The position numbers were made by a program, and so were the translations under genes. From positions 1 through 35,971 of the forward strand of contig JACQEW010000070.1 of assembly GCA_016200365.1 (NCBI GenBank): a DNA stretch of 35,971 nucleotides, written 5' to 3'. Below the pieces are notes generated by a model that saw nothing but the letters and a program-made list of their open reading frames with translations, was not told the origin of the DNA and did no database searches. Positions 1 to 35,971 of this stretch are shown one piece after another. The stretch comes from Nitrospinota bacterium. Lineage in GTDB: Bacteria > Nitrospinota > Nitrospinia > UBA9942. Each line of letters starts with the position of its first letter. Positions within the stretch are counted from its first letter, which is position 1.

Positions 1-20
1 AGATTGAACCTTAATGTTTT

Positions 21-57
21 GGTTCAGCCCCTGATTGAATCTTTCAGGGGCTGAACC
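21..57. repeat. Perfect 14-bp-stem hairpin (GGTTCAGCCCCTGA / TCAGGGGCTGAACC, 9-nt loop) at the window edge
   Basis: Arms 21-34 and 44-57 are exact reverse complements. Neither strand has a U-tract, so this is not a canonical intrinsic terminator. Confidence 0.6.
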
Positions 58-96
58 AGCGGTGTGAGCACTAAAACCTTTTGTAATAGAATTAAA

Positions 97-876
97 ATGA
101 TACCAAGAATCATAGTTAAAAAAGTAATGTCAAAAGGCATAATATCCGTAAGTCCGGATACCACGCTAAAAAGGGCTGCCGAAATAATGAAATCGCAGAA
201 GATAGGGAGTCTTATTGTCAAAGAAGGTGAGGGGCTTGCCGGTATAGTTACAGAGGTAGACTTTACCCACAAGATAATGACAGGCGAGCTTGACCCTTAT
301 AAAATGACTGTCAGGGATATAATGAGCTCGCCCATTATCAGCATAGAGGCTGACGAGTCTATTGTAGAAGCTCAGGAATTAATGAAGAAAAGGGCGGTAA
401 GACATCTGATTGTAACAGAGAAGGGGAAACCTGCCGGCGTCGTATCGGCAAGAGACCTTGTCCATTTTGAATATCCTGAGGAGGGTGAGCCGTTCTGGCC
501 CAACCATGCAATAAAAAACGCCATGGTTATGTTAGTATGCCTGGGTATTTTAATGACCATTGCCACCTTCAGTCCTGCACCGATGGAGTCTAAGGCAGAC
601 CCATTTTCAACCCCTGAGCATATAAAGCCCCACTGGTATTTCCTTTTTTCCTATCAGCTATTGAAGGCTGCCGAGGTTTTTAAATCAATACATATCGAGC
701 TCCCAAAACTTATAGGCGTCCTCGGACAGGGGGTAATAATATTTTTCATATTATTACTTCCTTTCCTGGATAAGAATCCGGAAAGAGTTTACAGAAAAAG
801 GGCTGTGGCTATAAGTATCGGGATTTTTATAACACTATTGGTAGTTATTTTGACGATATGGGGATATATTTCGTGA
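97..876 (+). CDS. CBS-domain pair fused to a cytochrome b6f subunit IV / cytochrome b C-terminal-domain protein
   Basis: ORF 64..876 has GTG at 64 and ATG at 97 and 127; the start is uncertain. The N-terminal half has two CBS-like repeats (VMSKGIISVSPDTTLKRAAEIMKSQKIGSLIV; IMSSPIISIEADESIVEAQELMKKRAVRHLIV). The C-terminal half matches PetD hallmarks (GEPFWPN, ADPFSTPEHIKPHWYF, KLIGVL) with three hydrophobic helices. Confidence 0.85.
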   Translation: MIPRIIVKKVMSKGIISVSPDTTLKRAAEIMKSQKIGSLIVKEGEGLAGIVTEVDFTHKIMTGELDPYKMTVRDIMSSPIISIEADESIVEAQELMKKRAVRHLIVTEKGKPAGVVSARDLVHFEYPEEGEPFWPNHAIKNAMVMLVCLGILMTIATFSPAPMESKADPFSTPEHIKPHWYFLFSYQLLKAAEVFKSIHIELPKLIGVLGQGVIIFFILLLPFLDKNPERVYRKRAVAISIGIFITLLVVILTIWGYIS

Positions 877-2159
877 AAAAGACAGAAGCAAGAGGCAAGA
901 AGCAAGAAGCAAGAAGTCAGAAGCAAGAATCTCTTGCCTCTTGCCTCTTGCCTCTTGCCTCTTGTTTCCTGCTTCTTGCCTCTTGCCTCTTGCCTCCTGT
1001 GGCAGCATGGGCAGAGGACACTTGCATATCGTGTCATAGGGAATCGGCAGAAGAGAGGGTAAAAGTTTCTATATCAGAGTGGGAAAAGAGTATTCACAAG
1101 ATTGAAAAGGTTAAGTGCCACGACTGCCACGGCGGAGATCCTGAATCAAAAGAAGGAAGCGGTGCACATAAAGTCAATTTTATCGGGAAGCCTGCGAGGG
1201 CAGATATACCGAAATTCTGCGGCAGGTGTCATATTCGTCCATTAAACGATTATCGTAAGAGTAAGCATGAGAGACTCCTGTCCGTGAAAAAGGAAGATGG
1301 CGGCGCCACATGCATTGACTGCCACGGATATCACAGGATAAAAACAAAAAAAGATACCGAGTCTCTTACCTATTATTTAAATGTTCCGCAGACATGCAGC
1401 AGGTGCCATTCCGATCCTGCGAGGATGAAACCATTTGATATGCCAACCAATCAATTTGAACTTTATGAGAAAGGGACGCATGGAGCTATCTTATACGGTA
1501 AGGTGCAGGAGGTAAGCAGGACATCAGCGCCTAATTGTGCCGTATGTCATGGGCATCATGACTCTATGATCTCAACCCATCAGGATATACCCCGCATCTG
1601 CGGTAAATGTCATCTGTCAACCTTTGATAATTTCAAAGAGGGACTTCACTTCGATGCCCTGAAAAAATCAGGGGAGCCGTCATGTGCTTACTGCCATGGT
1701 AATCATAAGGTAATAAGACCGAAGGGTGAGGTATTCGCCGGTTTCAAAAAGGGGGAGTGCGGAGAATGCCATGAAAAATCTTCGGAAGAATTTAAGGTGG
1801 GACTCAATATACAAGGCAGTATAGAAAGACTTGAAAGTTTAAGGAGAGAAGCGAAAAACAGTATCGAAGATGTAAAAAAATATGGAAGAAATACTGCAGA
1901 TTTGGAACAGTTGTATACCGAGCTCAATGCAAATATTCTCATGATTGCCCCTGCAAGCCATTCCCTTGATTTGGATGGGATAAATAAATATGTTGATAAA
2001 ATTTCCACCATATCGGAGGATATTAAAAGGAAGGTAGATGAATTTAAAATGGAGATAAGACATCGTTATGTGGTATATGTCATCTCTATGATAATAATCC
2101 TCACTGCAGTTATTATACTTTTCACACAGCTTTTAATTTATAAAAAGAGTGAGGCATGA
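858..2159 (+). CDS. Membrane-anchored nonaheme c-type cytochrome
   Basis: Nine CXXCH motifs: CISCH, CHDCH, CGRCH, CIDCH, CSRCH, CAVCH, CGKCH, CAYCH, CGECH. The N-terminus resembles a signal peptide ending AWA-ED, and there is a C-terminal TM helix (VVYVISMIIILTAVIILFTQLLIY). ATG at 858 overlaps the upstream gene. An in-frame GTG at 873 forms a GTGA overlap with the upstream stop. Confidence 0.9.
   Translation: MGIYFVKKTEARGKKQEARSQKQESLASCLLPLASCFLLLASCLLPPVAAWAEDTCISCHRESAEERVKVSISEWEKSIHKIEKVKCHDCHGGDPESKEGSGAHKVNFIGKPARADIPKFCGRCHIRPLNDYRKSKHERLLSVKKEDGGATCIDCHGYHRIKTKKDTESLTYYLNVPQTCSRCHSDPARMKPFDMPTNQFELYEKGTHGAILYGKVQEVSRTSAPNCAVCHGHHDSMISTHQDIPRICGKCHLSTFDNFKEGLHFDALKKSGEPSCAYCHGNHKVIRPKGEVFAGFKKGECGECHEKSSEEFKVGLNIQGSIERLESLRREAKNSIEDVKKYGRNTADLEQLYTELNANILMIAPASHSLDLDGINKYVDKISTISEDIKRKVDEFKMEIRHRYVVYVISMIIILTAVIILFTQLLIYKKSEA
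884..995. repeat. Heptad hairpin, GCAAGA family: about 6.5 AGAAGCA-type units followed by 9 CTTGCCT-type units
   Basis: Units were counted directly. The purine arm is 884-929, the short loop is TCT at 930-932, and the pyrimidine arm is 933-995. The whole hairpin lies inside the 5' end of the nonaheme cytochrome ORF. Confidence 0.85.
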
Positions 2160-2172
2160 AGAAAAAATTTTC

Positions 2173-2919
2173 TCATAGCGGCTCTGATATGCCAAGTCTT
2201 CTTATCATCATAAAGTGGGGTATTAAAAGAAAGATGAATATCCACGGCAGTATTGCTACATGAAGGGCAAAGAATCTGGTCAATGTAAGCTGTCCTACAT
2301 CTTCACCGCCCCTTGCTAATATCTTGATGGTATCTCCTATCACGGGAACTGCACCGGCTATCTCGGTGCCTACCACTGTTGCCCAGTAAGAGAGCTGAGT
2401 CCACGGGAGGAGGTATCCCGTAAAACCAAATATCAAAGTTAAGGAGTAAAGTGAAACACCTACAACCCAGTTAAGATCCCTCGGCGGTTTATAGGCAGCA
2501 GAGAAAAATACCTTAAGCAAATGAATAAAGATTGACAGTATCATTAGATTTGAAGCCCAATAATGGATACCCCTTATAAGCCAGCCATAGGGGACATTGT
2601 TGGTTATGTGGACAATGCTGTCGTATGCCTGGTCAACGGTGGGGCGGTAATACATGAGGAGCATTATACCTGTTATTACCTGAATTATAAAAAGAAAAAA
2701 GCTTATACCTCCGAAGCATCCCCAGACAGTAAGACCCTTTGGAACCGGTTTTTTAAGTATCTTCTGTATGGCAAGACGCAGCTCCAGTCTTTCATCCAAC
2801 TCGCCGTAAAAAAAACCTAAAAGGGCAATCCAGTTGAATAGATTTCTCCACCCCACCCCTTTTTTTATTTCTTCTTTTGTCTTATCAGATGCCCTTCTCC
2901 TTTCCATCTCATACCTCAA
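2173..2919 (-). CDS. Cytochrome b6-like protein (N-terminal four-helix cytochrome b domain)
   Basis: Typical cytochrome b/b6 sequence: VWGCFGG, ITGIMLLMYYRP, RGIHYWASNLMILSIFIHLLK and FFALHVAILPWIFIFLLIPHF carry the paired heme-b histidines. It ends with SEPL, as a split b6 does. Confidence 0.9.
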   Translation of the reverse strand: MRYEMERRRASDKTKEEIKKGVGWRNLFNWIALLGFFYGELDERLELRLAIQKILKKPVPKGLTVWGCFGGISFFLFIIQVITGIMLLMYYRPTVDQAYDSIVHITNNVPYGWLIRGIHYWASNLMILSIFIHLLKVFFSAAYKPPRDLNWVVGVSLYSLTLIFGFTGYLLPWTQLSYWATVVGTEIAGAVPVIGDTIKILARGGEDVGQLTLTRFFALHVAILPWIFIFLLIPHFMMIRRLGISEPL

Positions 2920-3003
2920 ATTGAGAAGGAATTCTCAAAAGGGACCCTCAATAAGGGTAAACTTACTTTCAAGAAAATTCCTTCGGATAAAATGATTCCT
3001 TCC

Positions 3004-3456
3004 TCATCCAATTATGACAGCATCCTCTATTAATTTGACATCGTATGTAATAAGAGGTTTTGGCGCTGGACCGGCAATAACATTTCCGTTAAGGTCGAAG
3101 ACGGCGCCGTGGCAGGGGCAGACTACCCGTTTTTGCCCCTCGCTCCAGTTGACAATACAACTCAGGTGCGTGCATATTGCAGACAGGGCATATATCTTTC
3201 CCCCGCTGTTAACGACTATAGCAGCCTTTCCTCTGAGAACTATCTTTTTGGCATTCCCCTCTGTTATTTCTGAAAATGGGATCCTGACCTTTTCTTCCCC
3301 GGTTGAGGCTATAGTTTTCCCGGTGGGCCAAAGGTACCTTAATCCTATAAAACCGAGTCCTATACCTACAACTAATGTCCAGATACCTATGATTCCATTT
3401 AAAGTATCTAAAAGAAATTCCCTTCTAACCATTTTTATTCGTACCATTTGTAACAA
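3004..3456 (-). CDS. Rieske [2Fe-2S] protein with a Tat-like signal anchor
   Basis: Rieske boxes CTHLSC and CPCHGAVF. The N-terminus has an RREFLL twin-arginine-like motif followed by a TM helix. The codon at 3456 is TTG; ATG alternatives are at 3447 and 3432. Confidence 0.9.
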   Translation of the reverse strand: MLQMVRIKMVRREFLLDTLNGIIGIWTLVVGIGLGFIGLRYLWPTGKTIASTGEEKVRIPFSEITEGNAKKIVLRGKAAIVVNSGGKIYALSAICTHLSCIVNWSEGQKRVVCPCHGAVFDLNGNVIAGPAPKPLITYDVKLIEDAVIIG

Positions 3457-3466
3457 AGTAATAAAA

Positions 3467-3495
3467 ATTATAATCTTTCAAAAAGTGGCTGTCAA
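3467..3495 (-). promoter_or_regulatory. Consensus sigma70 promoter for the Rieske/cytochrome b unit
   Basis: The minus strand reads TTGACA (3495-3490), a 17-nt spacer, then TATAAT (3472-3467). It lies just upstream of the Rieske start codons. Confidence 0.6.
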
Positions 3496-3566
3496 CTGAA
3501 TTTTTGTCACTGAATTTTTGTCACTTGAATTTTTGTCAATGTCAATTTTTGTCAAGTGAATTTTTT
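3491..3566. repeat. Five tandem 14-16 bp direct repeats, GTCA(A/C)(N0-2)TGAATTTTT
   Basis: GTCAACTGAATTTTT, GTCACTGAATTTTT, GTCACTTGAATTTTT, GTCAATGTCAATTTTT, GTCAAGTGAATTTTTT. They fill the space between the two divergent -35 boxes. Confidence 0.75.
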
Positions 3567-3593
3567 GAGATGTAAATTCAGGGCATTTATAAT
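3565..3593 (+). promoter_or_regulatory. Near-consensus sigma70 promoter for aspS
   Basis: TTGAGA (3565-3570), a 17-nt spacer, then TATAAT (3588-3593), about 70 nt upstream of the aspS ATG. A GAGGAG RBS sits at about 3646. Confidence 0.55.
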
Positions 3594-3660
3594 TTCTTAT
3601 ACTTCAAAGAAAAATCTGATATACTGATAAAAATTTACTTAATGAGAGGAGCAAAATGAT

Positions 3661-5475
3661 ATGGCTGAGAAATTAAAAAGAACTCACAACTGCGGGGAGT
3701 TGAGGAGCGGCAATGCAGACGAGGCAGTTATACTTGCCGGATGGGTTCACAGACGGAGGGATCACGGCGGGCTTATCTTTATAGATTTAAGGGACAGGAA
3801 GGGGATTACACAGATCGTGCTCAACCCGGAGATTGATAAAATCGCACATACAAAGGCTCATGAGATAAGGAGCGAATATGTGCTTACAGTTAAGGGGAAA
3901 GTGGTTAAAAGACCTGAAGGGACGGCAAATTATAAGATAGGCACAGGGGAGATCGAAGTTATCGCAGAGGACATGGAAATCCTGAACGAATCAAAACCTT
4001 TGCCATTCTTAATAGAAGAAGGCGAGGAGGTATCGGAGATGCTGAGATTAAAATACAGATACCTCGATTTAAGGAGACCTTCACTCAGAGATAATATCAT
4101 ATTGAGGCACAGGGTTGTGAAGAAGGTGAGGGATTTTCTTGACAGCAGGGGTTTTCTGGAGATAGAGACACCCTTTCTCACTAAGAGCACGCCTGAAGGG
4201 GCAAGGGATTATCTTGTGCCGAGCAGATTGAATCCGGGCAAATTTTACGCCCTGCCGCAGTCGCCGCAATTATTCAAGCAAATACTGATGGTGGCAGGAT
4301 ATGAAAAATATTTTCAGGTGGTGAGGTGCTTCCGGGATGAAGATTTGAGGGCAGACAGACAGCCTGAATTTACCCAGATAGACATTGAGATGTCCTTCAT
4401 AGACAGGGAAGATTTGCTGCCGCTCATGGAAGAGATGATGTATGAGATATTCAAGTCATCCATATTCGTCGAGATACCGAGACCCTTTCCTGTCTTGAGC
4501 TACCATGAGGCGATGAACAGATTCGGCAGCGACAAACCCGATACGAGATTCGGGCTGGAGCTAAAGGATATAACATCGCCTGCCTCTAAATCGGATTTCA
4601 AGGTCTTTGCTGAAGCAATAAAAAATGGCGGGGAAGTAAGGGGGATTAATGCAAAGGGGTGCGCCGATTTCTCAAGAAAGGATCTGGACGATTTAACAGA
4701 GGAGTCAAAAATTTTCGGGGCAAAGGGGCTTGCATGGATAAAGATTACACCGGATGGTGTTCAATCTCCGATAGTGAAGTTTTTCTACCCCCCTGTATCC
4801 CCCCTTACAAAGGGGGGAGTGGAAGGGGTTGGGCTTCTTGACGAGATAGTAAGGATAATGGATGGAAAAGCCGGAGACTTGCTCCTCTTTGTTGCAGACA
4901 AGCCTAAGATTGTCTTCGATTCTCTATCTCATCTCCGTCTGAAGTTGGGAGAGAGATTAAAATTAATAGATGAAAATAAATTCAATTTTTTATGGGTAAC
5001 TGATTTCCCTCTGTTAGATTGGGATGAGGAGGGAAAAAGATGGGTTGCAATGCACCATCCCTTCACATCCCCTGTGGATGAAGACATACCCCTGTTTAAA
5101 ACCGACCCAAAGAAAATGAGGGCAAAGGCATACGACCTTGTTTTAAACGGCTCGGAGGTCGGAGGGGGGAGCATCAGGATACACAGAGGGGAGATTCAGA
5201 AACAGATGTTCGATGTCCTTGGATTGACAGAGGAAGAGGCAAAGGCAAAATTCGGCTTTCTCCTTGAGGCGCTTGAATACGGGACACCGCCCCACGGAGG
5301 GATTGCCTTTGGGCTCGACAGGCTCATGGCAATTCTCACAAATTCAAAATCCATCCGCGATGTGATAGCATTCCCGAAAACACAGAAGGCTGTCTGCCTT
5401 ATGACCGATGCGCCATCGAATGTAGAAAAGAGGCAGTTGAAGGAATTGAGCATCAAGCTCGATACCTTACAATGA
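3661..5475 (+). CDS. aspS: Aspartate--tRNA ligase (bacterial type)
   Basis: 604 aa. The N-terminal OB fold reads [20 protein letters not shown]. Class II motifs are present ([31 protein letters not shown]), along with a bacterial-type insertion domain. Confidence 0.95.
4786..4833. repeat. In-frame mini-palindrome inside aspS (CCCCCCTT-ACA-AAGGGGGG plus a G-run), encoding [15 protein letters not shown]
   Basis: The core hairpin 4799-4817 was read directly. The same architecture occurs at 7178-7223, 14108-14140 and 35906-35947. Confidence 0.7.
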
Positions 5476-6785
5476 AAAAAATAATAATCCTTTTATTGAT
5501 TACAATATCCCTTACATCCATCGCCTTTTTCGGATATAAAAGCTATGGAAAGAAGGGAAACTCCCCTGAGATTAAAACAGTTGAGGTTAAGAGGGGTGAT
5601 TTAACATTAGCTGTTGAGGCAACGGGGTCTGTAGAGCCAAAATTTAAGGTAGAGGTGAAGTCCAAGGCGAGCGGAGAGATTATCCATTTCCCCTTTGAAG
5701 AGGGTGATACGGTTAAGAGAGGCGATCTCTTGCTGAAGGTTGACAAATCCGATGAAGAAAGGAATGTGGCAAGGGAGGATGCGAACATCCTTACCCTTAG
5801 GGCAAAATTGGGGCAGGCAAAGGCGGCTCTCGATCTCCAAAAGATTGAATACGAGACTTCAAAGAAGAATACAAAGGCGGATATGGATTATGCTGTTCTC
5901 AGCCTCGATGATGCAGAGGTCAGGCTAAAAAGAAAGAAGGAGCTTTTTAACGAGAAATTGATTGCCAGAGAGAGCCTCGATGAAGGACAGACTGCTTATG
6001 ACCTGTCAAAGACAAAACTTGAGCAGGCTAAAGCCAGGATGGAGTCATTGAAGGGCATAGAGCAAAGTATAAAGATTAAAGAGAAGGAGATTGAATTAAT
6101 AGAAGGGGAGATAAAAAAGGCGGAGATAGCCCTTGAGCAGGCAAAGGAGAGATTAAGGGAGACCGAGGTTGCCGCACCGCTATCCGGGATTATCATAGAA
6201 AAGAGGGTTGAGAAGGGGCAGATTATATCATCGGGAATATCCACGGTTACCGGAGGCACTCACCTTGCCACCATTGCTGATATGAGCAGCATATTTGTTG
6301 TAGCAGATGTGGATGAGACAGATATTGGAAAGGTGAAGGCAGGGCAGGAGGTCAAGATTACGACAGATGCCTACACGGGCAGGGTTTTTCATGGAAGGGT
6401 TGACAGGATTGCACCGATGGGTGTGGCGGAGAACAGGATAATAATCTTTAAGGTAAGGACAGAGGTTACCGGGGAAGGAAGGGAGCTTTTAAAGACCTCC
6501 ATGACGGCAAATGTGCAGATAATCATCGAGACAAAGGAAAATGTCCTTCAGATTCCCGATGAGGCGATAAGAGAGGGGAACGGAAGCCATTTGGTCTATG
6601 TTATGAAAGACGGCAACCCTGAAATGCGAAAGATAAAGAAAGGCATCGGCAACGGAATGTATAGCGAGATTACAGAAGGTGTTGCCGAAGGTGAAAGGGT
6701 GGTTATAAGCGGCTTTTCAGGAGAAAAGAATAATCAGAAAACAGTATCCCAGAATCCTGCACGGGGAATGAGGATGTTAAGATAG
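5472..6785 (+). CDS. Efflux periplasmic adaptor (HlyD/MacA family membrane fusion protein)
   Basis: N-terminal signal anchor, a lipoyl-like hairpin ([11 protein letters not shown] ... [16 protein letters not shown]), a long coiled coil and beta-barrel segments. It forms an ATGA overlap with the aspS stop. Confidence 0.85.
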
Positions 6786-6825
6786 AGAATAATACCTAAC
6801 CCAAACAAGTCGGAAAAGTTAATAT

Positions 6826-6932
6826 ATCGAAGAAACTTTTCTCTCACTTCCGTTATTTTTCTTTTGCTATTTTTATAATTTTTTGAGGAACAAAAGAAAA
6901 ATAAAAAGTCGTTCGAGAAAAGTTTCTTCGAT
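6826..6932. repeat. 107-bp structured repeat, copy 1: an 18-bp perfect outer stem encloses a conserved A/T-rich arm pair
   Basis: Outer arms ATCGAAGAAACTTTTCTC (6826-6843) and GAGAAAAGTTTCTTCGAT (6915-6932). The inner arms are near-identical, in inverted orientation, to those at 15760-15868. It lies between convergent stop codons. Confidence 0.8.
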
Positions 6933-6953
6933 TGTTAATTGTTCGCGCATATT

Positions 6954-8930
6954 TTACACCTTCATAACAGGCACTGTTATCGTAAAGGCGGTTCCCTTCG
7001 ATATTTCGCTTTCTACCCTTATCTCCCCTCCATGCTCTTTAATGATTCCATAACTTATGGAGAGCCCCAGTCCTGTCCCTTTCCCAATCTCCTTTGTGGT
7101 AAAGAACGGGTCGAATATCTTTCCTATATATTCATTGGATATTCCATTCCCAGTATCAGAGATGATAACATTTACAAATCCCCCCTCACCCCCCTTTTCT
7201 AAAGGGGGGAATGGAGGGGTTATTCCATTCTTCGTCTCAACCTTAATCTTCCCGCCGCCGTTTGTTGCGTCCAGAGCATTGTGTATAATATTCAAAAACA
7301 CCTGCTCCAATCCAGCGGCGCTGCCGAATACAGGCGGCAGTCCATTATAAAGAGACTTCTCAAGTATTATGCCTTTTTTGGATATAGAGCCTTCAAGGAA
7401 CATCAGCACCCTTTCTATAATCTTATTTATATCCTGCGGGCTGAATTCATAAGATGACTCCCGTGAAAATGAGAGGAGGTTTCCTGTTATTTTGGAGACC
7501 CTCATAGCATGGTGCATCATAGCATTCATATCCTTAATAACCTTTTCCGGTATATCGCCGTTTGTATTCTCCATCTTTAACGCCTCTATCCTGTTTATTA
7601 TGATGCCTATAGGGTTATTTATCTCATGTGCAACCCCTGCCGCAAGCAGACCCAGAGATGCCATTTTTTCGGAGTGAATCAATTGCTTCTCATAATCCCT
7701 CACCTGCTTTGTCCTCTCCTCCACCTTTTCCTCGAGGCACCGGCTGTATATCTTGAGCTTCTCCGCCATATTATTAAACTCGGCCGCCACATCCTCAACC
7801 TCATCGCCGCTTCTTATATCCAGCCTGTAATCCAGATTCCCTTTTCCTATCAATTGAACACCCTCTTTTAGCTTTGAAAGCGGATGGGTAAGCATTTTGG
7901 AAATGAATACACCAATGAGTATGGTCAGGAGAACGGCAGCAAGAATTGTAGCTATAAACAGTCTTTTATAATCCTTTACGGCTGCTGTCAGGAGGTTCTT
8001 AGGATAGCTCTCGACAACCGTATAATAAAACTCCTTATTCCTTTCATCGGGGAATACAGCCGTATATGCGAACAGATTCTCATCATCATCCATCACTACT
8101 CCCGACCTGCCGGATAATACCTGAGAAACCACTACTTTTGAATATACATCATTTATATTATCGGGAGACTCGCCTGTATTTAACAAACTCTCCTCCGTCT
8201 CCCATTCGGGATTTAAAAAATAGAATCCCCTGTTGTTCAGAAGGAATATTCGGGAGGTTTTATCTACAATATGCCTCTTCATAGTATCGTAGAGATGCCT
8301 TCCCGTTACATCGAGGTATATAGCGCCCATCCATTTCCCGCTCCTGCCGTAAACAGGGGTGATATAGCGTATCAGGGCTATATTTGAGAGGTTAAGACCT
8401 TTAATCATCCGGCTTATCAATGGTATTGAAGCAACCTCACCCTGTGATAAATTTGCAGCCACATAAAAATGACTACTCCCTCTTTGATTATGCAGACTGC
8501 TTTTCGGAAGTATGACAGGATGGCGCATGTCATAGGCAACCAATGCTATCTCGTCTCCGTTCCGGGATAAAAAGCCTACCTGCAGATAAACCCCTTTTTG
8601 CTCTACAAGGTTAAAAAACTCTTTCTCCAGAAGGGTCCTCCAGTATGTAAAGGAGGCGATGTCATTTAATTCTATCGCCTCTAAAAGATACTCCAGCGGA
8701 GCAGAAGACCGGAGATAAAGCAAATCACCCTTGGAATTATCCAGATGGTTCTCTATATCCTTGCCCCTGGAAAAGACATCGAGGTACATTTTCCTCAGAG
8801 TATCATCCTGCAGAGAATTGCTTGCGGATTTTATGCTGTGATAGCCGAAGTATCCGATTGGCAGGATCGCTGCCAGCATCAAAGAGAGGAATATCTTGTT
8901 CTGGATTCTGGAAAAGAAATTGATTTTCAT
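6954..8930 (-). CDS. Sensor histidine kinase: TM, Cache-like periplasmic domain, TM, HAMP, HisKA, HATPase_c
   Basis: H-box AHEINNPIG, plus N/G boxes (IIHNALDAT, DTGNGI, GTGLGLS) and HAMP (LTHPLSKLKEGVQLIGKGNLDYRL). ATG at 8930 (MKINFF); the track start at 8945 is TTG. Confidence 0.9.
   Translation of the reverse strand: MKINFFSRIQNKIFLSLMLAAILPIGYFGYHSIKSASNSLQDDTLRKMYLDVFSRGKDIENHLDNSKGDLLYLRSSAPLEYLLEAIELNDIASFTYWRTLLEKEFFNLVEQKGVYLQVGFLSRNGDEIALVAYDMRHPVILPKSSLHNQRGSSHFYVAANLSQGEVASIPLISRMIKGLNLSNIALIRYITPVYGRSGKWMGAIYLDVTGRHLYDTMKRHIVDKTSRIFLLNNRGFYFLNPEWETEESLLNTGESPDNINDVYSKVVVSQVLSGRSGVVMDDDENLFAYTAVFPDERNKEFYYTVVESYPKNLLTAAVKDYKRLFIATILAAVLLTILIGVFISKMLTHPLSKLKEGVQLIGKGNLDYRLDIRSGDEVEDVAAEFNNMAEKLKIYSRCLEEKVEERTKQVRDYEKQLIHSEKMASLGLLAAGVAHEINNPIGIIINRIEALKMENTNGDIPEKVIKDMNAMMHHAMRVSKITGNLLSFSRESSYEFSPQDINKIIERVLMFLEGSISKKGIILEKSLYNGLPPVFGSAAGLEQVFLNIIHNALDATNGGGKIKVETKNGITPPFPPLEKGGEGGFVNVIISDTGNGISNEYIGKIFDPFFTTKEIGKGTGLGLSISYGIIKEHGGEIRVESEISKGTAFTITVPVMKV
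7178..7223. repeat. In-frame mini-palindrome inside the kinase ATPase domain, encoding PPFPPLEKGGEGGF
   Basis: Plus strand reads ATCCCCCCTCACCCCCCTTTTCTAAAGGGGGGAATGGAGGGGTTAT. The core hairpin is 7189-7209. Confidence 0.7.
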
Positions 8931-8934
8931 AATA

Positions 8935-9392
8935 GCAATGAGCAACGAGCAATGAGCAATGAGTATTATTTTTGGTATCTCTGTTTTTGTATAGAGACTT
9001 TCAGCCCCCCAATGATGCGAGAAACCTCAATAGCTAAATTACTTATATAATCGAATTCTTCCATGGTAATATAACCCACATCCATTGATACATATAATTG
9101 AGAACGGACTTCAGCACATGAAGCCTTCGCAATCACTATAAAACGATGAAATTCTGATCTGCTACCTCTCTCAAAACCTTCAGCAAGGTTAGACATGATA
9201 GAAACTGAAGATCTTTGAATTTGTTCACGAAGCCCAAAATCTTTCAAAAAAGGACTCTTTTTTGTCAGCAAATAGACCTGTTTTGTCAATTCTCTTGCCT
9301 TCTGCCATGCAACAAGGTCTTCAAATCTATTAACTTTCATCTTTATTCCTCCCTTTTTAATTGCTCATTGCTCATTACTCATTGCTCATTGC
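8935..9392. repeat. Cassette bounded by 29-nt inverted heptad repeats (GCAATGA units), enclosing one gene
   Basis: The left arm 8935-8963 (GCAATGAGCAACGAGCAATGAGCAATGAG) matches the reverse complement of the right arm 9364-9392 at 27 of 29 positions. Confidence 0.8.
8966..9340 (-). CDS. Four-helix-bundle protein ('23S rRNA intervening sequence protein' family)
   Basis: Family hallmarks [18 protein letters not shown] and [48 protein letters not shown] precedes the ATG at 9340. Confidence 0.85.
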
Positions 9393-10277
9393 TTAATACA
9401 AACTGGCGGTCATTTCATAATCCCTGACACACCTGAACCCGATAATATGGCTCACAGCCTCCGGCTCAACACCATCTTTGCTGGCGCACCGCACCTTTGG
9501 CGACAGGTCAACCCATGAGCCCCCCTTCACCACCTTCTTGTCTTTTCCTTGCTTTTGGTCACACCCGGGACAGCCGCCAAACCGGCTGTCCGTCCACTCC
9601 CTGACATTCCCGCCCATATCATGAACTCCATAAGGGCTTACATCTCCCTTGGCAATGCCGACAGGATTGCCTGTATTTACATTACATATCCCCTCTATAA
9701 TGTTTTCTAAAACCGCCTCTGCAGTGCTGGTTAATGCAGGGTCATATTTATCGCCCCACGGATAAGCCCTTCCATCCGTCCCCCTTGCAGCCTTTTCCCA
9801 TTCCTCCTCTGTAGGGAGCCTCTTTCCCGCCCACTTTGCATATTCCTTTGCATCATACCAGCTTATAAAAAGGACAGGATAATGAGCCTTTCCCGATGGA
9901 TACATGCCATTACTCCAATGCTTTGGTGCATGGTATCCGGTTGCATCTATAAATTTTTTATACTGTGCATTGGTTACTTCATATTTGTCAATAAAGAAAG
10001 ACTTTACATAGACCTTCCTCTTAGGCTTCTCGTTTTCATACAGATACCCTTCCATGCCTCCCTTATTGCCATAGACCTTTTTTACTTCCTTAATGTCGTC
10101 GTCGTCGCTCCCCATAACAAATTCACCTTCAGATATAAACACCATGCCCGTTCCATCAGCGCCTCCGCCACCATGTATATTCAGAGGGAGAGAAAAGACA
10201 GGGTAAACAATGAAGAACATAAACAATAAATTCTTTAATTTGGAAATTGGAAATTGGAAATTGGAAATTTTGCTCAT
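9393..10277 (-). CDS. Exported FGE-sulfatase (SUMF1/EgtB/PvdO) family protein, paralog 1
   Basis: YEVTNAQYKKF, GKRLPTEEEWEKAARGTDGRAYPWGD, GNVREWT, KGGSW, GFRC. The AGGAGG RBS and an ATGA overlap link it to the upstream gene. It has an extra CPGC loop. Confidence 0.85.
   Translation of the reverse strand: MSKISNFQFPISKLKNLLFMFFIVYPVFSLPLNIHGGGGADGTGMVFISEGEFVMGSDDDDIKEVKKVYGNKGGMEGYLYENEKPKRKVYVKSFFIDKYEVTNAQYKKFIDATGYHAPKHWSNGMYPSGKAHYPVLFISWYDAKEYAKWAGKRLPTEEEWEKAARGTDGRAYPWGDKYDPALTSTAEAVLENIIEGICNVNTGNPVGIAKGDVSPYGVHDMGGNVREWTDSRFGGCPGCDQKQGKDKKVVKGGSWVDLSPKVRCASKDGVEPEAVSHIIGFRCVRDYEMTASLY
10240..10267. repeat. Four TTGGAAA heptads (single arm) inside the 5' end of FGE paralog 1
   Basis: Counted directly. 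They are translated as ISNFQFPI. The same heptads in the same coding sense occur at 28064-28091. Confidence 0.8.
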
Positions 10278-11704
10278 CCTTCACCTCCTGCCAAAACAAA
10301 TTTAATCTTTCCTCCTTCTTTTTCAGCCTTAAGAATATAGGCATGCTTCTTTACTTCTCTGTTGGCAGTAAAAGTTGTCATGCCTGTTGCACCATGAAAA
10401 TCCTTTATCCCCGCAAGAGAATCCCTTATATGTGTCGGTCTCATGGACGGGGCTTTACGGATTGCCTCAGCCGTCATCTTCAAGGCATCATAGCCCAATG
10501 CGGCAATTCTGTCGGGATAAGTCCCGTGTTTTTTCTTATAAGAATCAACGAAACCTTTAATATGGGGCAATTGAGAGTCTGCATAAAAACCTGAATAGAT
10601 TATTGTCCCGATAATTGCATCTTTTCCGTCCTTTATAAAATTTTCCGTAATAAGCTCCTCTCCGCCTATCAAAGGAGCCTTTATACCCTGCCTCCTCATC
10701 TCCTTTACTATTTTTATCCCTTCCAGAGGGTCTCCTGTATAAACAACCGCATCAGGAGATTTTGATTTGATTTTGCCTACCTGAAATTCTATACTGGAGT
10801 CATCTTTTGAGATATTTGCAGTATTTTCTGACCATAGAAAAACATCCTCCGCCACATTACCCCCTTTATTTATTATAGCCCTTTTAAAAAGTCCTGCAAG
10901 GGTTATTGAATAATCGTTGCTCATTGACGAGATAAGGGCAAAGTTTTTTATAGCGGCTTTGTTGATACAGTAGTCAATAAGCTCGGTTACCGCCGTCTCA
11001 TCCGACAGGGTATTTCTGAACATATAAGGTCCCGTATCCCCTATCCTCCTCCTCGTCCCCGCGGAAATGAGGATAGTCTGATGGTCGTTCAGCTTTTTGC
11101 TTGCGCTGAATGTCACCTCTCCCGTAGGACTGCCGATAATAGCCGCCACACCTTCGGATATAAATTTATCAACTGCAGCGATAGTCTCTGTCATATTTCC
11201 TGCTGTATTATAATGAATAACCTCCAGGAGCTGTCCGTTGATGCCTCCCGATGAGTTTATCTCCTCTGCCGCAAGCTGAGCTCCCATAAGCGTTTTTAGT
11301 CCATATTCGGAGAGCTCGCCTGTTTCTGCGCCCAATACCCCCACCTTCATCTTCCGCTCCGATTCCAGAGAAATCTCATTTTCTCCCTTCTTCTCAAAAT
11401 CAACCTCTGCCGATACCTTTTCCCTATCTTCACGGGTTGCTATCTTCTTGCCCGATTCAGCCCATTCCTTCTCCCTCTGCTCCATCCTCAATTCTATCTC
11501 GCTTTTCTTTTCTTCCTTATTGCAGCCTGGATAGAATAAAAATAGCGATACCAATAAAAGGACAAAAACTTGATTTTCACCGCAGAGACGCAGAGGCACA
11601 GAGAAAAATTCTAAACCTCTTAATAATATTTTTAATCTCTGCGTCTCCGCGCCCCTGCGGTTTATAATTTCCTTAAAAAAATTTTTAAAATTTTCTTGCA
11701 ACAT
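10274..11704 (-). CDS. Periplasmic binding lipoprotein, LivJ/LivK-like (Peripla_BP_6 type)
   Basis: KVGVLGAETGELSEYG..AQLAAEEINSSGGINGQLLEV..AAIIGSPTG is typical of branched-chain amino-acid binding proteins. Lipobox-like FYPGC. The ATG at 11704 has a GGGAGG RBS; the track start 11743 and an in-frame GTG at 11599 are alternatives. Confidence 0.8.
   Translation of the reverse strand: MLQENFKNFFKEIINRRGAETQRLKILLRGLEFFSVPLRLCGENQVFVLLLVSLFLFYPGCNKEEKKSEIELRMEQREKEWAESGKKIATREDREKVSAEVDFEKKGENEISLESERKMKVGVLGAETGELSEYGLKTLMGAQLAAEEINSSGGINGQLLEVIHYNTAGNMTETIAAVDKFISEGVAAIIGSPTGEVTFSASKKLNDHQTILISAGTRRRIGDTGPYMFRNTLSDETAVTELIDYCINKAAIKNFALISSMSNDYSITLAGLFKRAIINKGGNVAEDVFLWSENTANISKDDSSIEFQVGKIKSKSPDAVVYTGDPLEGIKIVKEMRRQGIKAPLIGGEELITENFIKDGKDAIIGTIIYSGFYADSQLPHIKGFVDSYKKKHGTYPDRIAALGYDALKMTAEAIRKAPSMRPTHIRDSLAGIKDFHGATGMTTFTANREVKKHAYILKAEKEGGKIKFVLAGGEG
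11564..11674. repeat. About 110-bp repeat element, copy 1 (GCAGAGA-family hairpin 11579-11661 plus conserved flanks)
   Basis: The left block AAAAACTTGATTTTCACCGCAGAGACGCAGAGGCACAGAGAAAAAT and right block TCTCTGCGTCTCCGCGCCCCTGCGGTTTATAATTTCCTT are nearly identical to 26282-26391. Only the loop differs. Confidence 0.85.
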
Positions 11705-11758
11705 ATTGCCTCCCTGTGATATATATTTATTTACCCCAACCAAAAATGCAGCAACATT

Positions 11759-11784
11759 TGTGATATACTTTAAATTATATCACA
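11759..11784. promoter_or_regulatory. Candidate operator: TGTGATATA-N8-TATATCACA
   Basis: Perfect 9-bp inverted repeat in the divergent intergenic region. A third TGTGATATA half-site sits at 11715-11723, next to the RBS of the binding-protein gene. Confidence 0.45.
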
Positions 11785-11827
11785 CTATCTTTAAAGCCCT
11801 TACACAATTTAACACTGGAGGTGTGTA

Positions 11828-12463
11828 ATGAAGATCGCTTCTTTGGTTATAGTTTTAAGCATTTTTGTATCTGTAAATATTGCAAACGCTGCCGACGATG
11901 ATATGGCTCTCGTATCAGGCGGCAAATTCTCTTTTGGCGAAGATAAGAAGAAAATAGAGCTTGGAGACTTTTATATTGATAAATATGAGGTAACCAATGC
12001 CCAGTATAAAAAGTTCAGACCGGAGCATGAAATCCCTGACGGAAAAGAGAATCACCCTGTAGCAGACATCTCCTATTTTGATGCAGAGGATTACTGCAAA
12101 TCGGCAGGCAAGAGAATTCCAACCTCTGAGGAGTGGGAAAAGGCTGCACGGGGAACGGATGGAAGGGCTTATCCGTGGGGCGATAAATTCGATTCCAAAA
12201 AGGCGAATACAAGCGAGGGAGGCAAAGGCGGCACGGTAAAAGTTGGATCCTACGAGGGGGGGAAGAGCCCTTACGGCGCTTATGATATGTCCGGCAATGT
12301 ATGGGAATGGGTTGATGCATGGGACAGCAAAAAGCAGTACAGGGTTGCACGGGGAGGCTCTTACTTTGAGGGTGATGATATGAACAGAACCACATCCTCG
12401 CTTATGAGTATTCCGGATGACATTCACGAGTATATCGGCTTCAGGTGCGCAAAGAGCAAGTAA
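11828..12463 (+). CDS. Exported FGE-sulfatase family protein, paralog 2
   Basis: Signal peptide MKIASLVIVLSIFVSVNIANA. YEVTNAQYKKF, GKRIPTSEEWEKAARGTDGRAYPWGD, GNVWEWV, RGGSY, GFRCAK. GGAGG RBS. Confidence 0.9.
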   Translation: MKIASLVIVLSIFVSVNIANAADDDMALVSGGKFSFGEDKKKIELGDFYIDKYEVTNAQYKKFRPEHEIPDGKENHPVADISYFDAEDYCKSAGKRIPTSEEWEKAARGTDGRAYPWGDKFDSKKANTSEGGKGGTVKVGSYEGGKSPYGAYDMSGNVWEWVDAWDSKKQYRVARGGSYFEGDDMNRTTSSLMSIPDDIHEYIGFRCAKSK

Positions 12464-12576
12464 GAAGAAGATTAAGGAGAAAGGGGGAAAGTGGAGAAAG
12501 GGAGAATATAAGTCTTTTTTTAAAAATAATTTTAAGATTTTTTCTCCATTTCTCCTCACCTCTCCCTTTCTTCTTG
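12462..12576. repeat. Imperfect hairpin, GGAGAAA family
   Basis: The purine arm 12462-12506 (AAGGAGAAAGGGGGAAAGTGGAGAAAGGGAGAA) faces the pyrimidine arm 12542-12576 (TTCTCCATTTCTCCTCACCTCTCCCTTTCTTCTTG). Confidence 0.7.
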
Positions 12577-12597
12577 TTTTTTATAATTTTTTTTACA

Positions 12598-13071
12598 TTG
12601 AAAAAATCTATCATTTCAACATTTATAATTCTGCTATTAGCCTCTGGGGTATATTTTTATCTCCACCCTTCGCCTCAAAAATCGCATGAAGAAGTGAAAA
12701 AATTTGCACTGCCTGCACTTGAAGATATTGTTCTGGATAAAGAAACAGGCTTACAGGTGGTCAAAGATGTAATGATGATTACCTTCTCGAAAGGGACAGA
12801 ACAGGCAGATATTGATAATATTATTAAAGAACTAAACGGCAGGATAATAGGCTATGACAGGGATTCAAACCTTTTTCAGGTAAAAATTCCCGGAGCAGAT
12901 TTTAAGGATATTCAATCGAAAAGGCAGTCATTATTGGGTAAATATCGTCAGGTTGAGATGGCTACTCCTGAGACCGTATCCGTTGCAAAAGATCCTTACT
13001 GGAAAAAAGGAGCTACCCGTGAGGTAGAGCTTCCATCAATGGAATCCCCAAAAGTCCCGCCGCATGAATAA
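12598..13071 (+). CDS. Hypothetical signal-anchored protein
   Basis: This is the 3' part of ORF 12445..13071. The in-frame TTG at 12598 gives MKKSIISTFIILLLASGVYFYL. The start is uncertain, I see no RBS, and I recognise no family. Confidence 0.4.
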   Translation: MKKSIISTFIILLLASGVYFYLHPSPQKSHEEVKKFALPALEDIVLDKETGLQVVKDVMMITFSKGTEQADIDNIIKELNGRIIGYDRDSNLFQVKIPGADFKDIQSKRQSLLGKYRQVEMATPETVSVAKDPYWKKGATREVELPSMESPKVPPHE

Positions 13072-13147
13072 CAAATGACGAGGGATGAAGGATGAGGGAC
13101 GAAAGACAAATATTTTCATTAATTCGTCAATCGTCTTTCGTTTGTTC

Positions 13148-13528
13148 TCACAGGGTTTTTAGATATTCAATTATATCACTTCTCTTATCATCATTAGACA
13201 TCACGGGGATTTTCGGCATGTGCTTTTTAAAATTTTTTTTGTGCCCCTGAGCTATAGGATCGCTACTATCCATCATCTTTTTCGGGTCTTTAAGCCATCT
13301 ATCAATCCACTCAATATCCCTTCGTTTGGTCACATTCTTTAGTCCTGGTCCTGTAGAAAGCTGCTCGGTTGTCTTATGGCATTGGCGACACCTCTTTTTA
13401 AACAACTCCTCACCTGCCGAGGCATCGCCAGCATAGGATGGTAGTTTAAACAAAAGAAGCAAGAAACAAGATGCAAGATACAAGATTTTTCTTGCTTCTA
13501 ACTTCTTGCTTCTTGTTTCTTGTCTCAT
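13148..13528 (-). CDS. Exported monoheme class I cytochrome c
   Basis: CRQCH motif followed by STGPGL, with a distal MP motif. Signal peptide MRQETRSKKLEARKILYLASCFLLLLFKLPSYA-GD. It forms an ATGA overlap with the upstream stop. Confidence 0.9.
   Translation of the reverse strand: MRQETRSKKLEARKILYLASCFLLLLFKLPSYAGDASAGEELFKKRCRQCHKTTEQLSTGPGLKNVTKRRDIEWIDRWLKDPKKMMDSSDPIAQGHKKNFKKHMPKIPVMSNDDKRSDIIEYLKTL
13452..13525. repeat. Heptad hairpin, GCAAGA family, entirely inside the cytochrome c signal-peptide codons
   Basis: On the + strand, a purine arm 13452-13486 and a pyrimidine arm 13491-13525. Confidence 0.8.
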
Positions 13529-14205
13529 TCCAGTAGAACCACCTTCATACCCATCCCGCCGCTTATCCAGTCAATCCTCCCCTTTGCGCCGGGTATATAC
13601 TTTAAAACAATCTCCTTCGCCTTATTGCCATCCGCAAAAGAGACATGTCTCTCGCTGAATGAACCGCCGCCCTCTTTCTCCTTTAATGTTATCTCTATTT
13701 TAATGTCATTTGCATCATCGAGTCTCATCGTAGTAACCAGCCATTCGCCTTTCCCAAGCTTGAGGATCTCATCCTTTATTTTATCCGACGGAACTGCCGA
13801 AGCGCCTGCAGACGGCTTCTTTTCCATGTTTTTCTGAGCTGTTTTGATATTAGCCTCTACTGCTTTAAGCAATCTTTCATCTTTAAATTCCTCTTTGTAT
13901 ATGGCTGCCATAGCCCTTGCAGCCTCCATGAGGAAAATACTCTCATCTGTCTCAACCTCGCCTGACATCGCATATTCAACAATCCCCTTTACTTCGTCAG
14001 GCACTTCGCCCTTATGTTTTTTTATTAACGCCTTCATCTCTTTGCTGTTTTTAGAGGAAAAGGCTTTAAAAAATTTCTGTGCCATGCCTTCCTCTTCTGC
14101 ATTGCAGACAACCCCCTGACCCCCTTTGTTAAGGGGGACTATCGCACCCATACCTGAAACCGCTGCTGCTAACAAAAGCGATACTAACAATCTTTTAATA
14201 TTCAT
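13525..14205 (-). CDS. Hypothetical exported protein
   Basis: ATG at 14205 with an AAGGAG RBS gives MNIKRLLVSLLLAAAVSG. The track start 14295 runs through a hairpin repeat. I recognise no family. Confidence 0.7.
   Translation of the reverse strand: MNIKRLLVSLLLAAAVSGMGAIVPLNKGGQGVVCNAEEEGMAQKFFKAFSSKNSKEMKALIKKHKGEVPDEVKGIVEYAMSGEVETDESIFLMEAARAMAAIYKEEFKDERLLKAVEANIKTAQKNMEKKPSAGASAVPSDKIKDEILKLGKGEWLVTTMRLDDANDIKIEITLKEKEGGGSFSERHVSFADGNKAKEIVLKYIPGAKGRIDWISGGMGMKVVLLE
14108..14140. repeat. In-frame mini-palindrome encoding VPLNKGGQGVV
   Basis: The minus strand reads AGTCCCCCTTAACAAAGGGGGTCAGGGGGTTGT. Outside the hairpin loop it is identical to 35906-35938. Confidence 0.8.
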
Positions 14206-14227
14206 TTTATATCTCCTTAAAAAAACT

Positions 14228-14368
14228 AACCACAGAGACACTGAGACACAGAGAAAGAAAAAAAGATTAAAAAAGAGGAAAGATGCAAGAGGCAAGAAAA
14301 AAAATCTTGCTTCTGGCTTCTTACTTCTTGTTTCTTGTTTTTCTCTGTGCCTCCGTGTCTCTGTGGTT
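14228..14368. repeat. Two-layer nested hairpin: CACAGAGA-type outer arms around a GCAAGA-type inner hairpin
   Basis: Outer arms are AACCACAGAGACACTGAGACACAGAGAAAG (14228-14257) and TTTTCTCTGTGCCTCCGTGTCTCTGTGGTT (14339-14368). The inner hairpin is 14271-14337. Confidence 0.8.
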
Positions 14369-14387
14369 CAATTTGTATTATCTCAGG

Positions 14388-15740
14388 TTATAAACTCTCC
14401 TTAATCACATCCCTAACCTTCCCATCTATAAGGACCACACCATCCTGCTCAGCCGTCCATGCATAAATACCCGCTCCTTTCGTATCGGCATTACCTATAT
14501 GCAATTCATGGGGAGTCGCGATGCCATCTTCCCATATAAGAAGTTTTATAGGAGGGTGTTCCAGTCCATACTTTGCAAGGCTAAAGCCTTGCCCTACGAA
14601 TTCCTCTACCTTAAAACCCTTCATCTCCTTTAAAAACTCTTTTATCACATTAAAGTCAAAAACTTGTTCCTTCGGCTTCAGCATCTTCCATTCAAAATCA
14701 GGCGTCTTCACTACAATTATTTCTTTGTCAGGATATTTGACCTCTATCTTATTCACCTTCTCATCTTCCAAGAACATAATATACCTGTCCCTCAAATCCT
14801 CAGCATCCTCCGGTATGAGGTCTGCCAGCCCTTCCTCTATGAGAAATACATTATCTTTCCCCTCCAGCCTTGCATAATAGCCTCTCTTCTTTTTATCCCT
14901 GTCGCCTATAAAAATCGTCTCGGTCGCTTTATCGTCTCCGCTCAGCCATATCGAGAGCTTCTTTTTAAAAGGATTCAGACCATACTGCTTTAAATCTTTC
15001 GGCTCTTCTTCGATAAACTCCTTTATATCAGTCTCCTTGAATTTTGAGATCATCTCTATGATTTTAATCATATCCGCCCTTGACTTTATCGGAGACACTA
15101 TCCCCCATTTACCCTCCATCGGAAGCTCGCATTTTATCTTTTGTCCGTTATTAATTATCTCCACCTTATCCACCATAACAGGCTGGGTCTTGAATATTGT
15201 TTTATCCCTGAAATAGTAAAGCTCCTGGTCTGCCTGAGCTTTTGCATCTGCAAGCACCCTGTAGACCTTCGGACTCCCCTTTAATATCGCGAAGGCAACA
15301 CCCTTTGTAGGCGCCCTGTCCCCGAATATAAGGGTATAAGGTGTCATTGACTTTCCAACCTTGAGCGTAACTTCTAACTGCGGATTTATGAGACCGAATT
15401 CGGCAAGCCTTTCCTGTGAAGGATTTTCATCCATTACATAGTCTGCATCGCTTCTCGACTGCGTTATATAACCCAATGCCTTCTCCACCGCCCTGCCGTC
15501 AGCCTTTGCCTTGATAGGCTTTTCTACACGCCAGCCGTCCTCCCACCTCTGGAGGAGTATGGTCCTATCGCCTTTCTTCAGATCAAGCTCGACAACTTCT
15601 TCGGGTTTAAAGGGGAGCAGGCGGGCGGCTTCCTCTTTCTCCATCTCCTTTTTTTTTGTCGTCTTGACATCGAGATAGAAATATCCCGCAAGTGCAGATA
15701 ATATGATTATCCAGAGAAAGGTTTTTTTGAAATACTTCAT
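14388..15740 (-). CDS. DUF4340-like membrane-anchored protein, the usual partner of GldG-type ABC systems
   Basis: 450 aa with an N-terminal TM helix. The call rests on its position after a GldG-like gene and has not been checked with an HMM. Confidence 0.6.
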   Translation of the reverse strand: MKYFKKTFLWIIILSALAGYFYLDVKTTKKKEMEKEEAARLLPFKPEEVVELDLKKGDRTILLQRWEDGWRVEKPIKAKADGRAVEKALGYITQSRSDADYVMDENPSQERLAEFGLINPQLEVTLKVGKSMTPYTLIFGDRAPTKGVAFAILKGSPKVYRVLADAKAQADQELYYFRDKTIFKTQPVMVDKVEIINNGQKIKCELPMEGKWGIVSPIKSRADMIKIIEMISKFKETDIKEFIEEEPKDLKQYGLNPFKKKLSIWLSGDDKATETIFIGDRDKKKRGYYARLEGKDNVFLIEEGLADLIPEDAEDLRDRYIMFLEDEKVNKIEVKYPDKEIIVVKTPDFEWKMLKPKEQVFDFNVIKEFLKEMKGFKVEEFVGQGFSLAKYGLEHPPIKLLIWEDGIATPHELHIGNADTKGAGIYAWTAEQDGVVLIDGKVRDVIKESL

Positions 15741-15759
15741 TTCATCTATAAAAATAATG

Positions 15760-15868
15760 CTGTAAAAACCTTTTTTTGAACGACTTTTTATTTTTTCTTT
15801 TGTTCCTTTAACAGTTTTAAAAAGGGCAAAAGAAAAAATAACGGAAGTGAGAAAAAAGGTTTTTACAG
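15760..15868. repeat. Structured repeat, copy 2: a 17-bp perfect outer stem, with inner arms inverted relative to 6826-6932
   Basis: Outer arms CTGTAAAAACCTTTTTT and AAAAAAGGTTTTTACAG. Inner arms GAACGACTTTTTATTTTTTCTTTTGTTC and GCAAAAGAAAAAATAACGGAAGTGA. Confidence 0.8.
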
Positions 15869-15872
15869 CAAA

Positions 15873-17459
15873 CTACCTCATCCATCTTCTCCTGCTGTAT
15901 ATACCGATGACGGAGACAAGCACCAGGGAAGGCACGACAATAACTGGTATCCAGAATATCGCCCTGCCCTGAGCAACAGTAAGAACTACAGGTGTGTTTT
16001 TTACATCCCTTTTTCTGATAGATATGAGGTCAGCCTCTTCCGCAAGCCATCCTATGCTATTTAAAAACAACTCCCCGTTCCCTGCCAGATTAATATTTGT
16101 GTTATTTGCAAAATCGGAATCGCCAAAGGCTATTATTTTCCCGAGCCTTATCCTTCCCTCCTTAATCTTCCCCTCTGCATCAACCTCGATACCCGATGCG
16201 CCTTTAACAGGGACGGTAGTTACGGCAGCAACGGACAAGGGTCCCCTCTTCTCTTTCCCTTCATCATAAGAAACCTCGCCCTCCTCCAGTTCTTTCATAT
16301 CCTTTTCACCCCAGCTATTTGGTCCTGTCAGGGCAAGCTGATAGCGCCCTTTCTTTTTATCCTTTTCAATCTCCACTGTATTGGCAAGATAGAAATATGT
16401 GGCAAGATTGAAGTCCTGAGTTAAAGGATGATCCTTTTCATACTGATATACCACCGGGGTCAAATAATTCGCACCGTAGACACGGCTCTGCTTATCAATT
16501 ATTATATCATCGCCGACTTTGAAGCCGTAATCTTCAAGAAATTTTTTCACGGTAAGGGGATGTCCGGGATCAGTCATGAAGAGGAGGCTCCCCCCTTCTT
16601 CTGCATATTTTTTAAGCTTATCAATCTCGTCCTGAAGAAAATCCCTCTTTGACCCTGTTACAATAACAACAGAGGCATCCGACGGCACCCTCTCTTCATT
16701 CATGAGGAGGAGTTCCTTAACCTGATAATTCTCCTTTTCTATTGCGTCCTTTGCAGCCTTATAGCCTGTCTTCTGAATGCTCGCTATATCATTCTCCCCA
16801 TGCCCCTTTAGAAAATATACAGTCTTTACTACATTCCGTGTTACTTTGATAAGTGCATTTGTGAGCTTTTCTTCGCTCTCGAATGCCACCTTTTCCTGTC
16901 TCCCTCCTGAATAGAGCATAATAATCCTGTATTCCGATACGCCGTATTTGGTGGCAAGCCCGGGATTCCTGTCCGGGTCAATAAATTTATAGGTAAACTT
17001 CGGGATATTATATGAATATTCCTGCAGCAGGTCTTCTGCATTCTGCCTAAGCATTGCATGAAAAGTCTCTTCTTCGCTCCTGTAAAAGGCTACAGCCTTT
17101 ACATCATTCTTGAGTGATTTCAGTATCTTTACGGTCTGCTCCGACAGGGTATAACGGCCTGTTTTGGTAAGGTCAACCCTCTTTTTATGATTTACCGACA
17201 TGAAGCCGAGTAGAACAACAACACCGGCAAATATAATTATCATAACCGCCATATTGGCGCCATAACGGGTAGACCTTTTGAGCATCAGGTTTCTTATGTC
17301 GGAGAAGTTGACATAGAGGAAGAACAGCACAAGCAAAAGCCCTATCCATATAAGGAGGGCGGCAGTTATGCTCATAGACGCCTGTATGGCATACACAATA
17401 CCGCCGCCGAAAATCAGTATGAAACCAAGAATGCCGAGTATATAGGTAATAGTCTTCAT
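15873..17459 (-). CDS. GldG-like ABC transporter auxiliary protein
   Basis: N-terminal TM helices, a large extracytoplasmic domain and a C-terminal TM helix. It follows the ABC-2 permease. ATG at 17459 (MKTITYILG); the track start 17495 runs into the hairpin. Confidence 0.75.
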   Translation of the reverse strand: MKTITYILGILGFILIFGGGIVYAIQASMSITAALLIWIGLLLVLFFLYVNFSDIRNLMLKRSTRYGANMAVMIIIFAGVVVLLGFMSVNHKKRVDLTKTGRYTLSEQTVKILKSLKNDVKAVAFYRSEEETFHAMLRQNAEDLLQEYSYNIPKFTYKFIDPDRNPGLATKYGVSEYRIIMLYSGGRQEKVAFESEEKLTNALIKVTRNVVKTVYFLKGHGENDIASIQKTGYKAAKDAIEKENYQVKELLLMNEERVPSDASVVIVTGSKRDFLQDEIDKLKKYAEEGGSLLFMTDPGHPLTVKKFLEDYGFKVGDDIIIDKQSRVYGANYLTPVVYQYEKDHPLTQDFNLATYFYLANTVEIEKDKKKGRYQLALTGPNSWGEKDMKELEEGEVSYDEGKEKRGPLSVAAVTTVPVKGASGIEVDAEGKIKEGRIRLGKIIAFGDSDFANNTNINLAGNGELFLNSIGWLAEEADLISIRKRDVKNTPVVLTVAQGRAIFWIPVIVVPSLVLVSVIGIYSRRRWMR

Positions 17460-17468
17460 ATAAATAGA

Positions 17469-17540
17469 GCACCAGAGCACCAGAGCACCAGTCACCAGTA
17501 AAAAATATCTGGTGCCCTGGTGTCCTGATGCTCTGGTGAC
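17469..17540. repeat. Hairpin, CACCAGA family
   Basis: GCACCAGAGCACCAGAGCACCAGTCACCAG (17469-17498) faces CTGGTGCCCTGGTGTCCTGATGCTCTGGTGAC (17509-17540). Confidence 0.8.
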
Positions 17541-17547
17541 TTTGTTA

Positions 17548-18327
17548 TCACCCTCTCCACCTCTTTGACTCCAGTGTCCTCATGTTCAAGAAAATGCAGA
17601 ACAATATAAACAGGAAATAATACATTATATCTTCAGTATCGAGAACTCCCTTTGCAAAATTATAAAGATGAGGCATAAAGGATAGATATTTTAAGATACT
17701 CCCTACAGATTCGCCGGCAAAACCTGCAGAGTATCCCATCATAAAAAATATAAGCAGAGAGCCGAATGAGAGGACGGCAGCCACAATCTGATTCTCTGTA
17801 ATGGAAGATGCGAATATTCCCAGGGATATAAAGGCTGCGCCCATAAGAAAAAGTCCAACATAGCCGCTTACAATAACACCCATCTCCGGCTCACCGAATA
17901 TACCGATAAGGATAAAACAGGGCACTGTAAGAAGAATCATGATGGTAAATATACCCATACAGCCGGCAAACTTGCCCAGTATTACCTCGGAGTCTTTTAC
18001 AGGATAGGTGAGGAGCAGCTCTATTGTACCGCTCTTCTTTTCCTCTGAAAACATCCTCATTGTAAGCATCGGCAGCATGATAAGCATAAAGAGGCTTAAA
18101 TTGGAAAAGAGGGGTCTTACCACCATCTCGGTTATATTCAACTGGTTATACTGCCGTGCCAGCATGGGCTGGGTCATTACCTGAAAGCTCACGGTGCTGA
18201 AGGTGGCAAATAGGTTATAGAAAAAATAGCCCGACAGGACGAGAAATATGGTAATAACCACAAAGGCTATGGGTGAATTAAAATAGGAGCGAAGCTCTTT
18301 TAGAAATATAAGATAGAAGTTTCTCAT
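17548..18327 (-). CDS. ABC-2 type permease (GldF-like)
   Basis: Six predicted hydrophobic helices and a position next to the ABC ATPase. ATG at 18327; the track start 18339 is TTG. Confidence 0.8.
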   Translation of the reverse strand: MRNFYLIFLKELRSYFNSPIAFVVITIFLVLSGYFFYNLFATFSTVSFQVMTQPMLARQYNQLNITEMVVRPLFSNLSLFMLIMLPMLTMRMFSEEKKSGTIELLLTYPVKDSEVILGKFAGCMGIFTIMILLTVPCFILIGIFGEPEMGVIVSGYVGLFLMGAAFISLGIFASSITENQIVAAVLSFGSLLIFFMMGYSAGFAGESVGSILKYLSFMPHLYNFAKGVLDTEDIMYYFLFILFCIFLNMRTLESKRWRG

Positions 18328-18338
18328 TTCAATTTTCA

Positions 18339-18398
18339 ATTTACGATTTACGATTTTAGATTTTTTAAATTGTAAATCGTAAATTGTAAATCGTAAAT
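18339..18398. repeat. Hairpin, CGTAAAT family
   Basis: ATTTACGATTTACGATTTT faces GTAAATCGTAAATTGTAAATCGTAAAT. It lies between the ATPase stop and the permease start. Confidence 0.75.
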
Positions 18399-19346
18399 CT
18401 AATTAATCTTCTCCTCTGTCACAAGCTTAATGAATATATCCTCGAGGCTCATGCCTACAGGACGCATCTCATGGAGAGACCAGTTCTTTCTGACAATAAC
18501 AGGCGGTATATCCTTGCCTGCATCAACCATATCCTTTTTCAGCTCTATCAAATAGGCATTAATATTGTCTGCCCCGTTCTCTTTTACAGATACCCTCGAT
18601 ACGCCGTTTATTTTACCTACCTCTGACAATACCTCCTTCTCAGGTCCGCCGACCCTTATTAAAATCTGCTGGGACCTCTGGAGCTGGGCGGTAAGGTTCT
18701 GCGGCGTATCTACTGCTACCAGCCTGCCTTCATTTATTATTACGACCCTCTGGCATATCATACTGACTTCCGGAAGGATATGGGTGCTTAATATAACCGT
18801 CCTTCTCCCTCCGAGGCTCTTTATCAGGCTCCTTATCTCTATTATCTGCCTTGGGTCTAATCCAATAGTCGGCTCATCGAGGATAAGAACCTCAGGGTCA
18901 TTTATCAGTGCCTGCGCCAGTCCCACCCTCTGCCTGTAGCCCTTTGAAAGCTCTCCTATATATTTCTTTGAAACTGCATTCAGAGCGCAGTCATCCATTA
19001 CATGCGAGACCCTTCTTTTTACATCCCTCCTGTCAACCCCTTTAAGTCCTGCCACAAATTCAAGATACACGGGAACCTGCATATCGGTATAAAGAGGGAC
19101 ACTCTCAGGAAGATAGCCTATCCGCTTGCGAACCTCAAGAGAATCCTCAAAGACATCAAAACCTGCTATCTTAGCCTTTCCGCTTGTGGCTGGCATGAAA
19201 CAGGTAAGGATTCTCATAGTAGTTGTTTTGCCGGCACCGTTAGGACCTAAAAAACCGAGAACCTCACCCTTCTCCACGGTAAAGGTAACATCATTAATCC
19301 CTCTTGCATCGCCGTATTTTTTTGTAAGATTCTCTACTTCAATCAT
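18399..19346 (-). CDS. ABC transporter ATP-binding protein (GldA-like)
   Basis: Walker A GPNGAGKTT, signature LSKGYRQR, Walker B VLILDEPT. Confidence 0.9.
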   Translation of the reverse strand: MIEVENLTKKYGDARGINDVTFTVEKGEVLGFLGPNGAGKTTTMRILTCFMPATSGKAKIAGFDVFEDSLEVRKRIGYLPESVPLYTDMQVPVYLEFVAGLKGVDRRDVKRRVSHVMDDCALNAVSKKYIGELSKGYRQRVGLAQALINDPEVLILDEPTIGLDPRQIIEIRSLIKSLGGRRTVILSTHILPEVSMICQRVVIINEGRLVAVDTPQNLTAQLQRSQQILIRVGGPEKEVLSEVGKINGVSRVSVKENGADNINAYLIELKKDMVDAGKDIPPVIVRKNWSLHEMRPVGMSLEDIFIKLVTEEKIN

Positions 19347-19358
19347 AAAAAAATTTTA

Positions 19359-19664
19359 CCACAAAGGCACAAAGGACACAAAGAAAAGAAAGGAGAAAGG
19401 AGAAAATGGGAAAAAAATTATAAAATAGAACACGGATGACACGGATGAGACGGATTGACACAGATAAAATAAATAAAGTTGAGTTGTTAAGTAGTTAAAC
19501 TACTCAACCACTTACTACTCAACTTTGTTCTTAATCAGCGAGAATCCGTTTAAATCAGCGTCATCTGCGTTCTATTAAGTTTTTGCATTCTCCCTTTCAC
19601 TATTTCCCCATTTCTCCTTAATCCTTTTCTTTTATTTTCTTTGTGCTCTTTGTGTCTTTGTGGT
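19359..19664. repeat. About 305-bp four-layer concentric imperfect palindrome
   Basis: Layers, from outside in: CACAAAG-type, GGAGAAA-type, ACGGATG-type (GAACACGGATGACACGGATGAGACGGATT facing AATCCGTTTAAATCAGCGTCATCTGCGTTC) and GTTGAGT-type, with the apex near 19497. Confidence 0.8.
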
Positions 19665-19671
19665 GAAAGAT

Positions 19672-19762
19672 AATAAAAAAAGAACGACCACCTAAACAAC
19701 CCCCCTCACCCTTACCCTCTCACCTATGGAGAGAGGAAAGATGAGGGGAATCAGGTGGTCGT
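19672..19762 (-). terminator. Intrinsic terminator of the 19783..20907 cytochrome gene
   Basis: A 79-nt imperfect hairpin has a perfect outer 10 bp (ACGACCACCT 19684-19693 / AGGTGGTCGT 19753-19762). On the minus strand it is followed by TCTTTTTTTATT. Confidence 0.7.
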
Positions 19763-19782
19763 CTTAATTTTACAAACTATAC

Positions 19783-20907
19783 TTATTTCTTCACGGACGT
19801 CCTATACTCTACTTCATTATCACCGATTGCAGCTCCTGTATCCTTTGCGCTACCCTTTGTCTTTACACCGACCAGCTTGCTTGATGTTCTGCCGCCGCCG
19901 GGAGTATCATATCCGCCAACCAATCCGCCGCCTCTTCCTCCCATCGAGCCTTCAAGCTCAAGCTGCTCATTGGATTCTTTAAAATCCTTGCTGTCCTTTG
20001 CATTGGCTGCAGTAATTTTTCCTTCATCTGACTTTGCATCAAATGCCGGTTTTGCAAGGGATCGCATAAAGGCAACTACATTCCAGATATCCTGATCCTG
20101 AAGGACATTACCCCATGCAGGCATTGACTCTGAAAGGTTCCTTGCAGGACCTCCCCCTTTTATTACTGCAAAGAGCTCAAGATTGCTGATGTGATTCATA
20201 TATTTTCCATTTGTCTGGTTCCTTGGCCTTGGGTCTAACACTGATGCAGTCGGACCATCACCCTTTGCAAACCAGCCGTGGCAGTGCACACAATAAAAGC
20301 TGAACCAGTGGGCGCCCTGTGCCGGGTCTGCCCCTGCTACGGTCGTCTCTCCTGTGGCTGAATCGGGTCTTGTAAGTGAATTCCACCGATTTACCCACTC
20401 ATTATAATCACCGCCTAATTTTGATGCTCCTGTTGCCTTTCTCTGCCATACCTCTGTAACACCTGTCTCTTTTGCCCAGCCGGAACGGGCTTCGCCTACC
20501 CTTTTAAGATCAAGAGGAACTGCATATTTGGTCTTCCACCTCTCATTTATTTTTTTGGAAAGGGGGCTGGTCTTTCCAAGCTCTGTCTTATCCACATCGG
20601 TGGACTGAATCTTACCAACGCCTGTAAGATAATCAAACCCGGTAACACCATAAACGGATTTACCTGAGCCCTTCACACCGGTCTTAGTCTCAAAGGACTC
20701 GACATTCGCCTCATCTGCCTCTTTTCCATAACTTTCTCTTGCCTTTTTTAGCGCCTCATCTGTCTGATCCCCTTCCTTTTTTGCCTTTTCAAGATCTTCC
20801 TTTGAAATCTTTGCCGCAGATACCTTTGTTACAGATAGGGATGCGTCCAGAGAAAAACTGATTGCAAAAACCGCTATTAATAAAAATATCCATTTCCCTT
20901 TGTTCAT
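19783..20907 (-). CDS. Exported protein with a C-terminal class I cytochrome c domain
   Basis: Signal peptide; CVHCHGWFAKGDGP ... SMPAWG motif; Gly-rich tail; AGGAGG RBS. Confidence 0.85.
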   Translation of the reverse strand: MNKGKWIFLLIAVFAISFSLDASLSVTKVSAAKISKEDLEKAKKEGDQTDEALKKARESYGKEADEANVESFETKTGVKGSGKSVYGVTGFDYLTGVGKIQSTDVDKTELGKTSPLSKKINERWKTKYAVPLDLKRVGEARSGWAKETGVTEVWQRKATGASKLGGDYNEWVNRWNSLTRPDSATGETTVAGADPAQGAHWFSFYCVHCHGWFAKGDGPTASVLDPRPRNQTNGKYMNHISNLELFAVIKGGGPARNLSESMPAWGNVLQDQDIWNVVAFMRSLAKPAFDAKSDEGKITAANAKDSKDFKESNEQLELEGSMGGRGGGLVGGYDTPGGGRTSSKLVGVKTKGSAKDTGAAIGDNEVEYRTSVKK

Positions 20908-21069
20908 ATTTTATCCTCCTTTTTAAAAAATTCCCCCAACCTGACCAATCAACAAAAAAATAATACTAAACTTCACCTCCTTTCGGTTTAAATTTCAATG
21001 ATTCAACACCAGCACCCCTTACATAAAGACTTATGCACGGGCAAGATACAAGGGTATCTAAGAAATAAA

Positions 21070-21085
21070 TGCAATACTTATACCA
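21070..21085 (-). promoter_or_regulatory. Candidate sigma54 (-24/-12) promoter
   Basis: The minus strand reads TGGTATAAGTATTGCA, giving the GG and GC dinucleotides at canonical spacing. It lies about 160 nt upstream of the ATG at 20907 and downstream of a sigma54-activator gene. Confidence 0.45.
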
Positions 21086-21281
21086 TGAAGCCTATTTTCA
21101 GCGAATGACACTTACTCTTTGAAAATGCTGGAATACCTTGATTAACCTATTAATACAGTTATTCATTAAAACCGTTTAAGATTTAATATTATGTTTAGAT
21201 ATTTATATTTCGTTTTAACAAAATATTAAATGCTTCCTAATAAGGTGAAATCCTGCTGATAAAAACTAATGTTTAGTTTAT

Positions 21282-21304
21282 GGTGAAAAATGTCATTTTT
21301 CACC
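21282..21304. promoter_or_regulatory. Perfect 23-bp palindrome GGTGAAAAATG-T-CATTTTTCACC
   Basis: Read directly. It is about 200 bp upstream of the candidate -24 box and shares the core AAAAATGTCATTTTT with 30733-30757. Confidence 0.4.
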
Positions 21305-21339
21305 GCACACTAATTTTTACTACATAATTCTATAAAAAG

Positions 21340-22740
21340 TCAAGAGATTTTTCCCTGCGGTTTAATATCATATTTTTTTATCTTTCTCTCCAATCTCGGT
21401 CTGGTCAATCCGAGTATCTCGCATGTCCTTCCCTTATGCCAGTTGGTATAATTCAATGCCTTAATTATATGTATCTTTTCTACCTCATCCAATGAGCTGA
21501 TTTTTGTTTCATATTTATACACTTCATCGGATTCTGCAAACAGATTCTGCTCAACAGGCTTACTGATATCGCCCTTTAAAAACGCCGTAAAATGCTCCTC
21601 ACCGAGTCTGTCCTCTCTCGAAAGAAGCACAGCCCTTGTTATTACATTCTCAAGCTCCCTTACATTGCCAATCCACGGATGCTTTACTAAAAGCTCAAGC
21701 GACTTTCTGGATACCTTTCTCACATTTCTGTGAAGGTCGTTATTCACCTTATTAATTATATACTCTACCAGGAGGGGTATATCTTCCCTCCTTTCCCTTA
21801 ACGGAGGAACCTCTATGGTAACCACCTTCAGCCTGTAATAGAGGTCTTCCCTGAATTTACCCTGATTAACAAGGTCATCTAATTTTTTATTGGTGGCTGT
21901 TATAACCCTGACATTTGTCTTCAGCTTCTCCTTTCCCCCTACCCTTTCAAACTCCCTCTCCTGCAAAACCCTCAGCAGCTTCGCCTGGAGATTGAGGCTC
22001 ATCTCTCCTATCTCATCCATAAATATGGTGCCGTTATTGGCAAGGGTGAATTTTCCGTCTTTACGGTATACTGCACCTGTAAACGCCCCTTTTTCATGAC
22101 CGAAGAGCTCGCTTTCGAGAAGGGTTTCGACGATAGCCGAGCAATTTATGGAAATAAATGGATACTTCCTGTCTTTGCTGTTAAAATGTATCGCCTTGGC
22201 GATTAATTCCTTTCCTGTCCCGCTCTCCCCCTCGATTAATACTGTAGTCCTGCTCTGGGAAACAACGCCGATGGTCTTAAATATCTCCTTCATAACCTTA
22301 CTCTTTCCTATGATGTTGCCCTCGCCAACCGTAATCTTAGGTATTTCAATAACCTCATCTCTCCCCCCTGTCAGTATCTTAAGGCTGTTGACCGCATTGT
22401 CTATCGCCCTGTCAAGCTCATCTATGCTTATGGGTTTATGGATATACTCAAAGGCGCCCTCCTGCATTGCCTTTATAGTGGTCTCCATATCCTGAAAGGC
22501 GGTAATCATAATCACATATTTATCCTTGTCTATCGTCTTAATCTGCCTGAGAACCTCGATACCGTCTATATCAGGGAGTCTTATATCCAATATAACGACC
22601 TGCGGTATTTTTTCCGCGGCAAGACCTATACCGTCTCTCCCTGTATGGGCAAAGCTGACATCGTAGCCGTTTCTTTTTAAATGCAGCTCCAGTGTCTTGC
22701 AGATAGATTTGTCGTCATCTATTATAAGAATCTTGTTCAT
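21340..22740 (-). CDS. Sigma54-dependent response regulator (NtrC family: REC, AAA+, Fis-type HTH)
   Basis: ILIIDDD..DIRLPD (REC), GESGTGKE, GAFTGA, and the C-terminal HTH RTCEILGLTRPRLERKIKKY. ATG at 22740 (MNKILIIDDD); the track start is 22767. Confidence 0.9.
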   Translation of the reverse strand: MNKILIIDDDKSICKTLELHLKRNGYDVSFAHTGRDGIGLAAEKIPQVVILDIRLPDIDGIEVLRQIKTIDKDKYVIMITAFQDMETTIKAMQEGAFEYIHKPISIDELDRAIDNAVNSLKILTGGRDEVIEIPKITVGEGNIIGKSKVMKEIFKTIGVVSQSRTTVLIEGESGTGKELIAKAIHFNSKDRKYPFISINCSAIVETLLESELFGHEKGAFTGAVYRKDGKFTLANNGTIFMDEIGEMSLNLQAKLLRVLQEREFERVGGKEKLKTNVRVITATNKKLDDLVNQGKFREDLYYRLKVVTIEVPPLRERREDIPLLVEYIINKVNNDLHRNVRKVSRKSLELLVKHPWIGNVRELENVITRAVLLSREDRLGEEHFTAFLKGDISKPVEQNLFAESDEVYKYETKISSLDEVEKIHIIKALNYTNWHKGRTCEILGLTRPRLERKIKKYDIKPQGKIS

Positions 22741-22878
22741 ATCCTGAATCATATTTGCAATCTCCATACCAAAACCATTTTACAAAAAATCTTCCCTTTT
22801 GGGAATAAAAATAAATTATTATTTGTTTATTTATAAAAGGGTATATTATCCCTTTGTTTGCCTCCTTCCCCCAATGAC

Positions 22879-22908
22879 TGCTGCCCTTTCTAAAATGGAA
22901 GGGCAGCA
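22879..22908. promoter_or_regulatory. Inverted repeat TGCTGCCCTT-N10-AAGGGCAGCA in a divergent control region
   Basis: Perfect 10-bp arms lying about 45 bp upstream of the candidate -10 box of the plus-strand cluster. Confidence 0.35.
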
Positions 22909-22949
22909 GAAATAAAAACCTCTCCCATTTTATATTTTTTTAAGATTTC

Positions 22950-22958
22950 TGCTATAAT
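22950..22958 (+). promoter_or_regulatory. Extended -10 promoter element (TGcTATAAT)
   Basis: TG at 22950-22951 and TATAAT at 22953-22958, about 28 nt upstream of the ATG at 22986. The -35 is weak (TTATAT). Confidence 0.4.
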
Positions 22959-23508
22959 ACAAAAATCTAAGAGGAGGAAACCTTAATGAAAAAAACAGTT
23001 ATAATTTTCACAGGTATATTTTTGATGCTGATTCTGGGGGTTACGCTGGTTATAGCCGTCCCAAACAGCCTCAGCAGAAAAATAAGCGATGGTATAAAGG
23101 CGAGGGGCTATATGGAGTATTCGCCGGATGATGCAAAGAGGCTGGCAATGCAGATATGCACCCAATGCCATGACACCGAAAGGATCGCCAAATACTGCCA
23201 CAGATGCGGTCCCCCCTTTATAGCCGTAATTCCTCACATGAAGAAATTCATTGCGGATTATAAAATGAAAGATTCATATAAAGAGCTGTCGGATGTTACA
23301 GATTATCAGGCGGCTGCCATAATCCAGACATGGAATGCGCTGGTAGGAAACTGGGAGGCTGATTTCAGAAAGCAGGATCTGGTAAAGCTGATAGGAGACA
23401 ATAAGAGCCTGCTTGAGCTCCTTAACACCCCTATCGAAAAAAGAAAAATAGAATATGCCCTTAGAACGAGAGGAGATAAGGTAACAGGAGCATATCAAGC
23501 GGGACATC

Positions 23509-24186
<678 letters not shown>

Positions 24187-24234
24187 AAGTCTGTCTTCTG
24201 TCATCTGTCTTCTGTCATCTGTCTTCTGACTTTT

Positions 24235-24919
24235 ATGACTATTTTCGAGGCATATACAGGCGGACTTCATAATTTTTTTTCCATCTGGTTTTTCTGTCTA
24301 TTTCAGGTAACTCCCTTCTTCATAGCTTATCTCACAGGATTAACAATGATGGAGATAGGGGACAGAAATTGGAGACAGGGGGTGCCGGGAATATTGACCG
24401 GCAGTATACTATGCCTGATAGGATTCATGTCAGGATATATACTTCTTGGCTCAACATCTTTATCCATCAGCAGCACACTTTTTCGCTATTTATATGTTCT
24501 GAATCAGATGGGCGGCGTAATACTGCTCATAACAGGACTTTACTTTACAGGATTATTCCGTCTGCCCGAGCATACGGGAAATATGTACAGGAGACATATA
24601 GGACTTTTAACGGGACTCTCCTTTGCTTTTGCCTACCAGCCCTGCGTAACACCAACCTTAACCTCCATCTATAACATGACAAAAAATCCCGATACGGTGT
24701 CAAGAGGCACTCTCCTGCTCGGCTTTTATTCGCTCGGAATAGCCACAGCTTTTTTATCCGTTGGTCTTTTAATCTCAAGCCTGCTTTCTGCCGACAAAAT
24801 AAGAGGCATTAGAAGAATAATACGATATGTAAGCGGAGTGGTAATTATTATTATGTCAATCCTCATACTGGCAAACTGGATGACCATATATAAAAGTTAT
24901 CTGGTGGGGTGGGCGGTGC

Positions 24920-24930
<11 letters not shown>
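24235..24930 (+). CDS. ccdA: CcdA/DsbD-family thiol:disulfide electron-transfer membrane protein
   Basis: Six hydrophobic helices. Conserved Cys in TM1 (FFCLFQVTPFF) and in the PC..P box (YQPCVTPTL). Confidence 0.8.
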
Positions 24931-25774
<844 letters not shown>

Positions 25775-25853
25775 AAAATATTCACAATTAATCCTGTCAA
25801 GTTCTTAATTTTCTTTGTGTTCTTTGTGTCTTTGTGGTGAATTATGTTTTTAA

Positions 25854-26291
25854 ATGAAAATAAAGATATTCCTTCTATCCTTAGCCATTGTGAGCATCTT
25901 TTCGCTGATAAAGTATGTCTTCTATCAGTCAGCCGGCACTGATAGTGTGATGGGAATCTCTCACAATCTCGCCTGTCCATGCGAATGCCCTATGGTTCTC
26001 GAAGACTGCCACATGAGCTGCGGGATGGAATGGAAAGATATGATAGGACAGAGGCTGATGGCAGGCGGAAACAGGGACGATATTGAAGGGTATTTCTTTA
26101 AACGGTTCGGGAAAGAGGCGATGCTTACGCCTCTCCAGAGGATAAGCGGAAAATGGTATCAAATCACGAGGGGCGGTTATCCTTTGAGCGATATTATCCT
26201 TTTTTCGGCAATACTGCTTGTATGGTCAGGTGTGCTGTATTTTATAATAAGCGGGACAATTGATTTTCTAAAAAAGAGAATAAAAACTTGA
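25854..26291 (+). CDS. CcmH/NrfF-like protein with an atypical CPCEC motif
   Basis: N-terminal signal anchor. LACPCECPMVLEDC...IGQRLMAGGNRDDIEGYFFKRFGKEAMLTP follows the CcmH layout (LRCPxC ... G ... I ... RYG ... P), and a TM helix follows. Confidence 0.55.
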   Translation: MKIKIFLLSLAIVSIFSLIKYVFYQSAGTDSVMGISHNLACPCECPMVLEDCHMSCGMEWKDMIGQRLMAGGNRDDIEGYFFKRFGKEAMLTPLQRISGKWYQITRGGYPLSDIILFSAILLVWSGVLYFIISGTIDFLKKRIKT

Positions 26292-26391
26292 TTTTACCGC
26301 AGAGATGCAGAGGCACAGAGAAAAATATAAATATTTTAAAAAGATTTTAATATCTCTGCGTCTCCGCGCCTCTGCGGTTTATAATTTCCTT
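26282..26391. repeat. About 110-bp repeat element, copy 2 (hairpin 26296-26378 plus conserved flanks)
   Basis: Same orientation and near-identical arms and flanks as 11564-11674. Confidence 0.85.
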
Positions 26392-26394
26392 GAC

Positions 26395-27189
26395 ATGAAA
26401 ATTTTAAAATTTACAATAGGTTTAATTTTACCCTTTGCAATTTTCAATATTCAATCTGCAATATCATTAGAACCTCCATTTCCACCAGACGGTATGGCTC
26501 TTGTGCCTGCCGGGGAGTTCATAATGGGCAGTAACAGGAACGAGATTGAAAAAGCTGTTAAGGATGCCGGCGGAAAAAAGGAGTGGTTTTTCGATGAAGA
26601 GCCGAAAAGGAAGGTAAACATCCCTTCTTTTTATATTGATATATACGAGGTAACAAACGAGGACTATAAAAAATTTGACCCAAACCACAGCTTCCCCTCT
26701 GATAGGGCAAAACATCCTGTAGTCAATATAACATGGAATAAGGCAAACGATTACTGTAAATGGGCAGGCAAAAGCCTGCCGACAGAGGAGGAATGGGAAA
26801 AGGCTGCAAGAGGGACAGATGAAAGGATTTATCCATGGGGAAATGAATTTGATAAACACTTAAATAATTCCTATGAATCCGGACTTGGAGGCGGTACAAG
26901 AGTTGGGCAGTTTGCTTTAGAAACATCAGGGGCCGCTGGTTTTGGAGGGACAACTGAGGTAGGGACATACAAAGATGGAAAGAGTCCTTACGGTGTATAC
27001 GATATGGCGGGAAATGTCTGGGAGTGGACAGATAACTGGTATAATAAAGAGAGAAATCTTAAGGTTATTAAAGGCGGGTCATGGCAGAGCCCTTCAATAA
27101 GCACAAGGAGCGCTGCGAGACTCGGCGAAAATCCTAACATGGAATCCAATGATTACGGATTCAGGTGTGCAAAGGACTACAAAAATTAG
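26395..27189 (+). CDS. Exported FGE-sulfatase family protein, paralog 3
   Basis: ATG at 26395 gives the signal peptide MKILKFTIGLILPFAIFNIQSA. YEVTNEDYKKF, GKSLPTEEEWEKAARGTDERIYPWGN, GNVWEWT, KGGSW, GFRCAK. The track start 26305 lies inside the hairpin. Confidence 0.85.
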   Translation: MKILKFTIGLILPFAIFNIQSAISLEPPFPPDGMALVPAGEFIMGSNRNEIEKAVKDAGGKKEWFFDEEPKRKVNIPSFYIDIYEVTNEDYKKFDPNHSFPSDRAKHPVVNITWNKANDYCKWAGKSLPTEEEWEKAARGTDERIYPWGNEFDKHLNNSYESGLGGGTRVGQFALETSGAAGFGGTTEVGTYKDGKSPYGVYDMAGNVWEWTDNWYNKERNLKVIKGGSWQSPSISTRSAARLGENPNMESNDYGFRCAKDYKN

Positions 27190-27219
27190 AAGTCAGAAGC
27201 CAGAAGTCAGAAGTCAGAA
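27188..27219. repeat. Four and a half AGAAGTC-type heptads (single arm)
   Basis: Counted directly. I found no complementary arm nearby. The repeat overlaps the stop codon of paralog 3. Confidence 0.75.
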
Positions 27220-27233
27220 TAAAACAATATTTA

Positions 27234-28055
27234 ATGAAACCTTTCAAGAAAATATTAATCACCTCGATTATAATCCTCGCCATCTCCATACCGGCTGTTT
27301 TCCTCGTAAAATCCGAAGGCTCTGGTATCAAGGATGACATTGATTACCTCTACAGTTTAACAAGGCTTCTTATGTTCAGATATTCCGTGATAGACAAATT
27401 AAGCGAAAAAGAGGCAGCGGTTTTATATCAGCAAAAATGCTACCGCAAGTGTCATGGTGAAGAAGTCATACGGGCAGCAGTATTGCCTCCTGCCGGCTGG
27501 ATACAAGTAGTGGATAAGATGAGGATGGAGAAAGGTGTGAAGATGTCGGGCAAGGAAGTAGATGTCATAACAAATTACCTGAAAGAGACCTATCCTGTCC
27601 TGCAATCCACATTGCCTTACAAGATTGTAAAACAGATACACCGCCTCCTATGGAGAAACGACATAGGGTACGGAGATGTATATGCGGATATTATTTATGC
27701 CACACCTCAATACCTTAAATCCATAAGCGCTCCCGAATTAATAAAAAAATATGATGCCGAAAACAATATGGTGTTCATAATAAGCCTTAATGTCCATGAC
27801 GGCAGGCTCGAGCATTATTCCCTTGACGAGATGACATTTTTAAGGGTAAATAATAAAGAATACCCTGCAAATAAGGGATGGGAATTGAGATTTGAGACAG
27901 GCGACAATCATCACAGGGAGGGTATCGTAAAATTCAAAAAAGATATAATTACCGAAAATGCAGAATACTTTGAATTAATCATCAGAAACATGGCTGTCCA
28001 TCACGACAGGGTTTTCAGATGGGATTTGCCGATTGTGTATCCGGAGGGAATATGA
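27234..28055 (+). CDS. Signal-anchored protein with a CX3CH motif (possible atypical heme site)
   Basis: ATG at 27234 (MKPFKKILITSIIILAISIPAVF). KCYRKCHGEEVIRAAVLPPAGW resembles the CTQCHDTERIAKYCHRCGPP region of 22986..23540. I recognise nothing in the C-terminal 170 aa. Confidence 0.7.
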   Translation: MKPFKKILITSIIILAISIPAVFLVKSEGSGIKDDIDYLYSLTRLLMFRYSVIDKLSEKEAAVLYQQKCYRKCHGEEVIRAAVLPPAGWIQVVDKMRMEKGVKMSGKEVDVITNYLKETYPVLQSTLPYKIVKQIHRLLWRNDIGYGDVYADIIYATPQYLKSISAPELIKKYDAENNMVFIISLNVHDGRLEHYSLDEMTFLRVNNKEYPANKGWELRFETGDNHHREGIVKFKKDIITENAEYFELIIRNMAVHHDRVFRWDLPIVYPEGI

Positions 28056-28651
28056 TTAAATTTTCAATTTCCAATTTCCAATTTCCAATTTTATATCTAA
28101 AATCTAAAATTCAAAATTTGGTAGCCGCAGGCTTCAGCCTGCGTAATTCACTCACCCTAAAGGGTGCGGCTGCCTTATTCCTTTTGTTTCTTATAGTCAT
28201 AAGCTGCAGCAGCCCCGAATCAACTTCAACTAAACCCCAAACTTCAAAACCTGCGTCTGATTTTGCATTAAAAGACATCACAGGCAAAGAAGTAAAACTG
28301 GGCAGTCTCAAAGGGAAGGCGGTGATGGTCAATTTCTGGGCAACATGGTGTTATCCGTGCAGGGAGGAGATACCCGACCTCCAGAAAAGTTACGAAGAAA
28401 ATAAAGATAAGGGATTTATAATCCTCGGAGTCAATATAAAAGAGAACGAATCGAAGGTATCGAAGTTTGCAGAAGATTATAAGATAACCTATCCTGTCCT
28501 CCTCGATATTGACGGCTCTGTCAGTAATAAATATCAGGTATTCGGAGTCCCAATGAGCTTCTTCATAGATAAAAACGGCATTATAAAAGACAGCTTCGTA
28601 GGCATGATGACGAAAGAGGATATAGCAAAGAGGCTGGAGGCTATACTTTAG
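28052..28651 (+). CDS. TlpA/ResA-like thiol:disulfide oxidoreductase lipoprotein (canonical WCYPC)
   Basis: NFWATWCYPCREEIP, YQVFGVPMSFFID, lipobox LIVISC. The ATG at 28052 has a GGAGGG RBS and an ATGA overlap with the upstream stop. Confidence 0.85.
   Translation: MIKFSISNFQFPILYLKSKIQNLVAAGFSLRNSLTLKGAAALFLLFLIVISCSSPESTSTKPQTSKPASDFALKDITGKEVKLGSLKGKAVMVNFWATWCYPCREEIPDLQKSYEENKDKGFIILGVNIKENESKVSKFAEDYKITYPVLLDIDGSVSNKYQVFGVPMSFFIDKNGIIKDSFVGMMTKEDIAKRLEAIL
28064..28091. repeat. About four TTTCCAA heptads (complement of TTGGAAA), translated as ISNFQFPI
   Basis: Read directly. They lie inside the 5' end of the TlpA-like lipoprotein gene. Confidence 0.75.
28120..28173. repeat. Multi-stem element, copy 1 (GTAGCCGCAGGC-TTCA-GCCTGCG ... 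CACCC-TAAA-GGGTG-CGGCTGC)
   Basis: Two small hairpins are enclosed by outer GTAGCCG/CGGCT(A/G)C pairing. The second copy is at 35357-35445. Here the element is translated as VAAGFSLRNSLTLKGAA. Confidence 0.75.
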
Positions 28652-28776
28652 GCTTTCACTGACAAAAACAAGGATTAAGGGGTAAGCAATCTAATCCCTT
28701 GCCCCTTATGTTAAGTCTGTGTAAATCTGTGCCTGTGCGTTGCACGCAGACAGGGCTGATTATTTTCTTTTTCGAT

Positions 28777-29787
28777 CTATTGCTTCCTGAAGGTAATTTG
28801 ATACTTCAGTTCCTTCTGAGCGGCAAGCCATTCAAGTGGTTTTCCGTCAACCTCTGCGTATGGATACATAAAGCCATAAGGTATTGGACCACCCTTTTGG
28901 GGAGGACTGAGGCAATAGCCTTTAGTCCCTCTTGTTAAGGCAATTCTATATTCATCCACTGCACCGAAATAGTAATCGCGATACTTCCGCGCTTGCTCTA
29001 AGTCCAGTTTCTCTGTGAGCATTGCCTTTCTTACATCAGCAGGGTCAACAGGAATCCAGCCATAATTTGGGAGGTAAAACTCCGTCCAACAGTGGTGACC
29101 GCCTGTAATGTCCTCTCCATCCTTTTTGCCGAGCCTCAGACCATAGACTTCTCTCGACGGAACTCCGGCAGCCCTTGCAACAGCCACAAATACACCGCTG
29201 ATGTCGGCGCATTTGCCGCCCTTTTCCGACAGTATCCTCTCGACATCGCCTGTTCCGCACCCCTTGATATTCGGATCTCTGAATGTATTTTCGACAGTCC
29301 AGTCATAAACAGCCTTTGCCTTTTCGATGATGCTCTTTTTACCATCGGTGATGCTTGATGCTATCTCCTTCACCTTTCCATCAATCGGAGTAAAGGGAGA
29401 GCCTTTTAGATATTCTCCGACCTCAGCAGGAATATCGGGTTCCTGAGATTGAAAATCCTTCCTGACCCTTTCTATACTCTTCGCTTGAAAGGTAAGCGTA
29501 AGAAATCTTTCCTTTGCAGGCTTTGTCCATTCTGCATAGAGGGCGAGGTCTCCTTCTTCCTTCTGGGGATAAACTTTGCTAAAAGAAAAATTGCCGTAAA
29601 TTTTTATATCCTCTATTGTCTGCTCGCCATCTGTTTTGGGATAGGGAAGCCAGAGCCTTACATCTTTGCTCTCTTCAGGCGCATCAATAGTTACTTTAAA
29701 AATAACCTCTCCCTGCGCCTCTATTGTATAGGAGATACCGAAAAGAAAAGGCAATACCATCATTCCCAAAAAAATCCTTTTAAACAT
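28777..29787 (-). CDS. Exported transglutaminase-like cysteine protease-fold protein
   Basis: Signal peptide. The transglutaminase core is GGKCADISGVFVAVARAAGVPSR ... GHHCWTEFYLPNYGWIPVDPAD (Cys/His/Asp). GGAGG RBS. Confidence 0.85.
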   Translation of the reverse strand: MFKRIFLGMMVLPFLFGISYTIEAQGEVIFKVTIDAPEESKDVRLWLPYPKTDGEQTIEDIKIYGNFSFSKVYPQKEEGDLALYAEWTKPAKERFLTLTFQAKSIERVRKDFQSQEPDIPAEVGEYLKGSPFTPIDGKVKEIASSITDGKKSIIEKAKAVYDWTVENTFRDPNIKGCGTGDVERILSEKGGKCADISGVFVAVARAAGVPSREVYGLRLGKKDGEDITGGHHCWTEFYLPNYGWIPVDPADVRKAMLTEKLDLEQARKYRDYYFGAVDEYRIALTRGTKGYCLSPPQKGGPIPYGFMYPYAEVDGKPLEWLAAQKELKYQITFRKQ

Positions 29788-29809
29788 AAATTACCTCCGT
29801 AATAATTTC

Positions 29810-30703
29810 TTATTCAAAAAATGTCCCAGACTCGATATTCTTTTGAATTTGGTTTATATATCCTTCCCCATATTTCATGAAGCGAATCATCTCATCCCCG
29901 CCGAGGTCGGAGACCATAGAGTAGCCCATATTCCCCTCCCTCCAGAAAAGCACATTGAATCCCTTAAATGTTTCGATAAATATCTCTTTGTCCCCCTCTT
30001 TTATTATTCTCCCTTCAGGGAGTTTCAGGTTGTTTATGTCGAATATGAAAAGGGATAATTTATGCCCGTTTTTATCGAAGGCAATGTATGCAACCCTCCT
30101 CTCCTTTAGATAACGGAGGTTTACCTGCGGCGAGCCTATGCCCTGCCATGACAGTCCCGGCACCTCAAACTCCCTTGACAACTCGGTGCTGCCGGACGGC
30201 ATCTGCCCGTCAAATATATCCACAATAGTATTGTTGAGATGATTATTAACGGATTTTACGGCAATCGGCGATGCAGAGACCCTATCGGAGAAATAATACA
30301 TAGGCACGATAACCAATAAAACAAGCGCGGCAACAGCAGAGGCAGTATAGACATGCTTTAAGGTAAACCCCGTTAGAAAGGACGGGGCTTTAACCTCGCT
30401 TTTTCTATAAGGAATCGAAATTTCTAACGGGGTAAAGGGGAAAAATCTCTCTATAAAGCTTTCTTTTCTTTCTCTTTCTTCTATCAAGCCGATTATTCTA
30501 TTTTTTAAATAGAATGGCGATTTTTCTTTCTCTGCTTCTCCTGATAGTGATTTCGAGAGCTTTACAATCTCAAGCTCCTTCCTGCATCTCTCGCACCCGG
30601 CAATATGGTTTTTGACCCTGTCAGCCTTCCGACCCTTTAACTCCCCGTCCAAAATTGCGCTGATATATTGATTTACAGACTTACAATCGGTTTTAAAAAA
30701 CAT
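29810..30703 (-). CDS. Anti-sigma factor (zf-HC2) with one TM helix and a periplasmic domain
   Basis: HIAGCERCRKELE fits the H-x3-C-x2-C motif. TM helix ASAVAALVLLVIVPMYYF. It lies in the ECF sigma operon. AAGGAG RBS. Confidence 0.8.
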   Translation of the reverse strand: MFFKTDCKSVNQYISAILDGELKGRKADRVKNHIAGCERCRKELEIVKLSKSLSGEAEKEKSPFYLKNRIIGLIEERERKESFIERFFPFTPLEISIPYRKSEVKAPSFLTGFTLKHVYTASAVAALVLLVIVPMYYFSDRVSASPIAVKSVNNHLNNTIVDIFDGQMPSGSTELSREFEVPGLSWQGIGSPQVNLRYLKERRVAYIAFDKNGHKLSLFIFDINNLKLPEGRIIKEGDKEIFIETFKGFNVLFWREGNMGYSMVSDLGGDEMIRFMKYGEGYINQIQKNIESGTFFE

Positions 30704-30732
30704 AAATATCTCCTTAACCGCCTATTCGGTTT

Positions 30733-30757
30733 CGGCAAAAAATGTCATTTTTTGCCG
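30733..30757. promoter_or_regulatory. Perfect 25-bp palindrome CGGCAAAAAATG-T-CATTTTTTGCCG
   Basis: Read directly. It lies between the cytochrome c'-like stop and the anti-sigma start, and shares its core with 21282-21304. Confidence 0.4.
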
Positions 30758-30767
30758 CACTATTCGC

Positions 30768-31247
30768 TCAGTGCCTGAATTTTTCATGGCAGATATTGCA
30801 GCTTTCAATCAGAGGAGAAAGATCCGCAAGCGCCTTGTCTCTGTTTCCAGCCATGGCATCGGCGGATAGTTCGTCCGCTTTTGTGTGCATTGCCTTGCCG
30901 ACGGTTAAAAAATCTTTACCTGCCTCCCCCGCAGACTCGCCGAATATAGAACACATTTTTTCCTCCGACTCATTCCATCCAAGGTTTCCCTTTGCAATTT
31001 TAGCGGCTTTTTCCAGTTCGTTTGCCGCAAGGGCAGCGGTAATCTTGCCTAACGCATCCAGATGCCCCCTCATTATGCTTTTATGCATCGCCTTCATAGA
31101 CTCCGCCATTTTCAGTTCTATTCGCGTATCGGATTTATGTCCTCCCTCTTTCATCATCGTCTCGTGCATATGAGAATGATCCGACGCAAATGAAACGGCT
31201 GCCGCAAAAATACCGGTTACTGCCGTAACTAACATTGTTTTTTTCAT
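30768..31247 (-). CDS. Exported class II (cytochrome c'/c556-like) four-helix-bundle cytochrome
   Basis: Signal peptide, helical Ala/Lys/Met-rich sequence, and a single CXXCH at the extreme C-terminus (CNICHEKFRH), as in class II cytochromes. GGAGGGGG RBS. Confidence 0.7.
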   Translation of the reverse strand: MKKTMLVTAVTGIFAAAVSFASDHSHMHETMMKEGGHKSDTRIELKMAESMKAMHKSIMRGHLDALGKITAALAANELEKAAKIAKGNLGWNESEEKMCSIFGESAGEAGKDFLTVGKAMHTKADELSADAMAGNRDKALADLSPLIESCNICHEKFRH

Positions 31248-31272
31248 TTTAACCCCCTCCTTTTTTTAAAAG

Positions 31273-31364
31273 CTGCAAGTTGCAATTTGCAAACTGCAAG
31301 CAAAACCCAAAATCCGATTTAGGATTTTTGACCCAAATCCAGATTTTCTAAATCGGGATTTGGG
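31273..31364. repeat. TTGCAA-type heptads followed by the imperfect inverted repeat CCCAAAATCCGATTTAG / CTAAATCGGGATTTGGG
   Basis: Heptads CTGCAAG TTGCAAT TTGCAAA CTGCAAG at 31273-31300. The inverted-repeat arms 31306-31322 and 31348-31364 match at 15 of 17 positions. The element sits directly after the ECF sigma stop. Confidence 0.65.
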
Positions 31365-31366
31365 CT

Positions 31367-31915
31367 TCATAAATATCCTCTCTTCTTTGCATATTCCGTC
31401 AGGTTTTTGTAGAGGAGCTTCCTGCCCCTGTGCAGTCTCGACATTATCGTTCCTTCGGGGCATTTCAAAATATCGGCTATCTCCCGATAAGAAAACCCCT
31501 CTACATCGGACAAGAGGATAACATCCCTGAACTCCTCCGGAAGCGCATCGAGAGACGCCTTGACCTCATCATCCAGAACATCCTTTGAAAGGGCATCGGA
31601 TATATCGCCTTGCAATATCGGGCTGCCGCTTTCTATAACCTGCCCGATAAATTGCTCAACGCTGTGAAAATCTACGCTCTCCGGCTCTTTTTTCTTTTTC
31701 CTGTATATATTTATAAAGGTGTTTCTCAATATACTGAAGAGCCATGCCTTTATATAGGTATCTTTTTTATACTTATGAAAAAACTTATAAGCCCTTAAAT
31801 ATGTCTCCTGAACCAGATCCTCTGACTCACCTGCATCCCCTGTTAATTTAAGGGCGAAATTAAAAAGAGAATCAATGTGCGGGAGGGCTGTCTCCTCAAA
31901 CTCCTTTTTTTTCAC
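31367..31915 (-). CDS. ECF (sigma-70 family, group IV) sigma factor
   Basis: Region 2 reads DLVQETYLRAYKFF and region 4 reads YREIADILKCPEGTIMSRLHRGRKLL. GTG start at 31915. Confidence 0.9.
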   Translation of the reverse strand: MKKKEFEETALPHIDSLFNFALKLTGDAGESEDLVQETYLRAYKFFHKYKKDTYIKAWLFSILRNTFINIYRKKKKEPESVDFHSVEQFIGQVIESGSPILQGDISDALSKDVLDDEVKASLDALPEEFRDVILLSDVEGFSYREIADILKCPEGTIMSRLHRGRKLLYKNLTEYAKKRGYL

Positions 31916-32163
31916 CTATCCCCTCATGAATATAAAAAACAAATATTTTATAAAAATTATTCCCATCAGGATATTTTTTTAAGATATAATAACACATATC
32001 TTACAGCTTCGACAGATTACATGCCATTTCTCTCTCTCATAAGGAGGTATGGTGAGTAAAGCGACCAAGCCCTTTTGCTTTTTTAGAAAGGAGGTGCAAT
32101 AGAAGAAAGTTAAGAGTTAAGAATTAAGAGTTAATAGTTAATAGCAAAAGGAGGAGATTTTAA

Positions 32164-33537
32164 ATGAAAAATATCTGCAAGTTATTCGGAAAAACCCTTA
32201 TTATTTTAACCCTTTTACTTTTTGGCTCTGCCGAGGCAGCGGTCATATCCGTCCCTTTGCAGTTTAAGAGCATTCAGGAGGCGGTTAATGCTGCATCTTC
32301 GGGTGATACGGTTCAGGTCTCTGCCGGCGTCTATAAAGAGCAAATCAAATTGAAGACGGGCGTAACAGTAAAAGGCGAAGGGTATGAAAAGACGACAATA
32401 GACGGCAGCAAGAAGGACGGCAGCGTAGTTGTCGGGGCAAGCGATGCCGTAATCGAAGGATTTACCATTAGGAACAGCGGTATCAGGGGCAGGCAGGGCG
32501 ATGCCATGGACGCAGGCATAAAGATAGACAGCGCTGCTATGGCGGTATTGAACAACAGGATTATAAATAACAATGCAGGCATCCTGTCATTTCACGGCTC
32601 GACCTCGCTCATTGCAAATAATATAATAGAGGAGAATGAGAATTTCGGCATCTATCTCATCTATTCAAACCCACTCATCGAAAACAATATCGTGTATCGA
32701 AACAAGGTTCGCGGTATCTTCTGCGCCTATTCAAAGCCTGAAATAGTGAATAATACCATCGTTGCCAACCCGACCGGTATATACACTGAAGTATCGAGCT
32801 CTGTAATTAAAAATAATATTATTACAGATTCCGATGCTATTGGGTTTCAGATAGCGGAATCGCCGAGGGACCAGAAGGGCGTAGAGCCTTATTTATCTTA
32901 CAATGTCTTTTATAATAATGGACATGACCTTTCCAATGTGGAGAAAGGGGAAGGCGATATTACGAAAGATCCATTATTTGCAGATGGAGCAAAAAGGGAT
33001 TTCAGGTTAAAACCGAATTCCCCTGCGGCAAATGCCGGCGACCCTGATCCAAAATATAATGACCCTGATAGAAGCAGGGCAGATGCAGGCGCTTTCGGGG
33101 GTTCCCATGCAGCCGGCAAGGAAAAAAGCAGGAACTGGACAGCTTTTAAAAAATCAAAAGAAGGTGAGGCTGTTGCAATAGAGAAGAACTATATGACAGC
33201 CCGCAGCCTCAGCGAGAAAGGGTCAAAGGGCTATAAAGAGGAAAATACCAGGGTCAACTATTACAGCTACTGCGCCCCTTGTCATGGACAGACAGGAAAA
33301 GGTGACGGCCCCCTTGCAGAAAGTCTGGAGCAGGGAGTTGTGCCTCGAGATCATACGAGTGCGGAATATTTTTCCCAAAAGACAGATGATGAGATTTTTG
33401 AAGTGATAAAACACGGCGGTGTAAAGGCGGGATTCAGCGAGACAATGCCGCCCTTTGACGGACAGATTTCCGATGACGCTATGAGAGACCTTGTAAAATT
33501 CATAAGGGAGCTCTGCAATTGTCAGTATAAGAAGTAA
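32164..33537 (+). CDS. Exported right-handed parallel beta-helix (NosD/CASH-like) protein fused to a C-terminal monoheme cytochrome c domain
   Basis: Signal peptide. Repeated beta-helix rungs (ITIRNSGIRG, IINNNAGILSF, IIEENENFGIYLIYS, IVYRNKVRGIFCAYS, TIVANPTGIYTE). The C-terminus has YCAPCHGQTGKGDGP ... TMPPF. AGGAGG RBS. Confidence 0.85.
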   Translation: MKNICKLFGKTLIILTLLLFGSAEAAVISVPLQFKSIQEAVNAASSGDTVQVSAGVYKEQIKLKTGVTVKGEGYEKTTIDGSKKDGSVVVGASDAVIEGFTIRNSGIRGRQGDAMDAGIKIDSAAMAVLNNRIINNNAGILSFHGSTSLIANNIIEENENFGIYLIYSNPLIENNIVYRNKVRGIFCAYSKPEIVNNTIVANPTGIYTEVSSSVIKNNIITDSDAIGFQIAESPRDQKGVEPYLSYNVFYNNGHDLSNVEKGEGDITKDPLFADGAKRDFRLKPNSPAANAGDPDPKYNDPDRSRADAGAFGGSHAAGKEKSRNWTAFKKSKEGEAVAIEKNYMTARSLSEKGSKGYKEENTRVNYYSYCAPCHGQTGKGDGPLAESLEQGVVPRDHTSAEYFSQKTDDEIFEVIKHGGVKAGFSETMPPFDGQISDDAMRDLVKFIRELCNCQYKK

Positions 33538-33546
33538 AATTTTTAC

Positions 33547-33588
33547 CCCCTTACCCCTCCCATAATCGAGGGGTAAGGGGCATTTTTT
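33547..33588 (+). terminator. Intrinsic terminator
   Basis: A 13-bp perfect stem CCCCTTACCCCTC / GAGGGGTAAGGGG with an 8-nt loop, followed by TTTTTT (33583-33588). Confidence 0.8.
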
Positions 33589-33600
33589 GGCAGGCGAGAA

Positions 33601-34041
33601 TTAGGAAGTCTCAATCTCGTTTTTATCTTTTCTGTGAGGGTAAAGTGCATCTATCGTTGATTTAACGGCGAGCTTAGCCTGCTGATTTATCCCTCTGAAT
33701 ATAGCAAGGAGTTTTTCGATATACTTTTGTTCTAAATCCGTAATTACACCTTTACCAGCCTTGTATTTTGAAGGAAATTCGGCAATTCGACTGGTCTGCA
33801 TCTTTTTGACCCCAGAGATCTCGTTAATCTTAAGGAGCAATTCATCTCTAAACAATTCTCCTAATCTATCCTCAAGAAATGTCTGCCGATTTTTACCTAT
33901 TCCCTTTCTTCCCTTTAAGGTGTCATTTAGGTCAGAGGGGGCCCAACCCAGCATCTGTGCCAGCCCATTCTGATTGATGCCTTTCTTTTCCATATAAGCA
34001 AAAAGGGCTTCAACAATTGCTCTTTCCATGAGGGTATTCAT
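33601..34041 (-). CDS. XRE-like helix-turn-helix protein
   Basis: KKGINQNGLAQMLGWAPSDLNDTLKGRKGIG resembles an HTH_3 motif. The gene is divergent from the caspase-like gene. Confidence 0.6.
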   Translation of the reverse strand: MNTLMERAIVEALFAYMEKKGINQNGLAQMLGWAPSDLNDTLKGRKGIGKNRQTFLEDRLGELFRDELLLKINEISGVKKMQTSRIAEFPSKYKAGKGVITDLEQKYIEKLLAIFRGINQQAKLAVKSTIDALYPHRKDKNEIETS

Positions 34042-34103
34042 TGCCTTTGAGATTACCCTTTATCTGATGCCAATTCAATTCTCAAATAAAGTGAACTTTT
34101 TGC

Positions 34104-34132
34104 TTGACATATTCACTATATTAGTGTATTTA
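34104..34132 (+). promoter_or_regulatory. Candidate sigma70 promoter of the caspase-like gene
   Basis: TTGACA (34104-34109), a 17-nt spacer, then TATTTA (34127-34132). Confidence 0.4.
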
Positions 34133-34163
34133 TATGAAAACTTTATTTATGGAGGTGATTGTT

Positions 34164-35342
34164 ATGAAGGCAAATAAAATATCCTCTATCTTATTCTTCT
34201 TTTTCCTCATCACTCATTGCTCATTACTCATTGCTTTTTTCACCGGCTGTTCCTCCGACCCAAAAAAGCTCACCAAATTACAACTCATAGAATCGGGACT
34301 CTTTCGTAACTATCAAAAAGAAGAACTGCTAACACCCTTTAAAAAGACAGATGTCATCTACACACAGGACACACAAGCAGTCATGTGGATAAAACTAAAA
34401 GACATAGAAGGGAATCATACACTAAGATGGGACTGGCTCTCCCCTGACAAAAACATCTATTTCAAGACACAGGACTTTGAAATAAACCTCGATTCAAAGA
34501 AGCACAATCTAAATACATCAGTCCATAGAATCGGCATAAGAGGAGAGAGGGCAGAAAAACTAACAGGAGAATGGCAGGTCAATGTCTATCTGGATAACTA
34601 TCTTATAGCCTCCAGACACTTTAACCTATTACCCGGCATAGGAGACATAGACTCATACATAACAAAGGGTCCTGAAATTAGAATAAAACAGGACAAAACA
34701 AAATGGGCTGTCCTCATAGGAATAGAGAAATATAGAAACACTACACCAGCAACATACTCCTCACATGATGCCGTCCTAATGAAAGAATACCTCAGTAAAT
34801 TCGCAGGAGTCCCTGACGAAAATATCTTTCTAATGACAGATGACAAAGCAACCAAAAGTGAGATTGAGATGCTCATGCAGGACAGAATAAAAAAGCTCGT
34901 AAAAGAAGGAGACACACTCTATTTCTACTATGCAGGACACGGTATTCCTGATGTAGGAGACCAGACCCCATATATCCTCCCCTCGGACGGCAACCCGGAT
35001 AACCCAAGGATGAGTGGTTATCCATTAGAAAGACTCTACAAAGACCTCACAGACCTCAAGGCAAAGAATATCTATCTATTTATAGATGCCTGTTTTTCGG
35101 GTATGAGCGGCAGAGAGCAGAAAGATACCATGCTATTAGCAGGTCGTCCGGGGACACTCATAGTCAAAGACCCTGTCATAGCATCAGAAAAAATCGCCCT
35201 GCTTGCAGCATCGAGAGAGAACCAAATCAGCAACTTCTATAAAGAAGAAGAACATGGATTATTCACATACTATTTACTTAAAGGGATGATAGGAGAAGCT
35301 GACATAAATAGAGATAATAAGATTAACCCAAATAATGCGTGA
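34164..35342 (+). CDS. Caspase-like (peptidase C14) lipoprotein
   Basis: The ATG at 34164 has a GGAGGTG RBS. Lipobox-like FFTGC. The catalytic dyad context is YFYYAGHG and LFIDACFSG. The track start is 34134. Confidence 0.85.
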   Translation: MKANKISSILFFFFLITHCSLLIAFFTGCSSDPKKLTKLQLIESGLFRNYQKEELLTPFKKTDVIYTQDTQAVMWIKLKDIEGNHTLRWDWLSPDKNIYFKTQDFEINLDSKKHNLNTSVHRIGIRGERAEKLTGEWQVNVYLDNYLIASRHFNLLPGIGDIDSYITKGPEIRIKQDKTKWAVLIGIEKYRNTTPATYSSHDAVLMKEYLSKFAGVPDENIFLMTDDKATKSEIEMLMQDRIKKLVKEGDTLYFYYAGHGIPDVGDQTPYILPSDGNPDNPRMSGYPLERLYKDLTDLKAKNIYLFIDACFSGMSGREQKDTMLLAGRPGTLIVKDPVIASEKIALLAASRENQISNFYKEEEHGLFTYYLLKGMIGEADINRDNKINPNNA

Positions 35343-35356
35343 ATTTTAAAAACCCT

Positions 35357-35445
35357 GGTAGCCGCAGGCTTTAGCCTGCGATTGAATGCACTTAAAATGC
35401 GAATAAATTATCGGTAAGTAACGCACCCGTAAAGGGTGCGGCTAC
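35357..35445. repeat. Multi-stem element, copy 2
   Basis: GGTAGCCGCAGGCTTTAGCCTGCG, about 43 nt, then CACCCGTAAAGGGTGCGGCTAC. The terminal modules match 28120-28173 but the linker is longer. Confidence 0.75.
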
Positions 35446-35498
35446 AAACCAAATCCACTCGGAAGGGAGATAAATCCGATACTGGTAAATCTGGAATA

Positions 35499-35971
35499 AT
35501 GAATATTCACCGCAGAGACGCAAAGACGCAGAGAGAAACAATAAGGAGAAATGAGGAAAGAAAGGATTTCTTTTCTACATCTCCTAACCTTCTTTTTTTC
35601 TCCTTAATCTTTTTTTTGTTTTTATATTTCTCTGTGTCTCCGCGTCTCTGCGGTGAAACAGCCTTTGCCTCGGACTGTGACTGGGTAGAGGCAACAGGTG
35701 AAGCAGTCGTAGAAAATATCACCCCAGACGAAGCCAGACAACTTGCCATTAACCGGGCAAGAATATCAGCAATAGAAAGCAAGACAGGGGTAAAAGTTCA
35801 TGGCACAACAATGGTCAAAGACTATAACCTCATGGCAGATATAGTTCAAACACTATCTCAAGGCTATATCATAGACGAAAAGATTATCAAATGGGAGCAG
35901 GGAGAAGTCCCCCTTACTAAAGGGGGTCAGGGGGTTGTAATCCCCCTAACAACCTACAAAGTAAAATTAAG
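35499..35971 (+). CDS. Partial (3'-truncated by the window) exported protein, LPP20-like
   Basis: This open frame runs from the ATG at 35499 to the window end and is absent from the track because it has no stop. It translates as MNIHRRDAKTQRETIRRNEERKDFFSTSPNLLFFSLIFFLFLYFSVSPRLCGETAFASDC...DEARQLAINRARISAIESKTG. Confidence 0.6.
   Translation, partial: MNIHRRDAKTQRETIRRNEERKDFFSTSPNLLFFSLIFFLFLYFSVSPRLCGETAFASDCDWVEATGEAVVENITPDEARQLAINRARISAIESKTGVKVHGTTMVKDYNLMADIVQTLSQGYIIDEKIIKWEQGEVPLTKGGQGVVIPLTTYKVKL
35508..35655. repeat. Two-layer nested hairpin: GCAGAGA-type outer arms around a GGAGAAA-type inner hairpin
   Basis: CACCGCAGAGACGCAAAGACGCAGAGAGAAAC (35508-35539) faces TTCTCTGTGTCTCCGCGTCTCTGCGGTG (35628-35655). 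The inner purine and pyrimidine arms span 35541-35610. Confidence 0.8.
35906..35947. repeat. In-frame mini-palindrome encoding VPLTKGGQGVVIPL
   Basis: AGTCCCCCTTACTAAAGGGGGTCAGGGGGTTGT, followed by a second small hairpin AGGGGG-TTGTAAT-CCCCCT. Confidence 0.8.

Follow-up and report, generated by a model that had tools for sequence, protein, structure and literature searches.

Can a Rieske/cytochrome b complex carry a regulatory sensor within one of its own subunits, and what does a His do at the heart of its Qo motif? Complexes of this kind are central energy converters, and to our knowledge their direct regulation, beyond gene expression or nearby kinases, is poorly known. Both questions are raised by a four-gene region in the window (the whole 35,971-nucleotide stretch of DNA analyzed here), which encodes a Rieske protein, a cytochrome b6, a fusion of a CBS pair to subunit IV (CBS-SUIV), and a cytochrome c that has a membrane anchor and nine CxxCH motifs:

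97..876, plus strand: CBS-pair::subunit IV fusion gene, 259 aa (from Pfam, homologue starts, and spanning contigs).
118..462, plus strand: Bateman module of two CBS domains, residues about 8-122, predicted to be cytoplasmic (from AF2, Foldseek, and invariant residues).
478..873, plus strand: subunit IV part, with helix E, the ef loop/helix, and helices F and G (from AF2 and phmmer).
628..639, plus strand: Qo motif P-H-W-Y (CCC CAC TGG TAT) in the context IKPHWYF (from alignment to solved chains).
858..2159, plus strand: nonaheme cytochrome c with a signal peptide, C-terminal coiled coil, and TM anchor (from the CxxCH count and multihaem families).
884..1000, plus strand: heptamer inverted tandem repeat encoding the n- and h-regions of the cytochrome signal peptide.
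2173..2919, minus strand: four-helix cytochrome b6 (PF00033, 2.2e-57; His ligands; CFGG cysteine).
3004..3456, minus strand: Rieske 2Fe-2S protein (PF00355, 2.6e-16; CTHLSC and CPCHGAVF boxes).
3467..3495, minus strand: promoter-like site of the Rieske-b6 unit, TTGACA-17-TATAAT (12/12 to the sigma-70 consensus, a match alone).

The four gene identities of the original prediction are confirmed by Pfam matches and cofactor motifs. Cytochrome b6 contains the two His pairs of helices B and D as haem ligands, H119/H133 with a spacing of 14 and H220/H235 with a spacing of 15, and Cys68 in WGCFGG provides the CxGG cysteine of haem ci/cn, at which haem attachment is predicted. The Rieske protein has both the CxHxxC box (CTHLSC at residue 95) and the CxCH box (CPCH at residue 113). 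It probably starts at the third Met, near nt 3432, with a predicted twin-arginine signal anchor (MVRREFL), and the orthologue in the related contig L070 starts at the equivalent Met. Ser and Tyr raise the cluster potential in high-potential Rieske enzymes; both are missing from CPCHGAVF, which points to a low-potential, probably menaquinol-oxidising enzyme, with the quinone type read from the residues of this box alone. In the AF2 model the subunit IV part has helices at 133-158, 180-197, 202-224, and 232-258, corresponding to three TM helices and the ef helix, and phmmer matches it, at about 1e-11, to chains of both bc1 cytochrome b and b6f subunit 4. It is thus a subunit IV in its own right, with three helices and with homology to the C-terminal part of cytochrome b. 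The region probably supplies all core subunits of a b6-type Rieske/cytochrome b quinol:cytochrome c oxidoreductase, with activity predicted, and we are highly confident of the gene identities, the fusion, and the inversion described below when these are taken together.

The fourth gene product matches multihaem cytochrome c families in Pfam. The nine haems that had been predicted correspond to nine CxxCH motifs, all of them invariant in 6-7 orthologues, and the hydrophobic N-terminal signal and C-terminal TM helix complete the picture of an exported multihaem cytochrome c. It does not belong to the GSU2203 decahaem family (36 bits against a cut-off of 325). The start of the gene, either ATG 858 or GTG 873 (a GTGA overlap), overlaps the stop of the CBS-SUIV gene. 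Within its signal peptide region, the inverted repeat has 45-nt arms that are 84% complementary, and Logan contigs give this repeat a word depth of 110-230 and numerous loose ends; elsewhere over 125-3700 the word depth is 0-12. The same cytochrome family follows subunit IV in L070, L071, L079, L075, and L010, and the nonaheme cytochrome is a conserved partner that is present also in relatives without the CBS fusion.

Is the fusion itself real? The longest open reading frame begins at GTG 64 (64..876, plus strand), but all homologues begin at the equivalent of ATG 97 (MIPxIxVKK), which makes 97..876 the likely gene. The tandem CBS pair noticed originally at the N-terminus is found by HMM search in one frame with subunit IV, as two CBS domains (PF00571, 2.2e-28) followed by Cytochrom_B_C (PF00032, 2.7e-17) within 64..876. 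A frameshift or misassembly near 440-480 had been named as the event that could undo the fusion, and since coverage is low, with a word depth of about 3-8, an artefact at this junction or at the convergent one deserves consideration; nothing was found in its favor. The CBS/SUIV junction is covered by Logan contigs spanning 38-722, 204-675, and 297-533 and the convergent junction by contigs spanning 1258-2323, 1366-2586, 1380-2427, and 2132-2643, which come from four separate groundwater runs and list no indels over the whole 3.7-kb stretch. The same fused reading frame also recurs in 35 further protein clusters from many studies, and we regard an artefact as vanishingly improbable. These clusters also mean that the fusion is no peculiarity of this genome. 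The family comprises at least 36 protein clusters from MAGs labelled Nitrospirota or Nitrospinae, whose members are annotated at source only as "CBS domain-containing protein" or "hypothetical". In our tree, the 35 fused sequences form one clade with zero unfused members inside and with the clade of the window in basal position. CBS-SUIV is, on this phylogeny, a monophyletic, uncharacterised family of single origin, and the literature searched holds no mention of the fusion.

The CBS part is modeled by AF2 as two beta-alpha-beta-beta-alpha units, with means over ten-residue blocks of 73-89 for residues 1-120, and Foldseek matches it to CBS pairs with E values down to 7.5e-14 and TM-scores (normalised to the target) up to 0.81. 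The geometry between this part and the membrane domain is not confident in the model (pTM 0.42, with pLDDT <50 for linker residues 125-130). Its orientation is indicated by the segment GEPFWPNH, conserved directly after the CBS pair, which aligns with GEPAWPND at residues 27-34 of a solved b6f subunit IV. Since the N-terminus of b6f subunit IV lies on the n side, the CBS pair replaces the n-side tail, and this supports the cytoplasmic placement that had been proposed. Mean pairwise identity within the family is 63% for the CBS part and 72% for the subunit IV part; the CBS part appears to be under purifying selection. Three stretches are invariant in 35 clusters: G49-I-x-T52-x-V-D55, R102-H103, and G114-x-x-S117-A-R119-D120. 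In the window these include two ribose-type T/S-x-x-D motifs (GIVTEVD and GVVSARD) and a phosphate-type basic pair (R102-H103), the pattern of adenosine-ligand sites, and on this analogy we infer putative binding of such a ligand. Taken with the n-side position, these motifs suggest ligand-dependent control of the complex, and we see regulation through the CBS pair as possible, with somewhat more weight against it than for it. The module could instead be a structural add-on rather than a small-molecule sensor, serving to clamp the dimeric complex together from below, to dock some partner from the cytoplasm, or to sense redox state, Mg2+, or ionic strength in place of adenylates. CBS pairs commonly dimerise and some work without nucleotides, which counts for an add-on; so does the fact that the top Foldseek matches (e.g., 2ef7 and 4fry) are stand-alone CBS pairs without known function, and the hemerythrin genes near some members, directly after b6 in L073 and ∼2.5 kb downstream on the opposite strand in L079, hint at other sensory inputs. 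The invariance across 35 clusters of both ribose-type motifs and the R-H pair argues against such a role, and we judge it unlikely.

The layout of the genes bears on whether the four proteins form one complex. In the window, the plus-strand CBS-SUIV/cytochrome c unit converges on the minus-strand Rieske-b6 unit, and the stop codons, ending at 2159 and 2173, are only 13 nt apart, as first reported. The upstream (left) flank of the plus-strand unit is truncated by the window end. The two convergent units had been presented as a special feature; they are specific to a lineage, as a single co-directional operon of Rieske, b6, CBS-SUIV, and nonaheme c is found in L070, L071/L072, and L079, and the same operon without the CBS domain is found in L075 and L010. 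In relatives that are 76-77% identical, the gene after the SUIV/cytochrome c pair is an unrelated, nucleotidyltransferase-like one, and an 88% identical b6 is located elsewhere, apart from this pair. The simplest reading of the window layout is one inversion of half of the ancestral co-directional operon. This event would have left two units of two genes each that converge and are served by separate promoters. In the closest relatives the halves are unlinked and would have drifted fully apart. The occurrence of subunit IV and the cytochrome together but away from b6/Rieske in L001, L008, L007, and L076-L078 could also mean that they constitute a module independent of this b6 and Rieske protein, for instance with another b-type partner, and that their adjacency here is coincidental. 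Subunit IV, however, has no redox cofactor and builds the Qo site jointly with cytochrome b; the Rieske-b6 units of the window and of the split-type relative L073 have no subunit IV of their own, and all four genes share one operon in three lineages. An independent module is therefore quite improbable, and we retain a single complex with an inverted half-operon.

The Glu of the Qo motif is catalytic and near-universal in these enzymes. In the window its place is taken by a His, which aligns with the PEWY Glu of 1bcc_C (bc1 cytochrome b) and of 7r0w_J (b6f subunit IV). The protein thus lacks the carboxylate of PEWY/PDWY, but since accepted members include non-carboxylate variants (PMC4122944), it keeps its membership. 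The original impression that PHWY is unusual holds up: among ∼200 subunit IV/cytochrome b C-terminal sequences it occurs only in the small basal clade of the window, a whole-library word search of the literature gave no match, and it is absent from the text of the Kao & Hunte survey (PMC4122944). The remaining family members have PEW[Y/F/V], except for PAWY in one contig (L070). Because most fused members retain the Glu, there is no functional link between the fusion and PHWY, and we rejected the idea that one is tied to the other. Both are nevertheless real, rare, and undescribed in the literature searched.

A functional role as a proton relay is predicted for this His, a proposal that we place just short of an even chance. 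Natural variation at the position follows quinone type and pH (PMC4122944). On the other hand, PHWY might be no adaptation but tolerated near-neutral drift, or it might mark a complex that runs mainly in reverse or slowly. The PEWY Glu is dispensable, with modest effects of its mutation (PMC7908018), the fourth position of the motif also varies within the family (PEWY, PEWF, PEWV), PAWY is seen in L070, and the long branch of the PHWY clade carries further ef-loop changes (FLGxWAPK to SIHIELPK). Against drift, the change from Glu (GAR) to His (CAC) takes two nucleotide substitutions, and CAC is then constant among sequences that are 75-77% identical (L001, L008, L032, and L033) although adjacent codons change synonymously. 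This codon pattern, as read from the alignment, shows selective maintenance of the His codon in the clade, and drift seems to us a rather doubtful account. At the position of the PEWY Glu, the His variant places a protonatable residue with a different pKa.

These parts can be assembled into a proposed working of the complex. It would consist of a Tat-anchored Rieske protein, a four-helix b6 with the haem-ci cysteine, and a three-helix subunit IV, and electrons would leave through the membrane-anchored nonaheme cytochrome c. The Bateman module, in place of the short n-side N-terminal tail of subunit IV, would hang in the cytoplasm beneath the dimer at its n-side (Qi/haem ci) face, and its invariant T/S-x-x-D ribose motifs and R102-H103 would bind a ligand that contains adenosine. 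The ligand state would then alter turnover, Qi access, or assembly and so tie electron flow to energy or metabolite status, while in the proton-exit network at Qo the protonatable residue would be the PHWY His, which differs from Glu in pKa. In its full form, a ligand-gated Q-cycle enzyme in which an adenylate or adenosine metabolite on the Bateman pair switches quinone reduction or the whole turnover, and in which the His re-tunes Qo proton release in the basal PHWY clade, this scheme is speculative and more likely wrong than right; a link between quinol oxidation and adenylate status is a plausible prediction. If ligand gating is true, the cell could throttle proton-motive electron flow according to its energy charge, and the complex would become the first of bc type with a regulatory nucleotide sensor of its own. 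While the convergent layout and the nonaheme cytochrome are unremarkable by themselves, the conserved, single-origin CBS-SUIV family offers a concrete case in which allosteric control of a Q-cycle enzyme, as a possibility, can be put to the test.

The closest parallels to the locus are non-phototroph and other b6-type complexes with multihaem cytochrome c partners, such as the Geobacter ExtO-P-Q/Cbc-type clusters, anammox R/b complexes, Bacillus QcrABC, and heliobacterial PetABCD, which share the split cytochrome b (a four-helix b6 with CxGG and a three-helix subunit IV) and the adjacent genes for a Rieske protein and c-type cytochrome(s). Unlike these, the window has a subunit IV joined at its N-terminus to a CBS pair, a cytochrome with nine haems and a C-terminal anchor, PHWY, and convergent genes. 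NCBIfam cytb_ExtP is the best match of its b6, at 255 bits against a curated cut-off of 290 for Geobacter ExtP (NF040969), with the NCBIfam cytochrome b6 subfamily close behind at 254 bits, and its subunit IV reaches 22.6 bits against a cut-off of 150 for ExtQ (NF040970); neither protein belongs to these families. The Qo variants named by Kao & Hunte in 2014, PEWY, PDWY, PVWY, PPWF, APWY, PPWY, PAWY, and GPWY/F, include second-residue replacements that were read as tuning to quinone potential or pH (PMC4122944). PHWY is likewise a lineage-specific replacement of the second residue, but His is not named in their main text (PMC4122944) and, unlike Val, Pro, and Ala, is protonatable.

With cyanobacterial/chloroplast PetD, the subunit IV part shares fold and topology, and GEPxWPN, the ef-loop PxWY, and PF..D align, although at 48.2 bits against a cut-off of 127 it falls outside the cyanobacterial/plastid family (TIGR01156). 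It differs in having a 125-residue Bateman module where PetD has a 26-residue N-terminal tail, 9 extra residues between the ef helix and helix F, and His for Glu78. In PetD, regulation is known to act at the n-side surface, through Stt7 kinase activation and N-terminal phosphorylation. CBS pairs couple ligand status to function in MgtE, ClC channels, CNNM/CorC, and OpuA, which, like CBS-SUIV, belong to dimeric membrane proteins or complexes and have a cytoplasmic Bateman module joined directly to the TM domain; the window family conserves the T/S-x-x-D ribose motifs of such CBS-regulated proteins. No case of a Bateman module on a Q-cycle complex was found in the literature searched, and it is in this respect that the locus stands apart from MgtE, ClC, CNNM/CorC, and OpuA: its CBS module is borne not by a channel or transporter but by a redox enzyme.

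The ORF table, Pfam and a motif script agree on the identities that the original prediction gave to four genes near the start of the window, namely a Rieske protein, a cytochrome b6, a subunit IV (SUIV) with an N-terminal tandem CBS pair (CBS-SUIV) and a nonaheme cytochrome c.

Genes and motifs of the Rieske/cytochrome b locus
64..876, plus strand, longest ORF of CBS-SUIV; two Pfam CBS domains (2.2e-28), then Cytochrom_B_C (2.7e-17), in one frame
628-639, plus strand, Qo motif P-H-W-Y, codons CCC CAC TGG TAT
858..2159, plus strand, multihaem cytochrome c (Pfam multihaem cytochrome c families)
2173..2919, minus strand, cytochrome b6 (Pfam Cytochrome_B, 2.2e-57)
PVPKGLTVWGCFGG, n-side loop of b6 near haem ci
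3004..3456, minus strand, Rieske protein (Pfam Rieske, 2.6e-16)

The motif script finds CxxCH nine times in the cytochrome c, both Rieske boxes (CTHLSC and CPCH), and in b6 the four b-haem histidines (pairs H119/H133 and H220/H235) together with the CFGG cysteine that is typical of b6-type complexes with an extra n-side haem. Judged by its sequence, the complex is best interpreted as a quinol:cytochrome c oxidoreductase of the b6 type. Ser and Tyr at the Rieske box raise the potential, and because the box here, CPCHGAVF, lacks both, the enzyme is probably menaquinol-oxidising. The ATG at 97 is the start in all fusion homologues (MIPxIxVKK), so that the CBS-SUIV gene most likely spans 97..876. 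Its stop overlaps the cytochrome c start (ATG 858, or GTG 873 as a GTGA overlap), an arrangement that is also present in relatives and would be in keeping with translational coupling. A perfect sigma-70 consensus (TTGACA-17-TATAAT, 3495-3467, minus strand) lies directly ahead of the Rieske gene; this site and the orthologue on L070, a relative's contig, indicate that the gene probably starts at the methionine of MVRREFL, which would give a twin-arginine signal.

A CBS region that is in truth a separate ORF, joined to subunit IV by frameshift or misassembly, can be eliminated as the source of the fusion. The locus was found in four groundwater-metagenome runs, whose Logan contigs were used as independent coverage. 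Contigs at 38-722, 204-675 and 297-533 cross the CBS/subunit IV junction, those at 1258-2323, 1366-2586, 1380-2427 and 2132-2643 cross the convergent junction, and no indels are listed across the 3.7-kb stretch; the fused reading frame also recurs in many other assemblies. The same contigs also show a repeat and a deletion variant at the edges of the locus. Directly 5' of the fusion gene, at 18-61, is a palindromic element (TTCAGCCCCTGATTGAATCTTTCAGGGGCTGAA) that looks like a REP-like repeated hairpin, with word depth raised to 13-84 (mostly 0-12 elsewhere) and contig breaks at 18 and 61. In the Rieske/aspS intergenic region, a 35-nt deletion variant (3505-3539), which two of the four runs (X1 and X2) show in their contigs, sits between two divergent promoter-like sites.

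A first single-sequence search of 5.8 billion proteins returned four fused clusters, and an exhaustive phmmer search of 1.84 billion representatives gave one other full-length match. Tracing b6 homologues to their contigs brought to light more fused genes, on L070 and L071, which the word index had overlooked. Profile A3, built from six fused proteins, recovered the CBS+Cytochrom_B_C architecture in 36 clusters, and the view of the fusion as almost unique was dropped, the single-sequence searches having undercounted it. Two kinds of match were discarded as lacking a CBS domain: L010 (Abyssobacteria; query residues 68-259) is an over-long ORF overlapping the b6 3' end, and those from Nitrospirales (residues 55-254; L018 among others) are fused b6+SUIV cytochromes b. 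Where source names are given, the fused proteins are called 'CBS domain-containing protein' or 'hypothetical protein' and the MAGs are labelled Nitrospirota or Nitrospirae; the genome nearest the window, with 76% identity, is 'Nitrospinae bacterium RIFCSPHIGHO2_02_FULL_39_82' (MHDI01). Proteins with the CBS::subunit IV fusion make up a genuine family, of which the literature searched yielded neither a description nor a characterisation, nor any paper tying CBS domains to subunit IV/PetD or bc complexes. A neighbour-joining tree restricted to the subunit IV part puts the 35 fused sequences included into a single clade without any unfused member, which argues that the fusion arose once; the first branch is the window's own clade (protein clusters P0001-P0003). 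Mean pairwise identity in the CBS part, at 63%, comes close to the 72% of the membrane part, and we infer that the invariant residues of the CBS part (G49-I-x-T52-x-V-D55, R102-H103 and G114-x-x-S117-A-R119-D120) match, by analogy with known CBS structures, the pattern of ribose- and phosphate-contacting residues in adenosine-ligand sites.

All of the best 50 Foldseek matches listed are CBS-domain structures, mostly stand-alone pairs (2ef7, 4fry, 2p9m, 2rc3), with no structural match to the membrane part among them, and for this reason a PDB sequence search was used for that part. In this phmmer search, the residues after the CBS pair align with bc1 cytochrome b and b6f subunit 4; GEPFWPNH pairs with GEPAWPND (residues 27-34 of the Synechocystis subunit) and HIKPHWYFLF with HIKPEWYFLF of chicken cytochrome b. 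Solved b6f structures place the subunit IV N-terminus on the n side, so that the Bateman module must, to judge from these sequences, replace the short n-side tail and be cytoplasmic, in agreement with the placement originally proposed. The AF2 monomer model (59-sequence alignment, mean pLDDT 79) contains a pair of CBS folds plus helices at 133-158, 180-197, 202-224 and 232-258; it does not predict how the CBS module is placed with respect to the membrane part, because linker 125-130 has a pLDDT below 50 and the pTM is 0.42.

The Qo motif, which had been singled out for a His in place of the usual PEWY Glu, proved to be unusual. The 199 motif-bearing sequences gathered comprise 169 with PEWY, 24 with PEWF, three with PHWY, two with PEWV and one with PDWY. 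Among the 36 fused clusters His occurs only in P0001-P0003, one has no motif in its sequence, and 32 have Glu (PEWY, PEWF or PEWV), which led us to reject a link between the fusion and PHWY. The His codon, CAC, is two substitutions from GAR and is the same in the window and on contigs L001, L008, L032 and L033, with the preceding Ile, Lys and Pro codons varying synonymously. In the PHWY clade the segment after the ef helix is altered (FLGxWAPK to SIHIELPK), and b6 (residues 62-64, 120 and 140) carries KGLT for the conserved n-side PHVN before helix A, H120Y directly after the first haem ligand, and Y140S. The fusion gene of L070 (1235-2017) reads PAWY (GCG); cluster P0386, at 53%, has PEWY, and the printed motif region is identical apart from the Ala/Glu residue. 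PAWY may be genuine or may reflect an error in sequencing. The survey of Kao & Hunte (PMC4122944), which relates Qo variants to quinone potential and pH, names PEWY, PDWY, PVWY, PPWF, APWY, PPWY, PAWY and GPWY/F, and its main text does not name PHWY. A 2021 Chemical Reviews article describes mutating the PEWY Glu as modest in effect and its role as unresolved (PMC7908018). A word search of the literature searched returned nothing relevant for PHWY, and no relevant papers were found there on E-to-H mutants (E295H, E272H, E78H). Among the sequences gathered, PHWY is restricted to the window's clade. We regard the His as a real, selected, lineage-specific variant at a position known to tolerate change, and a proton relay with altered pKa would be a reasonable role for it.

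The two units are indeed convergent in the window, with stop codons that end at 2159 and 2173, 13 nt apart, but this layout is not special. In three lineages (L071/L072, L079 and L070) the order is co-directional, Rieske-b6-CBS-SUIV-nonaheme c-(cytochrome c554-like), and the unfused relatives L075 and L010 have the same co-directional operon without the CBS fusion. The window's order is the exact product expected from one inversion of half of that operon. These gene orders suggest that the layout reflects a local, ordinary genome rearrangement and is no feature of design. Within the CBS-SUIV family, b6 and subunit IV genes often lie apart. Among the window's closest relatives, contigs L001 and L008 carry tmk-mogA-like, CBS-SUIV-nonaheme c and nucleotidyltransferase-like genes, an order probably shared by L032/L033 (matched at 76%), and a b6 88% identical to the window's (L065) follows a dihaem cytochrome c, ahead of radical-SAM genes. 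A large subclade of the split type (L007, L076-L078) reads tig-clpP-clpX-CBS-SUIV-(FixO-like cytochrome c)-U32-U32-SCP2, and L073/L074, from the same sample series, hold a cytochrome c-Rieske-b6-hemerythrin locus with no subunit IV. Rieske-b6 loci without SUIV thus complement CBS-SUIV loci without b6, which supports the idea that the separately encoded parts act together.

Several neighbours of these loci deserve mention. In L070, a TIR-domain gene, a small ORF and a PIN-domain gene (2322-3474) are inserted after the fusion gene of an otherwise intact Rieske-b6-CBS-SUIV-nonaheme c operon, which looks like a defence or toxin-antitoxin cassette that landed within a respiratory operon. Hemerythrin genes adjoin Rieske-b6 loci of the family (L073 5066-7381, L079 7969-8376). 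In the largest fused subclade (L076/L077/L078 6001-9864, and L007), the two peptidase-U32 genes and SCP2 that follow CBS-SUIV and the FixO-like cytochrome c form a trio that we take to resemble UbiU/UbiV/UbiT of O2-independent quinone hydroxylation; if it is that trio, a quinone-biosynthesis link is possible.

The nine haem motifs first counted in the cytochrome are all invariant in seven orthologues, which also share a C-terminal coiled coil and TM anchor, and this protein is the regular partner in this Rieske/b6 operon branch, CBS fusion present or absent. At least three genes for exported proteins carry at their 5' end a heptamer inverted tandem repeat, (GCAAGAA/GCAAGAG)n followed by (TCTTGCC)n, that forms a long imperfect hairpin and encodes, in frame, two parts of their signal peptides, the n-region, which is charged (KKQEARGK...), and the h-region, which is hydrophobic (LASCFLLLASC); 13 matches were observed versus 0.09 expected. 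The repeat also occurs in L006, L008, L032 and L033; the L001 orthologue has an ordinary signal peptide. At 884-1000 its word depth is 110-230 (elsewhere in 125-3700 the depth is 0-12), which, with many loose ends, marks it as a high-copy element in these metagenomes. Because a change in copy number would shift the frame, phase variation is possible, as is an RNA hairpin. The window is otherwise rich in redox genes, including three FGE-sulfatase-domain genes, redoxins, a CcmH-like gene and several more cytochromes of the c type, of which one is joined to a NosD-like beta-helix and one is cytochrome c'-like.

Repeats and further genes in the window
884-1000, plus strand, heptamer repeat
about 13455-13520, minus strand, heptamer repeat
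about 14280-14340, minus strand, heptamer repeat
13148-13528, minus strand, further redox gene
19783-20907, minus strand, further redox gene
30768-31247, minus strand, further redox gene
32164-33537, plus strand, further redox gene
8966-9340, minus strand, free-standing '23S rRNA intervening sequence protein' family gene (PF05635, 8.6e-37), with a histidine kinase gene on one side and an FGE-sulfatase gene on the other
9393-10277, minus strand, first of three FGE-sulfatase-domain genes
11828-12463, plus strand, second FGE-sulfatase-domain gene
26305-27189, plus strand, third FGE-sulfatase-domain gene

The window proteins do not reach the curated cut-offs for ExtP/ExtQ, nor does the subunit IV reach that for PetD, so that we place the complex as a relative of those families and not a member. 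Its subunit IV is predicted to carry a cytoplasmic ligand-binding module, which, if it works as in MgtE, ClC, CNNM/CorC and OpuA, would let a metabolite signal from the cytoplasm act on the dimer's activity or assembly.

What the first reader, a model, noticed from the sequence alone, without database searches (positions are those of the whole stretch)
858..1000. Both arms of a heptad hairpin are translated as the signal peptide of a nonaheme cytochrome c
The only plausible starts are the ATG at 858 and the GTG at 873 (a GTGA overlap with the upstream stop), and both precede the hairpin at 884-995. The purine arm translates as the Lys/Arg/Glu/Gln-rich n-region (KKTEARGKKQEARSQKQE). The complementary pyrimidine arm translates as the hydrophobic h-region (LASCLLPLASCFLLLASCLLPPVAAWA), ending in an AXA-type cleavage site just before the first CXXCH. 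A c-type cytochrome must be exported to receive heme, so the hairpin-encoded peptide has to work as a signal peptide. Starting after the hairpin would give a leaderless, non-exportable protein. The units are 7 nt, so gain or loss of one unit by slipped-strand mispairing would shift the frame. This is the same logic as the CTCTT repeats in the leader-peptide region of Neisseria opa genes. The hairpin could also control translation initiation or elongation at the targeting step.
Basis: partly seen in the sequence, partly recalled or inferred. Interest (0 to 1): 0.8.

Follow-up and report, generated by a model that had tools for sequence, protein, structure and literature searches.

The report
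Heptad-repeat hairpin translated as signal peptide
A 110-base hairpin built from 7-base repeats lies inside the start of a nine-heme cytochrome c gene and is most likely read through by the ribosome to make the protein's export signal; it is one of many such hairpins in this bacterium, and several of the others also encode export signals.

Summary
Positions 884-929 hold a purine heptad array (AGAAGCA x6.6) and 931-996 hold its pyrimidine complement (CTCTTGC x9.4). They fold into a long hairpin (-83.5 kcal/mol, z -6.8) inside ORF 873-2159, a protein with nine CXXCH motifs.

The signal-peptide reading is well supported. All homologues carry a signal peptide at this position. A hairpin-free orthologue has an ordinary 30-aa one. 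The AWA|ED cleavage motif is conserved. In three hairpin-bearing orthologues of different length, the start that overlaps the upstream stop stays in frame.

The element is not unique. The window holds 28 heptad/octad arrays, mostly purine-then-pyrimidine hairpins that begin at or next to upstream stop codons. At least two more are read as signal peptides: a monoheme cytochrome c at 13430-13528(-) and ORF 24920. About 15 different hairpin alleles of the ORF 24920 family are all in frame. The hairpin-encoded leader of the monoheme gene has 0 differences in 99 nt against a relative, where the rest of the gene has 50 in 282.

Phase variation as in Neisseria opa is not supported: no out-of-frame or unit-number variants were seen. 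I rate this a new variant of known kinds (opa leader repeats, ERIC/RPE elements in ORFs, heptamer repeats at start codons).

The parts
64..876 (+). Upstream gene: a CBS-domain pair fused to a cytochrome b6f subunit IV (PetD)-like membrane protein. Its TGA stop is at 874-876.
   Evidence: Pfam CBS (2.2e-28) and Cytochrom_B_C (2.7e-17). The C-terminus ...TIWGYIS* is conserved in L001, L007 and L008.
860..864 (+). GGGGA, a weak Shine-Dalgarno-like stretch 8 nt upstream of GTG 873.
   Evidence: Read directly from the sequence. Its function is inferred.
873..875 (+). Most likely start codon: a GTG that overlaps the upstream stop (GTGA), the geometry of translational coupling.
   Evidence: NCBI's annotated start (P0001, 428 aa). 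The same -1 or +2 overlap start is in frame in L001 (ATGA) and L007 (TAATG) although the hairpin lengths differ (D = 140, 122, 158 nt, all 2 mod 3).
884..929 (+). Purine (5') arm: GCAAGAR heptads x6.6, translated as the Lys/Arg/Glu/Gln-rich n-region (residues 2-19, 7 basic and 3 acidic residues).
931..996 (+). Pyrimidine (3') arm: CTCTTGC heptads x9.4, translated as the hydrophobic h-region (LASCLLP/LASCFLL repeats, residues 20-42). It contains three lipobox-like LASC motifs.
873..1013 (+). Coding sequence of the 47-residue signal peptide (n-, h- and c-regions). The c-region PPVAAWA has the predicted signal peptidase I site after A47 (AWA|ED, codons 1005-1013).
   Evidence: Hydropathy maximum over 10 residues is 2.78, against 2.5-3.05 in conventional orthologous signal peptides. 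A/A at positions -3/-1. AWA|ED, ARA|QD and VWA|QD are conserved at the same distance from the first CXXCH.
1014..2159 (+). Mature nonaheme c-type cytochrome (nine CXXCH motifs) with a C-terminal transmembrane anchor (residues 400-423, 2070-2141).
   Evidence: The C-terminal anchor is conserved in distant homologues.
2173..3456 (-). Convergent cytochrome b6 (2173-2919) and Rieske (3004-3456) genes. Together with the two genes above they encode a Rieske/cytochrome b complex.
   Evidence: Pfam results. L007 has the same synteny.
13430..13528 (-). Second case in the window: a GCAAGAA-type heptad hairpin translated as the signal peptide (MRQETRSKKLEARKILYLASCFLLLLFKLPSYA|GDA) of a monoheme cytochrome c. 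Its ATG overlaps the upstream stop (ATGA).
   Evidence: It has 0 differences in 99 nt against L179 and L180, while the rest of the gene has 50 differences in 282 nt against L179.
24920..25042 (+). Third case: an AGAAGTC/TTCTGTC hairpin translated as the leader MNTKIRSQKSEVRSQKSKNKTTILFFFLSSVFCLLSSDVFA|SD of a conserved uncharacterised protein that follows a CcdA-like gene. Its ATG overlaps the end of the upstream gene.

Best explanation
The element at 884-996 belongs to a lineage-wide class of purine-arm-then-pyrimidine-arm heptad-repeat palindromes. These sit at or next to the stop codon of an upstream gene in operons of this Nitrospinota bacterium.

Here the cytochrome c start codon (GTG 873) overlaps the stop of the upstream subunit IV-like gene (GTGA), so there is no intergenic space and the palindrome lies inside the 5' coding region.

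Ribosomes that start at GTG 873, probably by termination-reinitiation coupling, read through both arms.
- Purine-only codons encode Lys, Arg, Glu and Gln. Their reverse complements are pyrimidine-rich codons that encode Leu, Phe, Ser, Cys, Ala and Pro.
- The palindrome therefore translates into a positively charged n-region followed by a hydrophobic h-region.
- Together with the retained c-region PPVAAWA, this makes a long (47-aa) Sec-type signal peptide, cleaved after AWA.
- The signal delivers the nine-heme domain to the periplasm for heme attachment. A C-terminal helix keeps the protein in the membrane.

What is shown: the anatomy, the frame conservation, the replacement of a conventional signal peptide in orthologues, and the recurrence in other exported proteins.
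What is inferred: use of GTG 873, Sec targeting and cleavage at AWA, and any regulatory role of the RNA hairpin (enforced translational coupling, or RNase III or stability control).

It is not a phase-variation switch.
For: 1. The hairpin and the open frame are real.

2. A signal peptide is required and is expected at this spot. All homologues have one ending 2-6 residues before the first CXXCH. The orthologous hairpin-free lineage has MSHKSKSFFIPSWIFYFSFCILLSPSEVWA|QDNC, from an ATG that overlaps the end of the upstream gene.

3. The distance from the upstream stop to the first mature codon is 140, 122 and 158 nt in the window, L001 and L007. All three are 2 mod 3, so the overlap start is in frame each time.

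4. L001 carries a same-unit hairpin and L007 a different-unit hairpin at the same site.

5. The hydrophobic core, the net charge of the n-region and the -3/-1 residues are within the range of the conventional orthologous signal peptides.

6. The monoheme cytochrome c at 13148-13528(-) has the same design. In its orthologue L171 the GTGA-overlap GTG is the only in-frame start upstream of the h-region, so both arms must be translated there. L171 differs from the window by a clean 21-nt (3-heptad) indel.

7. In the ORF 24920 family, 18 of 21 close homologues are called from the overlap start. One of the other three (P0176) is open and in frame from that start in its DNA, which makes 19 of 19 informative cases. 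About 15 different hairpin alleles are all in frame, and distant homologues have plain signal peptides.

8. A ModA-type solute-binding protein elsewhere (P0166) has a leader built from the same heptad.

9. The hairpin-encoded leader of the monoheme gene is 100% identical over 99 nt to L179, while the rest of the gene is 78-89% identical. Non-coding hairpins at neighbouring junctions in the same two genomes have unrelated units.

10. Conventional signal-peptide coding regions show no excess structure (z = +0.7 and -0.4), against -3.9 to -10.4 for the hairpin ones.

11. There is no Rfam family in the window, and the hairpin has no terminator-like U-tract.
Against: - No signal-peptide predictor, proteomic data or ribosome-profiling data were available.
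- The leader is atypical. The n-region is 19 residues with three acidic residues. The uncharged stretch is 28 residues, with three Pro and three Cys, which is long for a cleaved Sec signal.
- In-frame TTG codons at 948 and 990 could in principle start translation inside the 3' arm.
- On the sense strand each heptad carries an A.C mismatch, and the sense RNA is less stable than the antisense (-59 against -78 kcal/mol for 876-1000). So there is no sign that sense-strand pairing is selected at this particular locus.
- Only four orthologous junction states exist in the databases searched, and the window allele itself is on a single contig.
- The extreme conservation of the monoheme leader could reflect recent recombination rather than constraint.
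Confidence: 0.75

Rival explanations
1. Only the 3' arm is translated. Translation starts at the in-frame TTG 948 (or TTG 990) inside the pyrimidine arm and gives a short hydrophobic leader (MPLASCFLLLASCLLPPVAAWA). The purine arm is then untranslated intercistronic RNA, like the non-coding hairpins elsewhere in the window.
For: - In-frame TTGs exist at 948 and 990.
- In L001 and in the window's monoheme gene a TTG sits in the loop (AAAATCTTGTAY). In L001 it is preceded by AGGA.
- Most hairpins of this class in the window are non-coding.
Against: - TTG 948 has no purine-rich Shine-Dalgarno stretch (the upstream sequence is CTTGCCTC) and is buried in the stem.
- The resulting leader would lack a positively charged n-region, which all orthologous signal peptides have.
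- In L171 no such internal start exists.
- In L007 every alternative start lies at the 5' edge of the purine arm, so both arms are read anyway.
- The overlap start is in frame in 5 of 5 hairpin junctions of the two cytochromes, and the ORF 24920 family always reads in frame from the conserved MNT start.
Confidence: 0.1
2. The hairpin-encoded leader is a lipoprotein (signal peptidase II) signal. One of the three LASC motifs produced by the CTCTTGC heptad acts as a lipobox, so the cytochrome is cleaved and lipidated at Cys38 (or Cys31) instead of being cleaved after AWA.
For: - LASC fits the lipobox pattern [LVI][ASTVI][GAS]C (established knowledge).
- The third LASC (residues 35-38) follows 14 uncharged residues and a positive n-region.
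- The same motif occurs in P0003, P0179 and P0166.
Against: - The lipobox is a by-product of the repeat unit and is absent from the orthologues P0002 (LVFC) and P0127 (FSFC).
- The A-x-A site, by contrast, is conserved at a fixed distance from the first heme motif in all of them.
- The protein already has a conserved C-terminal membrane anchor.
Confidence: 0.12
3. Phase-variable contingency locus. Slipped-strand gain or loss of single heptads switches the cytochrome ON and OFF by frameshift, as the CTCTT repeats do in Neisseria opa leader regions.
For: The 7-nt unit is not a multiple of three and lies in coding sequence. Perfect runs of 3.1, 4.9 and 3.3 units exist.
Against: - No OFF allele was seen: 3 nonaheme, at least 4 monoheme and about 15 ORF 24920-family hairpin alleles are all in frame.
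- P0003 is one identical sequence on 27 contigs, and its 90% cluster has no other member.
- In the 90% clusters of the monoheme orthologues, full-length members keep one length per cluster (126, 126, 131, 132, 132, 128 aa). The shorter members of the P0135 cluster (97-125 aa) probably reflect start calls or partial sequences; their sequences were not read.
- The window's ORF 24920 allele is identical in another MAG (P0175).
- The only length difference resolved between orthologous arms is 21 nt, which is three heptads.
- A respiratory-complex subunit is an unlikely contingency gene.
Confidence: 0.04
4. A neutral or selfish insertion has damaged the gene. The palindrome spread into the leader, the protein is no longer exported efficiently, or the repeat counts are an assembly artefact.
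For: - The window allele is on a single contig.
- One related contig has an assembly gap inside such a hairpin (L177).
- Heptad arrays are far denser in this genome than in its relatives.
Against: - The mature part is intact, with nine heme motifs and a conserved anchor.
- Hairpin-bearing orthologues are assembled identically in many independent data sets.
- The arrays (46 and 66 nt) are shorter than typical reads (my inference).
- The frame is preserved in every allele examined.
Confidence: 0.04

Closest known systems
CTCTT coding repeats in the leader-peptide region of Neisseria opa genes
   Same: A pyrimidine-rich short tandem repeat, whose unit is not a multiple of 3 nt, lies in the signal-peptide coding region and is translated as its hydrophobic core.
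   Different: - opa has a single direct array of perfect repeats whose number varies at high frequency and switches the frame ON and OFF.
- Here the repeats are imperfect heptads paired with an inverted purine arm that encodes the n-region.
- All alleles seen here are in frame, and unit numbers are stable across data sets.
ERIC-like small mobile palindromic repeat RU-2 forming part of the predicted signal peptide of Yersinia pestis YPO1552 (Delihas 2007, PMC2759123)
   Same: A palindromic intergenic repeat element lies at the 5' end of an ORF for an exported protein and contributes to a predicted signal peptide. Homologues in other genera have unrelated signal peptides.
   Different: - RU-2 is a 168-bp dispersed element with a conserved sequence.
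- Here each locus has its own heptad unit, both arms map onto the n- and h-regions, and the pattern recurs in several gene families and many alleles.
Rickettsia palindromic elements inserted in frame in protein-coding genes (Ogata et al. 2000, listed in the reference list of PMC2759123; otherwise my own knowledge)
   Same: Palindromic repeats are tolerated and translated inside functional genes.
   Different: RPEs are conserved-sequence mobile elements that insert at sites within proteins that tolerate them. They are not tandem heptads, are not stop-codon-adjacent, and are not known to supply signal peptides.
Intergenic heptamer tandem repeats: cyanobacterial STRR sequences and the TAACTGA repeats of marine Beggiatoaceae (MacGregor 2015, PMC4679880)
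   Same: - Many heptanucleotide arrays per genome at gene boundaries, often directly upstream of start codons that lack a ribosome-binding site.
- Indels between strains occur in 7-nt steps.
- A post-transcriptional role has been proposed.
   Different: - Those are direct repeats of one dominant unit. Only 1 inverted set among 170 is listed for the BOGUAY genome.
- Here the units differ from locus to locus, arrays come as inverted pairs that form long hairpins (some nested), and some are inside coding sequence.
REP/BIME-type intercistronic hairpins of enterobacteria (my own knowledge)
   Same: Stable stem-loops placed just after stop codons within operons. They are plausible mRNA 3'-end stabilisers or processing sites.
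   Different: REPs share a conserved sequence, are mobilised by RAYT transposases, and are not built from tandem heptads. No RAYT-like gene was seen among the window ORFs that were scanned.

Membership tests
Sec-type (signal peptidase I) signal peptide | N-terminal positively charged n-region | tested here: met
   Residues 1-19 have 7 basic and 3 acidic residues, net +4. The region is unusually long.
Sec-type (signal peptidase I) signal peptide | Hydrophobic h-region | tested here: met
   The 10-residue Kyte-Doolittle maximum is 2.78, inside the 2.5-3.05 range of conventional orthologous signal peptides. The uncharged run of 28 residues is longer than usual.
Sec-type (signal peptidase I) signal peptide | c-region with small residues at -3/-1, at the position where homologues are cleaved | tested here: met
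   AWA|ED. Orthologues have ARA|QD, AWA|ED and VWA|QD, in each case 2 residues before the first heme-binding Cys.
Sec-type (signal peptidase I) signal peptide | Recognised by a trained predictor, or shown to be exported and cleaved | not testable with these tools
   No SignalP, DeepSig or LipoP, no proteomics and no reporter assays were available.
Lipoprotein (signal peptidase II) signal peptide | Lipobox [LVI][ASTVI][GAS]C at the end of the h-region | tested here: met
   LASC occurs at residues 21-24, 28-31 and 35-38.
Lipoprotein (signal peptidase II) signal peptide | Lipobox conserved in orthologues | tested here: not met
   Absent from P0002 (LVFC) and P0127 (FSFC). Present only where the CTTGCYT heptad is present.
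Phase-variable simple-sequence contingency locus (opa type) | Repeat unit not divisible by 3, inside the coding region | tested here: met
   7-nt units at 884-996 within ORF 873-2159.
Phase-variable simple-sequence contingency locus (opa type) | Long perfect repeat tract | tested here: inconclusive
   The longest perfect runs are 3.1, 4.9 and 3.3 units, which is short compared with known switches.
Phase-variable simple-sequence contingency locus (opa type) | Unit-number polymorphism among close strains, including out-of-frame alleles | tested here: not met
   No variants in the 90% clusters of P0001-P0003. P0003 is identical on 27 contigs. Full-length members of each monoheme cluster keep one length. 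All alleles are in frame. Reads for the window itself could not be examined.
Heptamer intergenic tandem repeats (STRR / TAACTGA type) | Many tandem heptanucleotide arrays at gene boundaries in one genome | tested here: met
   28 arrays of period 7-9 in 36 kb. 13 of 16 junction arrays start within about 10 nt of, or overlap, the upstream stop codon.
Heptamer intergenic tandem repeats (STRR / TAACTGA type) | One or a few dominant unit sequences, arranged as direct repeats | tested here: not met
   Units differ from locus to locus and between orthologous junctions of related genomes. Arrays come as inverted pairs.
Dispersed palindromic mobile element (REP, ERIC/RU, RPE, MITE) | Copies share a conserved sequence | tested here: not met
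   Only the GCAAGAR unit recurs (884-996, 13454-13523, 14269-14340, and L001). The other hairpins have unrelated units. Target-site duplications were not examined.
Intrinsic transcription terminator | GC-rich stem followed by a U-tract | tested here: not met
   Not reported by the terminator scan of 1-3700. The stem is followed by CCTCCTGTGGCAGC.
Any curated RNA family (Rfam 15) | Covariance-model match at the gathering score | tested here: not met
   0 matches in the whole window.

The most novel reading that the evidence does not exclude
In this Nitrospinota lineage, stop-codon-adjacent purine-then-pyrimidine heptad palindromes may be a functional RNA-structure class. Their presence at a junction is conserved while the unit sequence turns over.

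Because purine-rich codons encode charged residues and their reverse complements encode hydrophobic ones, these palindromes double as ready-made signal peptides. They appear to have repeatedly replaced the conventional leaders of periplasmic redox proteins.

The result would be a dual-coded element in which RNA pairing and the export signal constrain each other (0 differences in 99 nt against about 18% divergence in the rest of the monoheme gene). It could also make synthesis of the exported subunit strictly dependent on translation of the upstream gene, or on escape from RNase III.
Probability: 0.3. Interest if true: 0.8.

Novelty: new variant of a known kind. Interest (0 to 1): 0.6.

Why it matters
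Signal peptides are usually treated as fast-evolving, loosely constrained sequences of obscure origin. These data show a concrete and repeatable route by which a non-coding structural repeat becomes an export signal. The route follows from the complementarity of the genetic code: a purine arm gives the charged n-region and a pyrimidine arm gives the hydrophobic h-region.

There are dozens of natural alleles in at least three gene families, including two c-type cytochromes that cannot work without export. This gives a natural test set for three questions:
- how much sequence latitude Sec targeting allows;
- whether a strong mRNA hairpin placed right after the start codon couples synthesis of an exported subunit to its upstream partner;
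- what the abundant heptamer repeats of some bacteria are for.

There is also a practical lesson for annotation. Gene callers truncate or extend such genes inconsistently. P0004 and P0176 were called without their leaders, and several intergenic hairpins are swallowed into ORFs.

Tried and rejected
- Rfam scan of the whole window: no hits.
- Terminator scan: the hairpin is not terminator-like.
- Scans of metagenome and GTDB genome contigs for more orthologous junctions. They returned only copies of the P0003 locus plus relatives of 36% identity or less, some of them from other Nitrospinota MAGs with plain signal peptides. Only four junction states were therefore available for the focal gene.
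- phmmer of the 50-residue leader against 1.84 billion representatives. It gave 14 hits. Most look like spurious ORFs through heptad arrays in other organisms. Only P0166, a solute-binding protein, was informative.
- Test for RNA-level selection by comparing sense with antisense folding energy (G.U against A.C mismatches) over 11 hairpins. There was no consistent bias. The focal hairpin is weaker on the sense strand, whereas L001, L171 and L178 are stronger on the sense strand. Inconclusive.
- The idea that any signal-peptide coding region is a proto-hairpin. Rejected, because conventional leaders show no excess structure (z = +0.7 and -0.4).
- Tat signal: not pursued. There is no twin-arginine motif in the window leader, and c-type cytochromes mature after Sec export (established knowledge).
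- One Pfam batch failed on a coordinate error of mine and was not repeated. The ABC-transporter annotation was taken from the precomputed domains of the syntenic L179 locus.


Full report
WHAT IS THERE

The window is a contig of a 'Nitrospinae bacterium' MAG. The protein in question is NCBI MBI3813430.1, locus HY279_03050.

Positions 884-929 are a purine heptad array (consensus AGAAGCA, 6.6 copies). Positions 931-996 are the complementary pyrimidine array (CTCTTGC, 9.4 copies). The arms pair over about 45 nt at 80-84% complementarity in several registers, the tightest with a 3-nt loop. RNA of 840-1030 folds at -83.5 kcal/mol, z = -6.8 against dinucleotide shuffles.

The hairpin lies inside ORF 858-2159. 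The product has nine CXXCH motifs and a C-terminal transmembrane helix. It follows a CBS-PetD (subunit IV-like) gene that ends with TGA at 874-876, and it faces convergent cytochrome b6 and Rieske genes.

One correction is needed. Besides ATG 858 and GTG 873, three other starts are in frame: TTG 948, TTG 990 and GTG 999.

IS THE HAIRPIN TRANSLATED?

Homologues across many phyla have ordinary 24-30-residue signal peptides that end 2-6 residues before the first CXXCH. Only three orthologue lineages above 60% identity exist in the 5.8-billion-protein collection. Scans of metagenome and GTDB contigs added no new junction types. The four junction states are:
- Window: GTGA overlap start, GCAAGAR x6.6 and CTCTTGC x9.4.
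- L001 (P0003, 68% identity): ATGA overlap start, the same unit (GAGGCAA x5, a 32-nt spacer, CTTGCTT x4).
- L007 (P0002, 72% identity, same synteny): TAATG overlap start, a different GGAGAAA-type hairpin, followed by an ordinary-looking h-region LVFCFVLLQFTIAAAWA.
- L008, L169, L170 (P0004/P0127 cluster): no hairpin, and a conventional leader MSHKSKSFFIPSWIFYFSFCILLSPSEVWA|QDNC that starts at an ATG overlapping the end of the upstream gene.

The cleavage motif (AWA|ED, ARA|QD, AWA|ED, VWA|QD) keeps a fixed distance from the first heme motif. The distance from the upstream stop to the first mature codon is 140, 122 and 158 nt in the three hairpin loci. All are 2 mod 3, which is the value that puts the overlap start in frame. 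Because a stop-free heptad array is open in all three frames, openness alone means nothing. The frame relation is the informative quantity.

The leader has a net positive n-region (+4), a hydrophobic core as strong as those of the conventional orthologues, and A/A at -3/-1. No signal-peptide predictor was available.

THE ELEMENT IS ONE OF MANY

A simple period scan finds 28 arrays of period 7-9 in 36 kb (see also TRF). Most form inverted pairs, giving about a dozen hairpins, some of them nested. Units differ from locus to locus.

Ten of eleven hairpins have the purine-rich arm first, a property that is the same on both strands. In 13 of 16 junction arrays the first unit begins within about 10 nt of, or overlaps, the stop codon of the upstream ORF (my reading). 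Several downstream genes start directly after the 3' arm with no visible Shine-Dalgarno sequence.

So the focal hairpin is in coding sequence because the cytochrome's start overlaps the upstream stop and leaves no intergenic space.

INDEPENDENT REPLICATES OF THE HAIRPIN-AS-LEADER DESIGN

(a) Monoheme cytochrome c, ORF 13148-13528(-) (Pfam Cytochrom_C).
- It starts at an ATGA overlap and reads MRQETRSKKLEARKILYLASCFLLLLFKLPSYA|GDA from a GCAAGAA-type hairpin.
- Its orthologues show the same unit with three more heptads (P0131/L171, a clean 21-nt indel), A/T-rich heptad hairpins (P0130, P0133, P0135), another palindromic element (P0137, P0144), or plain leaders (P0138-P0143).
- In L171 the overlap GTG is the only in-frame start upstream of the h-region, so both arms must be translated there.

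(b) ORF 24920-25774, a conserved uncharacterised protein that follows a CcdA-like gene.
- It reads MNTKIRSQKSEVRSQKSKNKTTILFFFLSSVFCLLSSDVFA|SD from an AGAAGTC/TTCTGTC hairpin.
- Of 21 close homologues, 18 are called from the same overlap start.
- One of the remaining three (P0176) is open and in frame from that start at the DNA level. Another (P0191) has an assembly gap in the hairpin. The third (P0186) is called from inside the hairpin, and its DNA was not examined.
- That makes 19 of 19 informative cases, with about 15 different hairpin alleles, one of which carries the GCAAGAG unit.
- Distant homologues have plain or lipoprotein leaders.

(c) A ModA-type solute-binding protein found with the 50-residue leader as query (P0166) has a leader built from the same heptad.

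(d) Weaker cases in the window: pyrimidine arrays inside the h-region of a lipoprotein-like caspase-domain protein (34206-34232) and at the N-terminus of an FGE-sulfatase-like protein (10237-10269).

CONSTRAINT

L179 is a syntenic locus from a relative. The first 99 nt of its monoheme cytochrome gene (leader plus hairpin) are identical to the window. The remaining 282 nt carry 50 differences (78-89% identity).

At the neighbouring non-coding junctions both genomes have hairpins, but with unrelated units: GATTTAC against TTAGCTN, CACCAGAG against GTGTCAGA, and CACAGAGA plus GCAAGAA against CATTGGT. So the presence of a hairpin at a junction is conserved while its sequence is not, and the translated hairpin is frozen.

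This fits a functional structure that becomes doubly constrained once it is coding. A recombination tract centred on the junction is an alternative explanation for the frozen segment.

Conventional leader-coding regions show no excess structure (z = +0.7 and -0.4), against -3.9 to -10.4 for the hairpin leaders.

MECHANISM

Most likely (confidence about 0.75), ribosomes initiate at GTG 873, probably by reinitiation after terminating at the overlapping TGA, and read through both arms. Purine codons give K, R, E and Q. The complementary pyrimidine codons give L, F, S, C, A and P. The retained c-region gives the AWA cleavage site. The result is a Sec leader for a protein that must reach the periplasm to receive heme.

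Whether the RNA hairpin also acts is inferred, not shown. Candidate roles are blocking independent initiation so that the cytochrome is made only when subunit IV is, acting as an RNase III or stability element, or both.

At this locus the sense strand carries an A.C mismatch in each heptad and is weaker than the antisense strand (-59 against -78 kcal/mol). The opposite holds in L001, L171 and L178. I draw no conclusion from this.

RIVALS

- Initiation at TTG 948 (3' arm only) is not excluded, but it lacks a Shine-Dalgarno sequence, a positive n-region and comparative support.
- The LASC motifs generated by the heptad fit a lipobox, so signal peptidase II processing is possible. The lipobox is not conserved in orthologues, whereas the A-x-A site is.
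- Phase variation is not supported. No out-of-frame allele and no unit-number variants were seen in the clusters or in independent assemblies. The one length difference resolved between orthologous arms is three heptads.
- Pseudogene or assembly-artefact readings are unlikely, given the intact mature domain and the repeated independent assemblies of orthologous hairpins.

COMPARISON WITH WHAT IS KNOWN

The closest precedents are:
- opa CTCTT leader repeats: the same place and the same hydrophobic coding, but a frameshift switch;
- Rickettsia palindromic elements inserted in frame in genes;
- heptamer arrays directly upstream of start codons in Beggiatoaceae and cyanobacteria (PMC4679880);
- REP-type intercistronic hairpins.

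None of these combines locus-specific heptad units, inverted arms that map one-to-one onto the n- and h-regions, adjacency to the upstream stop codon, and recurrence across gene families. I therefore rate it a new variant of a known kind, with interest 0.6.

Noticed in passing
window 8931-8963 and 9358-9393, flanking ORF 8966-9340 (-): A 124-aa '23S rRNA intervening-sequence protein' gene (PF05635, 8.6e-37; weak bAvd-like match) sits in the loop of a heptad inverted repeat (AGCAATG x4.3 and ATTGCTC x4.9). In effect a gene is carried inside one of these hairpins, reminiscent of rRNA intervening sequences that RNase III excises.
   Followed up: partly
window 14228-14368, 19355-19668, 25696-25843, 35506-35657: Nested, multi-layer palindromes. 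Outer arms are octads (CACAGAGA, CACAAAGG, CGCAGAGA) and enclose inner heptad or nonamer arms with different units. The region 19355-19668 folds at about -129 kcal/mol.
   Followed up: partly
window-wide (11 hairpins): Ten of eleven hairpins have the purine-rich arm first. Because they are palindromes this holds on both strands, so translation in either direction would give a charged segment followed by a hydrophobic one. The only exception is 18325-18402. The reason for this polarity is unexplained.
   Followed up: partly
window 17459, 18326 (- strand starts) and 24235 (+ strand start): Several genes start within 0-8 nt of the 3' arm of an intergenic hairpin and have no recognisable Shine-Dalgarno sequence. 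The hairpin brings the upstream stop and the downstream start close together. The same holds at the orthologous junctions in L179, although the units there are unrelated.
   Followed up: partly
window 24149-24186 and 25696-25774: The mechanical ORFs of the redoxin-like gene (23509-24186) and of ORF 24920-25774 run into the purine arm of the next hairpin and stop in its loop. Purine arms may therefore also encode charged C-terminal tails (…KITEVRSQRTEDRK*, …THHKGTKSTKEQRLDFRQDIQDKTG*).
   Followed up: no
window 64-876 (+): The cytochrome b6f subunit IV-like protein carries an N-terminal CBS-domain pair. The fusion is conserved in L001, L007 and L008, which hints at nucleotide- or energy-state regulation of this Rieske/cytochrome b complex.
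   Followed up: no
window 3490-3565: A direct repeat array (period 15 or 29, TGTCAACTGAATTTT, about 5 copies) lies in the divergent promoter region between the Rieske gene and aspS. It overlaps strong sigma-70-like hexamers (12/12 and 11/12 matches) and may be a set of regulator binding sites.
   Followed up: no
window 6826-6932 and 15758-15870: Two copies, in opposite orientation, of a palindromic element of about 110 nt that is not built from heptads (arms of 40-43 nt, 74-75% complementary, with shared sequence such as AAAGAAAAATAAAAAGTCGTTC). It looks like a separate MITE-like family.
   Followed up: no
L007 1286-1318; L001 4271-4298; L008 4234-4261; L170 2697-2724: Heptad arrays lie in the middle of conserved genes of relatives: (AAGGGGC) x4.7 inside a Prismane/hybrid-cluster protein gene, and a CCGACTC-type array inside thymidylate kinase that is conserved between lineages. 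Heptad arrays may be translated at internal positions too.
   Followed up: no
P0137 and P0144 (monoheme cytochrome c orthologues): N-terminal extensions that read ...EIASPSARNDNKAEVSLRGALATKQS... look like the translation of a different, GC-richer palindromic repeat inserted upstream of the leader. The same junction attracts several unrelated kinds of palindrome.
   Followed up: no
L177 984-1083; gene calls P0004 (L008) and P0176 (L176): Assembly and annotation problems caused by these elements. There is a scaffold gap exactly in a hairpin, and some gene calls are truncated to a downstream start so that the leader is missed.
   Followed up: yes
window 22986-28651: A cluster of cytochrome c maturation and thiol-redox genes (two AhpC/TSA-redoxin genes, a CcdA/DsbD_TM-like gene, a CcmH-like gene) is interleaved with FGE-sulfatase-like genes. 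Almost every junction in it carries a heptad array.
   Followed up: partly

Follow-up and report, generated by a model that had tools for sequence, protein, structure and literature searches.

The gene junctions of a 35,971-nt contig of a groundwater Nitrospinota bacterium (JACQEW010000070.1; hereafter the window) carry long imperfect hairpins whose arms are tandem arrays of short units, and the locus raises the question of what these hairpins are and how they came to lie there. An initial annotation had listed at least 15 of them, described their units as mostly 7 nt long, and placed them outside the described repeat classes. The analysis presented here indicates that they probably belong to one superfamily of palindromic repeats confined to this lineage: small elements, mostly without a gene, that circulate horizontally and whose arms are tandem arrays of 7-nt units (8–10 nt in some families). 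The analysis shows directly where the arrays lie and that they are periodic and limited to one lineage; that elements turn over, disperse, nest by insertion, and are read through in frame; and that they are associated with PF05635 genes.

Periodicity and Folding of the Arrays

A strict periodicity scan of the window returned 16 period-7 arrays and one period-8 array, vs. none in 30 dinucleotide shuffles of the window. Among periods 4 to 15, enrichment was seen at 7 (plus the single period-8 array) and at no other period. Of the 15 listed coordinates, essentially all yielded arrays and paired arms in Tandem Repeats Finder and an inverted-repeat finder (Table 1). When 14 of the listed hairpins were folded as RNA, free energies ranged from −23 to −129 kcal/mol and z-scores from −5 to −18 for either strand, which together with the empty shuffles indicated that the arrays are real. 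Assembly artefact was excluded because similar elements, in places an identical element, recur across different projects in over 10 independent assemblies.

Several details of the annotation required revision. The element listed at 15760–15868 is actually a T-rich palindrome lacking periodicity, and 6826–6932 holds a second copy of it (88% over 81 nt). The 7-nt unit holds for the 16 period-7 arrays, but approximately half of the listed elements have units of 8–10 nt (CACAGAGA, CGCAGAGA, CACAAAGG, and ACACGGATG types). An arm pair enclosing a gene (8934–8963/9360–9393) and single arrays at 10240, 27188, 28059, 31270, 32108, and 34206 had been overlooked. One arm had been described as purine-rich and the other as pyrimidine-rich; a purine-rich 5′ arm facing a pyrimidine-rich 3′ arm was found in 14 of the 18 hairpins detected in the window and its relatives; three were reversed and one was mixed. 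The regular mismatch in each heptad was corroborated: AGAAGCA facing CTCTTGC gives A·C on the plus-strand RNA and G·U on the minus-strand RNA (ΔG −59 vs. −78, respectively), and AGAAGTC facing TTCTGTC gives U·U. The repertoire comprised at least 23 unit families in 130 kb, and a limited unit vocabulary recurred, as had been claimed, many kb apart in the window and also across related genomes.

Table 1. Repeat elements and associated features of the window.
Feature	Position	Strand	Description
Heptad hairpin	876-999		AGAAGCA x6.6 facing CTCTTGC x9.4; ΔG −59/−78; inside 5′ end of multihaem cytochrome c gene (873/858-2159, +); codes KKTEARGKKQEARSQKQE and SLASCLLPLASCFLLLASCLLPPVAAWA/ED; homologue N-termini compared
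Non-periodic T-rich palindrome	6826-6932		Between convergent HlyD and histidine-kinase genes
IVS-like cassette	8934-9393	-	AGCAATG-family heptad arms (sense strand: 9360-9393 GAGCAAT, 8934-8963 CTCATTG); 30-bp stem enclosing Shine-Dalgarno site and PF05635 four-helix-bundle gene 8966-9340 (E 8.6e-37); exactly between FGE1 stop and histidine-kinase start
Single array	10240-10269	-	TTTCCAA x4.3 (sense strand), codons 3-12 of FGE1 (MSKISNFQFPIS...); same family at 28059
8-nt-unit element, CGCAGAGA type	11564-11680		Asymmetric flanks CTTGATTTT...TTTATAATTTCC; in-frame in 5′ end of periplasmic-binding-protein gene, 3′ of conserved MLQxN start
GGAGAAAG-type hairpin	12462-12576		Between FGE2 stop and next gene start
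GGATGAA/GACGAAA-type hairpin	13072-13147		Between convergent genes; absent from earlier list
Heptad hairpin	13452-13529	-	AAGAAGC facing TTCTTGC; codons 2-26 of monohaem cytochrome c; translates as MRQETRSKKLEARKILYLASCFLLLLFKLPSYA/GD
Two-layer hairpin	14228-14368		Intergenic; CACAGAGA type enclosing GCAAGAG heptads (14273-14337)
Non-periodic T-rich palindrome	15758-15870		Between GldG-like and DUF4340 genes
Period-8 hairpin	17466-17540		AGAGCACC facing CTGGTGCC; exactly from ABC-2 permease stop to GldG-like start
Heptad hairpin	18327-18399		TTTCAAT/TTTACGA facing CGTAAAT; polarity reversed; between ABC ATPase stop and permease start
Four-layer nested hairpin	19354-19668		Upstream of ABC ATPase gene; ΔG −128; outside in: CACAAAGG, GGAGAAA, 155-nt ACACGGATG element (19429-19592), core stem
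Intrinsic terminator	19674-19764	-	Of cytochrome c gene 19783-20907; CCCCTCA...TGAGGGG palindrome inserted in loop
Heptad hairpin	23541-23625		AGTAAGC facing ACTGCCT; one A·C per heptad; family also at two other junctions in L001
Heptad hairpin	24141-24243		CAGAAGT/GACAGAG facing TCTGTCT; covers ResA-like gene 3′ end and spacer before ccdA
Heptad hairpin	24929-25036	+	AGAAGTC x5.1 facing TTCTGTC x4.7; codons 4-39 of gene 24920-25774: MNTKIRSQKSEVRSQKSKNKTTILFFFLSSVFCLLSSDVFA/SD
Two-layer element	25696-25843		Outer CACAAAGG, inner ACAGGATAA
Second CGCAGAGA element copy	26282-26391		Just upstream of FGE3 start; 89% over 112 nt to 11564-11680
Single AGAAGTC array (half element)	27188-27219	+	Between FGE3 and next gene
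AATTTCC and ATCTAAA arrays	28059-28110	+	5′ coding end of second ResA-like lipoprotein
AAGTTGC array	31270-31300		In 5′ untranslated spacer
AGTTAAG array	32108-32144	+	5′ leader of gene 32164-33537
CTCATTG array	34206-34235	+	Same family as arms of cassette 8934-9393; codes h-region of lipoprotein signal peptide: LITHCSLLIAFFTGC
Two-layer element	35506-35657		Outer CGCAGAGA, inner GGAGAAA type

Placement and In-Frame Reading

Core coding sequence, 70.7% of the window, held none of the 17 strict arrays (P = 8e-10): nine were intergenic, seven lay in the first 45 codons of a gene, and one in the last 15 codons. Hairpins were placed exactly between the stop and start codons of neighbouring genes in operons, where outgroups have overlapping or abutting stop and start codons. 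That nearly every junction is filled was an overstatement, since several window junctions carried other palindromes or nothing. In every relative sampled, the start codon of the ABC ATPase was directly preceded by an 8–10-nt-unit element, with no obvious Shine-Dalgarno site.

Seven window arrays lay directly 3′ of the conserved start codons of exported proteins and are translated in frame to give the polar and the hydrophobic stretches of a signal peptide. Upstream of the inserts, start codons, ribosome-binding sites, and ATGA stop/start overlaps were all conserved, and the frame was open in all of the approximately 16 distinct insert alleles (five genes). In the multihaem and monohaem cytochromes of the window, no further hydrophobic stretch precedes the first CxxCH; their distant homologues had ordinary signal peptides. 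Over all frames and both strands of 14 hairpins, the mean coded hydropathy was −2.35 for 5′ arms and +1.63 for 3′ arms. An inserted element could serve in either orientation, with a charged n-region read from the purine-rich 5′ arm and a hydrophobic h-region from the pyrimidine-rich 3′ arm. Elements would persist only where a hairpin is harmless, that is, between genes and in the coding end for the cleaved signal peptide of exported proteins.

A PF05635 Cassette With Heptad Arms

The gene-enclosing arm pair forms an IVS-like cassette with a ΔG of −142 and a z-score of −5.8, its stem being present in both the MFE and the centroid structure. It was missing at the FGE1–histidine-kinase junction in the relatives sampled there (L003, L016, and L021); the same AGCAATG cassette occurred at other stop/start junctions (L030 and L033) and in a Nitrospirae MAG, and PF05635 homologues at 70–78% identity were found in several phyla. 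In a survey of 72 distinct metagenomic PF05635 homologues (GC 37–61%), 42 of 76 strict heptad arrays lay within 150 nt of the PF05635 gene, corresponding to 2.07 arrays per kb beside the gene vs. 0.15 per kb elsewhere (~14-fold). Complementary flanks scoring ≥18 were present at 37 of 70 loci, the highest shuffle score being 16.5 and most below 13. Units followed the pattern (TGAGnnn)n upstream and (nnnCTCA)n downstream of the gene, and one locus (L101) had two cassettes with different heptad families. In the lineage of the window, AGCAATG alone was tied to PF05635, and the other window families lacked the TGAG/CTCA core that adjoins PF05635 genes.

The architecture of the cassette matches that of the RNase III-excised 23S rRNA intervening sequence (IVS) of Coxiella. 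Such IVSs with an S23p/PF05635 ORF are known from Coxiella burnetii, Leptospira, and Brucella; the Coxiella IVS measures 428–444 nt (ΔG −143), has a 28-bp stem that RNase III cleaves in vitro, and carries tandem GACAGAT heptamers of strain-variable copy number before the S23p ORF (PMC4990558). Shared with the window cassette are a length of ~430–460 nt, complementary terminal arms of 28–30 bp, and a ΔG of about −142. In both, the loop contains an ORF for a PF05635 four-helix bundle, the part of the stem ahead of the ORF has tandem heptamers, and the element is inserted at the apex of an existing helix. The window cassette differs in lying in an mRNA spacer rather than in 23S rRNA helix 25 or 45 and in having full heptad arrays as both arms, and the window hairpins are mostly ORF-less. 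At least one family, AGCAATG, would form the stem of a gene-carrying cassette of IVS design, with a long stem, stem heptamers, and the PF05635 ORF in the loop. By analogy with the IVS, RNase III most likely cuts the transcribed stems; the hairpins that carry no gene are most likely kin of the PF05635 cassettes lacking the ORF, a derivation that we infer.

Turnover, Dispersal, and Nesting Among Relatives

Arrays were confined to close relatives, with 73–85% DNA identity to the window. Six relatives had 2–5 arrays per 10 kb, and heptad arrays were absent from 16 loci of more distant relationship, among them three syntenic ones of Nitrospinota (L007, L008, and L011). Orthologous junctions carried different families or empty sites. 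Between the ABC ATPase and permease genes, the window, L004, L016, L021, and L003 showed five different array hairpins (heptad or 8–10 nt), L002 had a GC-rich non-array palindrome, and the site was empty (TAAAAGATG) in L001 and the outgroups. Turnover was likewise observed at the permease–GldG, GldG–DUF4340, and FGE1–histidine-kinase junctions, with clean empty alleles in the close relatives L001, L003, and L016; where the same family occupied the same site, copy number differed. For the same few-nt spacer to be occupied repeatedly, either insertion must strongly favour that target or an ancestral hairpin must have been replaced serially.

The ACACGGATG element at 19429–19592 had its counterpart in L004 (8475–8628; 96% over 155 nt) in a different junction. 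The sequence at 13450–13530 was identical in L004 over 81 nt within a flanking block at about 82%, the element at L016 8113–8178 recurred at another place in L021, and the permease–GldG hairpins of L004 and L021 differed at 1 of 72 nt. Because identical copies stand at non-orthologous sites, with conservation far above that of their flanks (elements 96–100% vs. flanks 82–86% between window and L004; flanks 78% between L004 and L021), the elements are considered to be dispersed and recently moving, although gene conversion or constraint could instead account for the high conservation.

Comparison with relatives also shows that inner layers are later insertions at hairpin apices, as had been proposed from the concentric layering, because the nested ACACGGATG element stands alone in L004, a palindrome sits in the terminator loop at 19674–19764 (present in L004, missing in five other relatives), and a gene sits in the AGCAATG loop. 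Elements would insert into stop/start spacers of high AT content, into 5′ leaders, and most of all into loops of pre-existing hairpins; insertion into loops would produce the concentric layers, and decay by deletion the single arrays. Domain searches of the window ORFs found no transposase, RAYT, or other mobilising gene, as annotated initially, and a clean target-site duplication could not be established at the junctions of the window and its relatives.

Alternative Origins

The hairpins might instead be host-selected regulatory RNA structures kept for function rather than selfish DNA, either as processing or stability determinants segmenting polycistronic mRNAs or as structural bridges that bring the upstream stop to the downstream start and so keep translational coupling. 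Their exact fit between stop and start codons that overlap or abut in outgroups, the element preceding every sampled ABC ATPase start, stems long enough for RNase III, and the documented effects of Correia and ERIC elements on mRNA (PMC2229807) all favour this. Nevertheless, we regard it as unlikely, given that close relatives differ in presence and family at each junction, with empty sites in L001, L003, and L016, and that syntenic outgroups do without hairpins. Terminator-like sites were not enriched (19 found vs. 17.6 expected). G·U pairs in the folded hairpins were not biased to the transcribed strand (42 sense, 48 antisense); therefore, nothing in the sequence demands an RNA-level role.

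Formation in place, by polymerase slippage on heptamers and a strand-switching inverted copy, would make the arrays ordinary, immobile long SSRs. An excess of heptamer SSRs is described as widespread and attributed to the DNA length held by the polymerase (Mrazek 2007, as related in PMC4679880 and PMC4692102), the arms are internally homogenised down to the family-specific mismatch in each heptad, and copy number varies at shared sites. This origin is improbable, as elements are found again in full, with loops and imperfect units, at non-orthologous sites (88–96% identity), exceed their flanks in conservation, and draw on a small unit vocabulary common to several genomes; moreover, four contigs of one population (99.9% identity) showed no indel in 12–14 kb, two arrays included. 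The same stability counts against the 5′ coding-end arrays being contingency loci, in which gain or loss of one 7-nt unit would shift the frame and toggle exported proteins. Although 7 is not divisible by three, these arrays directly follow start codons of exported proteins, and Coxiella strains vary in heptamer copy number, such switching is very improbable: all of the approximately 16 alleles are in frame, most arrays are intergenic, and the genes involved are housekeeping respiratory and cytochrome-maturation genes.

Relation to Known Repeats

The preferred interpretation as circulating palindromic elements has precedents, which the annotation had missed: besides the Coxiella IVS, Xanthomonas has ~70 intergenic sites with convergent GGGAATC heptamer array pairs and possible stem-loops (PMC4692102). 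Heptameric SSRs/STRR are also reported from cyanobacteria and Beggiatoaceae (Mazel 1990 and Mrazek 2007, as related in PMC4692102 and PMC4679880). Those arrays are likewise tandem heptanucleotides, intergenic, often right upstream of starts, and different in length and sequence among close relatives. Each of those genomes has one or a few unit sequences, unrelated to the present ones, whereas the families described here are many, layered concentrically, move between sites, and are translated in signal peptides.

CRISPR was dismissed, as before. MITE-type repeats (Correia/NEMIS, ERIC, RUP, YPAL, and Rickettsia palindromic elements; PMC2229807) are unique and non-periodic in sequence, end in defined terminal inverted repeats, and mostly show a TA duplication, whereas the window arms are tandem arrays with ill-defined termini and no established duplication. 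In behaviour, the window hairpins are nevertheless MITE-like: small, non-autonomous, and dispersed, with long stem-loop transcripts, intergenic positions, in-frame ORF fusions, and contributions to signal peptides. Correia stems are RNase III targets, and a repeat in Yersinia supplies part of a predicted signal peptide (PMC2229807), so that repeat-derived signal peptides, like the paired inverted heptamer arrays of Xanthomonas, were already known. REP/REPIN elements, mobilised by RAYT transposases (PMC3116915, PMC3733652), are also short, multicopy extragenic palindromes inserted between genes, but measure 20–40 bp and carry GTAG or CGTC as a tag, which is missing from the heptad hairpins, 70–320 bp in length. 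Classical GTAG-tagged REP-like palindromes do occur in the window, apart from the heptad hairpins, at 28121, 35358, and 35437.

Heptad arrays and their placement

The window was a complete 35,971-bp contig of an uncultured Nitrospinota (Nitrospinae) bacterium. Its gene content was ordinary, comprising a bc-type complex that included a multihaem cytochrome, aspartyl-tRNA synthetase (AspRS), an ABC-2/GldG transporter operon, a cytochrome c maturation cluster, three FGE-sulfatase-family proteins and sigma/anti-sigma pairs. Domain searches found no transposase domain in any window ORF and, as the initial annotation had stated, no RAYT (IS200/IS605-like) gene was present among these ORFs. Rfam at gathering thresholds gave zero matches in the window, rRNA included, and no tRNA was detected.

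The initial annotation had described nested hairpins, mostly of 7-nt units and with one purine-rich arm, at nearly every gene junction. Its elements were recovered by TRF and an inverted-repeat finder, confirming the observation; its interpretation was partly supported. Heptad hairpins were real, and a second kind of element had units of 8–10 nt (see table). A strict periodicity scan detected 17 arrays in the window, 16 of period 7 and one of period 8, with no enrichment at other periods from 4 to 15; 30 dinucleotide shuffles of the window yielded no array. RNA folds of 14 of the listed hairpins had dG values of −23 to −129 kcal/mol and z-scores of −5 to −18 on either strand. Of the 18 hairpins detected across the window and relatives, 14 had a purine-rich 5′ arm. 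With start codons corrected via alignments to relatives, 9 of the 17 strict arrays were intergenic, 7 lay in the first 45 codons and 1 in the last 15 codons of a gene; core coding sequence, 70.7% of the window, held none (P = 8e-10).

Positions and kinds of repeat elements in the window
Position	Element	Remark
876-999	true heptad hairpin	
13452-13529	true heptad hairpin	
14273-14337	true heptad hairpin	
18327-18399	true heptad hairpin	
23541-23625	true heptad hairpin	
24141-24243	true heptad hairpin	
24929-25036	true heptad hairpin	
8934/9360	true heptad hairpin	pair
17466-17540	period-8 hairpin	grouped with true heptad hairpins
11564-11680	8-10-nt-unit element	units starting (A)CC(A/G)CA; asymmetric conserved flanks
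26282-26391	8-10-nt-unit element	as preceding
14228-14368	8-10-nt-unit element	as preceding
19354-19668	8-10-nt-unit element	as preceding
25696-25843	8-10-nt-unit element	as preceding
35506-35657	8-10-nt-unit element	as preceding
	GGAGAAA-type layers	grouped with 8-10-nt-unit elements
6826-6932	non-periodic T-rich palindrome	one of two copies
15758-15870	non-periodic T-rich palindrome	one of two copies
28121-28145 (+)	GTAG-tagged short palindrome	
35358-35380 (+)	GTAG-tagged short palindrome	
35421-35445 (-)	GTAG-tagged short palindrome	
33547-33580	CCCCTyACCCC...GGGGTrAGGGG-type palindrome	
19698-19750	CCCCTyACCCC...GGGGTrAGGGG-type palindrome	inner
4790-4830	CCCCCCTTnnnAAAGGGGGG palindrome	in AspRS
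7180-7215	CCCCCCTTnnnAAAGGGGGG palindrome	in histidine kinase
14112-14137	CCCCCCTTnnnAAAGGGGGG palindrome	in gene 13525-14205
35909-35934	CCCCCCTTnnnAAAGGGGGG palindrome	

Several candidate properties of the units were rejected. Stop-codon avoidance was not general, with 18 of 44 arrays stop-free on both strands vs. 42% of random genomic heptamers; the replacement of TTCTGAC by TTCTGTC, which removes a TGA, was a single anecdotal case. The asymmetry between G·U and A·C pairs gave no signal of a functional RNA strand (42 sense vs. 48 antisense). An intrinsic terminator or promoter role was dismissed because consensus scans were at chance level and terminator-like sites were not enriched, and CTTGATTTT and TATAAT, which flank the 8-nt elements, did not make up a spaced promoter. 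Hypermutable slippage or phase variation was rejected on zero indels among four 99.9%-identical population contigs, in which two arrays were sampled.

Turnover, dispersal and nesting among relatives

Heptad arrays occurred at 2–5 per 10 kb in six close relatives and were absent from 16 more distant loci, gene-order-conserving Nitrospinota loci included. The related loci all came from Nitrospinota MAGs of groundwater or sediment; DNA identity to the window, measured for two relatives, was 73% (L021) and 85% (L004). Among these sequences the trait was lineage-restricted, with fast turnover. Comparison of orthologous junctions in the related loci L001, L002, L003, L004, L016 and L021 revealed both presence/absence and family replacement. 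At the ABC ATPase/permease junction, the window, L004, L016, L021 and L003 each had a different array hairpin, L002 had a GC-rich non-array palindrome, and L001 and the outgroups had an empty site. Complete differences among relatives were likewise seen at the permease/GldG, GldG/DUF4340 and DUF4340/next-gene junctions, and at the junction of FGE1 (an FGE-sulfatase-family gene) with a histidine kinase gene.

Related elements recurred at different sites. The 155-nt ACACGGATG element, nested at 19429–19592, stood alone at another junction of L004 (96% identity), the CGCAGAGA element had two window copies (89% identical across 112 nt), and the AGTAAGC/ACTGCCT hairpin had kin at two other L001 junctions; one element common to L016 and L001 recurred elsewhere in L021, and another dispersed match reached 88% over 81 nt. 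Hairpin 13450–13530 was 100% identical over 81 nt between the window and L004, against an overall DNA identity of 84.5%, and L004 and L021 were ~78% identical, yet had a 72-nt hairpin in common with one base difference. The elements were thus dispersed, and they matched far better than flanking or overall DNA; this argues that they are younger than their hosts and spread recently from a shared pool, with gene conversion as the alternative.

The proposal that modules were added at hairpin apices was borne out by comparison with relatives in three independent cases, and nesting occurs by insertion at apices. The ACACGGATG element lay within CACAAAGG/GGAGAAA layers, and L004 had the same outer shell with a different inner element. 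The loop of a cytochrome-gene terminator (19674–19764) contained a CCCCTCA...TGAGGGG palindrome in the window and L004, which was missing from this loop in five other relatives. The third case was a whole PF05635 gene in the loop of an AGCAATG hairpin. Single arrays can plausibly be explained by element decay: of an element found complete and nested in L016, L002 had kept the left arm alone.

The PF05635 cassette and its metagenomic homologues

The cassette at the FGE1/histidine kinase junction (8934–9393, minus strand) had arms at 9360–9393 and 8934–8963. Between them lay a Shine-Dalgarno site and a PF05635 gene of 124 aa (E 8.6e-37); the gene was missing from this junction in the relatives sampled there. 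The 476-nt cassette RNA was predicted to form a 30-bp closing stem of heptads in both the MFE and centroid structures (dG −142, z −5.8).

A survey fetched 80 metagenomic loci with relatives of the window protein, of which 72 were distinct (GC 37–61%). Complementary upstream and downstream flanks scoring at least 18 were present in 37 of 70 evaluable loci (top shuffle score 16.5, most <13), and 42 of 76 strict heptad arrays lay within 150 nt of the PF05635 gene, corresponding to 2.07 per kb vs. 0.15 per kb elsewhere. Arrays distant from the gene occurred at 0.12–0.22 per kb in every GC class of the survey contigs, and 258 kb of control loci had none. The sense-strand units followed (TGAGnnn)n upstream and (nnnCTCA)n downstream of the gene (AGCAATG, GGACTGA, GTGATGA, GCACTGA). 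The AGCAATG cassette recurred in a Nitrospirae MAG and, in loci L030 and L033, at other stop/start junctions; one locus (L101) carried two cassettes of different heptad families, and protein homologues at 70–78% identity belonged to Nitrospirota, Desulfobacterales and other phyla; in the window lineage, one family only was tied to PF05635. Across all fetched loci, the single genes cleanly enclosed within inverted heptad arrays were all PF05635. The pairings around two other enclosed genes, a HigA-like ORF in L042 and ccdA in the window, looked coincidental. In individual examples, cassettes lay between same-strand genes.

In L108 (10376–10465; Nitrospirae MAG GCA_016208965.1), a 13-unit direct AATGAGC array followed by an inverted CTCATTG arm lay 3′ of the PF05635 gene, and in L084, L099, L100 and L087 the flanking arrays were direct, not inverted; cassette arms can therefore apparently expand or flip.

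Translated hairpins and probable signal peptides

Hairpins occupied the 5′ coding end of five genes, encoding a periplasmic binding protein, FGE1, the product of gene 24920, a monohaem cytochrome (13148–13528) and the multihaem cytochrome (873–2159). In these genes the start codon, its ribosome-binding site or an ATGA overlap with the preceding stop was conserved upstream of the insert. The ~16 distinct insert alleles were all open and in frame, among them a 230-nt insert of three layers (L021) and a pair of consecutive elements (L004). Such frame-keeping palindromic repeats within genes resemble Rickettsia palindromic elements (RPE), to which the translated hairpins had no sequence relation.

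The N-terminus of the multihaem cytochrome read MKKTEARGKKQEARSQKQESLASCLLPLASCFLLLASCLLPPVAAWA/EDTCISCH; at the same position, a 72% homologue had a GGAGAAA-type hairpin and a 68% homologue an AGAAGCA-like hairpin, and homologues of 33–42% identity had ordinary signal peptides. That of the monohaem cytochrome read MRQETRSKKLEARKILYLASCFLLLLFKLPSYA/GD, and the SYA/GD cleavage region alone was in common with hairpin-less relatives. Since both cytochromes must be exported and neither contains another hydrophobic segment, the repeat-encoded segment likely serves as their signal peptide, and the two genes would be unusually clear natural examples of signal peptides from repeat DNA. As a precedent, a Yersinia repeat contributes to a predicted signal peptide (PMC2229807). 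Mean Kyte-Doolittle values were −2.35 for 5′ arms and +1.63 for 3′ arms (14 hairpins, all frames, both strands), because the genetic code reads a purine-to-pyrimidine palindrome as polar then hydrophobic on either strand. All 7 in-coding window arrays were in exported proteins; on a neutral reading, cleaved leaders are merely permissive insertion sites.

In L032, another metagenomic contig, several heptad arrays (887–1015 and 1634–1660; ...SAISHQRSAISGQRSAVSRQNSAIRNPQSAIGKPETRNPKPET...) were read in frame within the body of a glycosyltransferase, so that arrays are not confined to leaders everywhere.

Relation to known repeat classes

CRISPR arrays consist of 23–50-nt direct repeats separated by unique spacers of similar length. 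The units found here were contiguous, 7–10 nt long and arranged in inverted arms without spacer structure, so CRISPR was rightly rejected at the outset. REP/REPIN elements are imperfect palindromes, 20–40 bp long, one end of which bears a conserved GTAG/CGTC tetranucleotide. The earlier exclusion of classical REP/BIME held for the heptad and 8-10-nt elements, which lacked the tag and were 70–320 bp long, but separate tagged palindromes did occur in the window.

As in MITEs, copies were dispersed at non-orthologous sites, with matches that included 96% identity across 155 nt, 89% across 112 nt and 88% across 81 nt. Filled-vs-empty junction comparisons, in which array sequence hides the boundaries, yielded no clean target-site duplication; a TA, TTA or TAA duplication was possible at one junction, with nothing at others. 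No candidate for an autonomous transposase-encoding relative was seen besides the PF05635 cassette, and we know of no transposase activity of PF05635 proteins. The 16 window arrays, vs. 0 in shuffles, agree with heptameric SSRs or STRRs in being over-represented, mainly non-coding tandem 7-nt units. The STRR units of heterocystous cyanobacteria include CCCCAGT, TTGGTCA and CAACAGT; identity with these was rejected, as they were absent from the 23 unit families found and the organism belongs to Nitrospinota.

The cassette shared with intervening sequences (IVS) a long terminal stem around a PF05635 (S23p) ORF. It was not a 23S rRNA IVS by location (helix 25/45), since it sat between FGE-sulfatase-family and histidine kinase genes and had no Rfam rRNA match. 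The Coxiella burnetii IVS (428–444 nt, helix 45 of 23S rRNA, dG −143) contains an S23p (PF05635) ORF, a terminal stem of 28 bp that RNase III cleaves in vitro and, 5′ of the ORF, three or four tandem GACAGAT/GACAGAA heptamers in strain-variable number (PMC4990558). Xanthomonas has ~70 intergenic convergent GGGAATC array pairs, which are potential stem-loops (PMC4692102), bacterial MITE-type repeats include stem-loops, RNase III targets in Neisseria and in-frame ORF fusions (PMC2229807), and the heptamer excess among bacterial SSRs is general and unexplained according to the summary in PMC4679880 of Mrazek 2007. Given the descriptions of the Coxiella IVS, Xanthomonas pairs and MITE-type repeats, the basic architecture of hairpins and cassette is not new. 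We did not find described the multi-family vocabulary, the demonstrated movement and apex nesting, the routine signal-peptide use or the general PF05635–heptad association outside rRNA.

We consider it reasonably probable that the hairpins represent selfish palindromic elements akin to the IVS and MITE types; by analogy, their stems may be processed by RNase III and solo hairpins may descend from cassettes. The PF05635 "intervening-sequence" proteins, which form pentameric four-helix bundles, are homologues of Avd from diversity-generating retroelements. A far more speculative scheme, which we regard as unlikely, would make them the trans-acting partners of heptamer arrays. Heptad-armed cassettes would represent the autonomous version of a mobile element that is widespread and targets hairpin apices and stop/start spacers, and gene-less hairpins, perhaps along with much of the heptamer-SSR excess (Xanthomonas, cyanobacteria, Beggiatoaceae), would be non-autonomous derivatives; as a side effect, a ready-made n-region plus h-region module could give rise to signal peptides, or substitute for existing ones, in either orientation.

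Among long simple repeats, heptamers are the most strongly over-represented in many bacterial genomes, and PF05635 genes are also very frequent; to our knowledge, no function is known for either apart from diversity-generating retroelements. The contig and its relatives jointly present arrays that behave as discrete, moving palindromic elements, nest by loop entry and form stems around PF05635 genes; the stems occur in contigs across GC 37–61%, and annotated close homologues of PF05635 come from several phyla. These two long-standing unknowns thereby acquire a concrete, testable link, and the IVS architecture is extended from rRNA to mRNA spacers.

Other repeats and minor observations

The three GTAG-tagged palindromes (GTAGCCGCA; GTAGCCGCAGGCTTyAGCCTGCG), vs. 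0.08 expected by chance, included a REPIN-like inverted doublet ~60 nt apart, which suggests that the rest of the genome may encode a RAYT-type system distinct from the heptad hairpins. Another dispersed family consisted of GC-rich CCCCTyACCCC...GGGGTrAGGGG-type palindromes, also found in L002 (9078–9125), with one copy inserted in a terminator loop and one at an operon junction of a relative. The small CCCCCCTTnnnAAAGGGGGG palindrome, followed by nTGGAGGGG, lay in frame within coding sequence and encoded the peptide motif P-L-x-K-G-G-x-G; as one copy is in the essential AspRS, it is probably an RPE-like intragenic insertion.

Upstream of the ABC ATPase gene, L016, L021, L002, L003 and L001 shared a sigma-70-like promoter (TTGACA...TATTAT; e.g., L016 about 8020–8110) and a small terminator-like hairpin (ACCCAGTTTATGGGTATTTTTT) ahead of an 8-10-nt-unit element. 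The window and L004 had neither promoter nor hairpin, so the operon leader appears to have been remodelled. The AspRS leader (3490–3565) contained five ~15-nt direct repeats (TGTCAACTGAATTTT; period 29 also scored) that formed no hairpin and could be operator or iteron-like sites. The bc-type module (64–3456) was unusual: it comprised a fusion of a CBS-domain protein with the PetD-like C-terminal half of cytochrome b and, in addition, the multihaem cytochrome c, while its divergent part encoded a Rieske protein together with an N-terminal half resembling cytochrome b6. Directly 5′ of the first gene, the contig start (1–63) contained a 16-bp perfect stem (GGTTCAGCCCCTGA...TCAGGGGCTGAACC, dG −30.6).

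Follow-up and report, generated by a model that had tools for sequence, protein, structure and literature searches.

In-frame triplex-motif repeats in genes of a Nitrospinota lineage and the association of the repeat family with DUF559 genes

Four palindromic elements in one window

The window analysed here, a stretch of 35,971 nt from a Nitrospinota bacterium (contig JACQEW010000070.1), carries four copies of a short palindromic element, one in each of four ORFs. The hosts are aspS, encoding an aspartate-tRNA ligase of 604 aa (3661..5475, plus strand; Pfam tRNA-synt_2, GAD and tRNA_anti-codon, and homologues), a HAMP/HisKA/HATPase_c sensor histidine kinase gene (6954..8945, minus strand; Pfam and homologues), a gene for a secreted hypothetical protein of 226 aa counted from MNIKR (13525..14205, minus strand) and an ORF cut off by the end of the window, of which the 5' part is present (35634..35971, plus strand). 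The secreted protein has no Pfam match and 30 homologues, all of about 211–224 aa. The last ORF has 169 relatives at E<=0.001; its start codon is uncertain, and the frame upstream crosses an intergenic palindrome.

As the initial annotation had described, all four sites (n=4) share one layout: C5-6TT, a loop, AAG5-6, a short loop and a second G-run. The pattern CCCCCTT-N1-8-AAGGGGG matches the window exactly four times (4800-4816, 7190-7208, 14120-14137 and 35909-35926) and does not occur in 100 dinucleotide shuffles of it; extending the pattern with the second G-run still recovers all four sites. Runs of five C as such show no excess in the window (63 against an expected 81), and the element is thus a specific composite motif rather than an effect of composition. 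Each copy lies in a long stop-free frame and encodes a peptide of the kind described earlier, VPLTKGGQGVVIPL being one of them. The sites lie where they had been placed, except that the first base of the site 4 Val codon is 35907 and not 35906. Sites 3 and 4, which read GTCCCCCTTAACAAAGGGGGTCAGGGGGTTGT and GTCCCCCTTACTAAAGGGGGTCAGGGGGTTGT on their coding strands, had been called identical over about 33 nt outside the loop; the shared stretch measures 32 nt and is identical bar two loop bases (30/32).

The full variant consists of a C5-6T2-3 arm, a 3–4 nt loop, a complementary A2-3G5-6 arm, a second loop of 3–7 nt and a third arm, G4-6(A/T)TT, which is the mirror of the G-arm. Elements are 28–50 nt long, with stems of 7–9 bp and loops of 3–4 nt at all four sites, and encode peptides of the Pro-Pro-Leu/Phe-x-Lys-Gly-Gly-x-Gly-Gly type. 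At sites 2, 3 and 4 the third-arm part reads AAAGGGGG(G)-TGA/TCA-GGGGG(G)ATT/TT; site 1 conforms loosely, with a 7-nt second loop and a third arm of four G and TT. An extra outer arm is present on both sides at sites 1 and 2, which are compact double-sided palindromes, and on one side at sites 3 and 4. The codons of the right (G) arm are AAR-GGG-GGN throughout, whereas the left arm of site 2 is read in a different register from the others because its C-run and G-run are 10 nt apart instead of 7–8 nt.

Folding as single-stranded DNA with ViennaRNA, which models hairpins only, returned the expected hairpin at all four sites (-7.6 to -14.2 kcal/mol). Shuffled sequences with C-runs and G-runs also pair well, which keeps the z-scores modest (-1.2 to -3.3). 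At gathering thresholds Rfam gave no match in the window or in 16 loci combining the repeat with a DUF559 gene (see below), so that the element is not a described RNA family. Other readings of the G-runs were dropped: there are too few per strand for a G-quadruplex, no T-tract follows as in a terminator, and the loop is unlike the T-loop of a tRNA T-arm.

Site 1 (4785..4834, plus strand; motif match and fold) is composed of an outer C6 run (4788-4793), the C-arm CCCCCCTT (4799-4806), the loop ACA (4807-4809), the G-arm AAGGGGGG (4810-4817), the loop AGTGGAA (4818-4824) and the third arm GGGGTT (4825-4830). It codes for the 17 AspS residues 376-392, inside a GAD domain whose match spans 106 residues against a 95-position profile. 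Loop placement of this insert, suggested earlier, agrees with the structural comparison: the solved AspRS structures 6WOM and 1EFW have a gap opposite the insert, and the insert has pLDDT <50 within a confidently modelled GAD domain, a local contrast that we use alone, the AlphaFold model from a 20-sequence AspS alignment being poor overall (mean pLDDT 55.7).

Site 2 (7178..7226, minus strand; motif match) reads GGAATAACCCC-TCCATT-CCCCCCTTT-AGA-AAAGGGGGG-TGA-GGGGGGAT on the coding strand, and its peptide GITPPFPPLEKGGE falls between the N box and the G1 box of the kinase ATPase domain. Relative to ZraS it is an insertion, and other kinases have long loops at the same position. Site 3 (14110..14137, minus strand) is a one-sided copy with the coding-strand sequence CCCCCTT-AAC-AAAGGGGG-TCA-GGGGGTT. 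Site 4 (35909..35946, plus strand), also one-sided, reads CCCCCTT-ACT-AAAGGGGG-TCA-GGGGGTT and continues into GTAAT-CCCCC, a stretch capable of pairing with the third arm.

Empty and filled alleles

The element is missing at sites 1–3 in close homologues that are 78–96% identical. Its insertion swaps 2–4 native codons (about 11–13 nt) for 11–17 new ones, with a net gain of 27–39 nt. In AspS, the relatives P0003, P0006-P0009 and P0011-P0013 (83–90% identity) carry the empty allele and read FFKKEILDEIV, as do all distant Nitrospirota and Schekmanbacteria homologues, while the filled allele is found in the window protein and in P0002, P0004, P0005 and P0010. At the DNA level, 50 nt stand in place of 11 nt (TAAAAAGGAGA) of the empty allele in contig L001, a net gain of 39 nt.

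The kinase segment is missing in P0129-P0131 as well as in 13 full-length distant homologues (P0133-P0135, P0137-P0146). A pair of contigs that are 95.8% identical, L124 (empty) and L123 (filled), differs by 36 nt, and AAGAACGGAGGAC is replaced at the junction by a 49-nt element. The homologue alignments thus bear out the earlier claim of in-frame, lineage-specific insertion at sites 1–3, the AspS and kinase segments being indels within the lineage. At site 3, where the empty allele is judged from protein homologues, contig L124 ending inside the gene, the segment is missing in P0242 (82% identical) and about 25 others; the replaced stretch covers approximately 14101-14151 and gives MGAIVPLNKGGQGVVCN instead of VCELAFS at the signal-peptide cleavage region. 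For site 4 the claim holds in part. A native loop of about nine residues, QE.K.S.P[IL] in homologues, has been overwritten, with a net gain of 3–4 residues.

Two further junctions likewise come from near-isogenic pairs: GAAATTGATAAG is replaced at a second aspS site (site B, +27 nt), and a spermine-synthase-like gene gains 36 nt from the element. The sequence AAGAACGGAGGACTT is an example of an empty target. At none of the five junctions is there a target-site duplication; target bases are replaced instead. At several junctions (n=4-5) the native sequence beside the insertion appears to have been similar to the element end beforehand (GGAGGACTT vs GGGGGATTT, GGCAGGATAT vs GGGGGATTGAT, AAATCCT vs AAATCCCC). 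Insertions lie in loops, in linkers and at the signal-peptide junction.

A phylogeny with a single gain at each of three aspS hot spots was rejected, occupancy being patchy on the tree. This patchiness, together with the loss of native codons in filled alleles, demands either that insertion recurred at a given target or that alleles were exchanged by recombination. In this lineage heptamer arrays and an AATTTTC-flanked hairpin, unrelated to the element, also occupy the same hot spots within genes.

The repeat family and DUF559 genes

Besides the four copies in the 36-kb window, 11 more occur in 76 kb of related contigs, whose hosts are labelled Nitrospinota or Nitrospinae. In this Nitrospinota-like lineage 14 of the 15 copies lie inside genes, including all four of the window; the hosts include AspRS, GluRS, a histidine kinase, a sigma-54 activator and RecJ. 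Presence of the in-gene copies varies among relatives that are 83–96% identical, and the reading frame is kept in every case examined. The only constant among them is the usual reading of the G-arm, as Lys-Gly-Gly or Lys-Gly-Asp/Glu.

The motif recurs far more widely. A strict pan-bacterial pattern with 24 fixed bases, CCCCCTTT-N2-4-AAAGGGGG-N2-5-GGGGGATT, of which site 2 is the only match in the window, was found at at least 120 loci, against a chance expectation of about 0.05 matches in 596 Gb; two collections yielded more than 120 loci of the repeat each. Hits in metagenome-assembled genomes come from Thermodesulfobacteriota, Nitrospirota, Omnitrophota, Patescibacteria, Chloroflexota, Myxococcota, Cyanobacteria and several proteobacterial lineages; those in cultured isolates come from Bacteroidota (Algoriphagus), Gammaproteobacteria (Chromatium, Thiorhodococcus, Pseudoxanthomonas), Iodobacter and Geomesophilobacter. 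Across the matches listed, stems are conserved, loops are variable and inverted doublets of the repeat are common. In the other phyla the family is mostly intergenic, 23–38% of copies lying in long ORFs against a background of 69–78% at GC <0.55. The idea of a single obligatory frame was dropped: across phyla, copies within ORFs are read in several frames and in either orientation, none being strongly preferred.

In its architecture the element matches the BoxC, PIT or TM (TMECO) repeats (Bergler 1992; Hoyne and Maher 2000; Holder et al. 2015, PMC4666352). These have been known since 1992 and are among the oldest unexplained bacterial repeats, published work having come up with neither a function nor a mobility gene for them. 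TM repeats are defined as a C-arm, N3-6, a G-arm, N3 and a second G-arm, the TMECO consensus being CCCTCNCCC-N3-6-GGGNGAGGG-N3-GGGNGAGGG, and formation of a stable triplex by the single-stranded DNA in vitro is a further defining feature, tested for TMECO by circular dichroism or NMR (Holder 2015, PMC4666352). Our element likewise has a pyrimidine arm, a 3–6 nt loop, a purine arm, a loop of about 3 nt and a mirrored second purine arm, allowing G*G and A*A/T*A triads; it is dispersed in many copies with conserved stems, variable loops and frequent inverted pairs, comes and goes locally between close strains and occurs in many phyla including Cyanobacteria. It differs in that the window arms are C5-6T2-3 and A2-3G5-6 rather than CCCTCNCCC and GGGNGAGGG, so that the TMECO consensus is not matched, and the second loop of site 1 (7 nt) exceeds the 1–6 nt range of the ITxF search for TM. 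Moreover, the window copies lie in frame inside genes and the family brackets DUF559 genes, whereas E. coli TM copies are reported to be always intergenic and to have no linked mobility gene (PMC4666352). On balance, we consider the four window sites to be, very probably, solo in-frame insertions of TM-family repeats (BoxC, PIT or intrastrand triplex motif). A TMECO-like copy also sits in the aspS gene of the relative L002.

Clustering of the ORFs at the strict-pattern loci, among the matches listed, yielded one recurrent small family, DUF559 (PF04480, E=1.9e-35; PDB 3HRL). Five intact DUF559 genes among these matches are flanked by inverted element copies; a sixth (L144) is interrupted by in-frame stops, and its hairpins are of a divergent type. 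The strict motif of site 2 is the same repeat type as these inverted termini.

We then measured the association on 80 DUF559 loci fetched by protein similarity alone, of which 66 had usable flanks; since the query alignment was built from motif-found loci, the set may over-represent a repeat-associated subfamily. A generic TM detector found repeats in canonical orientation on at least one side of 57 of the 66 loci and on both sides of 43, and the strict motif flanks the gene in 31. TM density is 6.5/kb within 200 nt of the DUF559 gene against 0.35/kb further off, a 19-fold local enrichment. The orientation is fixed, with strict-motif counts of 35 vs 6 upstream and 22 vs 8 downstream, as is the spacing of 10–11 nt between repeat and gene. 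As DUF559 diverges the arm sequence changes too, and the third arm follows the G-arm as its mirror image (AAAGAGGGG with GGGGAGAT, AAAGGGAGG with GGAGGGAT, GGGAGAGGG with GGGTGAGGG). From these data, the physical association of DUF559 genes with TM repeats is in all probability real.

In E. coli, the stop codon of ycjD, a DUF559 gene, lies within a BoxC-like hairpin, and a full TMECO-type repeat follows about 165 nt downstream; this nearest TMECO has the non-canonical orientation. This fabI(envM)-ycjD spacer is reportedly the locus from which BoxC was originally described. Searches of the literature on repeats together with DUF559, ycjD or Vsr-like genes turned up no report of a connection with the present family, and the bracketing of stand-alone DUF559 genes by inverted TM repeats is, as far as we could check, new. 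Among predicted inversion targets, DUF559 genes are over-represented 14-fold (PMC9881135), which fits a position between inverted repeats. A search of the window and of 76 kb of related contigs (L001, L002, L123-L126) turned up no DUF559 gene.

Proposed mobilisation of the repeats and competing accounts

Based on these observations, we lean towards an explanation in which the window copies are TM insertions that arose through mobilisation by DUF559. The repeat family would be the terminal inverted repeat of a selfish unit, made up of a hairpin with third arm, a gene of about 120 aa for a DUF559 endonuclease of the Vsr-like PD-(D/E)xK type, and the third-arm complement with a second hairpin. 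Three forms lack the gene (inverted doublets, compact palindromes, and solos like the window copies) and would be non-autonomous derivatives, and we infer that the in-gene copies were mobilised by DUF559 in this manner. The enzyme may nick or cut at or near sequences like the terminal arm of the element (GGRGGAYTT / AAATCC), and the break would be repaired by copying an existing element via microhomology, a process nearer to homing or templated repair than to cut-and-paste transposition. Against this account, the loops differ between the otherwise identical sites 3 and 4, which is not expected from simple copy-and-paste. Copies written into a coding loop, a linker or a signal-peptide junction would survive only when the frame is kept and no stop arises.

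The role of DUF559 as the mobilising enzyme is a tentative assignment made from genomic sequence, and we know of no biochemical activity or substrate for stand-alone DUF559 proteins. The oriented and co-varying association offers a candidate enzyme for the BoxC/TM repeats and, conversely, a testable function for DUF559, which is present in E. coli (YcjD) and across bacteria. In its general form, the proposal is that BoxC/triplex-motif repeats may be the termini and non-autonomous derivatives of unrecognised pan-bacterial selfish elements driven by DUF559, which would move by nick- or break-induced templated repair and, in some lineages, routinely write Pro/Gly-rich loops into essential proteins, aminoacyl-tRNA synthetases among them. 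The association could also run in the reverse direction, with DUF559 genes homing into pre-existing repeat doublets.

A rival account dispenses with the enzyme: hairpin- or triplex-prone DNA would stall replication and spread by template switching via microhomology, and DUF559 genes would be independent selfish or homing genes that landed, or were kept, between doublets. It draws on the junctions, with their replacement, microhomology and lack of duplication, on the lack of a DUF559 gene near the window copies in the contigs covered, and on the link made by Holder et al. between TM loci and local instability, with no mobility genes beside E. coli TMs (PMC4666352). The unrelated short repeats in the same in-gene hot spots (heptamer arrays, AATTTTC-flanked hairpin, TMECO-like copy) likewise suggest a general route independent of the element. 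We nevertheless regard this account as less likely, since it explains neither the conservation of a single arm sequence from Patescibacteria to Gammaproteobacteria nor the way in which that sequence tracks DUF559 divergence, with fixed orientation and spacing. Ordinary REP/REPIN repeats moved by RAYT, an IS200/IS605-type tyrosine transposase, resemble our elements, 20–40 nt imperfect palindromes, in being short and G+C-rich and in occurring as solos and inverted doublets; they can bracket a single-copy nuclease gene in inverted orientation (REPtrons; PMC3116915, PMC3733652, PMC5581495) and have a known intragenic minority that includes tRNA synthetase genes (PMC3733652), to which the in-gene copies would then belong. 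This is quite improbable: the GTAG or CGTC terminal tag is absent, sequence being variable both in the flanks and between the arms, REPs have no mirror-repeat third arm, and the flanked gene encodes a PD-(D/E)xK Vsr-like DUF559 protein rather than an HUH tyrosine transposase. At the 120 loci listed, the recurrent families from ORF clustering were DUF559 and common housekeeping families, none of them transposase-like.

The remaining alternatives carry still less weight. That all surviving copies are in frame and give Pro/Gly-rich, loop-compatible peptides might suggest that P-L-x-K-G-G-x-G is a convergently selected protein motif, such as a flexible linker or a binding loop, with an incidental palindrome in the DNA. 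However, the DNA identity of sites 3 and 4 extends to synonymous positions, the same DNA is mostly intergenic in other phyla, and the element is read in several frames and both orientations and is missing from close orthologues, which makes selection on the peptide very improbable. Mis-assembly or binning of metagenomic reads, drawing repeats into genes, has to be considered given that the window and most relatives are metagenome assemblies, but it is scarcely credible when the same in-frame insertion appears, in diverged sequence, in independent JGI, NCBI and ENA assemblies, when the motif is present in genomes of cultured isolates and when in-gene copies consistently keep the frame.

In line with a mobilising role of DUF559, the Vsr/DUF559 clade contains I-Bth0305I, a proven homing endonuclease of the EDxHD family (PMC3424549, PMC3239194). 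DUF559 shares the Vsr-like PD-(D/E)xK fold and an E-x-D-G-x-x-H core, but the stand-alone genes are neither intron-encoded nor paired with a cytosine methyltransferase, and their link to the repeats comes from genomic association alone. MITEs are defined by terminal inverted repeats, target-site duplication and a length of 70–300 bp; our element shows no duplication and is too short.

TM repeats are not confined to intergenic DNA: the window lineage shows repeated remodelling of housekeeping-protein loops. In-gene repeats are a source of rapid indel variation in proteins and a practical hazard for annotation, phylogenetic alignments and metagenome binning. The resemblance to Rickettsia palindromic elements drawn in the initial annotation holds as an analogy, both being selfish palindromes tolerated in frame, on surface loops, in protein-coding genes including housekeeping ones; it does not extend to membership, the architecture being that of BoxC/PIT/TM. 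The Rickettsia elements are reportedly about 100–150 bp long and restricted to Rickettsia and relatives, whereas those of the window are 28–50 nt, have Nitrospinota hosts and belong to a family found across bacteria, a separation made by description. Compared likewise by description and not by sequence, the SDRs of heterocyst-forming cyanobacteria are said to be mobile hairpin repeats of about 21–27 nt that can sit inside genes; to our knowledge no nuclease partner has been described for them. Their genomes are reportedly also rich in heptameric tandem repeats, as is the window.

In-frame hairpin elements within coding sequence

The core CCCCCTT-N1-8-AAGGGGG has exactly four matches in the window and none in 100 dinucleotide-preserving shuffles, C5 runs in general not being enriched (63 observed, 81 expected). 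All four sites are still recovered when the pattern also demands the second G-run, and a hairpin fold is predicted for each of them, so that the shared architecture described in the initial annotation is present as given. Each site lies within a long open frame, in agreement with the proposal of in-frame, stop-free elements: site 1 in aspS (3661-5475, + strand), site 2 in the gene of a HAMP/HisKA/HATPase_c kinase (6954-8945, - strand), site 3 in that of a secreted hypothetical protein (13525-14205, - strand) and site 4 in an ORF leaving the window at its 3' end. Sites 3 and 4, noted as nearly identical, share 32 nt on their coding strands except for two loop bases. An extra outer arm is present on both sides at sites 1 (C6-N5-[hairpin]-N7-G4) and 2 (C4-N6-[hairpin]-N3-G6ATTT), and on one side only at sites 3 and 4.

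Comparison with homologues identifies the elements as lineage-specific indels in AspS and in the kinase. AspS measures 587 to 680 aa among the closest relatives and about 590 aa in nearly all more distant homologues. In the alignment, site 1 is empty in P0003, P0006-P0009, P0011-P0013 and all Nitrospirota and Schekmanbacteria homologues, which read KFFKKEILDEIV, while the insert is common to the window protein and P0002, P0004, P0005 and P0010. At the DNA level, 11 nt of the empty allele on the related contig L001 are replaced by 50 nt in the window, a net gain of 39 nt. The insert aligns opposite a gap in solved AspRS structures, and its residues 378-390 are the sole low-confidence stretch (pLDDT < 50) of a GAD domain otherwise modelled at pLDDT 82-88. 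The overall quality of the model is poor.

Two further hot spots are found in aspS. The one after Asn-Pro56 is filled in relatives by LSPPFNKGGQGGI, the same element as that of the window. The other, LKLI/DEN, carries PSPLEGEGQGE in P0002, P0005, P0010, P0012 and P0013 (alignment columns 1307-1333; around position 11794 of the relatives' contig L002), with up to three tandem units in P0010; it is encoded by CCCTCTCCCCTTGAGGGAGAGGGTCAGGGTGAGG, an E. coli-type triplex motif, so that two arm variants coexist in one gene. On the protein tree, the three hot spots are occupied in a patchy pattern. This tree was built without the AspS homologue P0014, whose N-terminal ~290 residues are divergent and which is identical to P0003 from about residue 290 on; chimeric assembly or recombination probably accounts for this.

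The kinase segment is also present in P0125 and P0132, and is absent from P0129-P0131 and from 13 full-length, more distant homologues (P0133-P0135, P0137-P0146). Its position is a loop that separates the N box from the G1 box and differs in length among solved kinases; other relatives carry unrelated inserts there. One of these, HSEGEARRISNETQDSSPSFTQGQNDKNK of P0127, is located at the equivalent of window 7178-7226 and resembles a different widespread palindromic repeat, which in metagenomic proteins is often translated as ...EILRFAQNDK.... The loop is an insertion hot spot for multiple repeat families.

Site 3, located at the signal-peptide cleavage region, is missing from P0242, which is 82% identical, and from some 25 further homologues, and the insertion claim stands there as well. 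At site 4 it requires modification: the window reads PLTKGGQGVVIP where homologues hold a native loop of ~9 residues, and the net gain is therefore just 3-4 residues. Overall, the initial interpretation is essentially right and the finding is real.

Closely related pairs of empty and filled alleles give the junctions themselves. In the kinase pair of contigs L124 (empty) and L123 (filled), which are 95.8% identical, AAAAAAT-AAGAACGGAGGAC-TTGTA becomes AAAAAAT-GGAATAATCCCCCCATCCCCCCCTTTAGGAAAGGGGGGCGAAGGGGGAT-TTGTG (+36 nt); at site B of aspS in contigs L125 and L126 (95.3% identical), AAATCCT-GAAATTGATAAG-ATTGCAC becomes AAATCC-CCTCTCACCCCCCTTTAATAAAGGGGGGCAGGGGGGGATT-ATTGCAC (+27 nt). The L123/L124 alignment, spanning 11.5 kb, adds a spermine-synthase-like gene with a +36 nt junction and a sigma-54 activator that has gained two half-units in tandem (+69 nt). 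It also reveals other short repeat families within coding sequence. No target-site duplication is found at any junction examined, and a few native codons are overwritten at each. The insertions are lineage-specific, in frame and of the replacement type. Several junctions, a handful of cases in all, have a native flank that seems to resemble the element end beforehand (GGAGGACTT, GGCAGGATAT, AAATCCT).

A member of the BoxC/PIT/triplex-motif class

The motif recurs widely outside the window. A relaxed pattern matched more than 120 contigs of a viral collection, with GC contents of 31-73%, and these yield a sharp consensus, (AAATCCCCCC-NNN-)CCCCCCTTT-loop-AAAGGGGGG-NNN-GGGGGGATTT. A strict pattern of 24 fixed bases, for which ~0.05 chance matches are expected in 596 Gb at equal base frequencies, has at least 120 matches in the species-representative genome collection, and site 2 matches it too. 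Among the matches listed are MAGs of Thermodesulfobacteriota, Nitrospirota, Schekmanbacteria, Omnitrophota, Patescibacteria, Chloroflexota, Myxococcota and Cyanobacteria, the isolates Algoriphagus (Bacteroidota) and Geomesophilobacter, and Beta- and Gammaproteobacteria including cultured Iodobacter, Chromatium, Thiorhodococcus and Pseudoxanthomonas. Inverted doublets, [hairpin-NNN-G5ATTT]-10-40 nt-[AAATC5-NNN-hairpin], are common.

The architecture follows exactly the plan of the elements named in succession BoxC, PIT elements and intrastrand triplex motifs, published as 5'-CCCTCNCCC-N3-6-GGGNGAGGG-N3-GGGNGAGGG with 23 copies in E. coli MG1655 (PMC4666352). The arm sequence differs from that of E. 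coli, and the third arm mirrors the G-arm (AAAGGGGG then GGGGGATT) instead of repeating it directly. The E. coli copies have conserved stems and variable loops, form five inverted pairs, show no promoter or terminator activity, are tied to local genome instability and were found with neither transposase nor integrase nearby (PMC4666352). They are also described as always intergenic (PMC4666352), whereas 14 of the 15 hairpin copies in the window and 76 kb of its relatives lie within called genes, gltX accounting for two of them and a sigma-54 activator for three. Rfam holds no family corresponding to the element, which is a member of a known but unexplained repeat class.

Loci from named genomes show the opposite trend to the window lineage: across the 120 listed, at GC < 0.55, 23-38% of copies fall in ORFs of at least 150 codons, as opposed to 69-78% of random positions. 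In-frame copies nevertheless occur within bona fide genes of other phyla, mostly in inter-domain linkers: in Nitrospirota, a radical SAM protein, CbiG-CobJ (two sites), RecJ and a GH3 hydrolase; elsewhere, an ABC-F ATPase of a melainabacterium and a GT4 glycosyltransferase of the isolate Algoriphagus aquimarinus.

Association with DUF559 endonuclease-like genes

All-against-all clustering of 2,948 ORFs from the 120 listed genome loci returned, apart from common housekeeping families, a single small protein that recurs. This is DUF559, a Vsr-like endonuclease family (PF04480, E=1.9e-35; NCBIfam PRK09767, the YcjD model; PDB 3HRL, 'endonuclease-like protein'). In five loci an intact DUF559 gene lies between inverted elements, with the third arm toward the gene on both sides; in a sixth, L144, the copy is interrupted by in-frame stops and the hairpin is of a divergent type. 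One locus, L232 (5211-6280 and 2270-2880), has a CCTCCCC-type repeat flanking an intact DUF559 gene and, in addition, a ~275-nt tandem array whose units each contain a truncated DUF559 fragment together with a repeat of the C5T3 type.

For a motif-independent test, 80 metagenome loci were fetched by DUF559 protein patterns, the query set having been seeded from motif-containing loci; 66 had flanks of 120 nt or more on either side. The strict motif adjoins the gene in 31 of these 66 loci (both sides in 15), with a density of 2.4/kb within 200 nt against 0.13/kb farther off, a biased orientation (35 vs 6 upstream, 22 vs 8 downstream) and median gaps of 11 and 10 nt. A generic triplex-motif detector finds a canonically oriented copy on at least one side in 57/66 loci and on both in 43/66 (6.5/kb adjacent, 0.35/kb distal). 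More divergent DUF559 genes are accompanied by other arm sequences, E. coli-type included, and in every arm type the third arm changes together with the G-arm, as its mirror. The association between repeat family and DUF559 is physical, oriented and co-varying. A DUF559 gene was not found in the 112 kb available from the window's lineage.

In E. coli K-12, the DUF559 gene ycjD (1351407-1351760 of NC_000913.3; region L327, 1351203-1351421) occupies the fabI-sapF interval and ends ...RRSPSP*, its stop codon lying in the loop of a BoxC-like hairpin. A full TMECO-type repeat is located 165 nt downstream, in the fabI-ycjD spacer; this nearest copy is not in the canonical orientation. BoxC was reportedly first described in the spacer downstream of fabI (envM), a 61-nt stretch of which matches each E. 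coli genome at a median of 19 places.

Doublets, compact palindromes and solos may be non-autonomous derivatives of a DUF559 unit: the endonuclease would supply a nick or break, and repair would then copy an existing element via terminal microhomology. The chief competing explanation needs no enzyme: the template would be switched at DNA prone to form structures, and DUF559 genes would be passengers or homing genes. It accounts for the junctions equally well, but leaves unexplained both the pan-bacterial conservation of one arm sequence and the co-variation of arms with DUF559. Independent hints for the DUF559 link come from a reported 14-fold enrichment of DUF559 genes among predicted programmed-inversion targets (PMC9881135) and from the placing of the homing endonuclease I-Bth0305I in the Vsr/DUF559 clade (PMC3424549, PMC3239194). 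In the literature mentioning DUF559 or ycjD, neither term appears in titles and the passages checked hold nothing on repeats; the EefABC efflux pump paper, the sole one whose abstract mentions ycjD, names it repeatedly there and in its text. As far as checked, the in-gene habit of this lineage and the DUF559 link are undescribed.

Other repeats of the lineage

Most intergenic spacers of the window hold tandem heptamer arrays, (AGAAGTC)n, (GCAAGAA)n, (TGCTCAT)n or (AATTTCC)n (868-1008, 9333-9407, 10237-10270, 13448-13531, 14260-14346, 24127-24253, 24912-25056, 27165-27219, 28056-28123, 34182-34242), some followed by a complementary array and thus forming long hairpins. The arrays are similar to the STRR heptamers of cyanobacteria. 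At the Nitrospirota locus L173 a triplex-motif copy is flanked by the window's heptamers, and a CTCAGCA array lies within a coding sequence of L124. At 8224-8290 of L124, the spermine-synthase-like gene carries a 66-nt in-frame insertion absent from L123, a hairpin CACGACCCACTATCGTGGGTG between AATTTTC heptamers, which is yet another short repeat family in the coding sequence of this lineage.

A second intergenic family consists of ~120-nt inverted repeats, ACCGCAGAGACGCAGAGGCACAGAGAAAAAT...ATTTCTCTGTGTCTCCGCGTCTCTGCGGT with a CACAAAG variant, just upstream of genes (11553-11674, 14221-14367, 26270-26391, 35506-35657; paired at 19338-19397 with 19622-19684 and 25672-25729 with 25805-25858). 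The open frames of sites 3 and 4 extend into such repeats, and their start codons are therefore ambiguous. In this lineage, genes of the '23S rRNA intervening sequence protein' (PF05635, a bAvd-like four-helix bundle) are found repeatedly beside the kinase and the sigma-54 activator (window 8966-9340, - strand; L123 6770-7145; L124 4105-4479 and 10958-11332), one L123 copy being split into two ORFs. Finally, FGE-sulfatase-domain paralogues (9393-10277 and 11828-12463 by Pfam, and a putative third at ~26600-27040) share DNA segments of 70-87% identity, direct and inverted (repeats I1-I3, I5, I8, D7).

What the first reader, a model, noticed from the sequence alone, without database searches (positions are those of the whole stretch)
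28777..31915. An ECF sigma operon has a cytochrome c'-like heme protein inserted between sigma and anti-sigma, followed by an exported transglutaminase-like protein
Minus-strand order: ECF sigma (31367..31915), an exported class II cytochrome with a C-terminal CNICHEKFRH (30768..31247), a zf-HC2 anti-sigma factor with a periplasmic domain (29810..30703), and an exported transglutaminase-core protein (28777..29787). Cytochromes c' are known to bind NO and CO. A periplasmic heme protein encoded between sigma and anti-sigma suggests a heme-based gas or redox input to an ECF switch. The transglutaminase-fold Cys/His/Asp enzyme could be either an output or the protease acting on the anti-sigma factor. 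The junctions carry repeats (31273-31364) and a perfect palindrome (30733-30757).
Basis: inference. Interest (0 to 1): 0.6.

Follow-up and report, generated by a model that had tools for sequence, protein, structure and literature searches.

The report
Cytochrome gene inserted into stress-sigma operon
A groundwater bacterium carries an ordinary stress-response switch (a sigma factor, its membrane inhibitor and an exported enzyme), and in this one genome a small heme-protein gene has landed between the sigma factor and its inhibitor, more likely as a passenger under the switch's control than as its sensor.

Summary
The four minus-strand genes, the junction repeats and the palindrome are all real. 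The sigma factor is closest to SigH/SigR. The anti-sigma has a complete RsrA-type zinc motif, one membrane helix and a conserved periplasmic domain. The 159-aa protein is a divergent cytochrome c'-like class II cytochrome. The last protein has an intact Cys-His-Asp transglutaminase core.

The core locus (divergent cytochrome c, sigma, anti-sigma, transglutaminase-like gene) recurs in 5 relatives and 12 metagenome contigs. None of the 16 comparable loci has the cytochrome. Sigma and anti-sigma usually lie 23-43 nt apart. One relative carries a PstS-like binding-protein gene at the same junction.

None of 30 loci of the cytochrome family lies within two genes of a sigma or anti-sigma factor. The window's copy groups with copies from other phyla.

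A GGGAAT-N18-GTT promoter precedes sigma in 6 of 6 loci. It also precedes a neighbouring periplasmic thiol-redox/cytochrome-maturation operon in 5 of 6 loci.

My reading: this is an autoregulated ECF12/26-like envelope-redox switch with exported cargo genes. The cytochrome is a lineage-specific, probably co-transcribed addition. A heme-sensor input is not supported but not excluded.

The parts
31938..31964 (-). Candidate ECF promoter GGGAAT-N18-GTT with an all-A/T spacer, 22 nt upstream of the sigma GTG start
   Evidence: Found at 20-22 nt from the start codon in 6 of 6 orthologous loci, across two genera whose spacer sequences differ. It matches the GGAAT/GTT motif (ECF12) and the GGAATAAA/GTT motif (ECF26) described in the supplement of PMC7826278.
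31367..31915 (-). ECF sigma factor, 182 aa, SigH/SigR-like
   Evidence: Pfam r2 plus r4_2. Best NCBIfam hit is TIGR02947 SigH_actino at 184 bits, below its 251.55 cut-off. Best solved homologue is M. tuberculosis SigH, E 4e-41, 144 bits; the next unengineered solved chains score about 80 bits.
31248..31366 (-). Sigma-cytochrome spacer: a long imperfect hairpin, a period-7 array, then the RBS AGGAGGGGG
   Evidence: Fold of -38.4 kcal/mol. TRF row at 31270-31300. No sigma-70-like promoter or terminator-like site on the minus strand here.
30768..31247 (-). Exported class II (cytochrome c'-like) cytochrome c, 159 aa; an insertion specific to this genome
   Evidence: PF01322 at 27.5 bits against a 26.5 cut-off. 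The family profile matches solved cytochromes c' at E 6e-6. AF2 model with pLDDT 86.5, helical bundle. Best Foldseek matches are cytochrome c' and b562, at a weak E of 0.12. Absent from all 16 comparable loci.
30733..30757 (-). Perfect 11-bp-stem palindrome between the cytochrome and anti-sigma genes, with no T-run after it
   Evidence: By eye, about half of the 14 homologue loci inspected have a GC-rich hairpin plus T-run after the cytochrome gene; this one does not.
29810..30703 (-). Single-pass ZAS anti-sigma factor, 297 aa: N-terminal zinc domain, TM helix at about 118-140, periplasmic domain at about 142-297
   Evidence: zf-HC2 at 37.9 bits. RsrA model at 39 bits, below its 62.5 cut-off. 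C7, H33, C37 and C40 are invariant in 14 sequences. ESM Atlas look-alikes are zf-HC2 anti-sigma clusters with DUF4367 or MucB_RseB, TM 0.60-0.67 (a lead only).
30363..30439 (-). In-frame palindromic repeat element inside the anti-sigma linker; it adds 23 residues found in no homologue
   Evidence: The insertion appears only in the window's row of 14. It has 13-bp terminal inverted repeats and partial copies at 8 other places in the genome. Depth reaches 689 in run X2, with loose ends at both edges.
28777..29787 (-). Exported transglutaminase-like protein, 336 aa, with a Cys193-His232-Asp248 triad
   Evidence: Transglut_core at 91 bits. The triad is invariant in 9 orthologues and paralogues. 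The gene follows the anti-sigma in 5 of 5 relatives and in 10 of 10 metagenome loci long enough to show it.
32164..33537 (+). Divergent neighbour: a beta-helix (NosD-like) protein fused to a class I cytochrome c domain
   Evidence: Pfam. At least the cytochrome c part lies divergent to sigma in 5 of 5 relatives and in 10 of 11 metagenome loci holding sigma (the eleventh starts 194 nt before sigma).
22801..22827 (+). Second GGGAAT-N18-GTT site with an all-A/T spacer, 158 nt upstream of the neighbouring operon
   Evidence: The motif block is kept in 5 of 6 orthologous upstream regions (G000, G003, G005, G006, G007; not G010, which is in another family), while the flanks diverge between genera.
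22986..28651 (+). Eight-gene operon of periplasmic thiol-redox and cytochrome-maturation-like genes, convergent with the sigma operon; candidate regulon
   Evidence: Two AhpC-TSA/Redoxin (TlpA-like) proteins, a CcmH-like protein, an FGE-sulfatase protein, a weak DsbD_TM match at 18 bits (below cut-off), and two proteins with CxxCH motifs.

Best explanation
The locus is a family-level conserved ECF switch of uncultured Nitrospinota. It has an autoregulated SigH/SigR-like sigma factor, held by a single-pass anti-sigma factor. That anti-sigma has a complete RsrA-type zinc site in the cytoplasm and a highly conserved DUF4367/RseB-like domain in the periplasm. The operon also carries exported 'cargo' genes that the sigma factor switches on. 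The conserved cargo is one or two transglutaminase-like Cys-His-Asp enzymes. In this genome alone, a cytochrome c'-like class II cytochrome gene, probably acquired horizontally, has been inserted just after the sigma stop codon. It has lost or never had its own terminator and is read through from the sigma promoter into the anti-sigma gene. A second conserved copy of the promoter motif suggests that the same sigma also drives the neighbouring operon of periplasmic thioredoxin-like and cytochrome-maturation-like proteins. The system's theme would then be periplasmic thiol or heme-protein homeostasis. Shown here: gene identities, conservation of the core, absence of the cytochrome elsewhere, the promoter footprints, and the read-supported junctions. 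Inferred: co-transcription, the regulon, the signal sensed, and release of sigma by proteolysis or zinc-site oxidation.
For: Core locus conserved. Sigma, anti-sigma and transglutaminase-like genes occur in this order in 5 relatives (G001, G003, G005, G006, G007). In 12 metagenome loci, 11 hold sigma next to anti-sigma and 10 reach the transglutaminase-like gene. The sigma/anti-sigma gap is 23-43 nt in 13 of these 16 loci. It is 178 nt, repeat-filled, in G001 and L099, and about 860 nt in G003, where the gap holds a PBP_like_2 gene.

Cytochrome absent elsewhere. It is absent at this junction in 0 of 16 loci. Its family sits elsewhere: 0 of 105 genes flanking 30 loci are sigma, zf-HC2 or Transglut_core. 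Instead, 10 of 30 loci have a Tll0287-like gene directly upstream and 3 of 30 have a second Cytochrom_C_2 gene.

Origin of the cytochrome. In the tree, the window's copy nests among copies from MAGs labelled Deltaproteobacteria, not with those labelled Nitrospinota. The AU test rejects a single Nitrospinota clade, p 0.00027.

Promoter. The motif is present in 6 of 6 sigma loci and 5 of 6 upstream regions of the redox operon. It matches published ECF12 and ECF26 motifs.

Co-transcription. No promoter-like or terminator-like site lies on the coding strand in either spacer. By eye, about half of the 14 homologue loci inspected have a GC-rich hairpin plus T-run after the cytochrome gene; the window does not. 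G001 tolerates a 178-nt repeat-rich spacer between sigma and anti-sigma.

Precedent. ECF26 SigE of Starkeya novella drives sorAB, which encodes a sulfite:cytochrome c oxidoreductase, at +2 and +3 (supplement of PMC7826278).

Distribution. The transglutaminase-like family is far wider (at least 5807 proteins, 60% identity across phyla) than the anti-sigma sensor domain (23 proteins).
Against: There are no RNA data, so co-transcription and the regulon are inferred. The sigma-cytochrome spacer forms a very stable hairpin (-38 kcal/mol) that could attenuate or process the transcript. The loose motif GGGAAT-N18-GTT is not enriched genome-wide (28 found, 23 expected from composition), so the regulon claim rests on conservation at two sites only. 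The four g3 genomes are close kin, so the counts of 6 of 6 and 5 of 6 amount to roughly two independent lineages. The cytochrome gene's GC (0.469) and GC3 (0.481) do not stand out from its neighbours, so a transfer, if real, is not recent. The AU-test group was named after I saw the tree. Insertion between sigma and anti-sigma, rather than downstream, has happened twice with periplasmic ligand-binding proteins. A pure passenger model does not explain this.
Confidence: 0.6

Rival explanations
1. The cytochrome is a newly recruited periplasmic co-sensor. Heme binding of NO, CO or a redox change alters its contact with the anti-sigma periplasmic domain and so sets sigma free.
For: It is encoded exactly between sigma and anti-sigma. 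It is exported to the compartment where the anti-sigma sensor domain lies. Its C-terminal CxxCHxxxR matches cytochromes c', the solved entries of which include NO and CO complexes (PDB titles; alignment). A second periplasmic ligand-binding protein, PstS-like, occupies the same slot in G003, which could mean the slot holds exchangeable sensors.
Against: It is absent from 16 of 16 comparable loci. None of 30 family loci is linked to a sigma or anti-sigma gene. The anti-sigma periplasmic domain is 89% identical to its closest homologues, which have the length of the cytochrome-less relatives' anti-sigma. That leaves no sign of adaptation to a new partner. Conserved Met59, His62 and His121 could supply a sixth heme ligand, which would make it an electron carrier rather than a gas binder. 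That possibility is untested.
Confidence: 0.13
2. The cytochrome gene is a neutral, separately transcribed insertion. It is expressed from its own weak promoter in the spacer or is silent. The anti-sigma gene is then expressed from a promoter inside or after the cytochrome gene.
For: Stable hairpins flank the gene. A weak sigma-70-like match (9 of 12) lies at 30808-30779, inside the 3' end of the cytochrome gene and upstream of the anti-sigma start. The window's copy has a long branch (0.37 against a median of 0.14).
Against: Promoter-like matches in the region equal the shuffle expectation (7 found, 7.0 expected), and none lies in the sigma-cytochrome spacer. The protein keeps all 20 invariant family positions, including CxxCH, and has a strong RBS. 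Uncoupling anti-sigma from sigma expression would be costly for an autoregulated ECF pair (general knowledge).
Confidence: 0.17
3. The transglutaminase-like protein is the site-1 protease, or a covalent modifier, acting on the anti-sigma periplasmic domain. On this view it is part of the signalling path, not an output.
For: It follows the anti-sigma in every locus long enough to show it (15 of 15). It is exported, and its Cys-His-Asp triad is invariant. Some sources label homologues 'transglutaminase-like putative cysteine protease'.
Against: The family is very widespread (at least 5807 proteins) and 60% identical in Gallionellaceae, Mariprofundaceae, Nitrosomonadales and Thiothrix, while the anti-sigma sensor domain has only 23 homologues, all in this clade. 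In G014 a relative of the family stands without sigma or anti-sigma. In G010 the 61%-identical orthologue has none in the 424 nt left upstream on its contig. Two divergent paralogue types (about 35% identity) substitute for each other among the loci.
Confidence: 0.2

Closest known systems
ECF12 SigR/SigH with the RsrA/RshA zinc anti-sigma factors (actinobacterial disulfide-stress switch)
   Same: The sigma factor's best family and best solved homologue are SigH. The promoter is of the GGAAT-N18-GTT type (supplement of PMC7826278). The anti-sigma N-terminus matches the RsrA model and keeps C7, H33, C37 and C40; that this spacing equals RsrA's is my recollection. The candidate regulon encodes thioredoxin-fold proteins.
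   Different: The anti-sigma is membrane-anchored with a 155-aa periplasmic domain, whereas 96% of ECF12 anti-sigma factors are soluble and only subgroup ECF12s19 is transmembrane. The sigma and anti-sigma scores fall below the curated cut-offs. The candidate targets are periplasmic, not cytoplasmic. The host is Nitrospinota, a name with no hit in the held part of that supplement.
ECF26 (for example Starkeya novella SigE with sorAB) and the related ECF206 and ECF207 groups
   Same: These have a one-TM zinc-finger anti-sigma at +1 and an autoregulated GGAATAAA/GTT promoter. Cytochrome-related genes sit in the operon or nearby: sorAB at +2 and +3, and a cytochrome c at -2 of ECF206s2. ECF12, 26, 15, 206 and 207 are described there as phylogenetically close.
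   Different: ECF26 is 99.9% Proteobacteria. No transglutaminase-like gene appears in the context descriptions I could search ('transglut' gave 0 hits in the held text, which is cut). Group HMMs were not available, so membership is untested.
Cytochrome c' (class II cytochromes c, PF01322), for example those of Hydrogenophilus thermoluteolus and Rhodobacter capsulatus
   Same: The heme motif is C-terminal, CxxCHxxFR, and its last residues are identical to the H. thermoluteolus protein's CHEKFR. The predicted fold is a helical bundle whose best structural matches are cytochromes c' and b562. It has an N-terminal export signal by inspection.
   Different: Only the C-terminal half aligns well. The family has a conserved Met/His-rich N-terminal segment (DHxQMHEMMMK) and an extra invariant Cys99, plus M59, H62 and H121. 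The Pfam score barely passes. Foldseek E-values are weak (0.12). The heme's spin and coordination state is unknown.
RseA/RseB-type envelope-stress anti-sigma systems and DUF4367-bearing anti-sigma factors (for example ECF106)
   Same: The anti-sigma is single-pass, and its periplasmic domain has nearest Atlas models carrying DUF4367 or MucB_RseB. ECF106 anti-sigma factors are described with DUF4367.
   Different: The fold assignment is only a lead. My own AF2 model was poor (pLDDT 47), and Pfam finds no domain in residues 142-297.

Membership tests
ECF (group 4) sigma-70 factors | Only the sigma-2 and sigma-4 regions are present, in a protein of about 180-200 aa | tested here: met
   Sigma70_r2 at residues 13-76 and Sigma70_r4_2 at 117-168 in 182 aa. 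TIGR02937 sigma70-ECF scores 92.5 bits against a 42.9 cut-off.
ECF12 (SigR/SigH) | Score above the curated SigH-family cut-off, or assignment by the ECF-group HMMs | tested here: not met
   TIGR02947 scores 184.4 bits against a cut-off of 251.55. It is the best hit by 56 bits, and the best solved homologue is SigH at E 4e-41. The ECF-group HMMs were not available.
ECF12 (SigR/SigH) | A soluble zinc-binding anti-sigma factor at +1 | tested here: not met
   The anti-sigma has a TM helix and a periplasmic domain. In this genome it sits at +2. Only subgroup ECF12s19 is described as transmembrane.
ECF12 / ECF26 | An autoregulatory promoter with GGAAT(AAA) at -35 and GTT at -10 | tested here: met
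   GGGAATAA/T-N16-GTT lies 20-22 nt before the start codon in 6 of 6 loci. Activity was not tested.
ECF26 / ECF206 / ECF207 | A one-TM anti-sigma factor with HxxxCxxC at +1 | tested here: met
   H33-x3-C37-x2-C40 is invariant, and there is one predicted TM helix. It sits at +1 in 15 of 16 comparable loci, at +2 in G003 and at +2 here. Group HMM assignment is not testable with these tools.
ZAS (zinc-binding anti-sigma) domain, PF13490 | Pfam score above the gathering cut-off and the zinc ligands present | tested here: met
   zf-HC2 scores 37.9 bits against 22.2. C7, H33, C37 and C40 are invariant in 14 sequences. Zinc binding and redox sensitivity are not testable here.
Class II cytochrome c / cytochrome c' (PF01322) | A single CxxCH close to the C-terminus | tested here: met
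   C150-N-I-C153-H154, six residues from the end, invariant in 24 sequences.
Class II cytochrome c / cytochrome c' (PF01322) | Sequence membership and an antiparallel four-helix-bundle fold | tested here: met
   Pfam 27.5 bits against 26.5, which is marginal. The family profile matches solved cytochromes c' at E 6.4e-6. AF2 pLDDT is 86.5 with five helices after the signal. Top Foldseek hits are cytochrome c' and b562, but at E 0.12 and TM 0.5-0.6.
Class II cytochrome c / cytochrome c' (PF01322) | Five-coordinate high-spin heme that binds NO or CO | not testable with these tools
   This needs spectra of the expressed protein. Invariant M59, H62 and H121 could supply a sixth ligand.
Transglutaminase-like core (PF01841) | A domain match and an intact Cys-His-Asp triad | tested here: met
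   91.4 bits against 23. C193, H232 and D248 are invariant in 9 orthologues and paralogues. Whether it acts as a protease or a transglutaminase is not testable here.
Dedicated periplasmic co-sensor of an anti-sigma factor (RseB-like role) for the cytochrome | Conserved co-occurrence with the anti-sigma factor across relatives | tested here: not met
   0 of 16 comparable loci carry it. 0 of 30 family loci lie within two genes of a sigma or anti-sigma factor.

The most novel reading that the evidence does not exclude
The position just after the sigma stop codon is a swap slot for exchangeable periplasmic ligand-binding proteins. In this genome it holds a heme protein; in G003 it holds a PstS-like binding protein. 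Each would dock on the conserved DUF4367-like anti-sigma domain and re-tune what the same ECF switch senses, giving a modular way of evolving new inputs.
Probability: 0.08. Interest if true: 0.8.

Novelty: new variant of a known kind. Interest (0 to 1): 0.35.

Why it matters
If the main reading holds, this is an extracytoplasmic counterpart of the SigR/SigH disulfide-stress system. It pairs an ECF12-like sigma with a membrane-spanning zinc anti-sigma, and its conserved promoter footprints point to periplasmic thioredoxin-like and cytochrome-maturation genes. Nitrospinota is a phylum with no characterised ECF system that I know of. The locus also shows how ECF operons pick up cargo. Two different exported-protein genes entered the same sigma/anti-sigma junction in sister lineages. 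Hairpin repeats populate the spacers, and a palindromic repeat element sits in frame inside the anti-sigma gene. For the specific claim of a heme-based gas sensor, the result is a caution: position between sigma and anti-sigma in a single genome is not evidence of a sensory role.

Tried and rejected
1. Complex prediction of the mature cytochrome (residues 23-159) with the anti-sigma periplasmic domain (142-297) plus heme returned 'no answer', score 0.00 in two runs, and the controls were not run. It counts neither for nor against binding.

2. The AF2 model of the whole anti-sigma factor was too poor to search (mean pLDDT 47; periplasmic part 40-64).

3. No RNA run holding the locus was listed, so expression and operon structure could not be examined.

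4. The genome-wide count of GGGAAT-N18-GTT was 28 against 23 expected. I rejected it as a way to define a regulon and used only the two conserved sites. A third AT-rich-spacer site on contig C36, upstream of a 137-aa Cys-rich exported protein, was not checked in relatives.

5. Base composition of the cytochrome gene was not anomalous, so it does not support recent transfer.

6. Full-text search for 'ECF sigma' + 'transglutaminase' + 'anti-sigma' returned 3 papers. Judging from their titles, abstract starts and term counts in the listing only, none concerns such an operon. 'Transglut' had 0 hits in the held, cut supplement of PMC7826278.

7. Earlier notes of this scan had nothing like the anti-sigma sequence or these keywords.

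8. An assembly chimera was rejected as an explanation of the gene order.

9. I dropped 5 of the 35 genome-contig loci (L088-L092), whose matches covered under half of the cytochrome, before the context count. The tree used 25 of the 30 remaining loci (those with full-length matches) plus 13 database proteins.

Full report
OBSERVATION

- Sigma (31367-31915): Pfam finds Sigma70_r2 and r4_2.
- 159-aa protein (30768-31247): Cytochrom_C_2 at 27.5 bits, just over the 26.5 cut-off.
- Anti-sigma (29810-30703): zf-HC2 at residues 7-41 of the 297-aa protein and nothing else.
- Last protein (28777-29787): Transglut_core at 91 bits.

The sigma-cytochrome spacer folds into a long imperfect hairpin plus a period-7 array (-38.4 kcal/mol, z -2.9). 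The palindrome at 30733-30757 is a perfect 11-bp stem.

Contigs from four other runs of one groundwater study bridge both junctions of the cytochrome gene. The order sigma, cytochrome, anti-sigma is therefore not a chimera of one assembly. These runs may include the source sample.

The repeats are not special to this operon. The window gives 58 TRF rows, mostly of period 7 or 8. Earlier notes of this scan describe the same hairpin class elsewhere in the window.

WHAT THE PARTS ARE

Sigma factor. Its best NCBIfam family is SigH_actino (184 bits, below the 251.55 cut-off; next best 128 bits). Its best solved homologue is M. tuberculosis SigH (E 4e-41, 144 bits); the next unengineered solved chains score about 80 bits.

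Anti-sigma factor. It matches the RsrA model weakly (39 bits against a cut-off of 62.5). It keeps C7, H33, C37 and C40 invariant across 14 homologues. It has one predicted TM helix and a 155-aa periplasmic domain. That domain is 75-89% identical among 22 full-length homologues, more conserved than the zinc domain, and was found only in proteins whose sources name Nitrospinae or Nitrospinota. My AF2 model of it was poor (pLDDT 47). The ESM Atlas's nearest models are zf-HC2 anti-sigma clusters carrying DUF4367 or MucB_RseB (TM 0.60-0.67), which I treat as a lead only.

Cytochrome.
- It belongs to a small family: 37 homologues at E <= 0.001.
- Invariant residues are C150, C153, H154, R158, C99, H62, H121, M59 and R60. 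There is also a conserved Met/His-rich N-terminal segment.
- The family profile matches solved cytochromes c' at E 6e-6, with the C-terminal CHEKFR identical to the H. thermoluteolus protein.
- The AF2 model is confident (pLDDT 86.5) and helical.
- Its best PDB matches are cytochromes c' and b562, at weak E-values (0.12; TM 0.5-0.6).

It is therefore a divergent class II, cytochrome c'-like protein. Its heme coordination is unknown.

Transglutaminase-like protein. Its Cys193-His232-Asp248 triad is invariant in nine orthologues and paralogues.

IS THE ARRANGEMENT CONSERVED?

The core is conserved; the cytochrome is not.

Among 40 relatives searched, five carry the orthologous locus: G001 (same genus) and G003, G005, G006 and G007 (same family). 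A scan of metagenome contigs added 12 loci, 11 of which hold sigma next to anti-sigma.

The sigma/anti-sigma gap in these 16 loci is:
- 23-43 nt in 13 loci;
- 178 nt, filled with heptad repeats, in G001 and L099;
- about 860 nt in G003, where it encodes a 278-aa exported PBP_like_2 (PstS-type) protein.

No locus other than the window has a cytochrome c'-like gene there (0 of 16).

The transglutaminase-like gene follows the anti-sigma in all 15 loci long enough to show it. Two paralogue types, about 35% identical, occur together or alone. A class I cytochrome c, alone or fused to a NosD-like beta-helix, is the conserved divergent neighbour.

WHERE THE CYTOCHROME FAMILY NORMALLY LIVES

Three family-level relatives have homologues at 56-61% identity, but on other contigs and in unrelated contexts.

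Across 30 loci from the species-representative genome collection, I examined the 105 called genes within two positions on either side. None is a sigma factor, a zf-HC2 protein or a transglutaminase-like protein. In 10 of 30 loci the gene directly upstream is Tll0287-like (PF11845). In 3 of 30 it is a second Cytochrom_C_2 paralogue.

In a maximum-likelihood tree, the window's copy nests among copies from MAGs labelled Deltaproteobacteria. It does not group with the two full-length copies labelled Nitrospinota. An AU test rejects uniting the three (p 0.00027), with the caveat that I named the group after seeing the tree. Base composition is unremarkable.

The window's genome holds no second PF01322 gene. 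Its three Tll0287-like domains lie in large proteins elsewhere.

The simplest history is a lineage-specific, probably horizontal, insertion.

PROMOTERS AND TRANSCRIPTION

A GGGAAT-N18-GTT motif with an all-A/T spacer lies 20-22 nt before the sigma start codon in 6 of 6 loci. It matches the ECF12 (GGAAT/GTT) and ECF26 (GGAATAAA/GTT) motifs described in the supplement of Casas-Pastor et al. 2021 (PMC7826278; I read passages and part 9 of supplementary file 1, which is cut as stored).

A second copy lies at 22801-22827 (+), 158 nt upstream of an eight-gene operon (22986-28651). That operon encodes:
- two TlpA-like thioredoxin-fold proteins;
- a CcmH-like protein;
- an FGE-sulfatase-domain protein;
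- a weak DsbD_TM-like membrane protein;
- two proteins with CxxCH motifs.

The motif block is kept in 5 of 6 orthologous upstream regions while the flanks diverge between genera.

The loose motif is not enriched genome-wide (28 found, 23 expected), so only these two conserved sites carry weight.

Neither spacer around the cytochrome gene has a promoter-like or terminator-like site on the coding strand. By eye, about half of the 14 homologue loci inspected have a GC-rich hairpin plus T-run after the cytochrome gene; the window does not. I infer read-through from the sigma promoter. No RNA data exist to test this.

MECHANISM

I read the locus as an autoregulated ECF12/26-like switch. The zinc domain of the anti-sigma holds sigma in the cytoplasm. 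The periplasmic domain, and possibly the zinc site itself, receives the signal. On release, sigma drives its own operon and probably the neighbouring periplasmic thiol-redox/cytochrome-maturation operon.

The transglutaminase-like enzyme is best seen as cargo. Its family is vast and 60% identical across phyla (at least 5807 proteins), while the sensor domain is confined to this clade. In G014 a relative of the family stands without sigma or anti-sigma. In G010 the orthologue has none in the 424 nt left upstream on its contig.

The cytochrome is a further cargo gene acquired in this lineage. ECF26 SigE driving sorAB is a precedent for cytochrome-related outputs inside such operons.

What this reading leaves unexplained is why two different periplasmic binding proteins entered precisely the sigma/anti-sigma junction.

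COMPARISON AND NOVELTY

The system works like SigR/RsrA and ECF26-type switches. It fails two ECF12 membership features: the curated score and a soluble anti-sigma. It could not be run against the ECF-group HMMs.

I found no description of a transglutaminase-like gene as conserved ECF context (searches; the supplement text is cut). 'Nitrospinae' had no hit in the held supplement text.

I rate it a new variant of a known kind, of modest interest. The heme-sensor idea remains possible at about one in eight.

ALSO SEEN

The window's anti-sigma gene carries an in-frame palindromic repeat element at 30363-30439. It adds 23 residues to the cytoplasmic linker that are absent from all 13 homologues aligned. 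It has 13-bp terminal inverted repeats and partial copies elsewhere in the genome. It is very abundant in the metagenome runs (depth 689 in X2).

Noticed in passing
window 30363-30439 (minus strand, inside the anti-sigma gene): A palindromic repeat element with 13-bp terminal inverted repeats (ACCCCGTTAGAAA / TTTCTAACGGGGT) is inserted in frame. It adds 23 residues to the linker between the zinc domain and the TM helix. It is absent from 13 homologues, has partial copies at 8 other places in the genome, and reaches depth 689 in one metagenome run.
   Followed up: partly
L055:6558-7394 (minus strand; G003): In one family relative, a 278-aa exported PBP_like_2 (PstS-type) gene sits between sigma and anti-sigma, at the same junction where the window has the cytochrome. 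The sister genome G005 has only a 26-nt gap there.
   Followed up: partly
window 22801-28651 (+): An eight-gene operon of periplasmic thiol-redox and cytochrome-maturation-like genes. Upstream it has a conserved ECF-type motif, a conserved stem-loop and a TGnTATAAT-like element. It lies about 9-11 kb from the sigma gene on the same contig in the window, G003 and G005.
   Followed up: partly
whole window, for example 884-996, 24148-24232, 24935-25031, 32108-32141: There are 58 TRF rows, mostly period-7 or period-8 arrays, often as forward/reverse pairs that form hairpins in intergenic spacers and at gene starts. G001 has different arrays (CACGAAT and ACACAGA types) in its sigma/anti-sigma and anti-sigma/transglutaminase spacers.
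   Followed up: partly
loci L058, L060, L065-L068, L070, L072, L076, L077: In MAGs labelled Deltaproteobacteria, the cytochrome c'-like gene is paired with a Tll0287-like (PF11845) gene directly upstream; glyS is the next gene upstream in 7 of these 10 loci. The family also has a conserved Met/His-rich N-terminal motif (DHxQMHEMMMK) and an extra invariant Cys. In 2 loci a cupredoxin-like gene lies two genes upstream.
   Followed up: no
window 28777-29787 (homologues P0062-P0180): The transglutaminase-like protein belongs to a 336-aa family that is 60-70% identical over its full length in proteins named from Gallionellaceae, Mariprofundaceae, Nitrosomonadales, Thiothrix and Deltaproteobacteria MAGs. 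That is unusually high conservation for a protein of unknown role.
   Followed up: no
G000 contig C36, minus strand, about 2989-3059 (motif), with the gene at 2576-2989: A third GGGAAT-N18-GTT site with an AT-rich spacer lies 43 nt upstream of a 137-aa exported, Cys-rich protein, followed by three more exported-protein genes.
   Followed up: no
window 34134-35342 (+) and 33601-34041 (-): A 402-aa membrane-anchored or exported protein with a caspase (Peptidase_C14) domain lies just beyond the beta-helix-cytochrome c gene. Next to it is a 146-aa protein with no Pfam match.
   Followed up: no
L052:6371-6693 (G001): The same-genus relative has a 325-nt repeat-filled spacer between anti-sigma and the transglutaminase-like gene. 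This is the place where genus g3 genomes carry a second, divergent transglutaminase-like paralogue.
   Followed up: no
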